Below, in pieces: positions 1 through 64,000 of a stretch of 64,000 bases of DNA (within the stretch, counting starts at the first letter, position 1; every line of letters starts with the position of its first letter). A program made the position numbers and the translations under genes. The stretch covers positions 54,002,001 to 54,066,000 of the forward strand of contig NC_043013.1 of assembly GCF_006345805.1 (NCBI RefSeq). The letters run 5' to 3'. Origin of the DNA: Octopus sinensis (Eukaryota). The notes under the pieces are model-generated. The model was given only the letters and a program-made list of their open reading frames with translations. It did no database searches and was not told where the DNA came from.

Positions 1-506
1 TAGGGTACTGTTGTAGTGCCAGAGCAAATTCCCAAGGTACATGAAAGTGACCCGTGATGGGAGGGTGATGGTTAGAGATGAGGTTTGGAGGAATTAGAGT
101 TGATGGGAGATATCTGTATGGCAGAGGGGTGGCTAAGGTGAGGGATAGAAGTGGCTCAAGAAGGATAGATCTGAAGGTTGGTGAGAGGGGATGATGTGTA
201 GGAGTGGAAAGGAGGAAGAGGGTGTATGAAAGCAAATGTGTGACATGTTTAATGGTATAGAAAGGAATGTGGTAGAGGGGAAGGATAACTGAAAGCATAG
301 AAATGTGGTCAGCGAAATAGGGCAGAGTATTATGTGGGCTGATAAAGGGTTGCCTGTTAGGGGAATGGGATGTGAGGAATGCTCGGCAACAGAATGGGCT
401 ATAACAATATCAGTGCTTTTAGGACATCACTTTTGTTGTGCTTGATAGACCTTCTCAAGAACAGTGAATCAGCAATCATCTTGATCTTTCATCCTATCCA
501 CTGTGT

Positions 507-566
<60 letters not shown>

Positions 567-572
567 TGTGTA

Positions 573-609
<37 letters not shown>

Positions 610-1216
610 CATCATCACTGTTTAACGTCTGTTTTCTATGCTAGCATGGGTTGGACGGTTCGACCAGGGTCTGGGAAGCCAGGAGGCTGCACCAGGCTCC
701 AGTCTGATCTGGCAGTGTTTCTACAGCTGGATGGACTTCCTAATGCCAACCACTCCATGAATGTAGTGGGTGCTTTTTACGTGCTACCGGCACAGGTGCC
801 AGGGAAGGCTGGCAAACGGCCATGATCAGTTGGTGCTTTTTATGTGCCGCCAGCACAGAAGCCAGTCAAAGGCGATGCTGGCATCAGCCACATTCGAATG
901 GTGCATTTATGTGCCACCAGCACAGGTATCACTACTACAATTTCCATTTGATTTTTTGATGTTGATGTACTTAACTCAATAGGTCTCCTCAAGCAATACA
1001 CACATACACACATATATATTTACTCACACACACACAAGTGCACATGCTGTTTCCACACAGTATTCTGCCAAATTTATTCACAAGTTATTGGCTGGCCTAT
1101 GCTTGTAGTGGAAATCCTTTTCGAAGGTGCTGCACAGTGGGCCTGAAACTGAAACCACAAGGTTGCAATGTGGGCTTCTTAACCACTCAGCCATACCTGT
1201 ACCTATAAAATATTAC

Positions 1217-1301
1217 TGGCAGTGGTGGGATACAAACCCATGCTCTGAAGAGACTGGTGCCTTAAACTAAAAGCTTACACTGCTGCTTGGCCATGCAGAA
1301 C
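1217..1301 (-). pseudogene. tRNA-Leu(AAG)-derived pseudogene
   Basis: The minus strand reads ...catggccaagcagcagtgtaag...gtttAAGgcaccagtctcttcagagcatgggtttgtatcccaccactgcca. It matches eukaryotic tRNA-Leu (long variable arm), but the T-loop, D-arm and acceptor stem are damaged. Confidence 0.75.
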
Positions 1302-1423
1302 TTCTCAACACAAAATGATTACTTTTTCTATTTTATTAAAATTTATTTGCTTCTCTCCATTAAATAATTCACAATTACTAATACTGATAATTCTGTGCAA
1401 ATATTAGAAAATTTTACAGTTTA

Positions 1424-1762
1424 TGGTGCAGGAGTGGCTGTGTGGTATGTAGCTTGCTTATCAACCACATGGTTCTGGGTTCAGTCCCCCTGCGTGGCAC
1501 CTTGAGCAAGTGTCTTTTACTATAGCCTCAGGCTGACCAAACCCTTGTCAGTTGATTTGGTAGACGGAAACTGAAAGAAGTTCGTCGTATATATGTATAT
1601 GTATATATATGTGTTTGTGTGTCTGTGTTTGTCCCCCCAACATCGTTTGACAACCGATGCTGGTGTGTTTAGGTCCCCGTAACTTAGTGGTTTGGCAAAG
1701 GAGGCCGATAGAGTAAGTTCTAGGCTTACAAAGAATAAGTCTTTGGGTCGATTTCCTTGCAG
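1424..1762 (+). mobile_element. tRNA-derived SINE, family A
   Basis: A-box-like gtggctgtgtggta, B-box-like ggttcagtccc, core ggcaccttgagcaagtgtc and an internal TA/TG microsatellite. Highly similar to 54500-54911. Confidence 0.85.
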
Positions 1763-3404
1763 ACATGGATTTACGTTAAACTATATATATATATACATAT
1801 ACACATGTAACTGCTTGGTATCGGTCATATTTTCAATATACATTTCTTGATTATTCCAACACTCATGAATATTTTCGTTCTGTTTTACGGATGAAATGAT
1901 TTATTGCATTTAAATTAGAAATAATGGCTGTGTGGAAATTCAAAGGCCAGCTCTAAATAGAATCATTGTGAGACAATGTTACACTTTACCATAAATCTAA
2001 ATGCAGTTTAATAAAATGTTGCCATGTTATCAAATGATTTCATCACATATAACTAACTAGAAAAGTGTAATTTTCAAAATATAGTATTCCTATAAATGAA
2101 TAAAAAGGAATCGTATCTATAGAGGGACATTTAAAAATGGATAAGTAATGTGAACATGGCTGAGATATTCTATTCACTGGATTGGAATATCAATTCATTC
2201 CAGATTTTGTCTTGAGTCAAACTGAAGTTGGTGCTGTGTGCATTAACAAGTCATTTAATGACACTTGGCTACTAAACTCATTTATTTTGAACTGTGGGGA
2301 AAGAATCACTGTGAGTTCCAGACAGAAGTACTGTACAAATATTTGAACCAACGATCCATTTGTTTACTAAACTGCCTCATCTCACTAGAAATCTCATTTG
2401 CTCTGAAGAATTGTTGATGGAAAATATTTCTATCACATATTCAGTCTCACATAAACACACATTAAATTAATTATAATGTAATAATAAATCATGTAGCATT
2501 AATAAATAAGTTTAGGTCTAATGAAACATGTAAAATTTATTGCAAGGAATAAGGCATAAATATCCAACCAAACAAACAAAAATAATATAATTTCGTTCTC
2601 AAGGCTTGGCAAATTCACATGATTCTTTTGCCAACTCCATACAAAGTTAATCCTAGTATTTATGTCTGTGATGTTGTAAAATGTCAAATTATTACTGCCG
2701 CTCTGAAAATTTAAATGAAATTAAAATACATACTGGAACCTTGTCACTAATTAATCAACTTTGTTAATCAGACCAATGAGTGTCCAGCTAGAAACTATAA
2801 TTCTCTTGTTCACAAATACCGGACAAATGAAAAAAATGTATTTTCAGTTTTAATATTTAACTTTTTAATTGAAGGAACCTCCCCTTTTTTTGTAAGTGAT
2901 CCTATCTTCAAATACCCTTGGGAAAGTTGTGAATGCTACCTCTATTTTTAGTCTTTTTCAAATGATTTTATTTATTTTTCTTTTCCATAAGCACAAACCA
3001 TATTCTATAGACACATGACAGTAGTATTAGACAAGTGAGATCAACTAATTATAAAATTTGATTAACAATAGGATATTATTTCCAATAAACAAATGAATGT
3101 AGCATAAATGAAATATATACTTGTTACAATGACAACTGTACACTGACAGCTCTGGCCCTTTGGGGTTGTTTTAGTCTCACATTTGCAAAATTAAAGACAT
3201 ATTGAAATTGGTCATATTAGGTTTTACACCAACTTTAATGATTAGTCCAGAAGTATTAAAAGTTGATTTAGTATATAGTCTTGTGACTGGCAGTGTAAGA
3301 CCAAATATAAACTCCGTCATAAATTACTGATAGTTTATAGTGACGTTCATTCAGTGTTTCTTTTCGAAGCCTATCCCCTCCACCCTGGTGGCAAATAAAA
3401 GAAA

Positions 3405-3697
3405 TTATTATTATTATTCAGTAGTCATATTTTTGTCACATGCTTTCACAGCACCACTGGGTGCAACTCTGTGTACCTTGGGTATGTGCTGTGATTTGTT
3501 GGGTACTCTTATGTTGACTGTATTGAAAGTACTTTGCGTAGGATGTATGTGGTGCCTAGTAGTGCTATTTTCTGTATTTGTATGTGTTTTAATCATACCT
3601 AATGCACCTGTTACTATAGGGATTGTTTCGGTTTTTAGGCTCCATTTTCAAGTTACCTCTATTTCCAGATTTTTGCATTTTGAGAGTTTCTCTATGC
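3405..3697 (-). mobile_element. Second RLE-type LINE 3' fragment
   Basis: The minus frame reads EKLSKCKNLEIEVT*KWSLKTETIPIVTGALGMIK (RLE C-terminus), followed by a (TAA)n tail. Confidence 0.7.
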
Positions 3698-3749
3698 TAG
3701 TTATTATTATATTCATATACACACAATAGATTAGACTGTTGGAAAAGAA

Positions 3750-4417
3750 AAGAATCCTAACATCGGGCTACAACAAGTAACCTCATGCCGAGAACCCTCC
3801 CAAGTATTCTAGCTGTCCCTAATAACATGGTTTTCTGCAGCTGTACTAAACTTGGTTTTATGCCTATTTCCTCTGTCCATCTGTCCAAAGGTTTAGGGAT
3901 AGTTCCCAATTGAACTATACTGGGATACATTTTACCTGCACTTTCCATAGTCTCTGTAATTCAATGGCTAGGGCCTGGTACTTTTCTATTTTTTTTGGTA
4001 CCTCTTTTTTGGACTCATATTGCTTTTTTGTTTCATCATTTGAGACTGTAAAGACCATTATCTGGCACTTTCTATTCTCTTTATCTACTATTACTACTAC
4101 TACCAAATCAGGCCTTCTAGCTTCTATTACTCCGTCAGTCCAAATGTTAAAATCACACATCATCTTGTATTTCTTACTTTCTAGTACTTTACTAGGTTCA
4201 TGTTCATATCATTTATCAGTGTGTTCAAATCCTAGCTTTCTACATAACTCCCAGTGGATTACTCTCTCTAGGTTGTCATGTCTTTTCATGTATTCTTTCT
4301 GTGTCAGAATGCTACATTCACTTACTACATGAATAACGCTTTCTTCTTTTGATTTGCATAACCCACATTGGGAATCTACTTGCTGTTTGTCTATTTGGGC
4401 TTTTATCCAATTAGTCC
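3750..4417 (-). mobile_element. R4/Dong-type (RLE) non-LTR retrotransposon 3' fragment
   Basis: CCHC knuckle CGLCKSKEESVIHVVSEC, KRHD and the restriction-like endonuclease motifs RPDLVVV...EKYQALAIELQRLW. Frameshifted. Confidence 0.85.
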
Positions 4418-4448
<31 letters not shown>

Positions 4449-5481
4449 GTATATACACACACACATACGACGGGCTTCTTTCAGTTTCGATCTGCTGGAT
4501 TTGTTCACAGGGCTTTGGTTGGCCCAAGGCTGTAGTATGGGACACTTTACCAAGGTGTCATGCAGTGGGGCTAGGCCCGGAGCTGTGTGGTTGGGGAGCA
4601 AGCTTCTTACCACACAGCCACTTCTGTTTATATATTTAGCAAACCTTTATGTTTATTCTGTTTACTTCTATTTCCTGTCTTTTCCCATTTTTCTCTCCAC
4701 CCCTTTCTTTCTACCTCCATCTCTAAATACCTCACCATGTGTCTCACTTTGGATTCTAACAGAATGCAATAAAGTGTTCCCCTGAGGACCCATTGTGGTT
4801 AGGCACTAGTAACATCTAATATTAAATTCCAAGTAACTGCAATGGTGAGGCATGCATAGAGACTAAAACCTTTTATAAAATACCTCAACTAATCCACTCC
4901 ATTTTAATCCTCACAGAGCTCCTTTCCATCCTTGTAAGAAACCCTGTTCTAGAATATCTGCATGTACATTAGGGGTACAGTTCTATTGGTACAGTTCTAT
5001 GGAGCAGTTCTATTGTGGGTCTCACTCAAGGGTTGTGAATGTCTGTTTTTAATGTCTGGTGGTTGCTTTTGGTTGTAACGGTTGTCAAGGAATCTTTCTC
5101 TTTGGGTGAATGGTCCATTTTTAGGTGGGGGTTGAGTGATGAAATGAAATAAACAATGTTTGGCATGATATGGATGATTCGAAATGAAGTTTGCTCATTT
5201 CAGGGCTATTACCACTATTGATTTTATGGAAATTTCCTATATTTAATAGTAATAAAACAATATTATATTGTAGAGTTACCAGATCAACAGGAACTAGTAA
5301 TACAACAGTAGAAGTGTAGAATCTAAAAAGTTGAAATTGCAAGAACTCTTATCACTAAGAAACAGGGTAAAGTCTAATAGTGGAAATAAATTACCATGTG
5401 TGGTTTGGTTTGGTTTAGAAAAGGGAACAGCATTAACGTTACCAAAGACACATTGGTAAACAAGACATTTTAACTAGTTCT

Positions 5482-5708
5482 TTAATCCTTTAGCATTGAA
5501 TCTGGTCACATCTAGCCCAGATATTCTACCTATTTTCAGTTCAAATTAGCCAGATCAGGCCTCTCACACCTGCCCTACAATATTATTCTAAAAATAAACA
5601 ATGACATCGTTGTAATCTTGAAGCTTTGAGATAATGCAGGATTAATTCAAAATAATGTGAATGAATGAGCATTGCATTTTACAAAAGAATCGGAATACAA
5701 AAGGGTTA
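5482..5708. mobile_element. TTAA-flanked (piggyBac-like) MITE; related copy at about 23397-23617
   Basis: Termini ttaatcctttagcatt...aaagggtta. The internal sequence (gatattctacct, ctctcacacct, gattaattcaaaa) is shared with the 23.4-kb copy. Confidence 0.6.
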
Positions 5709-6446
5709 GGTTGATTTTACACTACAAATTATAACTGTGTGATGAAGATATCTGATTCATAGGATGACCTAAAACTAGAATACTCTCATGGTTTATATAA
5801 ACTTTCCAAATATGACCAACTCAGCCTGAAAATGCAAGTCAGAAAGATTAAACTGAAAGGTTTAAACAGAAAGGTTAAAGTGTCTAATAATCCATAGTAA
5901 TCCTGAAACCATGTATTACTAATTTCTGATTTGTAGTACACCAGTTTTATAAGTTATGATGTTACTTGTTTAATCAATTCTGGAGTGAAAGACAAAAATA
6001 TCTATAATCAATGCCATAATGTTGATTAATATAATTGAATATTATCTGTAAGATTCACTGAAATAAATATAAGAAGATTGTCGTAAAGTTTGAAAATATT
6101 TGTCCTATAAACTCACCATTGGAAAGAGTTAAAACCTTGAGCAATGTCTTGGACTTTTGTGAAATTATTGAAAAATAATCAGTCTTAAACTAGGCTAGGG
6201 GCTGCCCATTTTGAATTATACATATTAATCAAATAAGTTGACAAAAATATCAATAACTTCACATAGATATTTTCTTGCAAACTCATTGATATATCATTTT
6301 TTCAACAATTCTATGAAAGTAATAAATAGAAAAAGACTTCAATTCAAAAACTGGTACTAATTTATATACTTAAGAATATACAGCTGCTCTTAAAGAAATG
6401 TATAAAAATACATAAATGTGTGCATGTGTGAATGTATATGTGTGGA

Positions 6447-6489
<43 letters not shown>

Positions 6490-9400
6490 ATATATGCAAA
6501 CAAGTATATGTATTTGTGTATACATGTATGTGTGTATTATATACTCACATATATGCATACAGAAATTGGACATGTGTATGCTATTCACATTATTTTGCCA
6601 TTTGCACAGATTACTAGATTTTAAAAACACTTTGTACATGCTTACACTAATGTATATGGATGCATGCACATGTATATAGCAAATGTTTTTGTAAGTGTGT
6701 ATGTATTTGTGTACATATGTGCATATATTAATCTGTATATATGCACATATTTGTGTGTATATATATGTATATGTGCACATACATACAAGAAGATATAATT
6801 GGAACTAAAAAATTATAAGCATATGCTCAATGAAATAATAATTAGAATATATAATAAACAAATGACCATATGTAAACAAAGAGAAACACTTCCAATGGAT
6901 AGAAAATGGAAAATGGAAGCAGATGTGAAAGCAGGAAGGCCTTTTTGTTAAGTAAAAGCTACAGAATAGAAAAGAATGAATAATGGAAGGGAGGACATGA
7001 TTAGCTTGGTGAGACACCTGTTGTCAAAATGAACTAAACGAACCGTGTCGAAACGAGAGCAAATGATACCAGATGATTATTAGAATGAAGAGCAATCATC
7101 GGAAAAAAAAAAAATTTTTTCTAGTAATATTGGAGGAAAAAAAAAAAATTTTGTTTTTGAAAGTATAAAATTTGCTGTAAATTCACTTACCATTTGGATA
7201 AACTAGAAATAAGAATAAAAATACAAATTAAAAAAACAACTTTTGGAATTTATTAGAAATTACGGTGAGTTGATTCTTTGTATTTTTTTTTCAGTGGGGA
7301 TGGGGTCTTTCTTTCTCGGTAAGCTAAGCATGTCCTTTTTGTAAATTCCCATTTTCTGTTAGCTTAAAGTAACTTACTTTGTGTGATGGCCATGTTGATG
7401 ACGGTACATTATATAGTGACAACAATGAGGGGCGGCGTAGTGTCAGTCGTTCATACTACTGTGCTAACAGCAACTTTGCCTGCTATTTGGCGGGAAGACT
7501 GTGAACAAATTGACAAAACAATTGGTTTTCTGTCTGCTTTGTTTTTTTTGTTTTTTTTTGGTTTTGTATTTTATTTCTTCTTTCAATTAATATTTCCTAT
7601 GTAAATCTGAGAATATTATTCACCCAAATCTTGGATTCTTGTCAAGTGGGTACAGACAGACAGACAGACAAACAAGTGATGGTGTGAATTGTTTCATGAG
7701 AAATTTTCTTTTGGTTATCTAGAATTTGAAAAACCCTGAAAAATGCAAATTTTCTGCTCTGCTCACTTTTGTCTACCCTATTTTGCTTAATAAAAGAAAA
7801 CTGTACACTTACACATACACGCATATATTTGTGTGAGTGCATGTTGGTGAATGTGTGAGTGTGTATAAGTTTTCATACACACACAAACATATATATGCAC
7901 ACTTATATTTCTAAATATATTTTGTTTATGCGAGATTAGTCTGTAAATTGTGACTGAAATACAAGTGATTGGATTTAGCTTGTTCAAAGAAATCAGTGAG
8001 AATACATCTTCAGCTTAGTTTTAGATTCCAACTAAAGAATGCATTGGAAGAGGAATATCATGTTAAGGTATTTTCTAAAAAGAAGGCCTATAGAAACCAA
8101 AACTGGGATGGACTGTAGATCAAAGAATAAAAAGCAGAAGTGCAGGAAAAATAAGGCAATAAGCAATGGTTGCAAAGAGAAATAAAATGGGTAGAAGCTT
8201 TCAATTTAAAAGAAAAGAAAAACTAAGAAAAGAAAAAAAATATAAAGGAATTTAGCCACAATGTTTAGAAGTAATAAATAAATATAAATAGCCAGGTAAA
8301 CATGACCAAAAAAAGATGAAAAATAACCGATATGGTGCGAATCCTATCGGACAGAACTAAAGATTTTGATTGAGAGTTTTGAAATCAGTTGCCAAATGAA
8401 TTTATTCAAAGTTTATTTTATGAATTGTTATATTTATTTGTTGGATATTACCTTATTTCTCATAGAATTTGTGCAAATAATATAACAATTGGTAAAGTCT
8501 CCAAGTACCAGCACCTTTAATTATGCTGTAATGCACCATATAGGCTGTGACTAATTTAAAATAGGAAATATTTTGGTTCTTATGGTGTGTTCCAAATTTA
8601 TCCAAATGAAAAGATGGCAAAGTTAAAAGTGCTATGTTCATTTATTCCAACCTTTCTAAATATAACATAAATTTCAAAATTTAATACACAAATTTTAGAA
8701 TAAGATGTCTTCAGATCTACATTTTAATGTTTTATTTTCTGTTTTAAATTAAAACATTCTTTCTTTTTAACATCTAAACTCGCAGACTTAATGATTTTTC
8801 AAATAAAAAGTAAATGTGATTTTAATTCTGTCTGTAAAAATAGAATAGGAGATTACTTAATTAGGTGAGATTTAATTAAGATAATTACTAGGTTTTTATT
8901 TGTTGATGATGAGATAACATATCTGTACTGTCAGACTCTAATTTGAAGAAGAAAGGGAAAACAGAAAGGGGAATGTTTTGTGACTTAGTTTTCTTATATT
9001 GAAAACCAAATATTAGTTTGGGTAAATAAGCTATGACAATTGGTATCATAATAAATCTAATGCAATTTCTGTTTTATGTGCAACAAATTATTTCTATACT
9101 ATTGATGTACTTACATTCTTATTTCACCCATATTAAGGCTTTGTAATATTCAAATTTATTTCATTTCTTCTAAATCAGTTGTATAATAAAAAGAAACAAT
9201 AAAAGTGAAGACTAATTTTATGTTTTTTTACAATAGGAAAAGAAATGTATTTGAACAAACTGATTATATCTCTTAGAAATACCATTCAACTATATCCAAA
9301 CTAATAAGAGGAAATAACTGACACAGAGTATGTGTTGTTTCTCAGAGAAAAAAACATTTCAAATTGGTGTCCAATTATTTGGAATTTAACCTTGTGTACA

Positions 9401-10104
9401 CTAATTCAATCATTACAGGCATGGCAGATTTTGTCAATATAAATTTTCAATAGCTGATTGAAATTAAGTTTGTATCTTCAGCTGTTATCCAAATATTTAT
9501 GACACACCATTAAAAAGTTATTCGAAATCTGAAGTTGATTAACATTAGTAAGCTATAACTCTTTGCACTAGAATTCCCCAAACTGCCGAGTTATTTCTAT
9601 AATTCAATAGTAAAGTAAAAGCATGTAAATATTGTAAAACAATTTTTTCTCCCAGTAAGAAGTAACAAAAGTTATTTCACTTTCTAAATGCTAATATATA
9701 TTTTCTGTGTATTTGTATGTCAAAAGATAATTATGTATGCGTGAAGATGGTTGAGATTAGGAATGTACCCAGCCAATCAATCATTCATAGCATTATATAT
9801 GGGCGCACACATGCACAAACACACACACACACACTCACACAACTATTTCATAGTGATCACGCTTACAAACTATTGTCCTTTGATTCTGCAATTCATGCAA
9901 AGTAGAGCTTTAGACTCTTCACAAGGACACACAGATTAAAGTCAAATAGTATCTAAGATGTCTGCTGTAGACATCTGCAGTATCCAGTTTTGGTACTATT
10001 TGACTTGAATTCATGATATGCGCATCTGAAGAGAGTAATCTTCAGATTTGCATGAAACTTGGAATCAGGGCTATTGTTTGTTAAGTATGGTTATCATTAA
10101 GCTA

Positions 10105-10792
10105 TATTTTAAGGGAACAAATAAAAAGTGTGGGGCTCACCAGAACAGAAAGAAACAACGGCTATTGTCATACTATTTGAACCCCCTTTGTTCTTTGAGT
10201 AAGAACCACATTTGATCACGTATATGTTATGTACACACACACAATCTTTACATATTCACAAATTCATATATGTATACATAAATACATATATATACACATA
10301 CATATGTGTGTGTGCGTATACACACACACATAAACACACATTACAGAACAGAATAGTTCAAATATATTACTCCAGATATATTCCAGTGAAGATGCATGAA
10401 ATTGAACGATAATAAGTATATATTGCTACTAGGCTTCAAATTATCAACCACATCTCAACAACTGCACATATGAAGTGGATTTCTGATTTACACCAATCGC
10501 ATGCAAACAGATAAAAACCATTGGTTTGAATTAGAAGTGAACTGATTTTGGATTTGAAGTTTAACTCTGTGTAACTTGCATTATATTTCTTAGATTTCCA
10601 ATTCTAGAGGGATTTTATTTTATTTAACTTGAATAAAGCTTTCTCTATGTATCCATTATTTTTCCTTCTTTTGTTATCAACTGATTTTCTGATCATACTT
10701 GTTTTTGTATCCCTTTAACAAATAACTCTTCAAAGCCGTTGTTTCTTTCTGTTCTGGTGAGCCCCACACTTTTTATTTGTTCCCTTAAAATA
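10105..10792. mobile_element. MITE-like element bounded by 59-bp perfect inverted repeats
   Basis: 10105-10163 is the reverse complement of 10734-10792. The termini contain TTAA-GGG...CCC-TTAA. Confidence 0.65.
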
Positions 10793-12721
10793 ATTTCATG
10801 TGCGTTCGTTTTGTCTTCTTTGTATGAAAACTTTTGTCTTCATCTCATCTTGTAAGTGAAAATACTTATAAACTTTAATTGATATATTATTACATGTTTA
10901 TGCATGTATGGATGTTTGTTATCATCAGCATTTAACATCCATGTTCCATACTATTTATACGTATCTAAGTGTGTATGTATGTATGTATGTATGTGTGTGT
11001 ATGTGTTATAAACTTGTGATAGTTTCCATGCCAAATTGAAAATGGCCTGTGACATAAGCATGATTTTTATCAGGATTGTCTGGAAGGGTTCATGTTTTTG
11101 AACTAATGTTGGTATAGGTGGTTAGCTGTACCACTATATGTCTAGAGCCATAGGTTCTACAGGACAATATCAACAAAAGCTGCCTTTATTTCACAACTAG
11201 TTTGAAATTAATACTAGAAATGTCTTGATAACTTTATAATATTGTGATAATATAAATCAGCTCTGTATTACACATATTGAACTCTCTCTTTTGGGATTAA
11301 AAGTGTTTGATCCCTGTGCCTGTGCGTGCATGTGTATGTATTCACATGTATGCACTACCCACATCTATAATACAGTTGTGCACAATTTTTCAAGGATGTG
11401 AAGCAAATGATATAGTGGTGGCTGGTGAAAGGCATATCAATTTCTATAAAGTTGACGTCACCTATTAGCATGAAGTCAAAATCTGTAGGATATGGGTTTA
11501 TCCATGTTTAGTATTTATTTCAGTTGAATTTGAAATTAAAATGTTGAGAGACACAGCTATCACAAGTCCTTTTGTTCTGCATGTTTTTGCCAGTCCATTA
11601 CCTCCTATTGCCCAAAAGTTGTCAGTAATTTTGGAAGAGGATTCAAGTTTACAATAATTGTGCATAAAAAGTATTTTACAAGTGTGCAAATAAGGGTAGC
11701 CTACAATGTGCCACTCTAGTTCAAAGTTCCCTACCCTCCTATCAGCTACATTCCAGTGCATTTGCCCCACCTTTCTCCTTATCAAAAATACCCCCAACAA
11801 CCATCAGCCCCAAATCCTAATACTAAACCAACCAAAACATCAAGCAGATATTTGCCAACATTATTTACTGCATCACTTACAAACTTCATTGTCATCTGCA
11901 TGTTGGTGAAACAGGCTTTTGGGTAGATGACCACTTTGACAAGTATCTCCTTGTATTCTTCAATGCACTCTTGATCAACCCTTGGCCTTCCTATTCAATG
12001 TACTTCTTGTCCCCTCCATTAAGAATCTCTTGGTTTCTATCTCTGACCACCTCTGATATAAGGGAAAGGTCCCTGAGGAGGTCTTTATTGGTAACCTTCT
12101 GTTGCCATTCAATATTCAGTGCATGTTAGAGTAAGCAGGTGTAACAGCCTTCTAGTTGTTTCTGCAACGTTTTTGTCAGGGTCCAAATTTTGGACCCATA
12201 AAGCAGTACACTTTCAACAATTTTTTTGAAGAACACAACTTTTTGTCTTCTCGAGATTCCTCATCAGTGGAGATGGTATGAGCCAGGAGATTCCATCGCC
12301 TTTTACTGGGCACTTTTACTGGGCACTTTTACTGGGCCATGAACGAATTCCTCAGGGATGTTGTTACTCTGGGACCCACCATATGGCCACATGAACAGAG
12401 GTTGACCAGCTACAACATATGTTGACAGTGACCTCTCAGTTCCCAAGTTGAAGTTGTAAATGGACGACAGGTACTATTGGCAGAATGTCTGTGCAGACCA
12501 AGGGAACTTGGTCTACAGACAGATTTCTATAATAAACACTCATCACAGAGCATTCCATTGTAGGAAATACATGAGAAAAAGACCAATGAAAAATAAAACA
12601 ATGCATCATATTCACACTTAAAGCATCTTTCTGCATGTGTGTGTATGTGTGTAAATTTTCACGTTTTGATGGGTGTGTGTTTGTGTGCCAAACATGCATC
12701 CATGCCAGTGTCACACATTTT

Positions 12722-12755
<34 letters not shown>

Positions 12756-15700
12756 TCATGCTCACCAGTATGTGTATGTGAAGGCATGTGATCTGGTAGC
12801 ATATACTTCCATTATCTGTGTATATTTGTGATCACATGTATGTGTGTCTGTGCTTTTATAATCATACATATTTTCATGTTTCTAGCCAGTGTCTTGAGTT
12901 TAATCATTCATCTGTCTGTACACAAATGTGAATAAGCAAGCTACTTGCCATGTCATTAATTTAGCCAGCAAAAAAACATTTCTTTACTTTAAACAGATAA
13001 TATATCTTGCCTTCTAACTCTCATTTTCATTCCATCTTCAACTGTCCTGAGTTGTACCTAAAGTCTATTAGAAAAAAAATTGCTATGAAACAGATTTCTT
13101 TTGCTTAATTATATTAATTCCATTGGTAGAATATTTGGTATGCAACACTATATTTAAATATATACTATGACATATTTAACTGTGCTTTGTACCATGTCTT
13201 ACCATTTCTGAAATTTATTGCCATTTCTTAAATCCGTTTCGCAGGCAGCTTGGCACAAACTACATCGCAAAGAAAGAAGAAAAGGATCTGTTGATATTTT
13301 TCTTTCAACATTTGTATGAGGTTTACTTCTATGTAACAATGTAGTGGTGTTTGATGTTTTGCACTTTTATCTGGTTACAGGAGTCAAACCGCATTCTGTA
13401 CAAATAGTTGAAAGCTTTTGAGAGGATTCTCACCTCAAACAGCCCTCCATAATTGTTCTGATCCAGCACTGAATTTCGGTAATTTGAACCATGCCAAGCT
13501 TCCCAGTGTCAGCTCTTATGCATGAACCGAGCAGAAGTTGACAAAGTTCAAGCACAGAACACATAGTGATACCAGTGTGCTCCCCCCCACCTTATTTTGT
13601 ATCAGCATTTTGTATTAGGACCCTGTTCAAACATACACTTTTTGTGCCTTATTTCCCTTCGGTCCCTCAAGAGTAATTTCCCTCGTCTGCATCTCAGAAT
13701 AGGAGTTGTAAGCTTTGTTGACCCTGCTTGATTTCCTTTTCAATTGTATTCCAGTATAGCAGCCTGATAAACTAAGTGATTTTTCATACAAGAAAAGTGC
13801 AAAGAGGCCATTAAGATTGATTTCAATTGACCAAGATAAAGAAATGCTCTACTTTAGCATTTTTAGTACTTGTTCTTTCATTTATTATTGAATTTATATA
13901 AAGTTTTCCACTCATTTAAGCACCATAAGCACACAGGAGTCAATACATGGAACACCAGATAAACATGCAATTGAACATTCACCAACAAAAAGCTCTGCAG
14001 CACACAAGTTATGGAGAAAACATTAAGAAGGATAAAGTGGAAGCTCTTTTTCTTCAATAAGGATATCACCAATGTAGCTACAGACAGGGAGTTTGGTTTT
14101 GAGACAAATAAAATCCCTCAGTACCTTAAAGGCATGAAAATTTTAAGGTGGAGACTTGCCTATTAAAAATGTGAAATTTCAGTCTTACAAATAGATTCCA
14201 AAAGGATTAGAAACAATATCTAAAGCCATTTGAAGATTCTAGGAATTTATTCAAGTCATGTATATACTTAGTAGGAATCTGAATAGATCAAATTACTTTT
14301 CCCTATAAAATACAAAACTGGAACATATGGTAAGTGACTAGGCAAAGGAGTTAGCAATCCATTGCAAACGATGTTTATATTAAACACCTCAACCAATGCA
14401 ATACCTTTACAACTGAAGTAAAAGTGGGTTGTAGAGAGTCGATGGACTAACAACTGTACATGAAGAACAGACAAGGCACACACACAAACTTTGGAAAATT
14501 ACAATGAATAGGAAATCAAGAATAAAAGAATTATCTAGATTTAACTTTGAACAGTAATATGAGCTAAGATTATCCATATCATAAACCATATGAAGACACA
14601 AACTATATAAAATGTTAATCATTCATTGGGGATAATTATATTATTAGCAGCATCAAGAAGGATAACTCAATCAATCTTCAGGCAAGAACACTTTCGATAT
14701 GGTTATTTTTAAGATGTGGCTTCTGTGATGGGATAGATTAAATGCAGTCCCTCATATTTTAATATAATAATTGTTATAACAGTAGAATATCATGAACCAA
14801 GCCAACATATAGTATGTTTGAGCTTAAAAACATAATTAGTTGCTCCCTGACCTTACTATGTCCTCTGGCTATCCCAAAATCATGAAGAAAAGTTCTGTGA
14901 AAATGCATTACAGCTAAATGACAATCGACCCAACTCCTCCATGTGCCAACGTAATCCTCTTTCCTCCATCATAATTATCATCATCTCTTTAGCCACTAGC
15001 GCTATCACCATCACCATCCTTCTCATGCCATTTTGGTTCCCTCACCATCACAGCACCCTCAGTATTTTCTGCCACCATTAAACATAATGATACCAACTCT
15101 ATGTTCATGCTATTTCACATCTCAACATCACCATCATCAACTGTCACCACCACCACAACCTTCGACACCATCATTAGACATGCCTTAATTAAGACCATAT
15201 TGTCTTTCAGTATGTCCAAGACTATGCTATCTAATGTGTTTTTTCCTTATTTCTAAAGATAGTGGTCAGTAACTTGAGGCAGATTTGGGTACTATTTCTA
15301 TCAGCTTATAGAAACTTGATTGTCCCCACATTAAAGTTTGGGTTTCATTTTATTGCTGGTATTCTGTTCCATTGATATAAATGCTTCATGTTCAAACTGC
15401 TTTTGTCATCATGATAAACATTTTTAATTCAAAAATATTGTTTGAATAAATTTTATTTCTATTAAATAAAATTGTTTGAAAGAGAACTATTACTGAATAG
15501 GGTAGTTAGGATAGTTGTCATTTTAAAATATTGACTATATGGTATTAAATTTTAAACACACTTAAGTGGTTATTTTTTATTTATCAGATTTTCATGTCTG
15601 TTGCTTCCTAAGATAAGTGAATCTTTGAGTAGGGTAATATTTAAGGAAGAATGGAAACTGGCAGAGAATTAAGGAAATGAGAATAAAACTGAGTGTCAAA

Positions 15701-16119
15701 TATACACATTTTCGTTATTGTGATGAAAAACATGAAGCGATTTATTCTCATTGTAAACTTACAATTCTGACATCAATTTCAGACATACTAAGAATTGAAG
15801 GGAAGCTCTACATTTAAAGGATAAAAGCCAATTGAATGAAAATTAAATAGTGAGGACATCTGATAAAGTATGTTTAACATTTTGAAATAATCTAATAAAT
15901 TTCATTTATATATATGGTAAGGGTAAAAGAGGTGTGTGCGTGTGAATATTTGTCTCCTTTTCACTGACCTTTCATCTTTTATACTCCTTTTATACTTTTG
16001 TCCTCTGATGAAGGACTAATGTGCAAAATATTAAGACACTCTGTCTATTAAAGCTTTAAGCTATTACTGTATTTGTGAACTTGTGGAACCTTCTCCTTTT
16101 TACATTGTCTCTTTTTACT

Positions 16120-16652
16120 CCTCATGATATATCGTTTCACTCATTTGACTATGACCATGCTGGGGCATCACCTTGAAGCGTTTTTAGTTGAATGAATTCT
16201 CCCCCAGGACATATATTTTTAAGCCTGATACTTATTCTTTCAGTCACTTTTGCCAAACAGCTAAGTTACAGCGATGTAAACTCACCAACACCAGTTGTCA
16301 AGCAGTAGTGGGGGACAAACAAAGACACACATTGATGGGCTTCTTTCCGTTTCCCTCTACCAACTCCACTCAGAAGTCTTTAGTCAACCTGAGGCTATAG
16401 TACAAGACACTTGGCCATGGTGCCACACCCAATATTTTCTTCTTTATTCTTGCTGTTTATTCCTTTACTCAATTCAGTCATTTGACTGTGGCCATGCTGG
16501 AACACCACCTTTAGTCGAGCAAATCAACCCCGGGACTTATTCTTTGCAAGCCCAGTACTTATTCTATCGGTCTCTTTCACCAAACCATTAAGTTACGGGG
16601 ACGTAAACACACCAGCATTGGTTGTCAAGCAATGTTGCGGGGACAAACACAG

Positions 16653-16713
<61 letters not shown>

Positions 16714-16872
16714 TACGACAGGCTTCTTTAGTTTCCATCTACCAAATCCACTCACAAGGCTTAGGTCAGCCTGAGGCTATAGTAGAAGACACTTGCCCAA
16801 GGTACCACACAGTGGGACTGAACCCAGAACCATGTGGTTGGAAAACAAGCTACTTACCACATAGCCACTCCT
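16120..16872 (-). mobile_element. Two adjacent family-A SINE copies
   Basis: Reverse complement of family-A head, core and tail. Further partial copies lie at about 1040-1203, 4466-4627, 23315-23373 and 30310-30972. Confidence 0.8.
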
Positions 16873-19800
16873 ATTCAAAACTATTGCTATTGAAGTATCA
16901 CTGTTACTTTAGGAAGTAATATATTCATAATGCAGCATGTTTATAGCTGGTATCGGGTTCAGTTATCCTCATCAGCCAACACACACTTTCCATTCTGGCG
17001 TGGGCTACAATATTTTACATCCCATACATATTTAATTTGTATTAAATTTCATATTGAATGTAGCAGAACTGATCTCTAATCTTGGCACATGGTTACAGCT
17101 TCTGAAACAGGGTACAGATGATTAATCCTAGAAGCTTATTTTAATGCCCCTCCCCCCAACTTCCTATCAGGATGCAAAGCAAATTGACTTTGATGGAATT
17201 TGGATTCAGAATGTAAAGTGTTATCCCTAAATACCACAAGGCATTTTGTGTGATGTTTTATTATTCCTGCTTACATTATGCATACATGTTTCTTATTAGT
17301 CAGTAAATATAGGCTGGAAACCCATTTGTGAAACCCCATGAGTATTATTATATCTACAGAGGTTAGTTACTTGAGAAGGCATTCTAATGTATTCTAAATT
17401 TGAATTTAAGAGAATTTCACTCTGCTGCCATTTTGTTCTCTTTTTGTTTATGGTTGGCAACTTAGAATTTTCATGGATTGCATCTTGAAATTTTAAATAT
17501 AAATTTCCCAAATTTACTTATTGTTTTCACAAAAAAGTTCATTCTAAATACTGTTTTTATTTTTATACAGAAATTAGATTATATGCAAGATTTCATATTT
17601 CATATATCTATAGGTTTTATATCTATGCATTTACTCATAAAGTTATCTTAGACCATTTCATTCTAAGAAAATAAAGAAACAGAACCCAAGAGCCAAGCAA
17701 AAGCAACAAAATTTTATTTTTTAAATTAAGGAAAAAAGAGAAAGGCCCAAACAAAGCTTCCTAAAAGCAGAAAAACCTATGGAATACATAAAATATCATA
17801 AAGCTTCCAATATAAGATTGCTTTTTTTTTTCATATGCATGCTGTAAAATTTTTTTTTGTCTAATAAAAGCTCTTATTATCTGATTGGTGAGTTTCGTGT
17901 AAACAAAGTTATTTAACAAGTGTTTTTCAAATTTCAAATTAGTAACATATAATACTGTAATCAAAATATAACCCCCACCTTCTTTAATTTCAAAAAGGGA
18001 GGAATTGCAAATAGTTTGAAAATATTTTAAATGGCTATACATGTGAAGTTAATATCAATAATGAGGCAAATATGTGAACTGTCAAATGTTAGGTTAATAT
18101 CGATGAGGAAAATGTAATTGAAAATTCAAGAAACTAAATTCTTATTTAGCCATCCCATCTGTACCCACCACTGCTATTTCTATTTTCACCCTAACTACAT
18201 TTGCTTTTCCTAAGAAGAGTTGAACAATTCTACCAATAAAATCATACAATTTATTGTTATGTGACATTGCAGAACACAAGCTCTCATACATGTAAACCAA
18301 TTTTAAGTTATGAAATAATTGTGAATAAAAAAAAATTATTTCATAAATAATGTAATAACTTTATTTATTCTAATGGAAATATAATAAAATCTTTTATCCA
18401 CTTATATCTGAACTGATTTCTTGAAAGTTAAATGCTAATAGATCGGGGAGTCAGTGATACATTTATTGGATACTAATCAGAAAATTTGGAATATATAAAT
18501 AATTTTGAATTTTAAGCAGCATTATTTACAAGTGTATACTTTTTTTTACTATGTACATTTAAAAGGAGAAAAATATGAAGCAAAATTAACACATGAAAAT
18601 TAGGCCTTTTTCAATTTGTTAAAAGCTTCAAATTATTGAGATATGTAACATGAAATAGTGTATATAATCAAGTAGCAGTCATAGCTATAAAGGTATCTTT
18701 TTTATCTTTTAAAATTATAAATTTTTCATTTCTAAATCACCTAATTTTCTTTATTCTGATAATGCTAATTATTGAAGAAAATCTAAATGGTTATGTCTAA
18801 ACTGTGCTTCAAGTCAACTGGATATGTTCAACACTTAATTGTAAAATATTGCATTTTAACAATATATGTATCAAACTGGCTTTTATCATTTTATTCCCAT
18901 TATGAGAATTAGTCTTCTTTACATTTCTTTGAAGTATTAATTGTAGGAAGAGTCACAGATGAAAAGAAATGGTTCTTTTTGGGAATGTAATATATATTTT
19001 GTAGTTCATTTGTAAAAGGATTGACAGAAAATAGAACTGTCAATCACAAGTTTGTGGGTAAGATGTGTAACTTGGATAGGAAGAAAGAACTTCTGTTGGG
19101 GTTCACAGAGATTCACAGATGGAGAGTGAGATAAGAACTGGAATTAATACATTGCAGTCGTTAGAAACTGGCTTTTGTTTTAATTAATTTTGAAAATAAT
19201 GAAGTTTAATCAAGATAACTTTGTCATTATTAAGCTAAGGTTTTGAATGTAAATTAATCTGGAATTTTCGTGGAAGTGTTTAACTTGGATCACTTTACAA
19301 AAGAATTTCTATCATAAAATGAGGGGCAGTTTCAGGCAGGTTGATATGAAAAGGGTTAAACTATTTGTTCAAATTAAACCACTTGATCCAAATCCATTAG
19401 CAAGTTGTTATCTAAGGTAAATTTTGTCACACAGTTATAGACATCTGTTATACATTTAGAGCAGTTATGAAGATTATTGGTGCCTCAGCCCAACAGAATA
19501 TTTTATGAAGTCACACATACTTTATGTACAATGCCTAGTTGGGAAATTTTATTAGTTTATTGAATTAGAGATGCTGTATTTTTATGTAAATGAAACTTTT
19601 CATAATGAAAAATTTGTTTTGATTTGTAAATCAGTTTTAACAGTTTTAACAGTGTGTAGAGAAGGAATGATTATGTGAGCTGTTCAAAACTGTATGGAGT
19701 AATAATACTAGGGCCATATTTGTTCATGGAAGCTGTTCAGAACTATATCATGTATAAAAATTAGGATCAGAACTGATTAGCTCAGTGGGGTATTTAATGC

Positions 19801-20933
19801 TTTATTATTTAATCACTAAAAAAAGTCTATTCTCAGTTTTCTTCTCTTTGCTGCAAGTTTTGAGACAACTGCACAGCAAGAGAAGCTGTTGTTATTAAGG
19901 AAGCTTACGGTTGAGTATCTCTGAAGAAGCTAAAGAAGTCAAGGGTTGTTCAGAAGAATTAACATGATCATATCTAAAACTAAATCAGATTTCAAAAGTT
20001 CAACAACATTTGGAAATTGGTTTTGATTGATATTGGCAGGAACTTGATATTGCATTGTCAGTGTGAAGGGGAAAAAAATCCATGTATCATGAAACTTTGG
20101 TGAGAGATCAAGGAACATGAACAGATTCACTGGAATTGCTAGTAAAAGGATTAGATATAAACTGCAGACAAGGGATTATTATGGTCTGTTAGTGATGACG
20201 TATTTAGAGAAAGTAGACCTACTGGCAGTATAGCTGTTAGAGTTTTAAATAATGAAAATGGTTTCAAGAACTGCTTTCTTCATTAGCAGCTGGTTTGATG
20301 TCAGTGAATTCAAGGGATCTACATTCAGAGGACTAAATAGGAAAAACAAAACTGATTGTAGTTTGACAATATAAATATAATAGGAAGATTGGGGGAAAGA
20401 AAATTTAGACAGTGATTAAAAATAATCTTAGACATTTGCTAATAAAAATTGGTGAAAAAGTTCTTCAAATTAATTGGTATTGCTGCATTGGAATGTAAAT
20501 AGAGATTTTTATTATGATAAGAGTAGAAACATAGACTTTGGAATCGAAATAATTAGGTTTGTGGAACAAGATGGAAATTTATGGAAAAATAGTGTTCTGA
20601 CCTCTCATCTAACCTTTCCTATAGTGAAACATATTAAAACCATGGTGATGATGATAGAGATGATAAAACTAATTAAGAATTTATGTAAATTTCTAAAAAA
20701 TATTAAATGAGGCGAAATTCAGGTTTCTTACATTTAAAATTTTAACAATAATAGCCTTAACTGTAAATACAATGCAACTTCAACAATTTACTTTATTTGA
20801 GAGAATAAGATACTTGTTCCTATTTATAGATAAAATTATGATTAATATCAAGATTTTTGATGCTTGAAAATAATGATAAAAAATTGTAGTTTAGTCTCAC
20901 ACTTTCAGAAGTTTGTGTATGTATATATATCTA

Positions 20934-20976
<43 letters not shown>

Positions 20977-20981
20977 ATATA

Positions 20982-21034
<53 letters not shown>

Positions 21035-21035
21035 A

Positions 21036-21079
<44 letters not shown>

Positions 21080-23083
21080 TATATATATTTTGCAAGATGT
21101 AAAATCGTTTTAAGTTAATATTGATAAGATAGTTTGACTTTTGCGTTGTTGGTGTACATATATTTTTCTTGCGGATAACAATTTTTTTTTTATCAGGTAT
21201 CAGAATAAGGGAATACTTCTGGCAAAATCAATTCTTATTAACTGATGTTAAATAAACTAAATAACTGTTAGTTTGCTGCTGCTAGATTATCCTCCACTAT
21301 GTTGTATCATGATGCACACTTTGCGCAGATATTAACTACTACTTGAAATCACAGGTAATAATAGGTCTTGCAGATAATCATTTAAGGTATTAATGGAATT
21401 CTGTTGCTGAAATCAATATACATATCATTTAGAATAAACCATTGTGACTGAAATCACAACTGGCTGGAACTGTTACTCAATTGCTTTATTCTTAATATAA
21501 GCATAAAGCTACTGGTTTTGAGAAAGGGTATGCTTAATCTAATTGAATCTAGTATTTGACTGGTGATTGATTTACGAATCCCAGTGAGTGCAAAGTAAAG
21601 TTAGCTCCTCTGAGATTTGAAACCAGAATGTAAAGGAACAAAACTATACTTTAGGCACAAGGCCTGAAATTTTGGGGGAGAGGGCCAGTCGATTATATCG
21701 ATCCTAGTGCGTAACTGGTACTTAATTTATTGATCCCAAAAGGATGAAAGGCAAAGTCGACCTTGGTGGAATTTGAACTCAGAACAGATGAAATATTGCT
21801 AGGCATTTTGCCTGGCATGCTAACGATTCTGCCAGCTCACTGCCTTAGTAACAAAACTATATTGTGAAAGCTATTTCTTCCTGATATACATTTCCCTCTA
21901 TTTGGAATCAAAACATTTATCTATTGATTTCCATGGCTTGCATGTACTTGCATTGTTTGTTTGTTTTTAATTTGAATCAAAATTTATGGTAGTTGTAATG
22001 ATTAAATATTTATAGTATGCTAACATATACTGGGAGAATTATAATTTATAATCAATTTCTAAATACTGGTATTGATTGATGATTTTATGTCAGTCTGACC
22101 ACAACTAAAAACGTAAAGATCAGAGTCAATCTGTAAATATTTCTTCCTACAAAAGTATTTCATGTACTACTACCTCAACAGATCTCTACTTACATAATGT
22201 AATAATGTTTTACAGTTGATTGTGCGAGACAACTGAGTTAATTAACCCAATTTCATATTAGAAATCTTCCTTAATTAATGCTTACTTCCACTACTAATTA
22301 GCTTGTATGTACAATAAATAGATGCATATTTACTTTTGTGAAATAAATCAAAAGGATAGCACTACTCATATAATTGGATAATTTTTCCCCTGTTTTGTTA
22401 TCCATTTAATATTTCAAAATGTGAACTTTGTTAATGTTATTGATATTATTACTCCTATTATTGCTGTTGTTATTATTGATCTGATATATAAAAATTATAA
22501 ATATTGTGGAAAAATCTGTCATAACGAACATTTTTCAATGTAGATTATATCAATCAAAGAACTTTGTTTCATAAATGTATATCAAGATAAAATATAAAGT
22601 TAATGAATATTTCCTATAATAAGCTAATTAATTTATGGGGAAGCATTATAATGAGAATTACTAATTACAATACAGAAAAACACTTGTTTAAGTTGATCTC
22701 AAAAGGTAAAAAAGCATAAAATGATTTCTTATGGTTATAAAAATAATTTGACAAAAATTTCTTAGCTCAAATGATTATTATATCAAACTTTAGATTATTC
22801 TTATACCTGATCAGCACCTCACTTCAATAATCTAAATGGTTTAAAGGAAAAAAATGCAAAACTTGAAGTAAATCTTTCAAGTTACCTTTGTAGAAACAAT
22901 TTTAATTTTGTATTTTGTTATCTAAATGTTTTCTTCATGAGAGATTGACAATAAAATTATAAAAGCAAAGTGTGTGTGTGTGTTTGTGTGCGACTATGCA
23001 AAAATACTGACTGAAGTGAGTGTGACAGATAAAATTTGTAGAGTAAATGTGGATGAGAATGCATAATAAAAGTTGTAAATATG

Positions 23084-23246
23084 TTAAGCTGTACATACAT
23101 TTTCATTGTTTTCTTGCTGAGCCTCAACAAATGCCTGGACATGATTGCATTGAACTGCTTGTTCATCAATTGAAAGATGTTGTGAAGTTGTATCCTGACC
23201 ATGCGATCGGCTGTCTCTGTCACGTGGGCCTTTTCGAAATAATCCA
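23084..23246 (-). CDS. THSD7: THSD7-like terminal coding exon (cytoplasmic tail, TAA stop)
   Basis: Long poly-T tract then ctcatctcag|T completes Cys (TG|T). Translates GLFRKGPRDRDSRSHGQDTTSQHLSIDEQAVQCNHVQAFVEAQQENNENVCTA*, with basic residues directly after the TM helix. Confidence 0.82.
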
Positions 23247-24184
23247 CTGAGATGAGAAAAAAAAAAAAGATTGTTACAAAGAAAGTGAAAAGAAACATAT
23301 AAAAGTAATACTCAGTGGTGGTGCCCCAGCATGGCCGCGGCCTTCGGGCTAAAACATTTTTAAGGATTTAAGGAAACATTCATTATGGTATTTGATCTTA
23401 CACTTTGGCATTTAATCTGCTCATTTCAGGCCCAGATATTCTACCTGTTTTATGTTAAAAGTGATCAGATTCAACCTCTCACACCTACTCTACAATGTCA
23501 TTGTAAAGATATATAAATACACCATTGAAATCTTGAAGCTACAAGATAAGGTATGATTAATTCAAAACAATGTGAATAAATAAACAATACATTTGACAAA
23601 GCAATCTAAAGGGTCAATAGTTTAGAATTATTCCACAATCATTTTACAAATTTCTGTTACACCAAGGAAATGGCAATGTATTTCTGTAGTATTTGTGCTA
23701 AACTGAAGGTTGGAATAAGTTTATTTTCATTTTACTATCATGACTAAAGATGCCTATTGAGTTATGAAAGCCTTGTGTTCCCCAAAATCTTCATGGGGAG
23801 TTTCACAACACAAATTCCATTTCGTTCATTGGTTTGTCAATGAAGAGAGAATCAAGGGAAACTGTTTTGCATTATGAAAACCCTATTTCATAGTAAAATA
23901 GTCAAAAGTGCAACACTTCTGTAAGCATGTAGGATGGCTGTACAATGAAGTATGATACCTCTACATGGCTTTATTTGCAATTGCATATTCTACCAGCTTC
24001 TCTGTTCCTCTCTAGTCTTGTTGCCATTCTAAGTTTTACTCAAAACTTTAAATGCAGTCTTCCACATTAAAGCACTCCTTGTTTTATTTCTATATATTTC
24101 TACTACTGATCCTACTTCACCTTTCTGATTTAAGGGACAAAACCTTATCCAGTAACCTTTCTGCTATACAATGGCTGTAGAAGT

Positions 24185-24216
<32 letters not shown>

Positions 24217-24443
24217 TAATAATAGAAGGGTAAAATTTATTAATTAATTAGTCAATTAATTAATTATTTTACCAAGTAGATTGGTACGTTAAACTAACCT
24301 TTATAGGTAAAATTATCCACATAATTATAATTAGGGTTCAGCTAACTGCTTCACCACATACCGAAATTAGAAAAAGGAGTTAAAAATTCATGACGGTAAA
24401 CATACTTTTTTACGAAGGCAAAGAGAAAAACAATGAATCAACA

Positions 24444-24495
<52 letters not shown>

Positions 24496-25768
24496 GATAT
24501 AGAATATTGATTTCTAACTTAGGCTGCAAATTTAAGAGGAGCACTTGGTTGATTAAAACGATGCCAGTAGTATTTATTTGTTGCTTAACTGTATTGACCA
24601 CTGAGAAGATGAAAGGTAGAACTGACTGCAGTAAGGTTTGCAATCAGAATAAGAAGTGTAACTAAATACTGCCTGGCATTTGTTTGGCACTGAAGTTATT
24701 TTACAAACCTACCTGCACTTGCTATAATATAAAATATTAATTTGTCCATTGCAATAACATAAATTCTGTTGTGTCTGGGGAGAGTCATTTTCTTTTTGTG
24801 CCTTATAATGTAACACACTCACCGGTAAAATTTCCACTTATTTCCTATTTTTATTTTCCTAAAATTCAATAGAAATAGAAAATGAAATTTTACTTTTAGA
24901 TTGATTTGCCTTTGGAATCCACACCACTTTGTTTGCCTCAGATCTCTCCATGACAAACAGTTTCTAACTTTGCTCCATCATTCTGATTAGCAACAAGGTT
25001 AGATGAATTTTAAAACAATGATATTCAAAGACTCAGATTTTCAAAATTCATTTTGTAAAAATGGCTGTAATGCAAATTGAAAACAGAATTGTCACTATGA
25101 AACTATATAGCATAACCTTATTAATTGCCCCATTGTTAAGAAAACAAAGAAAACATCTGATAAACCGTTGGATATACTGTGAAGAATTAAGACTAAAATG
25201 CTATTCAACTAAATTGCTTTTAGTGTGTAACAGTGTTTAAATTAAACCTGACAGCTGAGAGTTGTTGGAGACAAATGACCATTTCACAACAGGATCACTT
25301 GTGTTTTCAAAATATTAATTTCAGTAACATTCAAAGAAATATTTGTTAGCTGATTTAGAAGTGGTTTGACTGTAGGAAAGATGTGTTAACAGTAGAGTTT
25401 GTCTATAAGTTTCTAAGTAGAAAGTGCTCAGCTTAAAAGCTGATGTAAACATAAAAGATAGATAGGTGGTAATAAATGACAAGGAATCAATTTTCATTCA
25501 GAATTATCAAAGAGCAGATGAAAATATGCTGTAAAATCTGGATATTTCACTGAATTAGTTTATGATGATTAGTTTAACAAATTTTATATACAAGAGTTTT
25601 CACAACAGAAATTTTCCATTTGTTATAAAGATATCATAGAACTGTGATAAAATAGTCAATGAAATACAAATTAAATAAATCTTTATAGAGACTTTAATGA
25701 TTTAACAACATCAAAAGACTGTAAAAATGCAAAAGGAATTCTACTTAAAATCTATGAAATGATGATAC

Positions 25769-25862
25769 CATATAGCATAGAAGAAGTATGTCAGTCCTGC
25801 AACAGCCAGAGTACCTCCACCAATCACTGCGTACATCCAAATTGACATGCTTCCTCTCTTGT
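25769..25862 (-). CDS. THSD7: THSD7-like transmembrane exon (phase 1-2)
   Basis: ttttctgtttcag|AC...ATA TG|gtatca. Translates YKRGSMSIWMYAVIGGGTLAVAGLTYFFYAI(C), a hydrophobic helix starting with WxY as in the THSD7 TM segment. Confidence 0.87.
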
Positions 25863-27127
25863 CTGAAACAGAAAAATTGCACTTTATTTTAATTTATGTC
25901 ATAAATATTCAAAAATTTCTAATTTTTCCATAAACAGGATAATGATTAAAAATATTTAAATTTTGAATTATCACACCTCTTTCTAACTCTATTTTACTTA
26001 CTCCCACCCACTCTTATTTAATTCAAAGGATCTTGTGGTTTCAACAAGAAATCTGTCCTGGCCCTTTTTTTTTTCCAACTTTAGTCTGTCATTGCTGAGC
26101 ATAAAACTGCCTCACTCCCAACTGTACTCCACTCTGTCGAGGGTGATCCCTGTGTTGCAAGCTACCAGGTGACCTCACTAATGCTGGTGCTATGAAAAAG
26201 CTCCCAATAAAAAGTGATTCAAGCAAACGTTGGCCTGTGATGAAATCCTCTAACTCATTACGCACTGTCAAACCATTCAACTCATGTTGGCATGGAAGAT
26301 GATGTTGATGATCATTTTGATAGTAGTTATTTCAAATGACTTGTCTCTGCAAATTTATTTAATAAAGTTTCTTTGACTGATTCTGTGTCCCATTTTTTCT
26401 AAATTTTCTTAACATTTGAATATATGTTGAGTTGTTGGAATAAAACTCAAAATATTATCGAAATTCTTGTCATTTTAATAATGATTCAGGAGAAAATCGT
26501 TTAGTCAACCAGTGATATTTGGATTTCGAACTATGATGTTAAAAAAAAAAAAAAATTTTAATGCCAAAATGTTCAAGATTCATCTCATCAACATGGTAAC
26601 AAGTTTAAAAAAAGATGTTAAAGAAAGTAAGAGAATTGTAATCATGAATTGATAGTTAAAAGAAAAACATATCTCAAATGTCAAATCATTGAAAAAATTG
26701 TCAATCAAAATGTTGGCATTTTTATCATCTTTGAAAATACTTGTAACATATTTATGCATGATGAGAGTAAATTAGATTTAAATATATATTCTTACTGTTA
26801 TCTATAGAAAGTATATAAAGTTTTATACACTCCATCATTACATAAAGCTGCTTGGATATTTGCATATAATAATAATAATATAATAATAATAATAATAATA
26901 ATAGTAATCTTTTCTGCTGTAGGCACAAGGCATAAAATCTTTGGGGAGTGGATAAGATGATCACACCAGCCCCAGTATTTGACTGAAACTTAATTTATCG
27001 ACCCTGAAAGTATGAAAGACAAAGTTGACCTTAGTGGAATTTGAACTCAGAATGTAGCGGCAGATGAAATGCTGCTAAGCAATTCACCCAGTGTGCTAAT
27101 GATTCTGCCAGCTCACTACATGAATAA

Positions 27128-27159
<32 letters not shown>

Positions 27160-28016
27160 ATATTCTTTGCCCTAGATGTTAGGAAGACACTTGGCAAGAA
27201 ATGGAAACAAAATTGAAGAAGAAACTCATAATAATAAAGATGGTTCCTAACTCAGTTGTAAAACTAACGAGTGGGGTTAATCAATTAGATTGATCCCCAG
27301 TACTTAACTGGTACTTTATTTTATTGACTCTGAGGATCAATGGCAATGTTGACCACAACAGGACTTGAAAATAGACCATGAAGAGCTAGAGTGAATACTA
27401 CCAAAGCACACCCTTCATCTTTCACCCCACCCTCTAGCAGTGTGGTCATTATAATTGAATAACATCTGCCCCTTGAAATTGTTGACATTGTGCTGACATC
27501 AAAAGTCATTACGTAAAGCTCAGCACAAATTGTTGATGGTCTTTGTACTGTCCCCCTCATCTATGCCCCTTGTGGCTAATAAAAGAAATTATTATTATTC
27601 TCTACTATTTAATATGGCAAGCTTGCAGAATTTTTAGTGAGCTAGGCAAAATGCTGAGCAGTATTTCTTGCACCTTCTTTTTCTAAGTTCAAATTCTGCT
27701 GAAGTCAATAGATTTTAATAATAGTTGAGTGCTTGGGGTTGATGTAATCAACTTACCCCATTACCCCCAAATTGCTGGCCCTGTGCCAATATTTGAAACT
27801 ATTATTATTATTCTATATGTTGTGAATATGCTACAAATATTGTCTGTTGAAGCTGAACTTAGATGAAAGGTAACCAACATTAATATGATTTGAGCATTAA
27901 TATCTGACCCTAAGTTATCAAACTCAACTCAAATTACAGGCTAATTAACACGAAAACTGATGCAAGTGAAAACAAAGGACAAACGAAGTAAGAATAAAAA
28001 TAGTTGTAATACTTAC

Positions 28017-28232
28017 ATGAATTATTGGGATTATTTTCTTTTGTTGTGATCTTCGTTTGTGTGTTAGTAACTGTTGGTGGGCCACAGCCAATTAGGATAT
28101 TATCACGATAGATTGGCTCATAGGAAGTTAGACACTGACACACATTTACATCAGAACACTTTGAGTCATTGCCAGGACAAGGCGGATCACAGTTAAGCGT
28201 GTCACCAGGATAAGTGGTTTCATCACAAGCAC
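28017..28232 (-). CDS. THSD7: THSD7-like exon, juxtamembrane Cys-rich module (phase 1-1)
   Basis: aaaaacag|GT...TCA T|gtaagt. Translates GACDETTYPGDTLNCDPPCPGNDSKCSDVNVCQCLTSYEPIY...TTKENNPNNS, with CxPPC...C...CxC spacing as in the THSD7A C-terminal region. Confidence 0.9.
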
Positions 28233-28275
28233 CTGTTTTTGGTAGAAAAGAAGAAAAAATAGATTGTTTTATAAC

Positions 28276-28545
28276 CAGTGGTGAACTGGCCAGGTTTCCA
28301 GCTTGCCCAATGGAAAGTGGGATCCTGTGCCATTAGAATCCATATATGGGGGCCCATGTTAGTATCTAAGGGACACATCCCCTCAAATTTGAGAATTTTT
28401 TATTCACTCCTGGAAGAATACATTAATTATTTCAGCCTGGCCGTGTTTGTAGACAGATGAAAAGAATACTTTTAACAAAAAAATAAAACTTAAATGATAG
28501 CATTGTAGTTGCTAGTGGGCCCCCTTAGTCTCCTGGCAACCACTG
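28276..28545. mobile_element. Old hAT-like MITE
   Basis: Termini CAGTGG/CCACTG, flanks tttataac and gctataac (6/8 TSD match) and internal GGGCCC motifs. Confidence 0.55.
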
Positions 28546-29818
28546 GCTATAACCATGAAATAAAGTGTATAAGTCTTACATGCTTTCAACATCACTTACC
28601 TTTCTCAAATTTTACAAAACTATTCACTACAATGAAGACTATTATGTCTTACTTCATTTTTGTTTCTCGTTTGCGTGATTCTTTGTGAATTTGTGTGTTG
28701 AAGCAAATTTTGTTATCTCTTGGGAGAAGCATATGGTCTTAATACCTTACCTAACACACTCACCAGTTTGATTTCCACTCATTATATATATTTTTTCTTC
28801 CAAAATTTTCATTGCTTTTGCAACCTTGTCAATGGATGTTGTAAGGAAATCTTTACATTTTCTTCATTAATGATTTGAAGCAAAATGTAAAGGAATCCAA
28901 TAATTAACTATAATATGAATAAATATTCTTTTTTTTTTACATTTCTTAAAATTTTCTCTTCTCTTGCTGTTGTTGTTGCTACTGTTTAACCTTAAGTAAA
29001 CTCTGATTGAGCAGACGAACCGGAGCAAAAGCATTTCAACCGTAACCACTCCATGTTTTAGAGATTTCTGACTCAATTTTTGGTATTTCTACAACCCTGC
29101 TCTTCTTAAGGTGATGTCAGAGTGATTTGATGAAAATGTGATTGCTATTTCTAGCAAATTGATTGAACTTGTTTGATATTTGATCGAGCTTACAGTCCCA
29201 TAGGAAGTAGGATGTGATCAAGGCTTTGGGTGGGAGCCACTAGTACCAGAATCATTTGAAGAATTAGAGAGAGTAGGGATGGCATGCAGGGCTAATTCAT
29301 TGAGAAATGGTAGGAAACTTTTTTAGGAACCATGAATTTTTCTGAAATCCTATATTCAAATGATCAAATGACTACTTCAAATATTCACTTATTAGTGATA
29401 TAGTCCATCCTACGTATGAAAAGACAGTGGCACTTTTGGAGTCTACAAATCATTCTCGCACCAACTATGTACACTTTTATATAACCACAGGTGAAAAGAA
29501 GAAAATTACAGTAATTTGATAAAAAAAAAAGAAAGAAAATGCCATTTGATCATAAAAATTACTCATGGCTTTTAAATTATTGGTTAGATTTAGCTAATAA
29601 CTTGGGAATCCTGTTTTGTGTCCAAAATATACTCCAGTGCTAGGTTCCATTAAAACTGGTGAAGTGATGATTATATTCCAATTTTATTGAGTGGTCTGTT
29701 ATGGAATTACCATTCTTCAGAATGGTAAGTCCTTCTCTTGAAGATAAAACAAAATTGCTGCATCTAACCCAAAACATGTAGAAAAAATAAAAAATAAAAT
29801 AAAAATACTGAGTCCCAC

Positions 29819-30025
29819 CTGTAACATTTAGAGAATCAGATCTTTCACACCATACATGTCTTTTTTCTTTATCCCATTTACTATATTTCCACCGGAAAGT
29901 AAAACAATTCTTTGCATGGCATGGGCGACTCTCGTAAAGTTTTGTAGGACAGAGTGTGGATCTTGCAGCAGGATAAGCCAGAATTGCTCGCGATCGACTC
30001 TGGATTCCTCGCTCATGATCTGCAA
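29819..30025 (-). CDS. THSD7: THSD7-like exon (phase 1-1; alternative in-frame acceptor would start it at 30019)
   Basis: tttcag|TTGCAG|AT...ACA G|gtggga. Translates (VA)DHERGIQSRSRAILAYP...CFTFRWKYSKWDKEKRHVWCERSDSLNVTG; the last part resembles the THSD7 'VWCxRSDGxNVTG' segment as I recall it. Confidence 0.92.
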
Positions 30026-30579
30026 CTGAAACATAAACGATGACATTAATGTTGATCAAAATATATCGCATGCTTTGGGAATAATCCATATGAACTGTTC
30101 TTTAAACATTTGAAGGTAAAAAGCACTCTTTAGCTTTGCAATATGCTCTTTCTCATCAAGAAACAAAATGTTTTAATTTATAGTTTATCATTTACTTGCT
30201 AGAACAGGTAATACTTCCATCTCAGAAGGTAATTAAGAAACTTTCAGTTATGTACGATAGTTGAAGAAATTTTTATATAAATACTTGTAAATACACTCAG
30301 CATGTTTTACCTTTCACTTGTTTCAGCCATTAAACTGTGGCTGTGCTGGGGCATCATCCTGAAGAATTTTAGTTCAACAAATCAACCCCAGTACTTTATA
30401 TTTTTTTGAAAGACTGCTTCTTATTCTGTCGATCTCATTTACCAACGCACTTAGTGATGGCATAAACACTCCAGCACTGGTTGTCAATCGGTGGTGAGGG
30501 ACAAAAACAGGTACAAAGTCACAGACACATGAGACAGGCTTCTCTTAGCTTCCTTCTACCAAATCCACTCACAAGGCTT

Positions 30580-30908
30580 TCATCATCATTGTTCGACCAT
30601 GGTCGAGACAATGGAATTTACTATGTTACACTAGACCTCACGGTCCATCATAGCATTATGGAGGTCCTGTTGCTGGATGCGTGTATCCATGGTGATTACA
30701 TCAGGGTAGGAGAGTGTACACCCTCTGGTATCACGAGCAGATGGCTTCCAGAGGAGAAGAGTAGAAATTACCTCGTTTTCAGCTCTACAACAATGTCCAG
30801 CAGACTGGAATCTTCTACTTTTCACAAGAGATGATACAGGTGGTAATTTCCCATATATTTGTACTTTGGTTGGATGGCGCTTCCACGAGAGATTTGCCCA
30901 AGATCTCA
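30580..30908 (-). mobile_element. RTE/RTE-X LINE 3' fragment nested inside a SINE
   Basis: Translates NLSWKRHPTKVQIYGKLPPVSSLVKSRRFQSAGHCCRAENE...LLLWKP and has a short (TGA)n tail. SINE halves lie on both sides (about 30310-30579 and 30909-30972). Confidence 0.75.
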
Positions 30909-31660
30909 TACATTGGGACTGAACCTTGAACCACGGAGTTGGGAAGTAAACATCTTACCACACAGCCACTTCCAGTGTTTCATAAGTTTTTTTTAAACTT
31001 TGACACATTGATGACTTGATTATCTCTTTTTGTATGAAAATTGAAACTGCACTTCTGATATTGTCTGTGGAATTTGAAACACTTTTGTTAAACATATTCC
31101 TATATCAGATATCTCTATCAACATGTCAGGTATCCTACATGGCCCATACATTTTAAAACCTTTACGTTATGCAAGAATTACTGCTATTTCAGTTTTTTAA
31201 GAATTACTCAATGAAATAGAAATGCCTATCACTAGCACAGCTAGGTGAGGCAGTAGGGATGTTCTGCCCCAGGTGGCACTTTTAAAGGACCTCCACTTTG
31301 GGGTCTGCTGTAGGCAGTATGTGTTTTTTTGTGGGATCCTGGGGCAGCAAATGGAAGGGCTGCTCCAGATGGCACACACACTAGCTGCACTAGTGATGCA
31401 TATATATTTTTGTATACTTATTACTCATTCCGAGGCAGTTGCTGAAACCACCTTTTATATAAAACATTAAAAAATAACAAAAATAATGATTTTTTTTAAA
31501 GAAAATCTGTAGCAATACAGCATAATTTTATAGAGAGAGGAGGAGGTTCTTTGTAATAACAGTGTAGCACAAAACGCAGCTCTAAGCTGAAACAAGCAAA
31601 AAAAAATGTATATATGTATATGTATATATGTAGTTGTATATATGTATATATGTATATATG

Positions 31661-31719
<59 letters not shown>

Positions 31720-32087
31720 GTTTATATATTTGTTGTGCAAGATTTTATTGGCTAAACTGGCAAAATGACCATTCCGAAATATAACAATATGTATATACAT
31801 AGTTGTATATATATATATATATGTATATATATATGTATATATTAATTCTACAAAATTAGAAAATGGAGAAACATACTTAAATCAATCAAACATCAACCAA
31901 CAGATGATACCCAATCAATACTTAATTACACCATTACAAAACAGTAAAGGCATTATACATAATATATTGTAAATATAATTAGACAAGGAAATATAAATAT
32001 AAAATATAAAATATAATATGTAATTATATCATATCTGGTATATATATATATATATATGCATGTATATATGTATGTATATATGTATAT

Positions 32088-32950
32088 GTTAGTTAGTTAG
32101 TTAATTCTTTGGCTCAAAAAGCAAAAAGCAAGGCCATGTAGGGGACATGGAGTCATGTACAGGGTGGTGTTCAGGTAAAGAGTTCAGGCCACTTGTGGTC
32201 AAGGGAGACTTTGAACCAAGCGGTTGTCGGCATCTTCACCATCTCGTCCGGCAGCTTATTCCACAGATCCGCAACCCAGATGGAGAAAGCCCTCTCCTTC
32301 CATTGAGATGAAATCCTCGCAGATAGAGCTTTTCGGAGTGACCCCACAGCCGACGCTCTGGAGCAGGAGTGAAGAACAGCTCTTTCGAGAGGTTACACTT
32401 TCCGCTTATGATGTTGTGAGCAAGAATGGGATCACCACGGCGGCGGCGTTTTTCTAGAGAATAAAGGTCGAGCGTCTTCAGCCTTTCTTCATAAAACATT
32501 CTTGAGACCAAGAACCATGCGGGTAGCCAGCTTCTGGACTCTTTTGAGATGCTGTATGTCTTTGAGGAGATAAGGAGAAGAGGCTTGAATCCCGTACACC
32601 AATATGGGTCTCACCAGCGTGACATAGAGCGGTAAGAATATGGCTGCTGTGAGCTTTCCGAATGACCGTCAAATCAAGAACAGAGCTCCGCATGCTTTAT
32701 TGGCAGCATGGACGCACTGGGCCGAAGGCGAAAAGGAGGAATCCACCAAGATACCCAGGTCCTTTACCGGATCGGTCCTCTCCAGCAGCAGACGACCTGG
32801 CTCGAAATCAAGTTGAGTTGCAGGAGGAGAGCCAACAGTCAGATGACAGCACTTTGACACATTCAGACACAGGTCCCATTCGTTAGACCGTCTCCAAATT
32901 TGGTGGAGGCATCAACGAAGATACTCTATATCACCGCAAGGAGCAACCAG
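32088..32950 (-). mobile_element. CR1-group LINE 3' fragment
   Basis: Contains KDLGILVDS and YEERLKTLDLYSLEKRRRRGD, with frameshifts and a (TAAC)n tail. Confidence 0.88.
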
Positions 32951-32954
32951 TTTG

Positions 32955-33420
<466 letters not shown>

Positions 33421-33522
33421 AATAACAGGAAGCTTTATGAAAATAGACAAAAGACGAAGGCAGGTGGAAAACAAACAAACAATTGTATTAGTATGGCGCT
33501 CAGGAAATATAAATAAAACAAG

Positions 33523-33560
33523 TCTTTAACGTTTCGAGCCTACGCTCTTCAACAGAAAGA
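33523..33560 (-). ncRNA. Hammerhead-like motif in the PLE 3' end (core variant CUGUUGA)
   Basis: TCTTT CTGTTGA A GAGC-GTAG-GCTC GAAA CG TT AAAGA has the layout of minimal PLE hammerheads, but the conserved A6 is U. Confidence 0.7.
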
Positions 33561-33728
33561 TACACAGAGAGAAAAAAAACACAGAAAGAAGGAGAGAAAA
33601 AAATGTGTGCAGTAACTAACGAATCAACATGGCGATCTGATTTCGGCCAGAGGTCAAAGATCAAACATGAGACGTGAGAGCGAAATAAGGGGAGATAATA
33701 GGGTTGATAATAGGGTTGAATGACCAGC

Positions 33729-34072
33729 TATTAGTGCGTAGGAGGGGTCTGGACGTGTGTATGTATAGGGTTGGTGTATATATTAGTATGTATTAGTATG
33801 TATAAGGGTGTGTGTGTGTGTGTGTATGAGAGAGTATTAGTGCGTAGGATAGGTCTGGACGTGCGTATGTATGGGGTTGGTGTATGTATTAGTATGTATT
33901 AGTATGTATTAGTACGTATTAGTATGTATAAGTGTGTGTGTGTGTGTATGAGAGAGTATAAGTGCGTATGAGGGGTCTGGACGTGTGTATGTATAGGGTT
34001 GGTGTATGTATTAGTATGTATTAGTATGTATTAGTACGTATTAGTATGTATTAGTTGGTGTATGTATTAGTA
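33729..34072. repeat. About 3 copies of a ~105-120-bp tandem unit in the PLE 3' region
   Basis: tattagtgcgtaggaggggtctggacgtgtgtatgtatagggttggtg...(tattagtatg)n recurs at about 33729, 33835 and 33956. Confidence 0.85.
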
Positions 34073-34079
34073 TGGCACA

Positions 34080-35543
34080 TCATATATGATGTGATGTGTA
34101 AAGTCGTGTGGTGTAGTGAGGAGAAGAGGGGGGAGAAGGGGAGGGGAAGAGGAGGGGGAGGAGAGGAGGGGGGAGAGAGAGGAGGGGGAGAAGGAAGGGG
34201 AGGAGGAGGGGGAGGAAGGAGGAAAGAGGGAGAGGGGGAGAGAGAAGGGGAGTGAGGGAGCAGAGGGAAGGGGAAGAGGGAAGGAGGGAGGGAGAAAGAG
34301 GGAAGAAGGGAAGGGGAGTAGGGGTGAAAGGATGAAGGACTGAAGAAGTAGGGGTCGGGGGGAAAGGATAGGTGAGGAGGGGGGAGAGGGGGTTAGATGA
34401 GGAGGGGGGAGAGTTGAGACCAAATGGCGTATAAGAGCGAAGAGAGAAGATTAATTCCTGTTCACTGCGCAAACGGGAATCCGGATGGCCTCTGTGTAAG
34501 GACAAACCGAACACAGATAGGTGTTGCAAGGAGTGACCGGTGGAGCGGAAATGGTGTGAGACCGGTGTGTCGTTCGCAAGGTGGATGTCACGAAGGTGTT
34601 CCACGAACCGGTCAGCCAAGCAGCGTCCCGTTTGTCCGATGTACAAGGAATTGCAGAGAGAGCAAGAGACGCAATAGATAATATTGCTGGAGGTGCAGGT
34701 GAAGGAGTGGATGATGGGATAGGGTCGATGGTGGGTGCTAGTGAGGCGGGTGGTGTTAGAGAGGTAAGGGCAAGTGCGGCAACGTGGGCGGGAGCAGGGG
34801 AACGAGCCGGGTTGGGAGGTAGTGTCAGGGAAGGAGCTATGGACCAAAAGGTCTCGAAGGTTGTGGGCTCGTTTGAAAGAGGGGAGGGGTCGGTTAGGGA
34901 AGAGGTGTGAAGTGGACGGGTCGGATTGGAGATGACGGAAAGCTCGAAGAATGGTGCGTTGGAGACGTAGGGTCGTGGGGTGGTAAGTGAGGGGAAACGG
35001 GAGGCGGGAGACTACAGGGCGGGTTCGGGGAGAGAGAGCAGATACACGGTCCACGGACCGTGCTCTGGCAAGGGCGGTGTGGATAGTGGTGAGGGGGTAT
35101 CCACGTAGGGTGAAGTGGTGAGCCATTCGTTGAGACTGAGTCTCAAAGTCATGGTCGTCACTACAGAGCCTACGTAGACGGAGGAATTGGGAATAGGGGA
35201 TGGAAAGCTTGGTGTGTTCTGGGTGGGAGGAAGAGAAGTTGAGGTATGAGTGTGAGTCTGTGTGTTTGTAGTGAATGGAGGTGGTAAGAGTGGAGTGAAG
35301 AATGCTAACCGAAATGTCGAGGAAGGAGACAGAGGTGTTGGAGATAGTGGAAGTGAAGTGGAGGGCTGGATGGAAAGATTGGACGAAAGAGAGGAAGGAA
35401 TCTAGATGTTCACGGGAGAGTGAGGTGGCACCGATAATGTCGTCAATGTAACGACCATATAGTTCAGGAGTGGGACCAGTGAAATTAGAGAATATTTGGG
35501 CCTCAACATAGCCAACGAACAGGTTCGCATAGTTGGGGCCCAT
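34080..35543 (-). CDS. Penelope-like RT (C-terminal half), thumb, Cys linker and GIY-YIG endonuclease; N-terminally truncated
   Basis: Motifs MGPNYANLF (RT motif B), YGRYIDDI (motif C), FLDISV, YKHTDSHSYL, SIPYSQFLRLRRLCS, CSRPRCRTC, IIYCVSC..C..LYIGQTGR..RFVEH and GLN. The frame is uninterrupted. Confidence 0.93.
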   Translation of the reverse strand: MGPNYANLFVGYVEAQIFSNFTGPTPELYGRYIDDIIGATSLSREHLDSFLSFVQSFHPALHFTSTISNTSVSFLDISVSILHSTLTTSIHYKHTDSHSYLNFSSSHPEHTKLSIPYSQFLRLRRLCSDDHDFETQSQRMAHHFTLRGYPLTTIHTALARARSVDRVSALSPRTRPVVSRLPFPLTYHPTTLRLQRTILRAFRHLQSDPSTSHLFPNRPLPSFKRAHNLRDLLVHSSFPDTTSQPGSFPCSRPRCRTCPYLSNTTRLTSTHHRPYPIIHSFTCTSSNIIYCVSCSLCNSLYIGQTGRCLADRFVEHLRDIHLANDTPVSHHFRSTGHSLQHLSVFGLSLHRGHPDSRLRSEQELIFSLRSYTPFGLNSPPSSSNPLSPLLTYPFPPTPTSSVLHPFTPTPLPFFPLSPSLLPSSPSLCSLTPLLSPPLPLSSFLPLLLPFLLPLLSLPPPLLPLLFPSPSPPSSPHYTTRLYTSHHI

Positions 35544-35777
35544 TCGCGTTGTATGTATATATATATATAATATGTATGTATATATATATATATTTATAAT
35601 GGTATGTATATAGCATATATGTGGTGTGTGTGATATGTATATATGTATGTATAATATATATATCCATATAGTATCATATATAGTAGTATAATATATGTAT
35701 AATATATATGTAATATATATGTATATGTATATATATATGGCATACGTATATATAATTTATATATGTATATATATACA

Positions 35778-36042
35778 TTCGTTCCGAGTTCGTCGCCATG
35801 CTGCTGGACTTTGTAGGTACATAAAAAGCACCATTTGGGCATGGCCATTGCTATCCAAGATTGGCCCTCATGCCGGTGGCACGTAAAAGCACCCACTGCA
35901 TTCTCATTGTGGTTGGCATTAGGAAGGGCATCCAGTTGTAGAAACTCTTCCAGATCAGATTGGAGTTTTGTTCGCCAGACTTCAGTCAAATCATCCAACC
36001 CATGCTAGCATGGAAAGCGGACATTATGATGATGATGATGAT
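35778..36042 (+). mobile_element. (GAT)n-tailed retroposon, family C (RTE-like 3' end)
   Basis: gtggttggcattaggaagggcatccag...ccaacccatgctagcatggaaa followed by (gat)n. Other copies lie at about 608-992(-), 26097-26315, 49680-49935, 52140-52350(-) and 58153-58440(-). Confidence 0.75.
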
Positions 36043-36057
36043 GTATGTATAAATACA

Positions 36058-36119
<62 letters not shown>

Positions 36120-36686
36120 TATATATTTCGTCTTTACACAACTGGGACAATTTTTCAAATACAGGATTGGGATTGATCAAATTTTATTTCTTTATAATCA
36201 AGATTATTTTAAAATATTTCCTTTAGAAAAGAAACCCAAACTCTTTACAACTCGATGATAATCAAATTTGTTGTATAGAAAACTTTTTTCAGTTAAGATC
36301 TTCCTGGTATCTGTGAGAAGCTTTGAGAACACAATTCCTTTGTCTGATGAAGACTGGTCATGAGAGGAGTTAAATATTACAGTGAGTTGCCTCACAAAAT
36401 AAAAAACAACAACAAAAAAGTAAAAATAAAATGGCAGTATGCTTACAGTAATGCTTCTGAGAATGGATAATCTCTTAAGAATTAATATGTAGACATATCA
36501 AGTGTGTATCTTTTACTGATGCATAAGGCAATGTCTTGGATAGTTTTCCCTAACAGAATTACACTTACAATGAAACCCTTCTATTAGTCCTGCATAGATA
36601 TGACTATATATGCTTGTAAGCTCAAATATGTTCATCACACATGAATAGACAGGCTGCCATGCAATAAAACTACAAAATCAGCTTAC

Positions 36687-36783
36687 CTCCTTTGTCCCGA
36701 CAGTTTAAGTAACATGCACTCCATTCACTCCATTCCGTTAGAACACACTCTCCAGGGCATCCGATATAGCATGATCGTTTAGT
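36687..36783 (-). CDS. THSD7: THSD7-like exon (phase 0-1; absent from the ORF track)
   Basis: tttttcatcttctaaag|ACT...GGA G|gtaagc. Translates TKRSCYIGCPGECVLTEWSEWSACYLNCRDKG. Confidence 0.92.
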
Positions 36784-37017
36784 CTTTAGAAGATGAAAAA
36801 AAAAGATAGAATCATATTTAGTTTTGGTAGGCTTGGTGTTTGGACGCCTTTATAAACTTATTTGAGTTAAACAGGTTCCTTTATTCTAATACATAAAATT
36901 CTGGATATGGAAGCAAAGATAACATTAATGTATTAGATATGAGTATGTGTGTATGCATACATCATGTGTGGGTATGTGCATGCACACACACACAAACACA
37001 TATATTTGTGCTTATAT

Positions 37018-37693
37018 TTATTACCTCCACCAAGGAAGCAGGTTATGTTTACATTGGCGTTAGTTTGTCCGTCTGTGTGCAAAATAACTCAAAAGTTGTG
37101 AACAGTATTTGATGAAACTTGCAGGAAACGTTGGTAATGGCACAAGAAACAGATGATGAAATTTTGGTAGTGATCCAGGAATTTTTATGGATTCTTGAAG
37201 GATTTTTCATTTGTTGTATTTACATGAAGTATTACAATGTTACGTTCTTTGATTATTTCCCTTGAAAACTCGTTCATCGTTTCCACTTAACCTATGGTGG
37301 TGTTGCTGTTTCCAAAGTTTATTTTCATTTCTCTATTAGTAATTTTACTCGTGTATCTATCTTAAAATGAGCTGCTTGGCAGAGGTCTGCAGAGGATGAC
37401 ATGACAAGCCTTGACTATTGGGATCGACTAAAAAATCTCAGGCTTTGATCACTCCACCGCTGCTGTGAAACTAGCTTGTTATTGTCACTGATGTATTATA
37501 ACTGCTTCAGATGATTCCTGTTTTTAAAGGGTTTTTAAAATCATTTGGCTGTGTTATTTTTTTTTAACCCTGCCAAGGAAGTTATGTTTTTGTCAGCGTT
37601 TGTTTGGGAAATTGGGCGATTTTCAGCATGCATGTATATGGGTGGATATGAGCTGCTTGGCAGAGGTCTGTGCTCTCCGAGTGCTTTTCTAGT
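37018..37693 (+). mobile_element. Two Helentron-associated (HINE/DINE-like) elements, about 37018-37391 and 37560-37693
   Basis: Subterminal inverted repeats ctccaccaag/cttggcagag, a short gtctgt tract, and a 3' stem-loop gtgctctccgagtgc followed by ttttctagtt. Confidence 0.6.
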
Positions 37694-38592
37694 TGACATA
37701 TATGATTAAATATCTATATGTAGTTGTGACAAAAAACATCTATCATGGTTCCTAATATATATTATAATACTGGTGAAGCTTGTTTCCTTTTCCTTTTGTG
37801 TAAGAGGGGCAGTATTTTCTGGCAGAGTTTCTCTCTCTCTCGCTCTCTGCTGTGTACTAACAGCAGATATTATAGGCAGAAGGAATTAGTAAAAAGATAT
37901 TATTCAACCAATAATAGAATCTGCATTGCCACCAATATACAGCTATCATACTGTTTTCTCTACCTTACTACTAATATCTAGCTGTGACAGTAGCTTCTCT
38001 AAGGTAGCAGAGTCAACTGGTACATCAGTCTTAACTGTATTCTTCATGCCTACATTATCTTACTCTACCAAACTTGGCATTAAAAACTGTGTGGAACATT
38101 CTGTTGCAAGAGTTCTGACCAGACTTCTCAGGTTGAAGTTAATGCATTCCACTTAGGTAACTTCCAACTGCTCACAAAGGAGAAGTCACAAAAATGCTTT
38201 CCCAGTGATATCTGTTACCAGACAGGGTCAAGTCCTGCTTAAGTTAGGACCTGTTCAATTGTGAGTGTATTCATGATAATCTTTAAATGTACATATTTTT
38301 ACCTACACATATATATGGTACACAGATAGTGCAATAAAATATGATTTAAATATTCATCAAATAAATTGTTCTGAAGTTATTGATTGAAAAGATAAAAGAT
38401 TAATAACAAATTTGTACTAAATTAAAACCAGTGTATGTTGTTTTTATGTTTATAGTTATTTTATGCATCGTAAGAGAAGGTTATGTAAGTGATCCTTCAC
38501 AATTTTAAAGTTAGTTAAAAATAAAACTATTTAAACAAATTTAAAGTTATTCAGAATTCAAAGAATTATAAAAGAGAAAACGTTTCTGCTAC

Positions 38593-38706
38593 CTTAATTG
38601 CAGCTATGCTCCGGTTGGCCTTACAAAACGAATCGTCAACTTGTGTTTTGCCTTCTCCTGTACATGTAATATTCCTTATTTGCACCCCGTGTCCACAAAC
38701 TCCTTT
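38593..38706 (-). CDS. THSD7: THSD7-like exon (phase 0-0; absent from the ORF track)
   Basis: ttcttcatttaag|AAA...AAG|gtagca. Translates KGVCGHGVQIRNITCTGEGKTQVDDSFCKANRSIAAIK, matching the CGxGxQxRxxxC TSP1 pattern. Confidence 0.9.
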
Positions 38707-39572
38707 CTTAAATGAAGAAAAACAACACACTTTAGCGATATGATAGGAAAAATAAAACTGAAATGAGAGATATTTTGAGGAAATTTTCCTATTTTAATGT
38801 ATAATGGAAATTTAATAACCAAATTTGTTTCAATCATTTGTATAAATTTTTAAATCTGAAGAGATATTTAATGAAAGTATAACCTTAAGTAATTAATACA
38901 TTGTTATGTCTTTCAACTCAAGTAATTTCCTTTTGTCTTCAATTAACTCTTTATAATAAAGAATTTGTAGGCAAAGATGTGTAAAAGTAATGAAAAAATG
39001 ATTGAGAAAAATAGTATGTGAATTTAGTAATTTTCTTATAAGAATGAAACATAAACTCCAGTAACATTACTTTATAGCTGTAATTCTAATATTTTAAGGT
39101 ATTTAGCTGTCTGTTGTCAGAATTTAATGATTTCTAATGAAGATATATTATTTTGTGAAGTAGTATAGCTAATTTTAAAATAGACAGTAAACATGGCTGC
39201 AACACTAGAATCAGGCTGTTTTGCTTATTTTATTTGCATACATTTCTATTGTGAACTTAAATCCTACTGGGATTTGGTTATATATATTTCATTTCCCTGG
39301 TATTGATAAAATAAGTATTAGTATTATATTGCAATATATTCAATAAAAGTTAGTCTTTTGCTCTAGGAGATATTTAATAATATAATTCAGTGAGAAATTG
39401 GCTCATAATGATAATAAAATTGAGATAAAGAGATAAAGGATTGAAAAGTTGCTTGAATACAAGATAAAAATAAAATTTGATAAGACATAATACAGAACTG
39501 TCCATTTTGAAAGTCAAAATTCAGTGTTGTAAAAAGAAGGCAAAAAACTGTCTGTCTAATAAAGGTTTTTAC

Positions 39573-39718
39573 CTCAGTAAAGCATTCGGTCCAATTTGTA
39601 ACATCCCATCTAAAACAACCACGTAATACACAGGGCTTCCTTTGAGTAAGCTGACTGGAACATGGCCTGCCATACCCAACTGCTTTCTTTAGAACATACC
39701 TTTGTCGCTGTGATGTAC
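39573..39718 (-). CDS. THSD7: THSD7-like exon (phase 1-0)
   Basis: atgttcag|GT...GAG|gtaaaa. Translates (G)TSQRQRYVLKKAVGYGRPCSSQLTQRKPCVLRGCFRWDVTNWTECFTE, completing the TSP1 repeat begun in the 54.2-kb exon. Confidence 0.93.
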
Positions 39719-40202
39719 CTGAACATATTAACAAATGAAAGAATGTGTGTAACAGAGATTTCTTTGTATAGTTAAAAATATTATTGCACTTGATAAATAA
39801 AATGTTAGAAAAAGCAATTAATACAAGAAAGTAGGTAAAATTTTGTAAACCAAACCAATATAGTCAAAACCTGTTAGCAGATTGTTATCTCACATAATCA
39901 TCCACCCTTGATTTAGATTCTAGTGTGTTTACAATGAAAAGCTTGCTAGATTATCTGTTTCTTCATTTTACCTGTTTTTCTATGCTATCATTGGTTGGAT
40001 GTGTACTAATTTGAGGCAGTTGGTTTTACAATTTGATGCTCTTCCTACTGCCAGCCTTTTCTTGTTTTTACAAGAGATTTTTATATTCCTTTGAGAGTGC
40101 AGAAGCTACAGGATGTAATGATCATCAGGGATATAAATATAGCAGCACTTTTTTTACATTCACACTATCTCACCTGAGAAGTGGACATGACGACTTGCAT
40201 GC

Positions 40203-40252
<50 letters not shown>

Positions 40253-41636
40253 ACACACACATTCATCTCTGTCTGTCTGTACAGCCATTTGATGGCTTCC
40301 ATGCACTCTCTCTCTCTCCCTCAATTATTCCCCACGTGGCATTTGTTTGACAGAGCAAGAGTAAAGGGCATAAAATGCTGCACAGTGTGACTGAACTTAG
40401 CTTTATTTAGTTGCAAAGTCGTATTCGTAGCCACATAACGACCATGCTTTCACCTCATTGGGTGAAAGTCAAAATCTGTGTTGCTCACCATGTTGATACA
40501 GAAGCCACTCACAGAAACATACACCAAACTATTTTACCCTTTTATTAGCAATATCATTTTCTGTTTAGCAATTCCATTAGATGCATGTTTTAAATGCCTG
40601 AGAAAATTTAGCAGCTATATTGTCAGTTATGTTGGAGGGCAGTAATTAGCTTCAAACTGTAAAGGTTGTCATGTACAGTAGTCTCTGTTCACTAACAAAA
40701 TCAACTGAATATTAAAACAATATACTTCAACTCCCTGGCTGTGTATACCAGAACTGATAGAATTTTGCTGAGTACAAATTTTGTGTATACAAAAGATGAG
40801 GGTCTGTCTGATAAAGGATACAAGTTTTGAAGAAATAAACATTCTGTATTGATGTATTGGATACATAAACTGTTTGAATAGAAGCAGATGAATTATCTTA
40901 GTATGATGATATATTTAATGCTAGAAAAGATAATGATAACTGGAAGACATATAGGTTACTTCCTTCTGTGAGTAACTAAAGTTTCTATGAAGGTGTAAAG
41001 CAATGTGTGTGTGGGGGGGGAGGGGTTTAATATGTGTTAGTGAAACATGGATAGCTATTGCAGGTCATGTGTAACAATTGGAGAGAAATTAATTCAGTAT
41101 GTTCCATTGGATATGTGGTGTTAATTTGCAAGAAAAGCTGAAAGCAGATAAATTGAGAAAGCAGCTCAGCATAAAAATACATCGGCAGCAGATGTATGTT
41201 AAGAGATGATTGCATTGGCATGGAAATGTAATGCAAATTGATGATGCATGTGCAGTCAGTTAATGTTAGAATTGGTAGTATTAGTAGTCTTAAGTAAAAT
41301 TGTAGAGAATTCCTGAGAATGTAAGACTTCACTGATGAGATAGCATTTGAACAAATGCTGCAATGCAGCAGACCTGTCCAACCCATTTAAATAGGACAAC
41401 TTGTTTGGAAAGAATATGAAAAAGAAAAACAAAAAACCCTTGATATTTGGAGTTTTTCAGAGAAATAAATATTCATAAATAGAGATATTATGAACAGTAT
41501 AGGTTCTTCTCTTCATACTTGTATAAATCTTTTGGTACATTTAATATATGAGAGGTTTCTATCCTATTTGAAGCATACTGATATTAACAAGAAACCAAAG
41601 TTAAATTGATTGTCTAGCTGTTTGGTTTTGTTGCAG

Positions 41637-41685
<49 letters not shown>

Positions 41686-41809
41686 ATAATGTATATATAA
41701 TATATATAATGTATATATATATATTATAATGTATATATATATATATATATATATAATGTATGTGTATATATATATATATATATATATCTATATATATATA
41801 TATATATAG

Positions 41810-41844
<35 letters not shown>

Positions 41845-41917
41845 TTATATATATATATATATATAATATAATGTATGTGTATATATATATATAATGTATG
41901 TATATATATATATAATG

Positions 41918-41973
<56 letters not shown>

Positions 41974-42014
41974 ATGTATGTGTATATATATATATATATA
42001 ATATATATATATAT

Positions 42015-45000
42015 ATCACAATCAAGGAACGGCCATAATAGGTCATTCACCCACTAGAAATAACAGCCAAACGCTTCAACCGCAAAATAACATCAATTCC
42101 GTAAACCAGGAGAAGATTACAAAAACATTTACCCTGTAATTTCTTATACGATGCACCGTTTCATCTACTGTTTAATTTCTTATACGATGCACCGTTTCAT
42201 CTACTGTTTAATTTTTTCCCACTAGGCCGCTGGTGGCAAAAGAATTCTACAAAATTTTTTTGCCACCCTATATTGATTAATTATGAATTTTCTGGTTAAT
42301 TCCGTAATGGAATCGGCGGCTTATATTTATTTGCTGCCGATAAATTTGGCGCGAGTGCGATGATTTGAAAATTTTAGGTCAGATATGCCGAGGCAGGACG
42401 GGAATGCCTCGTGAAAAATATCTGTTCGACTTGGCTATTTCTTACTGATGAATCTAAGGGCCTATGGTAGATTGGCTTGATTTAATTTAATCAGGTAGTT
42501 TACCATTAAACAGTAGATGAAACGGTGCATCGTATAAGAAATTACAGGGTAAATGTTTTTTAATTTTCTCCTGGTTTACGGAATTGATGTTATTTTGCGG
42601 TTGAAGCGTTTGGCTGTTATTTCTAGTGGGTGAATGGCCTATTATGGCCGTTCCTTGATTGTGATGTTGAACTTAAAAATGGTATATGACTATTTAATTT
42701 TTTCCCACTAGGCCGCTGGTGGCAAAAGAATTCTACAAAATTTTTTTGCCACCCTATATTGATTATTATGAATTTTCTGGTTAATTCCGTAATGGAATCA
42801 GCGGCTTATATTTATTTGCTGCCGATAAATTTGGCGCGAGTGCGATGATTTGTAAATTTTAGGTCAGTATTGCCGAGGCAGGGACGGGAATGCCTCGTGA
42901 AAAATATCTGTTCCGAATTGGCTATTTCTTACTGATGAATCTAAGGCCTATGGTAGATTGGCTTGATTTAATTTAATCAGGTAGTTTACCATTAAACAGT
43001 AGATGAAACGGTGCATCGTATAAGAAATTACAGGGTAAATGTTTTTTAATTTTCTCCTGGTTTACGGAATTGATGTTATTTTGCGTTGAAGCGTTTGGCT
43101 GTTATTTCTAGTGGGTGAATGGCCTATTATGGCCGTCCTTGATTGTGATGTTGAACTAAAAATGGTATATGACTATTTAATTTTTTCCCACTAGGCCGCT
43201 GGTGGCAAAAGAATTCTACAAAATTTTTTTGCCACCCTATATTGATTAATTATGAATTTTCTGGTTAATTCCGTAATGGAATCAGCGGCTTATATTTATT
43301 TGCTGCCGATAAATTTGGCGCGAGTGCGATGATTTGTAAATTTTAGGTCAGATATTGCCGAGGCAGGGACGGGAATGCCTCGTGAAAAATATCTGTTCCG
43401 ACTTGGCTATTTCTTACTGATGAATCAAGGGCCTATGGTAGATTGGCTTGATTAATTTAATCAGGTTAGTTACCATTAAACAGTAGATGAAACGGTGCAT
43501 CGTATAAGAAATTACAGGGTAATGTTTTTTAATTTTCTCCTGTTTACGGAATTGATGTTATTTTGCGGTTGAAGCGTTTGGCTGTTATTTCTAGTGGTGA
43601 ATGGCCTATTATGGCCGTTCCTTGATTGTGATGTTGAACTTAAAAATGGTATATGACTATTTAATTTTTTCCCACTAGGCCGCTGGTGGCAAAAGAATTC
43701 TACAAAATTTTTTTGCCACCCTATATTGATTAATTATGAATTTTCTGGTTAATTCCGTAATGGAATCAGCGGCTTATATTTATTTGCTGCCGATAAATTT
43801 GGCGCGAGTGCGATGATTTGTAAATTTTAGGTCAGATATTGCCGAGGCAGGGACGGGAATGCCTCGTGAAAAATATCTGTTCCGAATTGGCTATTTCTTA
43901 CTGATGAATCTAAGGGCCTATGGTAGATTGGCTTGATTTAATTTAATCAGGTTAGTTTACCATTAAACAGTAGATGAAACGGTGCATCGTATAAGAAATT
44001 ACAGGGTAAATGTTTTTTAATTTTCTCCTGGTTTACGGAATTGATGTTATTTTGCGGTTGAAGCGTTTGGCTGTTATTTCTAGTGGGTGAATGGCCTATT
44101 ATGGCCGTTCCTTGATTGTGATGTTGAACTTAAAAATGGTATATGACTATTTAATTTTTTCCCACTAGCCGCTGGTGGCAAAAGAATTCTACAAAATTTT
44201 TTTGCCACCCTATATTGATTAATTATGAATTTTCTGGTTAATTCCGTAATGGAATCAGCGGCTTATATTTATTTGCTGCCGATAATTTGGCGCGAGTGCG
44301 ATGATTTGTAAATTTTAGGTCAGATATTGCCGAGGCAGGGACGGGAATGCCTCGTGAAAAATATCTGTTCCGAATTGGCTATTTCTTACTGATGAATCTA
44401 AGGGCCTATGTAGATTGGCTTGATTTAATTTAATCAGGTTAGTTTACCATTAAACAGTAGATGAAACGGTGCATCGTATAAGAAATTACAGGGTAAATGT
44501 TTTTTAATTTTCTCCTGGTTTACGGAATTGATGTTATTTTGCGGTTGAAGCGTTTGGCTGTTATTTCTAGTGGGTGAATGGCCTATTATGGCCGTTCCTT
44601 GATTGTGATGTTGAACTTAAAAATGGTATATGACTATTTAATTTTTTCCCACTAGGCCGCTGGTGGCAAAAGAATTCTACAAAATTTTTTTGCCACCCTA
44701 TATTGATTAATTATGAATTTTCTGGTTAATTCCGTAATGGAATCAGCGGCTTATATTTATTTGCTGCCGATAAATTTGGCGCGAGTGCGATGATTTGTAA
44801 ATTTTAGGTCAGATATTGCCGAGGCAGGGACGGGAATGCCTCGTGAAAAATATCTGTTCCGAATTGGCTATTTCTTACTGATGAATCTAAGGGCCTATGG
44901 TATTGGCTTGATTTAATTTAATCAGGTTAGTTTACCATTAAACAGTAGATGAAACGGTGCATCGTATAAGAAATTACAGGGTAAATGTTTTTTAATTTTC

Positions 45001-45194
45001 TCCTGGTTTACGGAATTGATGTTATTTTGCGGTTGAAGCGTTTGGCTGTTATTTCTAGTGGGTGAATGGCCTATTATGGCCGTTCCTTGATTGTGATGTT
45101 GAACTTAAAAATGGTATATGACTATTTAATTTTTTCCCACTAGGCCGCTGGTGGCAAAAGAATTCTACAAAATTTTTTTGGCACCCTATATTGA

Positions 45195-45201
<7 letters not shown>
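42015..45201 (+). mobile_element. Hammerhead-bearing ~490-bp tandem array (retrozyme or Penelope pLTR-like) with an inverted 5' segment, inserted in (TA)n
   Basis: The motif cccACTAG recurs at 42221, 42707, 43190, 43674, 44164, 44651 and 45139 (period 483-490). 42015-42172 is the reverse complement of part of the unit. Both flanks are (TA)n. No ORF is present. Confidence 0.9.
42437..42542 (+). ncRNA. Type I hammerhead ribozyme, copy 1 of 6 (CTGATGA cores at 42445, 42932, 43417, 43901, 44389, 44878)
   Basis: Stem I ATTTCTTA/TAAGAAAT; core CTGATGA; stem II ATCTA...TAGAT enclosing a long hairpin; GAAA; stem III CGG-TGCA-TCG; cleavage triplet GUA with predicted cut after 42534. Confidence 0.9.
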
Positions 45202-45238
<37 letters not shown>

Positions 45239-45298
45239 GTATGTATATAATATATATATGTATGTATATATGTATGTATATATATATAATGTATGTAT

Positions 45299-45339
<41 letters not shown>

Positions 45340-45639
45340 TATATATGTATGTATATATATATGTATGTATATATATATATATGTATGTATATATATATAT
45401 ATGTATGTATATATATATGTATATATATTAATATGTATGTACATATATATGTATGTATATATATTAATATGTATGTATATATATATGTATGTATATATAT
45501 ACGTATGTATATATATATATATATAATATATATATATATATATAATATATATATATATATTATATATATATATATATGTATATAAAATGCAATTTTAAAA
45601 GATGTTTATCTACTTTACCGGTTTCACTCTTTAGAAAAA

Positions 45640-46465
45640 GATTGTCAAAAGATTGACGAGTTTTGTAGCATGCCAACAGATGGCAGCATGTGGTTGCATA
45701 TGCAGTGAGAACTAGCAGTGACCTTGATGGAGCAGTGTGCTGAGTAACATCATGGACAGGAAGTTGGAACAAAGAGCAAATGTGAAATTTTGGGTTAGAC
45801 TTGGGAATTTTGCTACAGAGACATTGAGATGCTTCAGCAAGCTTATGGCAATGAGTTGTATGCAATGTTTTGAGTGGAATGGGTACTTCAAAAGTGGAAG
45901 AACATCTCTGGAAGATGATGAACCATCTCGAAGACTTGCTGCAAGCAGCATCCCTAGAAATGTGGTATTGTGATGAAGACTTCATCCCTCAGGGCCAGAT
46001 CATCGGTCAAGAGTTTTACTGCAATGTTTTTAAATGTTTGAGGGAGGACCTTCGGCAAAAGTGATGGGATCTGTGGAGCAAGAAGAATTGGATTCTTCAT
46101 AAGAACAATACAGTGTCACCGAACTTTCTGAGCTCATGAGTTTCTTGCCAAAACAACATGGCATCAATTCGGCACCTGCCCTATTTGCCATATTTAGCAC
46201 AGGCAGACTTCCATCTCTTTATCAAGATGAAAACACAGCTCAGAAGTCACCATTTTAACACCATTATTGAGATCCAAAGCAAATCATAGAAAGACCTTGA
46301 CTTGCTTTTGGAAAACAATTTCCAGGCTGGATTCCAAAAAAGGCAGGAATGCTGGAACCAGTGTATTACTGTGCAAGGTTACTACTTCAAAGGAGATGAT
46401 GTTAAAAGTTAGGGGAATAAGGTATTTTATTAAACATAAGTAGTCCTGGAATTTTTTGATACTAG
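45640..46465 (+). mobile_element. Decayed, internally deleted mariner (Tc1/mariner) element
   Basis: HTH region MDRKLEQRANVKFWVRLG..ATET...FKSGRTSLEDDE, a degenerate YSPDLAPxD region near 46170-46220 and a TIR remnant at about 46440-46463. Confidence 0.8.
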
Positions 46466-49400
46466 CTAAAACTAGAAATAGGCTTTGTTAGGCAGAAAAC
46501 ATTGTTTATTTAGTGGAAATTCAAGCATATATTTATATATTCAGGGGATAAAATTCTTCATATATTTTCATCAGTTACTTTTTGTGTGATGGAGTGGGAA
46601 GAGAGAATAAAACTGATTTCATTTGTAAACTTGATAAGTTGGAATCATTGCAGTTTAGTAGTTGGAGAGAATAATTCAAAACATGCTGCCTTTAGAGAAA
46701 TGTAGTTCTGTTGACAAAGACATATACGAAAAATGTTGGGTGCTGTATGTTTACAAAAGAGTCTCAGCATGTTTAGCTCTAAAAAGATTTCCAGGTAATG
46801 TAAACCTGTTTATGCAGGGATTTCTATGAGATTTTCTCGGAGAATGTCAGACTTGGCATTTGTTTTAGGCCTGATGTTTTCAAGTGGTTTTTGTGATTTG
46901 TTTCTATTAATAAATAATAATGACTGAAGAAATAAGATTAAACTTTGGTGCAAGCTATGCATTCAAAAATACCATGAAGTAAAATTTTACAAATTAATTT
47001 ATTTTAAATGATGTTGACCAATTATATTAAAATATTGTGAGTTATGTTTGTAGTATAAAAAAACAAACACTAAGGATCTTAAAGAGTAGAAAAGATGCAC
47101 TAGGACAGTATCCAAACTATCCTGAAGTTGTTTACAAATCATGTGTCTGCTGATATACTTCTTCTCAATTGCCATGAGTTCCCAGCTGCTCTTCCTTTAT
47201 TCGGTGATATAACAAATAGATAATTGGGAAACACGCACACAGTAACACTTCATACAAATGTCTAAATTTGTATTCTTGTGTATGCATGACATCATCTAGA
47301 ATACTTTGGGTCAAGAAACCTCTCTGGTGATCTACCCATGATATACCTTCCATCTTTAGATTGCCATTGTGCTCAGAGAATATCTTTTGATTTTTCACCT
47401 GTTGTATCATTGACTGGTAACAGTTCAGTTTTGCTAAAGGTTAAATCGTTATGCCTGTACAAATATTTTTAGCATCATACAATTTTAAATAATTTTAAGA
47501 TATGTGCTTTCATCAAGTAGGAAATTCAAGCATGACCATCATGTTAAATAGCAATTAATTGTTATACCTGTTTCATAAGATAATACTTAGGTGTCATAAG
47601 TGTTGTTCTGCCCATAAAATAAAGTTCTTTTGTTTGTTTAATGTCCTTGTTTTTTTTTTATCTTGCAATGCCAGCATGGTCATAGATTTATTTAGGATAG
47701 AATTTCACAGTCAGGTTCTTTTCATGTCGCCCCAACCCTCATGTTTCTCAAATGATGAATATCTTCATTCCACAGGTCTTTGAAAGGGGAAAATGATATG
47801 TCAGGATGTGAGTAAGGAATGCTAACATCAGCACTGCTTAGCTTATGTTATGATGTGTGTGGAATACGTAAACATCATCACACTTTCGCAAGCAGATATG
47901 CATGCATACACACATTTATTCACAATGGGTTTCCAGCAATCTCTGTCTAGCAAATACACTTCCATGGCATTGATTGGTCTGGGTTTCACCTTGGAATCGA
48001 ATTCAGAAGTGAATGGTTGAGAAGCAAACACTTAATCATACAGCCATACATGTGCCCTTGTGATTGTTAGGTAGTATTTCAGACTGATTTACAAAGAAGG
48101 CTTTTTTTTTTTTTTGGTTTAAGGTACAGTAATAGATTTACAAGTAATAGATTTACAGAGAGATGTATCAGTTATAAGTAAATACACTGGATTTGGTGTT
48201 TATTAATTACACATCAGGTAAATAAGTTTGAAATGAAAAAGTGGAAAATAAAGTATTGTAACTGGAATGTTATTTTTGTTAATAATTTATGGAAGCAAAA
48301 CTAGCAAACAATATTAACTTTACAAGATAGCAAAAACACAATGCCATTGTTGTCCCCTTCTTGGGATGTATTTACTATTTTATGTGGAACCAATATAATA
48401 TTATTTATTTACAATGATACCTGCAGGCATAACCATTATTCTGTTGTAGCAGATGTCAGGTACTAGTGATTATTGCAACTTTCTCCTTGTAAATAAACAT
48501 CTGAAGGAATGTTTATGGAATCCAAACCTTGTTGTTATAAAGCACTGGAATTCTTCATTGTTATTCTTATTTGTCATTTTTAATACTCCCAAACAATCTG
48601 GCTAAAATTCAGTCCTATCTAATTCCTTTTGCTATTTACCAAAATCTGAACTATTTCATTTTTATTACTTCTACATAATTATTGGAGACTTTGGTAAAAG
48701 TAGCGATTCCAGAAAAGAAGATAAGGAAATTTCATCTTCCTGTATTTGAATACAAAGGAATTAGGATTTCAAAATCTGAGCAGATAGATTGTAAGCACTC
48801 TGTGGTACCCTGAAATTGGCTAACTATATTGAATAGTAGGAAACATTAGGACGTATGAAAATTAGACAATTATAGTTACCCTCCCATTTGATTGAAGCAA
48901 ATTCTGGATTTACTAAAGAATTTTGCGTAAAATTCCAGAAGACAAATTGGGAGAACTATACATTTTTAACTGATATTTTACAACATGAGATGCCACGTCA
49001 TGTTTCTGCTATGTAGGTACTTTAGGATCTCTAGGCCTGTACATTTGAAATTGATTATAGTACTCTGTTAGATCCAGAGATATGCACAAACATAACTTTT
49101 TCAATGTATTTCCCTTTGACATGAACCATTTTGTTGTGCAAAACCATTGCATCTAAGGATCTCAAAGTACCTTCATAGCAGAAACACAAGATGGTTTCTT
49201 ATATGTTGCAAAATATTAATTAAAGATATATAATCCTCCATTTTCCATTGTTTTTCTATATTGTTGAATGTTTAGATTTTGCATATTTTTGTTGGCCTCC
49301 TGAAATTACTTAAGCTCTAATAAGAAAAATACATCAGCTCATCACAACCAAATTTGTTACAGACTCTATAATGCTTAGTGCTTAGTGCTTCTCTATAATA

Positions 49401-49552
49401 ATCTATTCCTTGGATAGCCATGTGTGTCACTGTCTGAATCACTTTATTTCCAAACAGCCTTAATCTGTGCACCTCTGAACAACCTCTACTCAGACATTAC
49501 ATTTTTCACTTAGAGCATCTGATTATATCAACTCACTCCACTTAACAATTTT

Positions 49553-49588
<36 letters not shown>

Positions 49589-49934
49589 TTTGTTTTCCAA
49601 CTGGAGTTTCTATGTATCTGCACTACAGCAAACACCTGTATCTGTCCCCTGCATACCCTAAATCTCTCAACTGGAACAAAGTCACCCCCACGAAATACTA
49701 TTCTCCCCCCCACCCCAGTTGAGGAGGTTTGTCTTGCAAGCTATTCGGTGATCCTCTTGGTGCAGGTGCCTCTCTGTGAAGTGGTTAGCATTTGTAAAGG
49801 CTTCCAGCCATAGAAACCTTGCCAAAACAAACAATTGGAGTCTTTGGAGTCTGGGGAAGCTCCTGGCCATGCCAGCCTCTGTCAAATCATCCACCCTATA
49901 TCAGTATGGAAAACAGAAGTTAAAGGATAATGAA

Positions 49935-49979
<45 letters not shown>

Positions 49980-50118
49980 GAGGGCATTATACATACATGC
50001 CAGAGAGCATTATACATACATGCCACACGCTAAGAGGGACAATTAGTCATTTCTACCAAAAAATATTACTAATCCCACCGAATGCAATTTTTCAAAATAA
50101 GACATTTAAAAAATATAG

Positions 50119-50162
50119 ACCTGTATCACAGTGATTTCATACTTACGTATTCATCAGCAGGC
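50119..50162 (-). ncRNA. Minimal type I hammerhead ribozyme (inverted copy)
   Basis: Reverse complement of 50652-50695. Confidence 0.85.
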
Positions 50163-50651
50163 CTGAATGTATCATAAATAAACGACCCTGCCCCGCTTAA
50201 GCCGATCAGCTAACTGATCAACATCAACGAAGCACATGGGTGAGTTTACATATATTACATCCTGTAAATGGCATACTTTTACGAATTGCATTTCGGGAGA
50301 GGAAAAGTTTTTTCGGAATAAAAATTTAGCAATTAAGGACAACTACTTAATAAGGAAAACTTAACAAGAAATTGTCAGGTAGATAGCGTGAAAACCTCAT
50401 AAGAGAATAAATTTCGAGGTTTTCACGCTATCTACCTGACAATTTCTTGTTAAGTTTTCCTTATTAAGTAGTTGTCCTTAATTGCTAAATTTTTATTCCG
50501 AAAAAACTTTTCCTCTCCCGAAATGCAATTCGTAAAAGTATGCCATTTACAGGATGTAATATATGTAAACTCACCCATGTGCTTCGTTGATGTTGATCAG
50601 TTAGCTGATCGGCTTAAGCGGGGCAGGGTCGTTTATTTATGATACATTCAG

Positions 50652-50695
50652 GCCTGCTGATGAATACGTAAGTATGAAATCACTGTGATACAGGT
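50652..50695 (+). ncRNA. Minimal type I hammerhead ribozyme
   Basis: GCCTG CTGATGA ATAC-GTAA-GTAT GAAA TCAC-T-GTGA TA CAGGT. The core is intact, stem III is near-palindromic and the cleavage triplet is AUA (cut after 50690). Confidence 0.88.
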
Positions 50696-50961
50696 CTATA
50701 TTTTTTAAATGTCTTATTTTGAAAAATTGCATTCGGTGGGATTAGTAATATTTTTTGGTAGAAATGACTAATTGTCCCTCTTAGCGTGTGGCATGTATGT
50801 ATAATGCTCTCTGGCATGTATGTATAATGCCCTCTATATATAAATTAATATGTTCAATAAGAAATAATTATTTTCGAAATTTATTCTCTTATGAGGTTTT
50901 CACGCTATCTACCTGACAATTTCTTGTTAAGTTTTCCTTATTAAGTAGTTGTCCTTAATTG

Positions 50962-50998
<37 letters not shown>

Positions 50999-53900
50999 TA
51001 GATAGCAAAAATTCTATCCTATTTGATGTGGATATAGTTTAAAAACACTATAAAACTGCATTTGTAATGAGAAAGTGTCTTGTCTAGTGCTAGAAGCACA
51101 GAATATCAACAGCAGACTAAAAATTGTGGAAGTGCTAGACCATGAGATTTTATGCGGTTACTGTTTGTTACTAATTTTGTTTCCATTGCTAATAATTAAT
51201 TTTTACCTGGTTCAATAGTTAATTGCAACACTATTTTTCTATACATTAGTGTGGATGAAATTTGGTTAGTATATGGTGATAAGAGATGCACGCTGCTGAT
51301 GAAGTATAAACATGCTGAAATCCTGTGATCTGAACCACTGGTGTTGGACATGCTGTGCTCACTGCTGATATTCTATGCTTTTCAGCACTATGTGTCTAAA
51401 TGAAATGCTTTCTCAAATACAGCAGTTTTTAAAGTATATCCACATTAAGCAGGATATAAAGAGTGCTGTTTTTTCTAATACTGCTTCTGACTCTAATAAC
51501 TAATGTGTGTGTGTGTGTGTGTGTGTATGACTGGATTGTTATGAGTGAAGCTCTTTTGATTATAAGTGAACTGGATCAGTGCTGACTTGGGGCTACACTA
51601 TAGCAGCAATAACTAGGAACTGACTCATTTCATCTAAGAAGGAATTGGTCAATCAGTGTGTTAGTAACAGAGGAATTGGATTTCCACTGGGATAGAGCAA
51701 TTGTCTGTGTTGTCGTTGATTAGTTATTCTGTGTTGATCCAACTGACCTCCAAGATCAAAGATATTCCAGTAATGTCTTGGCTGCTATTTCTTGCAGATT
51801 TTGTAGCCACATGCAGTATTCATCATTGTTATTGTTCTTTAGCCTCAGGTCAACTCTGATCCAGGAGACTATTGATTACAGGTATCCTATCTATGACTGT
51901 CTCATGGTTTATTTTTCAAGCAATGTAAACTCGTGACTATGTTGTCCAATGTGTCTTTAAGTAACACCTAGTTGTGTCCCACATGGGAGTCTGGCTATAA
52001 ATAAGATGAGGTTCTTATTATTGCACTGTAGGATGATTCTAGTTGGAATGTTTTTGAATGACTGGATCTCTTAATCTCTATATGTGCATGTTTAGTGTAA
52101 AATTAGTTATATCCAAATGGCCAATGAAGAGATGGCAGTATCATCATTATTTAATGTCCATTTTCTATGCTTGCATGGTTTGGATGGTTTGACAGGAGCT
52201 GGCAAGGCTGGAGAGCTGTACCAGGCTTCACTGTCCGTTTTGGCATGGTTTTTATGGTTGGGGATGCCCTTCCCAATGCCAACCACTTTACAGAGCATAT
52301 CCGATGCACTTACATGGCACTGGCACCAGTGCTTTTTACACGTGACACTGGCACCAGTGAAATGAGCCAATGAAATTAAATTTGAAGTATCTTCCATGTA
52401 GAGTGATACCATAAAAATAAAAAAATAAAAAACACCAAAACCTTTGATACATTTATACGGAGAATTTATAGAAATATTTTCATGTAATTGAAATTCTATC
52501 ATGAAGGAATCTTAGAATGTGTAAAACAATGTTTTCGGAAGTAGACATAATATTTTCTTGTCAACAACAAAAACTTATAATTAAGTCTTCATACACTTCA
52601 AATTATGAAACAGAAAGGAAAATATTTGATTTTGGTTTTGAATTTAATAAAAATAATCTCTTTCTTTAGTGAAATATCAAGTTTGCTCTTTTTCTATAAA
52701 AATAAGTAACATATCTTCTGTAATATTCACTATTAAAGCATTCGATGAACTAAAAAATAAAGATCATATAAAAACCAATTTAGAAAGAAAATTCATCTAA
52801 CATAAATTTTCAAATATTTTAAAAGAGGTTTTAATATGAAAGTCCATCCGTGTAATGGCTTCCCTCATAAATGCCTGAAAGTAAACAAACTTTTACAGCC
52901 ATTTAAGATTTACAAAAATAATTTAAATATTAAAATCCAGAAAACAATGTGTGTTAATCAATTTGTGACAAATTACAAAACAAGTTATTTTATTGAAATT
53001 TGCATTTCTTTCATCCCACCAACGTTTTTAATTTATAAGGTATTAAATCCAGTCCTTTAAACCATTAAATTAAATTTTGTCTATTATTTGCATTGTTTTG
53101 TTTCCATTTTTCTTTTTCTTCTGTTCTACATTCATAATGTAATACACTGTGAACATAGAATTTCAAATATTAATCACTCCTCATGTGTCAAATTTCAGAA
53201 AATTAAGCTTTTAACTGACAGTTTATATATCCAATGTTATGTTTATCAACTTCGGCAACATTGGCAATTAGGATTCTAAGCACTCATTATCCTCCATCCC
53301 CACCTTATTGAAAGACTCGTGTGTATTTTTTTATCGGAAAATAACATAAAGTTACTTTTTAATCAATATGTCTACCATAGGTGTTTATTCCCTTATCAAA
53401 CTGAAACAGACTAGATATTTCAACATTTGTTCTTCTCAAAGTCCAGCTACATAGTTACAGTGCCATACAATTTCATAATTGTTGAAGTTTTCAATTTGAA
53501 TCCCCTGTGTGTATGTGTGTGTGTAAATAAATGACCTAAGAGCAGGGGTTATGTAATCCCATTCAATGGTTTACAGCAGTTTCCACAGTAAGGAAATGCT
53601 CACCTGAAGTGGATGACAGTGTAATAGCTTAAAACTTCATCAGAGCCTTAACATGAAGTATATAGTGAGGAAAATGTTTAAGTATATAGTCTCACACACA
53701 TATACAAGGTGCGATGGGTAAATTGTTGCCATTTTGTATTTTCAATTTTCCGCATGCACATTGTTTTTGATTTTGTCAACTACACAGTATAGTAGGGTCA
53801 GTTGGGCACCATTTGTAAGCAAAACAACACCATGATGCAATTCACCCTGTCAGGAATTTGGAAACCACATGCTATACTGCTTGGTATTCACACCGGAAGT

Positions 53901-54173
53901 GCCATTACGAAGATTTTAGAGTGTTTGGATGTCAATATATTTCGCATACTTAAAGCAGAAATCATCATTAAGCACAAAATATGTAATATTGTTCGCGGTT
54001 GAGAGCTGAGAAATAGTTTAACTACATTGTAACTGTTTTGAAATTGGAAATTTCTTTTGATACATATAATAAACCTATAGAAAAACAAAATATTTTGTGA
54101 TATCATTTAATCTTCAAAATATCTCAAGTGTGAAACTTCTGCTGCAAAAATTTGTCAATTTTTCAAAACTTAC

Positions 54174-54288
54174 CCAATCCACAAGATTTGCTACAAGGGC
54201 CCCACGATGACCAAGTTGAAAGTAAACAGTTCTCATCACAAGGAATTTCACAAAATTCTTGTAACTTAAATTTTGGTTTTCCTGCGAC
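54174..54288 (-). CDS. THSD7: THSD7-like exon (phase 0-1)
   Basis: tttcatcag|GTC...TTG G|gtaagt. Translates VAGKPKFKLQEFCEIPCDENCLLSTWSSWGPCSKSCGLG, a canonical TSP1 start. Confidence 0.93.
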
Positions 54289-54499
54289 CTGATGAAATAA
54301 AGACAATATGAATATATATAATATATTACAGATACACACACACATACATAAAAGGAATACATGACCTAGTGATTAGGGAGTTGATCATAAAATTGTTGGT
54401 TTGATTTTTCGACCTGGAGCTGGGTTTTGTTCTTGAATAAGGAACCTAGTTCAATGTTGCTCTTGTCCATTTGGGTAAAAGAAAAAAATTGTACCAATA

Positions 54500-54911
54500 G
54501 GCTAAGGAGTGGCTGTGTGGTAAGTAGCTTGCTTACGAACCACATGGTTCCAGGTTCATTCCCACTGCGTGGCACCTTGAGCAAGTGTCTTCTACTATAG
54601 CCTCGGGCCAACCAAAGCTTTGTGAGTGGATTTGGTAGACGGAAACTGAAAGAAGTCCGTTGTATATATGTATGTATATATATGTGTGTATGTTTGTGTT
54701 TATATTTGTGTGTCTGTGTTTGTCCCCCCAACATCGTTTGACAACCGATGCTGGTGTGTTTACCTCCCCGTAACTTAGCGCTTTGGCAAAAGAGACCAAT
54801 AGAATAAGTACTAGGCTTACAAAGAATAAGTCCTGGGATCGATTTGCTCGACTAAAGGCGGTGCTCCAGCATGGCCACAGTCAAATGACCGAAACAAATG
54901 AAAGAGTAAAG
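54500..54911 (+). mobile_element. tRNA-derived SINE, family A, near full length
   Basis: Same head and core as 1424-1762, plus the 3' end ggcggtgctccagcatggccacagtc. Confidence 0.88.
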
Positions 54912-55599
54912 AGAATCTAGTACCAGAGTAGTTTCATCTTTCTCACATTGTGGATGCTTTACCAGGTCAGCAATGGTAAGGTTGACAGGGGTTTCCCCTT
55001 GACTACTCAGGCACCTACAGCCATTTGTAAAAGCATTGTGCATGCTACCCAATCATACTTCCTTCTAACAGCCATAGCATATATAATCCCCTTTTACACG
55101 CATGTGCTTCTCTATGTACAAACACACACATAAATAAATGTAATCATATACAATCTTTTGTGCATAAATTCGTGTGTGCATGTGCACGCATGCACGCACA
55201 CATGAACATCCATTTAAAATTTGTCTTGTTTCAGTATTTCTTAAAGGTCAGATATTTTGTATTTGATACAATTATGAGTGCTAAGAGAAATGGCAGCATC
55301 TCTGACATTTTCATGCACTCCCAGAAAAGTGAGAGCAATGTAGTTAATGTTCAGCTTGAACTTCTGCAGGAATAATGGTTTTAGAGAATTCTCTTAAATG
55401 ACAGGTACATAACTGAAGAATTGGGCATTGGATGGGTTTGGACATGGACAGTGTGAAACTAACAAGTTTGGAGGAACAAAAAATCCATTGCAATAGTGGC
55501 AGAAGGGAGCTGCAGAGACATTTTGGTGGAATCAGTTGGTCCTGTATAATGTGGAGTCTGTACCAGTAAAGTATATAGTCTTTTTTCTTGTTTGCAGTC

Positions 55600-55632
<33 letters not shown>

Positions 55633-56819
55633 CTTTCTCTCAATTATGTATTAAGCATGCATACAACACACACATGCTCTGTGTGTTAACACTCTCCCAG
55701 TCATATAAGCACTAGTCTATTGCTCATAGTGAATTCTATGTACGGTCAAAAACTGGTTGTGGCTGGAGTATTTTCTGATAAAATTTTGGATGTAATTTTG
55801 GCAATAGTTGAGGTTACCATAAAAAAATGAACAGCTGAAATTGTAAAACAAAAACATTTATGGTGGTTTTTTGAAGATTTGTTAGTTGTTTGATGAGAAA
55901 TACTGTACTATCTATCATTTTAATATATCTGTTGCACGCTTGTACTTTCATAGTGCAGATTCAACTAAATGGTTCATAAAGGAATTCATAGGTAGAAGCA
56001 TTCTGAAATTTTTGATATTATTGATGTCATGATGATGATGACAAAATGTGAGATGTGATTATGATTAAATTGATATCTATCATAATTAAAATGTCAGAAG
56101 GACTGCTTAAAAAAATGGTCTGGGTTAAAGAATGGGATAGTATGGTTGTGGTGAAGTAGAGTCTTAAACTAAAGAATCATCTCACTGTTCATTGAAAGAC
56201 ACATAACCAAGAAGATGACTAGAAGAAAGACTGGTGAAAGAGGGAGAACAAGCATGAGGGAGAAAGCACACATGCACGTGTGTATATATTTCCCATATGT
56301 GTAACAATGTAAACATATGAAGATGTAAAACTTAGTACTTTTTGAATGTACTCTCTTGTGATATTTGTTTTGCACTGAGTTATAGGTACTCCTTTCACAT
56401 TTGCTGTCAAAAATGTTGTGAAACAACTGTTCACCAATTGTAATATAGGAACACATAAGATTAAAAACAAACAAAAAATCAAATCCGAAAAGAAAATTCA
56501 CAGAAACACTTAAAAGAATTGTTTGAAATGATGATTTTTACTTGAGAATGAAATCAAGCTAAATTGGAACCAGCTGAATGATGACTAATTAGCTGTACAA
56601 AATTGCAAAGGTACAAAAGAAATCTTTTTTTTAAAATTTGTTAGTGATATAAATTCTATAAAAACTGTTCATGAAAAGCAACTTTTGCAACATCCAAGAC
56701 AGACACTGAAAATCTTAGATAAAAAGAAAATTGCACCAAAACCTCTGCTGAAAACTGAGTCATGTTTTAGCTTTGGTTTATACATTTGAGACAAGTCATA
56801 ATATAAAAACTTAATATGT

Positions 56820-57048
56820 TTCTTTGCTACCCACAAGGGGCTAAACATAGAAGGGACAAACAAGGACAGACAAATGGATTAAGTCGATTACATCGACCCC
56901 AGTGATTAACTGGTATTTAATTTATCGACCCCGAAAGGATGAAAGGCAAAGTCGATCTCGGCGGAATTTGAACTCAGAACGTAACGGCAGACGAAATATG
57001 GCTACGCATTTCGCCTGGCGTGTTAATGGTTCTGCCAGCTCGCCGCCT
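56820..57048 (-). mobile_element. tRNA-derived SINE, family B (Nin/Deu-like core)
   Basis: The minus strand reads ggcggcgagctggcagaa...gagttcaaattccgccgag..gactttgcctttcatcctttcggggtcgataaa. Other copies lie at about 21651-21846(-), 26911-27118(-) and 27613-27812(+). Confidence 0.8.
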
Positions 57049-57596
57049 CAGTTATACCAAATATGTTATACCAAATATACCTTAGTTATACCAAATATGG
57101 CTAATCAATTCTTCAGTTTGATAAACCCTATATATTTCCAGTTTGATTATGAAAGGATGTATCTCTACCTAAAATGCTTTTGTTTCCACTTTGAGTTTGG
57201 CTGTTATTTAATTACTGAATGTTTTAAAAAAATATCTATTATTCTTTGTGAAGCCCAAAATTTATTCGTTGTCTCAGACTACCTTTTGAGCCAAGTCTGT
57301 TGGAGATCAACCTTCCAGGTATATGATACACCAAACAGATACAAACAAGGCTCTTTTATTTTCATTGTGTAAAAGAAAAAAAAGAAAAAATTAATGATAT
57401 TGTCCTGTTAAAGTTGTTGATAATACAAACATGTCATCATAGCGGAAGTAATTTATTTGAGTATATTTTATATCTAGGTTTGATGAGATATATTTCACAT
57501 GATATAGATTTAGTGGAATCTCATCAACCTGTGGCAACTGAGCTGATAATCATAGACAAAGATAATGATTAATAGTAGCAGAAAGTATTTCCTTAC

Positions 57597-57869
57597 TTCA
57601 TAGCAGTAGTGACTCCTCTGTAATTTTCCATAATAATCAGTACACATAATAAAGCGCTCTCTTTTGCCAAAACCACAGGGTTCTTCTCCATCTTTGACCA
57701 TACAGGATGTCCATTTTGAAACGTTCCAAATAAATTCCCTGCAGTTTTTGCCTTTAATGCAATAAAGTTCTTCTCGGAGAGATGGGCAAGGATAATGGTC
57801 TCGCCTATATTTATCTGGTTCTCGTAAAACTTTTCGTGTTCTCCACTGAGTTTGTTGCCTATTGCAGGG
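57597..57869 (-). CDS. THSD7: THSD7-like exon (phase 0-0, 273 bp)
   Basis: ttttgttttag|CCC...GAA|gtaagg. Translates PCNRQQTQWRTRKVLREP...CPSLREELYC...WNVSKWTSCMVKDGEEPCGFGKRERFIMC...HYCYE, in frame with the neighbouring exons. Confidence 0.92.
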
Positions 57870-58489
57870 CTAAAACAAAAGGGGAAAGTAAAAATCAGTA
57901 AAGTTTCAATTCTAAAAAATAAAAAAAGGGAAAAAAAAAGCCATTGCAATGAAAATGTTATATTTCATAGAAGAATAATCATTGTGGTAATTATATTTCA
58001 CGACTGTTAAAATAAATACTTAAAAAATTATTTGCCATATCTGAAATAAGTTTCTGAAAAGTAGTTTAGTAAAATGAAAACTTTTCTGATTTATTCTTGT
58101 AACTCAGTTTCCTTGATTTAAAAACCAATTTTTGGTTTGTAAAGTAAGTGGAATCATCATCATCATCATAAACTTCAGCAGCAGCTTTTCAAGTCTGTAT
58201 TCTCTGCTGGCATAGGTTGGATGGTGTAGCAGGATCCGTTGATGTGACCCAAGGACTGCATTATACTCCAATGTCAGCTTTGGTATGACTTCTATGGCTG
58301 GATGCCCTTTCTAATGCCAACCAATTTACAGCATGAAGTGGGTCCTTTTTTAGTGTCACCTGCACAATTGAAATCTCCATGCAGCTTGCAGTACAACAAA
58401 CTTTGGAAGAGGTAGGGAGGAGTAGAGCAGGTTCTTGGAGAGGATCTGCATGGCTATTCACATCTAGTAGTAAAATGGAGAGAGAATAT

Positions 58490-59082
58490 TTCAATTCAAT
58501 TCAATTTTTATTGGCTCAAAAAGCAAAAGCAAGGCCATGTAGGGGGACAGGGAGGGTGGTCATACAAAGAGTTCAGGCCGTTTCTGGTCAAGAGAGACTT
58601 TGAACCGAATGGTCGTCGGCATCTTCACTATCTCATCCGGCATCTTATTCCATGGATCCGCAACCCGGACCGAGAAAGCCCCTCTCCTTCGATTGAGATG
58701 AAATCGCCATAGATAGAGCTTTTCGGAGTGACCCAGCAGCCCACGCTCTGGAGCAGGAGTGAAGAACTGCTCTTTCAAGAAGTTACATTTTCCACTTATA
58801 ATGCTGTGAGCAAGAATGAGATCACTACGGCAGCGGCGTTTTTCGAGAGAATAAAGGTCGAGTGTCTTCAGTCTTTCTTCATAAGACAAATGCTTGAGAC
58901 AAAGAACCATGCGGGTAGCCAGCTTCTGAACTCTTTTGAGATGATATATGTCTTTGAGGAGATAAGGAGAAGAGGCTTGAATCCCGTACTCCAATATGGG
59001 TCTCACCAGCATGACATAAAGCGGTAGGAATATGGCTGCTGTGAGCATTCCGAATGACCGTCGAATCAAAAACAGAACTCCA
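58490..59082 (-). mobile_element. CR1-group LINE 3' fragment, same family as the 32-kb copy
   Basis: Contains LYVMLVRPILEYG...RVQKLATRMV...YEERLKTLDLYSLEKRR and ends in a (TTGAA)n tail. Confidence 0.88.
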
Positions 59083-59964
59083 TAGGTGCTTCAAAAGATA
59101 GATAATAGTGATGAGGTCTCCAGGGGGTCCCCACAAGGTGAGCAGACAGTTTGCTAGATTGTATGGGAAGGACAATGAAGGTATGAGAAGGCAAACTGCC
59201 AAAATGCATAGGATGAAAGGGTGGATAAAGTAAGAACCATGAGTTGGGGGGGGGGATATAGAGGGATGCAGAAGAGTGGTGGTGGTAGGGAAAACAACAG
59301 GAGGAGTAACATTGATACAGTTGTTGGGGGTGGGTGGCAGATAAGAGAGAGATGACATGGTTGAGTTATGAGCAAAAGTTGAATGGTTGAGGGGAGAAGA
59401 AGGCTTACCACACGTAATCACTTTATTTTGTGTTTGGCAAAAATATTGCTCTAGCATGGTCAACTCATTTTATCAAATTATGAGCAGCAAACTACAAAAT
59501 ATAACTTTTAAAGTTCTTTGTTGCTGAAGATTCTGAAATCTCATTGATTCATATCAGACTTTTCCAGCTAACTTTATTTACATGGTTCAGAATTGACCAT
59601 TTTCCTCTCAGGTCAACTCAGATATTTGTTTCTTTTGATTAGAAACAATCAAATTAGAATCCCAAGATTACTGTCCATCCATTTAGTTTTAGGAATTCTT
59701 TCCAATAAATTCTGCCCAAATTTAAATGATTAATGCCTGTGACATAAAACTTAACAATTGCTTCACAAAAATTATGAAAGAAAAATATTATAATGGATTA
59801 ACATTTTGAAAAATGTTTTGTAAATAACCATTTTCCCTTACATTCTGTATAAAAAAAATTTACTGACATATTTTCATGCATAGATGGAAAAAAATGTATA
59901 TCAAGTTTTGAAAAACTTTTAGTTTTTATATATTGTCTGAGCCTCACTTGACATGACCAATATA

Positions 59965-60356
59965 TCTATATCTATATAAAGCTGAAGTTGTCTGTGTGTG
60001 GCAGGTTTGGTAGCCTTCAACTAACACTATCTCCTCCGAGATCCTGTGGTGCAAGTTGACCAAAATTGAGAGTATGATAGAAGAAGGCTTGCTCTTCTTT
60101 CCGTGGAAGAAAAAATTCAAATCGGACCATGTTAAGATAAAAAATTATTTACATCAAAAAGGTGCTTTTTTTCTATGAAATTCCCTATCTTTTACTTTTT
60201 CTTGACTGCTGTGTCGCCATTTTTCGGTGTATTTCAACCAGAAGAATGTTCACTTAAAGAGAATAAGAAGCTACATAATACAAAATTTTTATTTTTCAAA
60301 AATTCCAATTCTAAAGGGTCGAAACAAACCCTAGCAACGCCAGGTGATACTGCTAG
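59965..60356 (+). mobile_element. Non-autonomous Helitron
   Basis: Starts A|TC(tatatctatataaag) and ends with a hairpin remnant ccctagcaacgccagg followed by CTAG|T. Confidence 0.7.
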
Positions 60357-60371
60357 TATCAAATAGAGATG

Positions 60372-61290
60372 AAGCAGTATCAAAAGGTTTGTGGACTAGT
60401 TATGTTTAATAAACAATAACGTATTTATCTAAGTCATCTCCTTCAAAGTAGTCACCTTGCGCAGCAATAAACCAATCCCAGCATTCCTACCATGTTTGGA
60501 ATCCAGCCTGAAAGTCATTTTCCCTAAGAATGTCAAAGACCATCTGTGATTCGCTCTGTATCTTGACAATGGTGTTGAAACAGCAACTTTTGAGCAGCAT
60601 TTTCATCTTAGGGAAGAGATGGATGTCCACACGTGCTACATCTGGCAAATAGGGTGGGTATGGAAGCAATACTATGTTGTTTTGGGTGAGAAACTCATGA
60701 GTGAGGAGAGCTCAGTGACAGGGGGCACTGTCATCATGGAGAATCCAATTATTCATGCTCCATAGATCTGGTCACTTTCTCTGAATGTCCTCACTCAAAC
60801 ACTTCAAAACATCATTGATTGACCTCTGTTGATCTTCATGCACAAGCTGAGGAATTTTCTCCACATTTACAGGGTTGGGGGTGGGGGGCGCTTGTGGCAG
60901 GTCTTCCAGATCGCTCATCATCTTTCAAGGATGTTTTCCCACTTTTGAAGCGCCTGTGACACTTGAAACATTGTATATGAATCACTGCCTCATCCCCATA
61001 AGCATGCCAAAGCATGCTCAATGTCTCTGTAGCAGAGTTCCCAAGTTTAATGCAAAATCTCATGCTGGCTCTTTGTTCCAACTTTCTGTCCATGACAAAA
61101 TCACAGACTACAGTATACATGTGACCACAAAACACAAATTTCACAACTTGTGAAGTAAAATACAGCAATTCCACTCAGCACATTGCCCCATAGATGTCAC
61201 TGCTGGCTCTCACTGTGCATACAACCATGTGCTGCCATCTGTTGGCATGTTACAGAACTTGTCCAGGAATATTTTGATACCACCTTTGTA
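60372..61290 (-). mobile_element. Decayed, internally deleted mariner, same family as the 45.6-kb copy
   Basis: Contains EQRASMRFCIKLGNSATET...DDERSGRP and PYPPYLPDVARVDIHLFPKMK, with TIR remnants gtatcaaaa...ggact and gtccaggaatattttgatac. Confidence 0.82.
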
Positions 61291-62078
61291 CACAGTGTAA
61301 AGACTATCATCTTGAAACCACCTTTGAAGTTTTGGTGGTTGTCAGAACAGAAAGGTTATGCTGAATTGGTCAGCAGGAGGTCCATTGGAATGTCCAAAAA
61401 CAAAATGAAAAGAAAGAAATATTGAAGAGAGAATTGTGACTCAAATACTTTAGAATTGATGATGAACAGACTTAGAATAAGGATGTATGGAACTGTGTTT
61501 GAAAATCATCATCTTTCAGACATCAATGTGTAATATATGGACAACATCTGAAAAAGTAGTGTTGTGTGTGCTTAGATTTAGGGAAACTGTGTATTCTGTA
61601 GAACTCTCTCTCTGTGATATTTATGTAAGACTTTTTTATACAAATATATAAGGTATTTATTTATATATGTATCTATCTATCATGTTTATATTGCAAATCA
61701 CTTTAAAGTTTGGAGTTTCAAAGGAAAATGTGAACATACGAAATCTCAAACATCAAATTCTGAATATCTGTCAGTTAATAAGTTTTAAATCATTCCATTC
61801 CTGTGAGTTGCATTTTATTGGTTTTCAGAATCCTTTTCAAATGAATTACTTCCCTAAATATCAAATGTGTAAAGTTCACCTGATATTAATGTTCCCATTA
61901 ATAGCATCATCTTCTTCGAAACATTACTTTAGGTTATGATATCTATTTCCCACCACTGACTTTCTTCAAAGGTTTTCTGCTCAAACCACTTCCAAAGGTT
62001 TTTAAATTTTAATTAAGCCAAAATAAATACAAATATAAAAAAAGACAAGTGAAAGAAAGAAAGGGCTGTGTTACTTAC

Positions 62079-62232
62079 TACATCACATTTTGTCCACTCA
62101 GACCATTCACTCACAACACATTCCCTAATACATGGAGTACTGCAAATACGCTGTTCAGCAGGTTTTGGAATCTCATCACAGTAAGAGTCTTGCAGTGATA
62201 TGCTTCGAGACAAATCTTCCTTTTCAACACAC
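62079..62232 (-). CDS. THSD7: THSD7-like gene, first exon visible in window (internal, phase 2-0)
   Basis: Acceptor ...aaattag|G and donor GTA|gtaagt. Translates CVEKEDLSRSISLQDSYCDEIPKPAEQRICSTPCIRECVVSEWSEWTKCDV, containing the TSP1 WSxWxxC motif. Confidence 0.9.
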
Positions 62233-62404
62233 CTAATTTAAGAATAGGAAATGATAAAACAAAGTGAATCAGTAAAATCAAAACAAAGTCTACAAATTAT
62301 GATGCAGTAAAAATAAAAGCAAAATAATGGCTGATGTTTAAAATATTTTCTTAAATCATTTGTTGTCTTGATGAGATCATGTAATACTCATGGGAATATG
62401 GTAC

Positions 62405-62691
62405 TAGAGCTGTGGAGTCAGAGTCGTGGAGTTGGAAACAATTAAGGGGTAGCTGAAGTCGGAGTCGGTAAAACTATACTGACTGATTCCGACTCACAAT
62501 ATCTTTATTCTTTAATATAAACCATTTATGACATATAGGCCTACACAAAGTACAAGCGTATGCATATGCTTTGAGATATGTAGACCACAATCCCTGAATT
62601 ACATAAAGAGGAGTCAGTCAGAGTTGGAGTCAGAGGTACCAATTTTAGAGGAGTCAGAGTTGAAGTTTTTTGTTTCAACTCCACAGCCCTG
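62405..62691. mobile_element. hAT-type MITE
   Basis: TIRs tagagctgtggagt/actccacagccctg, an exact 8-bp TSD TATGGTAC at 62397-62404 and 62692-62699, and internal GGAGTC repeats. Confidence 0.85.
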
Positions 62692-62958
62692 TATGGTACT
62701 AAAGCAAACCCTTTGTTGAGCAGCCTTTATAATTCTACTGTAGTAAACCTGTTGAATATTTTTTAGCCAGTTAATCAGCTGCTTAGATTATATATATATA
62801 TGTATATGTAATATATATATATATATATTATATTAAATTAGAGATAAAACCACTATTAGGCAAATCATACGATGAAAAACTTAAGCCAATACATAAGATT
62901 ATTTAATTTATATTATTTAAATATATAACAAAATTATTAAAAAATATAATTAATATAA

Positions 62959-63022
62959 CACTACGATCGTTTCATGGCTGTTAATTTCTTTAAATTTTCG
63001 AGTTACAGTCATTCATCAGGTG
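62959..63022 (-). ncRNA. Type I hammerhead ribozyme
   Basis: CAC CTGATGA ATGACTGT...ACAGCCAT GAAA CGATCG TA GTG, with a palindromic stem III and GUA cleavage triplet. Confidence 0.75.
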
Positions 63023-63051
63023 GTTTAAATATTTAAGTTAAATATTTCAAT

Positions 63052-63114
63052 CACCTGAAGAATGACTGTAACTCGAATTTTTACGAATTGGACAGCCATG
63101 AAACGATCGTAGTG
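63052..63114 (+). ncRNA. Type I hammerhead ribozyme (N7=A variant)
   Basis: CAC CTGAAGA ATGACTGT...ACAGCCAT GAAA CGATCG TA GTG. Confidence 0.75.
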
Positions 63115-63573
63115 TTATACTAATTATCTTTTTTTAATAATTTTGATATATATTTAAAATAATATAAATTAATTAATCTTATGTATTGGCTTAAGTCTTT
63201 CATTGTATGATTTGCCTAATAGTGGTTTTATTTCTAATTTAATATAATATAATATTTTACTATAAAATTGAATTCAATCCTAAATCTGATTTTTCCCTGT
63301 AAGTTTGGATTTATTCCCTAATATTTTATTATTAATATATATATATATGTATGTATGTATGTATGTATATGTATGTATATGTATGTATGTATGTATGTAT
63401 ATGTATATGTATGTATATGTATATGCATGTATATGTATATGTATGTGTATGTATATGTATGTATATGTATTTATATATATATATGTATTTATATATATAT
63501 ATATGTATATATAGATATGTACGTATATATATATGTACGTATATATAGATATGTACGTATATATATATGTACG

Positions 63574-63632
<59 letters not shown>

Positions 63633-63660
63633 ATATGTATGTAAATATATATATATGTAC

Positions 63661-63704
<44 letters not shown>

Positions 63705-63728
63705 GTATGTATATATATATATGTATGT

Positions 63729-63769
<41 letters not shown>

Positions 63770-64000: not shown

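Follow-up and report, generated by a model that had tools for sequence, protein, structure and literature searches.

Four insertions in TA microsatellite

The window is the whole 64,000-nucleotide stretch of the Octopus sinensis genome that was analyzed (contig NC_043013.1, positions 54,002,001 to 54,066,000). As the initial annotation described, it holds four hammerhead-bearing insertions, at 33.4, 42.0, 50.0, and 62.8 kb, each with TA microsatellite on both sides (Table 1), with the caveat that the motif at 33.4 kb is a core variant. The 33.4-kb insertion, family A, is a coding Penelope-like element (PLE) as had been proposed, but the copy in the window is 5'-truncated within the RT. The three ORF-less insertions, families B, C, and D, have the annotated layout of (TA)n, inverted arm, direct arm(s), and (TA)n, with the correction that the inverted arm of B carries the 3' half of the hammerhead only.

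Table 1. Insertions, flanking TA tracts, and hammerhead motifs in the window
Feature	Position	Strand	Description
Degenerate (TA)n tract	32957..33420	.	at the 3' end of A
Family A (N1), Neptune-like PLE	33421..35549	-	RT C-half, CX4CXXC linker, GIY-YIG, 3' pseudo-LTR; 5'-truncated
Hammerhead-like motif of A	33527..33560, core at 33555	-	putative; A6U core, extra A ahead of stem II, GUU triplet
(TA)n tract	41639..42016	.	left of B
B inverted arm	42017..42214	-	ends at short site (unit position 460); 36-bp internal duplication
B direct arm	42203..45200	+	six 488-bp units and ~70 nt, six hammerheads, long end site
B type I hammerheads	42445, 42932, 43417, 43901, 44389, 44878	+	structure scan
(TA)n tract	45201..45584	.	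right of B
C inverted arm	49980..50415	-	type I hammerhead 50157 (structure scan), short end site
C direct arm	50416..50963	+	one 476-bp unit and 70 nt, type I hammerhead 50657 (structure scan), long end site
D left arm	62830..63033	-	pseudo-LTR exon of element H, minor subfamily, short end site; type I hammerhead 63019 (structure scan)
D right arm	63034..63335	+	8 nt of leader exon joined at 63041/63042 to hammerhead exon (spliced form), long end site; type I hammerhead 63055 (structure scan)
(TA)n tract	63336..63854	.	right of D

Type I hammerheads were sought in the window by a structure scan, for which 30 block-shuffled windows served as the null and gave a mean of 0.03 matches at the loosest threshold and none at stricter ones. 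Stem II starts with AT and ends with AT ahead of GAAA in all three ORF-less families, and their triplet is NUA, as annotated. The motif of A was absent from the strict scan and was recovered by a widened one; its A6U core, which is fixed in the family and goes with the GUU triplet, departs from the canonical core, and it is regarded as a putative ribozyme. Related motifs in the fetched flanks retain the canonical core. A compensation test over eight D-type variants found 94% of cells paired and two pairs changed on both sides, a covariation score equalled by 1 of 500 shuffles. The predicted fold of the D monomer was not a hammerhead (z +1.07), and an Rfam scan of the window returned zero hammerhead matches at E ≤ 1, giving only miRNA noise from microsatellites.

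By its sequence, family A (hereafter N1 for the coding element) is Neptune-like, having an RT, a CX2-5CXXC linker, a C-terminal GIY-YIG, and copies arranged pLTR-ORF-pLTR (L232, L233, L235, L236, L238). N1 is young, with open frames up to 1009 aa; Pfam gave no match at E ≤ 0.001 on the truncated A protein and a weak GIY-YIG signal. Both A and a second family, N2, resemble the Neptune clade in the order of RT, linker, and GIY-YIG, in partial tandems, and in microsatellite bias, whereas the fixed A6U core and an essentially single end site set A apart from it.

TA tracts as probable insertion targets

Each of the four families is young and occurs as dispersed copies. A (TA)n tract directly adjoins the 3' end at 33/42 (A), 36/37 (B), 36/39 (C), and 99/108 (D) loci, against 0/30 in a LINE control and a random background of 0.9-3.7%, where the loci counted are the best-scoring young copies and the control is a single, older family. 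The (TA)n preference was thus borne out against another repeat. The causal link that had been suggested to the long TA tracts was not: where tracts lie on both sides, their medians are 41 (3') and 37 (5') (n = 65, p = 0.59), and the total TA flank length was not above a length-biased background, a small one of 15 tracts, giving no sign that insertions lengthen tracts. Among 103 single-armed copies the 3' tract is longer (40 versus 25, p = 0.001) because 34 of them lack a 5' tract. Likely, the TA tracts are pre-existing targets.

Family D and the Hydra-clade element H

Of the three parasite families originally proposed, D has to be withdrawn. Sequence comparison identifies the 62.8-kb element as the pseudo-LTR (pLTR) of a coding Hydra-clade PLE, here called element H, and not as a separate parasite. 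D has the same sequence as the pLTR exon of H and occurs as a monomer or an inverted pair; unlike a retrozyme, it does not build tandem units apart from a coding element. It lies ~230 nt behind the GIY-YIG ORF, in spliced form at 7 of 30 endonuclease loci, and in the long copies L265 and L267 it is found in front of the ORF.

The assignment of H to the Hydra clade was made from motifs and an alignment with five relatives. Like the clade as described (PMC8557442), H has a C-terminal GIY-YIG (with CxxC and CxH), an RWK-type N-terminus of the RT (KWK in L266), DKT (L265, L266), a CxCX5C linker, a canonical hammerhead in the pLTR, and insertion in (TA)n; Pfam detected no GIY-YIG domain in the H protein. 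The pLTR exceeds 2 kb and has two alternative introns, and there is an Asn-rich insert. For an octopus member of the clade, Hydra-1_Obim, a preference for (TA)n is listed (PMC8557442, Craig et al. 2021), but it has another protein start and hammerhead than H and is listed there without a pLTR (PMC8557442). H also differs from the clade in its many intron-less genomic copies, none being described in the relevant part of that account (PMC8557442).

Families B and C and the search for their partner

B and C consist of tandem ORF-less units, each with a predicted type I hammerhead, in arrays of up to 18 (B) and 15 (C) pieces, and on this organization they are classed as putative non-LTR retrozymes. 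Metazoan non-LTR retrozymes are built in the same way, every unit containing a type I hammerhead, and PLE dependence has been proposed for them (PMC7229834, bioRxiv 10.64898/2026.07.22.740005). In the parts of these sources cited, they are not described as targeting (TA)n or as having inverted arms or a pair of fixed ends, all of which B and C have. Furthermore, 24 of 57 Xenopus retrozyme families match known repeats (PMC7229834, bioRxiv 10.64898/2026.07.22.740005), whereas B and C have no pLTR homology to the sampled PLEs.

The initial annotation held that the partner PLE could not be determined from the window, and B and C indeed match none of six sampled coding families. Comparisons to the end sequences of N1, N2, H, H2, H3, and the sixth family (L282) gave nothing above shuffles. 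The best B/C comparison reached z 2.4, under the shuffle maximum, within an incomplete sampling of PLE families. A 25-nt match of C to H3 was rejected as low complexity, and another, distant Hydra protein used as a query led largely to the same places. In L260, L284, and L383, where B or C is found close to a coding PLE, TA or other DNA lies between the two, and these cases were set aside as independent insertions.

With B and C unrelated in sequence to every coding family sampled, it is the copying footprint that argues for their mobilization in trans. Two-armed insertions combine one long and one short end in 13/14 cases for B, 16/16 for C, and 31/31 for D (Hydra), and this footprint, present in all three ORF-less insertions, upholds the Penelope-type mobilization that had been proposed. 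B and C likely depended for their copying on a Penelope enzyme borrowed in trans, probably one of Hydra type rather than that of the neighboring Neptune copy. The two end sites lie 70, 77, and ~80 nt apart in the Hydra families, 35 nt in N2, 100 nt in B, and ~120-128 nt in C, the spacings of B and C matching no sampled family exactly.

It is unlikely that the Neptune family N2 mobilizes B and C, though N2 does have two end sites (16 and 15 copies) and is part of the only chimeric junction seen. At this locus, L231, the N2 arm is inverted and stops at its long site, and a piece of the N2 3' UTR connects it to a C array, which stops at its own short site. TA is absent from the joint, and the rest of the N2 arm was not found beyond; C is thus joined to N2 and not to Hydra. 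This joint is, however, one case in ~24 C insertions and could be explained by an insertion with deletion, and the 35-nt spacing of N2 contrasts with the 100-128 nt of B and C. Chimeric joints are moreover not specific, as the C copy in L055 abuts a different ORF-bearing repeat.

Spliced copies of element H

A single AG acceptor 12 nt ahead of the hammerhead core and two GT donors define introns of 897 and 2020 nt in the pLTR of H. Family D occurs with the GT-AG intron kept or precisely removed from either donor: by exact pattern, the junction letters of 100 matches listed of 113 were 75 proximal-type, 21 unspliced, and 4 distal. The leader was present in 19 of the 21 proximal-type loci fetched. 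The presence in the genome of copies precisely spliced from either donor shows that sense RNA is copied after splicing, and the D insertion in the window is likely the intron-less front end of H, copied from spliced RNA. In 77 unique copies (9 unclear, unspliced ones over-sampled on purpose, and sister subfamily rows left out), 33/36 proximal-spliced copies end within 47 nt of the junction, compared with 0/27 unspliced ones. Likely, the short spliced copies stop near the transcription start, the position of which is taken from the DNA ends.

An 897-nt GT-AG joint was also seen in contigs of run X7, with a variant form in X1, X2, and X4; these joints are not counted as evidence because the RNA nature of the runs is a guess and spliced copies exist as DNA.

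Spliced D might instead be a self-propagating family, SINE-like and derived from the Hydra pseudo-LTR, with an internal promoter of its own. The spliced copy is the commonest form among the 100 matches listed of 113, an internal promoter is known from Drosophila Penelope (PMC2377424), and the spliced label is somewhat clustered on a tree of ~200 columns (124 rows less 20 unclassified and 14 duplicates), with 19 label changes against a mean of 25.4 in shuffles, 1 of 500 being as low. The clustering is due in part to pattern-based sampling, a sister subfamily of 28 copies caught by one pattern biasing the tree sample. Spliced and unspliced copies are interleaved on this tree, at least five of the label changes being forced by well-supported branches, and no large, well-supported spliced-only clade was seen on it. 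Several subfamilies contain spliced copies together with unspliced and ORF-linked ones, including a pair with identical exons, and we consider an independent SINE-like family improbable.

In the window, the left arm of D differs from the right arm at 16/203 positions and from L336 at 2/195. The leader of the right arm is short and lies at the palindrome center, and neither arm has the AG end of the intron. Since the sequences place the two arms in two subfamilies, they suggest that two RNA templates were used in one event. The window's pair is the only clear case of discordant arms (1/31). Discordant arms in L327 and L338 proved to be junction and duplication artefacts, and L410 was rejected as a full-length element with one spliced end, there being no ORF between its two copies.

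One machinery or several

Penelope-type mobilization by one shared machinery is a further part of the initial annotation that was not supported, as at least six coding PLE families adjoin TA tracts and the N1 footprint is unlike those of B, C, and D. Most N1 ends (66/74) fall at one site, with almost no second end site and none of the ends close to where the second would be expected, and only 2/36 N1 insertions are two-armed, compared with 12/20 for B, 15/23 for C, and 29/82 for D. Lacking the two-site footprint, the window's Neptune-like N1 copy is probably not the partner of B and C. That N1 drives all three non-coding families is very improbable: it is young, targets (TA)n (33/42), and lies within 30 kb of them, but D belongs to the Hydra element and has no similarity to N1.

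Least credible is the spread or growth of the B and C arrays at the DNA level, by satellite amplification or hairpin repair and without RNA, to which their tandem structure and some variants mosaic along the array (in the window's B array, three variants in 4-5 of 6 units) might point, but against which stand the fixed end sites with the one-long-one-short rule, the spread of copies 97-99% identical across many different contigs, and hammerheads that are intact and show compensatory changes among relatives.

Proposed mechanism and relation to known systems

We consider it quite probable that the window records four separate insertions into TA, namely a truncated Neptune-like PLE, a spliced Hydra-clade pLTR, and two ORF-less arrays likely copied in trans by a PLE enzyme that is probably of Hydra type. 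A pair of PLE proteins would nick both strands within (TA)n, and from each DNA end reverse transcription would start at one or other of two fixed sites, both U/A-rich and lying 3' of the hammerhead, after which the two cDNAs would be joined head to head or one would be lost. In the Hydra transcript, such a pair of sites would be present at either end. Short ORF-less D copies, which stop at the RNA 5' end, would arise when priming takes place at the 5' pair of a spliced sense mRNA, and the B and C arrays would come from priming on retrozyme RNA in multimeric or circular form.

A wider, tentative reading is that sense RNA, whether spliced or unspliced, serves as the template, with two priming sites per event and possibly two RNA molecules, that introns are kept in full-length elements only because spliced copies lose the promoter and die, and that the second template slot carries retrozymes such as B and C. 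Why PLEs pass through an RNA step with their introns retained is described as unknown (PMC8557442), and an antisense template has been proposed to explain it (PMC3846280). If true, the joint reading would overturn the antisense self-priming account of head-to-head arms and intron retention.

The basic system is already known and published, including retrozymes, PLE hammerheads, and TA targeting. Among openly accessible papers, a literature search found no description of spliced or intron-less genomic PLE copies, PLE twin priming, or octopus PLE hammerheads. Start sites are now mapped in several PLE families and two retrozymes of one genome, which makes the partner question testable in vitro.

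Element H resembles D. virilis Penelope in its probable start site within the pLTR, a 5' intron end abutting helix I of the hammerhead, inverted arms, and an optional tail (PMC2377424, PMC4209133, PMC3681739). D. virilis Penelope keeps the intron in genomic copies (PMC2377424, PMC4209133, PMC3681739), whereas most sampled hammerhead-exon copies of H have lost it, from either donor. As in the Anolis Poseidon element PAc, both strands would be cut and extended, with two internal RT starts defining the tail (PMC11167929, Frangieh et al. 2024), and PAc likewise has a predicted dimer and an AT-rich target (PMC11167929). Nicking of both strands and the use of two internal start sites have been demonstrated in vitro for this lizard element only (PMC11167929). 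The PAc start sites are not homologous to the target (PMC11167929), whereas here the copy ends lie in U/A-rich patches spaced 70-128 nt apart.

The hammerhead-bearing features of the window are real and of known classes; the initial annotation is corrected here, and what is added is evidence from genomic copies concerning template, splicing and priming.

Family D and the template for copying

D, read at first as a non-coding parasite family, forms the terminus of a coding Penelope-like element (PLE) of the Hydra clade, referred to as H. In locus L085, D lies ~230 nt behind a GIY-YIG ORF, an arrangement present in 7 of the 30 loci of that endonuclease, and many of the remaining loci have a GT donor at that same position, followed by a long AT-rich stretch. 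In longer stretches of H, the ORF is followed by the distal donor and, after ~1.1 kb, by the proximal donor; a further 897 nt lead to the AG acceptor and the hammerhead exon. In two long copies (L265 and L267), this exon, preceded by the unspliced end of the intron, lies ahead of the ORF and runs into it. The H protein bears the Hydra-clade marks given by Craig et al. (PMC8557442). Its ORF has a long Asn-rich insert, resembling inserts described for rotifer Penelopes (PMC3846280), and a GC content of 21%.

Three forms of D are present in the genome: one keeps the intron, and in the other two the acceptor is joined to the proximal or to the distal donor. An exact pattern matched 113 places; judged by their junction letters, the 100 matches listed comprised 75 proximal-type, 21 unspliced and 4 distal copies. 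The leader was present in 19 of 21 proximal-type loci fetched, the other two (one insertion) lying at a palindrome centre. Among 77 unique copies chosen by exon, ends at most 47 nt upstream of the junction were seen in 33/36 proximal-spliced and 0/27 unspliced copies. Many spliced copies stop 28 nt upstream of the junction at TTAGTTC, which resembles the initiator consensus; these ends probably mark the 5′ end of the RNA.

Introns are excised precisely at two canonical donors, showing that a sense, spliced RNA was the copied template; an antisense template, as proposed for PLEs (PMC3846280), does not fit these copies. The spliced label changes 19 times on a 90-row tree, with at least 5 changes forced and clustering still above chance, and D is thus best read as a recurring by-product. 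Distal splicing excises 2020 nt including the inferred start site, so distal-spliced copies would be without a promoter, in agreement with the selection idea in PMC2377424.

Hammerhead motifs

The hammerhead descriptor matched six motifs in B (the array of 488-bp units), two in C (476-bp units) and two in D, and almost none in shuffled windows. The motif of the truncated PLE A, the fourth hammerhead-bearing insertion, is matched only when the core is widened (A6 = U, an extra A before stem II, a GUU triplet). The A6U change would weaken hammerhead catalysis. An extra base before stem II is typical of PLE hammerheads (PMC4209133). Relatives of B, C and D carry compensatory changes; in D-type variants, 94% of cells are paired and two pairs are changed on both sides. 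The short stem III is palindromic or nearly so, and by analogy with PMC4209133 this suggests cleavage as dimers. A degenerate motif and a further array are included in the table.

Features located in the window and in loci fetched from the same genome
Feature	Location	Strand	Description
Exon-like frames	window 27934-57869	minus	similarity to thrombospondin type 1, scoring under the Pfam cut-offs
PLE-type stub	window 31729-31790		~60 nt, TA-flanked; matches both ends of the GIY-YIG ORF element in L282
Long TA tracts	window 32970-33420, 41639-42016, 45200-45584, 63335-63854		the four longest, 378-520 nt; each adjoins an element
N1 ORF	window 34401-35549		54% GC (window 33%)
Degenerate hammerhead-like motif	window 51284-51345		canonical core and stem II, stem I unclosed; TA flank lacking; match to family C limited to 11 nt
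Further hammerhead array	L230:2478-3171		tandem, unit ~345 nt
N2-C chimera	L231:5800-8900		inverted N2 arm adjoining a stretch of N2 3′ UTR that switches into a C array
H ORF	L265:3548-5791, L266:3488-6064		long Asn-rich insert

Targets and clustering

Searches of the octopus's own genome returned 1056 candidates for B, 1142 for C, 2066 for D and 1140 for the end of A, which are first-look figures and not copy numbers; identity was mostly 96-99% among the ~40 candidates scored for each. A (TA)5 run started no more than 12 nt from the 3′ end in 33/42 (A), 36/37 (B), 36/39 (C) and 99/108 (D) cases; the corresponding figure was 0/30 for a LINE taken from this window, and background positions gave 0.9% and 3.7%. 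The proposed (TA)n preference is thus borne out, and (TA)n is the target of nearly all Hydra-clade members (PMC8557442). The suggested link between insertion and very long TA tracts finds no support: where both flanks are present the tracts are equal in length, and their sum is no greater than in a background that is small and length-biased. The tracts look like targets. That the four longest ones adjoin elements would also be expected of larger targets; among 161 sampled insertions, just 11% are flanked by a tract of at least 200 nt, the window being a local excess.

The window belongs to a 2.7-Gb animal genome and is rich in TA microsatellites. Thrombospondin-type exons on the minus strand lie on either side of the insertions, which are therefore probably intronic; the exon-like frames suggest a large host gene, presumably THSD7-like. 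TA-adjacent positions are ~4 times denser than around LINE controls, and the presence of four insertions within 30 kb is explained by several families that have a target in common and a region rich in it. Fetched flanks held ~25 additional hammerhead motifs, and the 99 kb surrounding the LINE controls held none. The stub matches the L282 element ends at 98% over 48 nt and makes a fifth PLE-type insertion, just beyond 33421..63335.

Two-site footprint

The 3′ ends of B, C and D fall at two fixed sites in each family, and two-armed insertions have one end at each site in 13/14, 16/16 and 31/31 cases, respectively (one locally duplicated D pair is counted twice). This pairing matches the in vitro behaviour of the Anolis Poseidon element PAc, whose RT starts at two internal sites and extends both strands (PMC11167929). 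In the window's D pair, the only clear discordant case in 31, the arms differ at 16/203 positions, each having at most two differences from another copy in its own subfamily. The simplest interpretation is that a single event drew on two templates, with later gene conversion a possible alternative. In B and C, variants are usually common to both arms and several are private to a single array, as would be expected if each array had a single template or source; mosaic variants within the window's B array make this less than certain. Rolling over a circular template is possible.

Partner of B and C

A coding PLE that shares its end exists for D (element H); B and C have no sequence similarity to the six coding families sampled (N1, N2, H, H2, H3 and one in L282). 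End-site spacing is 100 nt in B and ~120-128 nt in C, compared with 70-80 nt in three Hydra families and 35 nt in N2. Together with frequent inverted arms and H-like hammerheads, this spacing favours a Hydra-type partner, which we consider somewhat probable. N2, another Neptune family, is an unlikely partner; the single chimeric locus L231 points to it, with a 3-nt overlap at the joint with the C array and possibly a template switch. N1, with one site accounting for 66/74 ends and two arms in 2/36 insertions, is a highly improbable one.

N1 is the family of A, which encodes the C-terminal half of the RT, a CX4CXXC linker and a GIY-YIG domain and is Neptune-like as judged by these motifs; longer copies are pLTR-ORF-pLTR partial tandems. 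N2 (L271, L273, L276) has two ORFs, forms 4.4-kb tandems and shows a U3-A8 core swap in its hammerhead. Two further Hydra families (L380, L385) have intact ORFs and atypical hammerheads, with a CCGAAGA core in H2 and a weak stem II in H3.

What the first reader, a model, noticed from the sequence alone, without database searches (positions are those of the whole stretch)
43893..43999. Atypical hammerhead with a long G.U-rich stem II extension that fixes the functional strand
Seen (copy 4): after ATCTA/TAGAT there is a 7x7 internal loop (AGGGCCT/TAAACAG), then a 19-bp helix ATGGTAGATTGGCTTGATT-taattt-AATCAGGTTAGTTTACCAT. All 19 positions pair, five of them as G.U. The G.U pairs form only in the plus-strand RNA, which argues for selection on RNA structure rather than a DNA palindrome. 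An internal TAGAT could also pair with ATCTA and give a catalytically inactive fold, so a conformational switch is possible (inference). Minimal PLE hammerheads usually have very short stems II.
Basis: partly seen in the sequence, partly recalled or inferred. Interest (0 to 1): 0.7.

Follow-up and report, generated by a model that had tools for sequence, protein, structure and literature searches.

The report
Long-armed paired hammerhead in a retrozyme
This is a hammerhead (self-cutting RNA) motif in a repeat with thousands of copies in an animal genome; its long side helix is real and conserved as RNA pairing, but it is likely a stable cap on a docking loop of a ribozyme predicted to cut only in pairs, not the on/off switch first proposed.

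Summary
Observation confirmed: the 7x7 loop, the 19-bp helix and five plus-strand G.U pairs are present. The motif is the type I hammerhead of a ~489-bp non-coding tandem element with over 3,200 pattern matches genome-wide. It inserts into (AT)n with Penelope-type ends, so it is a non-LTR retrozyme.

The helix is under selection for pairing: all 7 internal-branch changes end paired. The wobbles swap with A-U, so G.U itself is not required. The internal-UAGAU switch is not supported: it lies 14 kcal/mol above the MFE and most copies lack it. The likely control is dimerisation through a conserved 12-nt stem III palindrome, and two-copy transcripts fold as a double hammerhead. The internal loop likely docks on a stem I internal loop by 3-5 base pairs. 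Putative RNA contigs show an A-to-G excess, so some wobbles may be fixed edits.

PLE hammerheads are short in stem III, not stem II. The scan has already noted long-armed hammerheads and two-armed ~490-bp retrozymes elsewhere in this genome. Cleavage is untested.

The parts
42015..45202 (.). Whole retrozyme insertion: inverted short arm plus forward tandem arm, inside an (AT)n tract
42203..45202 (+). Forward arm: 6.2 tandem copies of the ~489-bp unit, one hammerhead each; ends at unit position 235 (numbered from the cut site)
42015..42212 (-). Inverted arm: unit positions 1-131 plus a duplicated piece across the cut site; ends at unit position 131
43886..43889 (+). Distal stem I, 5' strand; pairs with 44002-44005 (first pair mismatched in this copy)
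43890..43892 (+). Loop 1, 5' strand GCU; predicted to pair with GGC of the stem II internal loop
43893..43900 (+). Stem I, 5' strand; pairs with 43992-43999; four compensatory columns across subfamilies
43901..43907 (+). Catalytic core CUGAUGA
43908..43912 (+). Proximal stem II, 5' strand; pairs with 43971-43975; position 10.1-11.1 is A-U here and A.C in 55 sampled copies
43913..43919 (+). Internal loop (loop 2), 5' strand; conserved GGC(C) at 43915-43918
43920..43963 (+). 19-bp extension helix with 6-nt apical loop and five G.U pairs
43924..43928 (+). Internal TAGAT; lineage-specific, made by the A-to-T change that repairs an A.A mismatch
43964..43970 (+). Internal loop, 3' strand; variable
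43976..43979 (+). Core GAAA (G12-A15.1)
43979..43990 (+). Stem III: 12-nt self-complementary palindrome; predicted inter-copy helix
43989..43991 (+). GUA triplet; predicted cut after 43991
   Evidence: hammerhead consensus applied to the sequence; cleavage not tested

Best explanation
The motif is the type I hammerhead of a ~489-nt non-coding tandem element, and its 19-bp helix is a conserved plus-strand RNA helix that likely serves as a stable cap closing loop 2, while cutting is predicted to depend on two copies pairing through stem III. In detail: a multimeric transcript would fold as a double hammerhead and cut after GUA to unit length (predicted). The 7x7 loop likely pairs its GGC(C) with GCU in a stem I internal loop, the usual stem I-II docking made as a short pseudoknot (inferred). 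The released monomer or circle is predicted inactive because stem III cannot form and the core pairs with its 3' strand. A Penelope-type RT/GIY-YIG enzyme likely copies one RNA from two fixed sites (about unit positions 131 and 235) into both strands of an (AT)n target, giving two-armed tandem arrays (inferred from insertion ends). The wobbles are tolerated states of A-U or G-C pairs, possibly fed by A-to-I editing.
For: Family size: 3,270 and 3,413 pattern matches, control 0; no frame over 60 codons. Stems I, II and III covary across subfamilies: 8 pairs with double changes in 16 sequences, slid controls at most 2. Extension: 7 of 7 internal-branch changes end paired; single-copy changes break 7 of 8. 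Dimer: two copies cofold as a double hammerhead, -81.1 versus -67.6 kcal/mol. A natural 630-nt two-copy stretch (L010) has inter-copy stem III at P 0.92-1.0, while the active monomer has P 0.007 and stem III in the circle P<=0.02. The four common stem III variants (138, 89, 17 and 12 copies) are all 12/12 self-complementary, including a double change in what is loop in the monomer. Loop-loop pairing: 3 fixed pairs hold in 16 of 16 sequences; some run of >=4 bp between the two segments in 257 of 265 copies; loop 2 is open in the nested fold. Mobility: 145 of 161 3' ends fall at two sites, 142 of those 145 run into AT-rich DNA, and 40 of 41 classifiable two-armed insertions use one site per arm. 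Private variants are shared by both arms in 10 of 12 cases. This matches PLE internal initiation at two sites and AT-rich nicking (PMC11167929).
Against: No cleavage, circle or raw-read evidence: all runs were contigs, and RNA status is a guess. Only one extension position has a two-sided change; 13 of 19 pairs never vary in A1. The lower change rate in the helix (7 events on 38 sites versus 0.32 per site elsewhere) was not tested statistically and is modest. Subfamilies differ by only 4-16%. The loop-loop pairs have no double change in a fixed register and no chance control, and G43889 is claimed by both distal stem I and the pseudoknot. 5' ends at the cut site are not clearly enriched: 13 of 167 at positions <=8, about 6 of them stitching artefacts, 2.7 expected. 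No autonomous partner with homologous ends was found in 37 PLE-containing stretches. Energies omit pseudoknots and proteins.
Confidence: 0.66

Rival explanations
1. The long helix has its own job in the element's life cycle, unrelated to catalysis, for example as a binding handle for the borrowed Penelope RT or as part of the compact fold that protects the circle.
For: The apical half and the 6-nt loop are nearly invariant in sequence across all 8 subfamilies. It is the longest helix of the predicted circle and forms with P>=0.93 whether or not the ribozyme folds. Unrelated hammerhead repeats in this genome also carry 39-61-nt stem II inserts.
Against: The two inferred RT start sites lie at unit positions 131 and 235, far from the helix in sequence. 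The other long arms share no sequence with it and fold weakly. In PAc the needed RNA lies near the initiation stem-loop.
Confidence: 0.3
2. The G.U pairs are mostly fixed A-to-I edits: ADAR edits the helix, the RNA is reverse-transcribed, and A-U becomes G.U on the plus strand only. This is compatible with the best explanation; it addresses where the wobbles come from.
For: Five putative RNA runs show 65 A>G versus 31 T>C places, three DNA runs 17 versus 15. A43920 reads G in 11-80% of contig depth in the five putative RNA runs, but is A in 273 of 273 gap-free genomic copies. Array-fixed private variants are A>G in 11 of 45 versus 10 of 227 single-copy variants (p=8e-5). Six helix positions exchange A/G opposite U in two or more copies.
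Against: Runs are contigs from other individuals, RNA status is guessed, and one DNA run has 7% G at 43920. A>G versus T>C among array-fixed variants is 11:7, p=0.15. The internal-branch spectrum is symmetric: G>A 25, A>G 23, T>C 22, C>T 22. The inverted arms would give long dsRNA that is edited regardless of this helix.
Confidence: 0.25
3. One reading: the internal UAGAU captures AUCUA and turns the ribozyme off.
For: The two pentamers are complementary. In nascent-chain folds the pairing reaches P 0.22-0.38 at three prefix lengths (36, 40 and 62 nt) before the helix completes.
Against: It is 14 kcal/mol above the MFE, P about 1e-9, once the helix is made. Seven of 8 subfamilies have AAGA(T/C) there. 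The 25-array subfamily has AUCCG, which changed with the distal CGGAU and not with the internal site. It occurs in 4 of the first 100 listed matches.
Confidence: 0.03
4. The helix is an old inverted duplication (DNA palindrome) decaying neutrally.
For: 13 of 19 pairs never vary in A1 and the family is young. A G+T-rich strand favours wobbles, and 24 of 38 possible transitions keep a pair.
Against: Lineage-defining changes keep pairing in 6 of 6 cases at an expectation of 0.40, and single-copy changes break 7 of 8. The minus strand folds far worse.
Confidence: 0.07

Closest known systems
Metazoan non-LTR retrozymes (Cervera and de la Pena 2020, PMC7229834: passages and section 14 read; Li, Clavereau and Pollet 2026, bioRxiv 10.64898/2026.07.22.740005: parts 1-3 of 5 read)
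   Same: Non-coding low-GC tandem units, each with a type I hammerhead; dispersed dimers to multimers; co-occurs with PLEs; dimer-type stem III as in axolotl.
   Different: The unit of ~489 bp is above the 170-400 nt of the 2020 paper but inside the 51-972 bp of the preprint. There is a 68-nt stem II with an internal loop and a predicted base-paired loop contact. Expression as a circle is not shown here.
Type I hammerheads in pLTRs of Penelope-like elements (Cervera and de la Pena 2014, PMC4209133: passages; Craig et al. 2021, PMC8557442: passages and File S2 table)
   Same: Palindromic stem III, predicted dimer activity, (TA)n targets, inverted 5'-truncated arm, tail at one end.
   Different: Animal rows of File S2 have stem II plus loop of about 11-24 nt, and the longest entry, a spike-moss PLE-X, about 53 nt, against 68 nt here. 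The tail is about 104 nt, not 30-40. No ORF.
Pseudoknot-stabilised hammerheads (Perreault et al. 2011, PMC3088659: passages)
   Same: Watson-Crick pairing joins stems I and II, reported in about 40% of hammerheads.
   Different: Here the predicted contact is between two internal loops, only 3-5 bp, in a dimer-type ribozyme; untested.
PAc Poseidon internal initiation (Frangieh et al. 2024, PMC11167929: parts 1-2 of 4 read)
   Same: Two internal RT start sites, both target strands nicked and extended, AT-rich target.
   Different: PAc is autonomous and its two sites are adjacent; here they are about 104 nt apart in a non-coding multimer.
CChMVd minus-strand hammerhead (PMC3705267: passages)
   Same: A natural hammerhead described as having an unusually long helix II.
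   Different: It belongs to a plant viroid and is unrelated in sequence and context.

Membership tests
Type I hammerhead ribozyme | Core CUGANGA ... GAAA ... NUH | tested here: met
   CUGAUGA 43901-07, GAAA 43976-79, GUA 43989-91
Type I hammerhead ribozyme | Three stems with stem I open, supported by covariation | tested here: met
   double changes in stems I (4), II (2) and III (1)
Type I hammerhead ribozyme | Canonical G10.1-C11.1 pair (recalled; also noted in PMC4209133) | tested here: not met
   A-U in 187, A.C in 55, U.U in 11 of 258 copies; no G10.1 match to a family pattern. Typical rather than defining: U.U is reported in natural ribozymes
Type I hammerhead ribozyme | Stem I-stem II tertiary contact | tested here: inconclusive
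   3 pairs kept in 16 of 16 sequences, one one-sided change, no double change in fixed register
Type I hammerhead ribozyme | Match to an Rfam hammerhead model | tested here: not met
   none at gathering or at E<=10; probably due to the 68-nt insert (inference)
Type I hammerhead ribozyme | Site-specific self-cleavage | not testable with these tools
   no bench data; 5'-end footprint inconclusive
Non-LTR retrozyme | Tandem non-coding units with a hammerhead in consecutive units | tested here: met
   6 consecutive units; longest frame 60 codons
Non-LTR retrozyme | Dispersed, mobile, no LTR or ORF of its own | tested here: met
   98 arrays sampled on many contigs; over 3,200 matches
Non-LTR retrozyme | Expressed as linear and circular monomer RNA | tested here: inconclusive
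   five putative RNA runs cover the unit, but only as contigs; tandem DNA gives the same junction as a circle
PLE-mobilised element | Microsatellite target, inverted 5'-truncated arm, two 3' ends (tail) | tested here: met
PLE-mobilised element | Homology to the pLTR of an autonomous PLE | tested here: inconclusive
   no hit in 37 PLE-containing stretches; these are a small part of 5,029 first-look candidates

The most novel reading that the evidence does not exclude
The long stem II is an ADAR substrate inside a circular, reverse-transcribed ribozyme RNA. A-to-I edits are written back into the germline as G.U pairs, so RNA editing is a mutational source that shapes a natural ribozyme. The helix also caps a loop-loop pseudoknot in a dimer-only hammerhead, a layout not found in my seven paper searches.
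Probability: 0.2. Interest if true: 0.7.

Novelty: new variant of a known kind. Interest (0 to 1): 0.36.

Why it matters
It gives a well-sampled natural hammerhead with a 68-nt stem II that Rfam misses, so hammerhead censuses undercount such elements. It offers clean predictions: dimer-only cleavage, a 3-5-bp loop-loop contact and a dispensable cap. The insertion ends (one RNA, two fixed start sites, one per strand) make the proposed PLE-driven copying of retrozyme RNA testable. The element class itself is known, and the switch that made the finding look special is not supported.

Tried and rejected
Rfam gave no hammerhead hit. The covariance model R1 could not be run on the whole genome; in the window it found the six copies, the inverted piece, minus-strand echoes of the hairpin and one weak unrelated hit. 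The RVT_1 search did not help find a partner and was not followed up. GIY-YIG loci gave PLE ORFs but no similarity to the unit. A pattern for a G10.1 subfamily found 0 matches, although one DNA run shows G there at 30% of contig depth. So A-to-I restoration of a G10.1-C11.1-like pair is unsupported. A cut-site footprint at 5' ends was inconclusive. One copy (L122) with an apparent six-pair pseudoknot was not used because it also has a deletion. Lunse et al. 2017 was not held and is known here only through the review PMC6765202. Also read in passages without bearing on the verdict: PMC13725137 ('long' helix II means 6-8 bp) and PMC10085705. Paper searches; none showed an animal retrozyme with such an arm. 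Supplements of PMC4209133 and PMC7229834 were not opened, and those of the preprint are closed; they may show long-armed examples. Rows dropped before counts: partial hammerheads; arrays with under 380 aligned positions (87 of 184 kept); single-segment arrays (71 of 87 kept); gapped cells. Stem I rows were distorted by end-trimming and are not used.

Full report
1. Observation. The sequence at 43893-43999 is as described: stem I of 8 bp, core CUGAUGA, AUCUA/UAGAU, a 7x7 loop and a 19-bp helix with G.U at positions 7, 9, 11, 12 and 14. The hairpin is -22.1 kcal/mol on the plus strand and -6.7 on the minus strand. None of 150 shuffles of the unit gave a helix over 16 bp. Five of the six window copies have small deletions in the helix, probably read errors. 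Rfam finds no hammerhead.

2. Context. The motif lies in a ~489-bp unit repeated 6.2 times (42203-45202), preceded by an inverted arm (42015-42212), with (AT)n on both sides. The 2.72-Gb genome holds 3,270 matches to a core pattern and 3,413 to a helix pattern, controls 0. I sampled 277 hammerhead copies in 98 arrays. The sample came from best hits to three queries plus the first places on contig C1, so it is not a random sample. Eight subfamilies of two or more arrays were found; the six larger ones differ by 4-16%. No frame exceeds 60 codons. This fits the non-LTR retrozymes of PMC7229834 (passages; section 14) and of bioRxiv 10.64898/2026.07.22.740005 (parts 1-3 of 5). Earlier AI notes call the genome octopus-like; I did not test that.

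3. Is the helix selected as RNA? Yes, with moderate strength. In 16 representative sequences, stems I, II and III show seven double changes and the extension one (U-A, U.G, C-G at position 9), plus four one-sided changes that keep the pair. On a tree of 71 arrays, seven internal-branch changes fall in the helix. Six start from a pair and stay paired (expectation 0.40 each), and one converts A.A to U-A. Terminal-branch changes keep 3 of 5 and single-copy substitutions 1 of 8. The wobbles are not fixed: subfamilies have three to five, exchanging mostly with A-U, and 5/19 is not above 19/130 elsewhere in the unit (p=0.19). The whole unit is structured on the plus strand (z -7.9; minus -5.9). The helix is therefore the longest of several plus-strand hairpins, and the core already fixes the strand.

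4. The switch. The fold with the internal UAGAU is -19.9 versus -33.8 kcal/mol, P about 1e-9; it appears only in short nascent prefixes. The pentamer was created by the A-to-T change that repaired the mismatch. It is found in 79 of 277 sampled copies and 4 of the first 100 listed matches. In the 25-array subfamily, proximal stem II changed to AUCCG/CGGAU with no matching change inside. I reject it.

5. The likely control. A lone copy is predicted inactive: the core pairs with the 3' strand of stem III, active fold P 0.007, and stem III is P<=0.02 in the circle. Two copies cofold as a double hammerhead, -81.1 versus -67.6, and a natural two-copy stretch does so with P 0.92-1.0. The four common stem III variants are all fully self-complementary, and one has a double change in the centre that only matters in a dimer. 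This is the known dimer mode (PMC4209133; PMC6765202).

6. The internal loop. The alignment fold shows a distal stem I closing an internal loop 1. Its GCU is complementary to GGC in the stem II loop in 16 of 16 sequences, with U.G to C-G in one subfamily. Common haplotype pairs are GGCU/GGCC, GAGCU/GGCUU, GGCCG/CGGCC and GGCUG/CGGCC; 257 of 265 copies allow some run of four or more pairs, 14 of them in another register. Loop 2 is open in the nested fold. Pseudoknots between stems I and II occur in about 40% of hammerheads (PMC3088659). I infer that the 7x7 loop is loop 2 and that the 19-bp helix closes it. There is no fixed-register double change and no chance control, so this stays a prediction.

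7. Mobility. Of 161 3' ends, 77 lie at unit positions 120-140 and 68 at 225-245; 142 of these 145 run into AT-rich DNA; 40 of 41 classifiable two-armed insertions use one site per arm (p=4e-11). Private variants are fixed in both arms in 10 of 12 cases, as expected from one template. This matches PLE inverted arms and tails (PMC8557442) and the two internal start sites of PAc (PMC11167929). The genome has PLE ORFs with RT and GIY-YIG, but none of 37 stretches resembled the unit. Ends at the cut site are not clearly enriched.

8. Editing. Five putative RNA runs show 65 A>G versus 31 T>C places, three DNA runs 17 versus 15. The places include helix positions 43920, 43925, 43945 and 43954. Array-fixed private variants are A>G in 11 of 45 against 10 of 227 single-copy ones. 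Against: these are contigs of other individuals, the RNA status is guessed, places recur between runs, the strand asymmetry in DNA is not significant (11:7, p=0.15), and the internal-branch spectrum is symmetric. It remains a hint that the wobbles may be fixed edits.

9. How unusual is the arm? It is 68 nt, against about 11-24 nt for animal rows and about 53 nt at most in File S2 of PMC8557442. Seven searches showed no animal retrozyme with such an arm; several supplements were not seen. Within this genome it is not unique: I found unrelated hammerhead repeats with 54-, 61- and 39-nt inserts. Earlier scan notes report long arms and two-armed ~490-bp retrozymes in this genome, and a pseudoknot-braced one in another. 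These notes are not independent support.

10. Verdict. A real, conserved RNA helix in a new variant of a known element. Shown: sequence, family, covariation, insertion anatomy. Predicted: dimer-only cleavage and an inactive monomer. Inferred: loop-loop docking, cap role, PLE copying, editing. Interest 0.36.

Noticed in passing
window 34080-35756 (-): 5'-truncated Penelope-like fragment: RT end (YGRYIDD motif), CxxC linker and GIY-YIG-like motif read by eye; no Pfam hit at 1e-3; near-identical piece in L073.
   Followed up: partly
L163:5300-5560 (-), L177-L191: Second abundant hammerhead repeat with a 54-nt stem II and palindromic stem III, often as inverted pairs.
   Followed up: partly
L167:5860-6165, L192-L206: Third hammerhead repeat of about 290 bp with a 61-nt, weakly folding stem II; head-to-head pairs in (AT)n.
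   Followed up: partly
L161-L169: Young PLE family with intact 780-883-codon RT plus GIY-YIG frames; no canonical hammerhead found in its own ends by my descriptor.
   Followed up: partly
window 43908 and 43975: Core-adjacent pair 10.1-11.1 is A-U, A.C or U.U across the family, never G-C in 258 copies.
   Followed up: partly
window 42137-42214: 36-bp duplication spanning the predicted cut site at the inversion junction, suggesting a template jump.
   Followed up: no
window about 45700-45960 and 60836-61174: Decayed fragments resembling mariner transposase N-termini (recalled resemblance).
   Followed up: no
window 27934-30101, 39387-39863, 57510-57869 (-): Cys/Trp-rich exon-like pieces resembling thrombospondin-type repeats (recalled), so the insertion may lie in an intron of a minus-strand gene.
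   Followed up: no
window 5482-5562 (-): Weak match to model R1 (E 0.07), not examined.
   Followed up: no
L061 and L031: Arrays of two different subfamilies lie within a few hundred bases of each other, suggesting repeated insertion into the same (AT)n tract.
   Followed up: no
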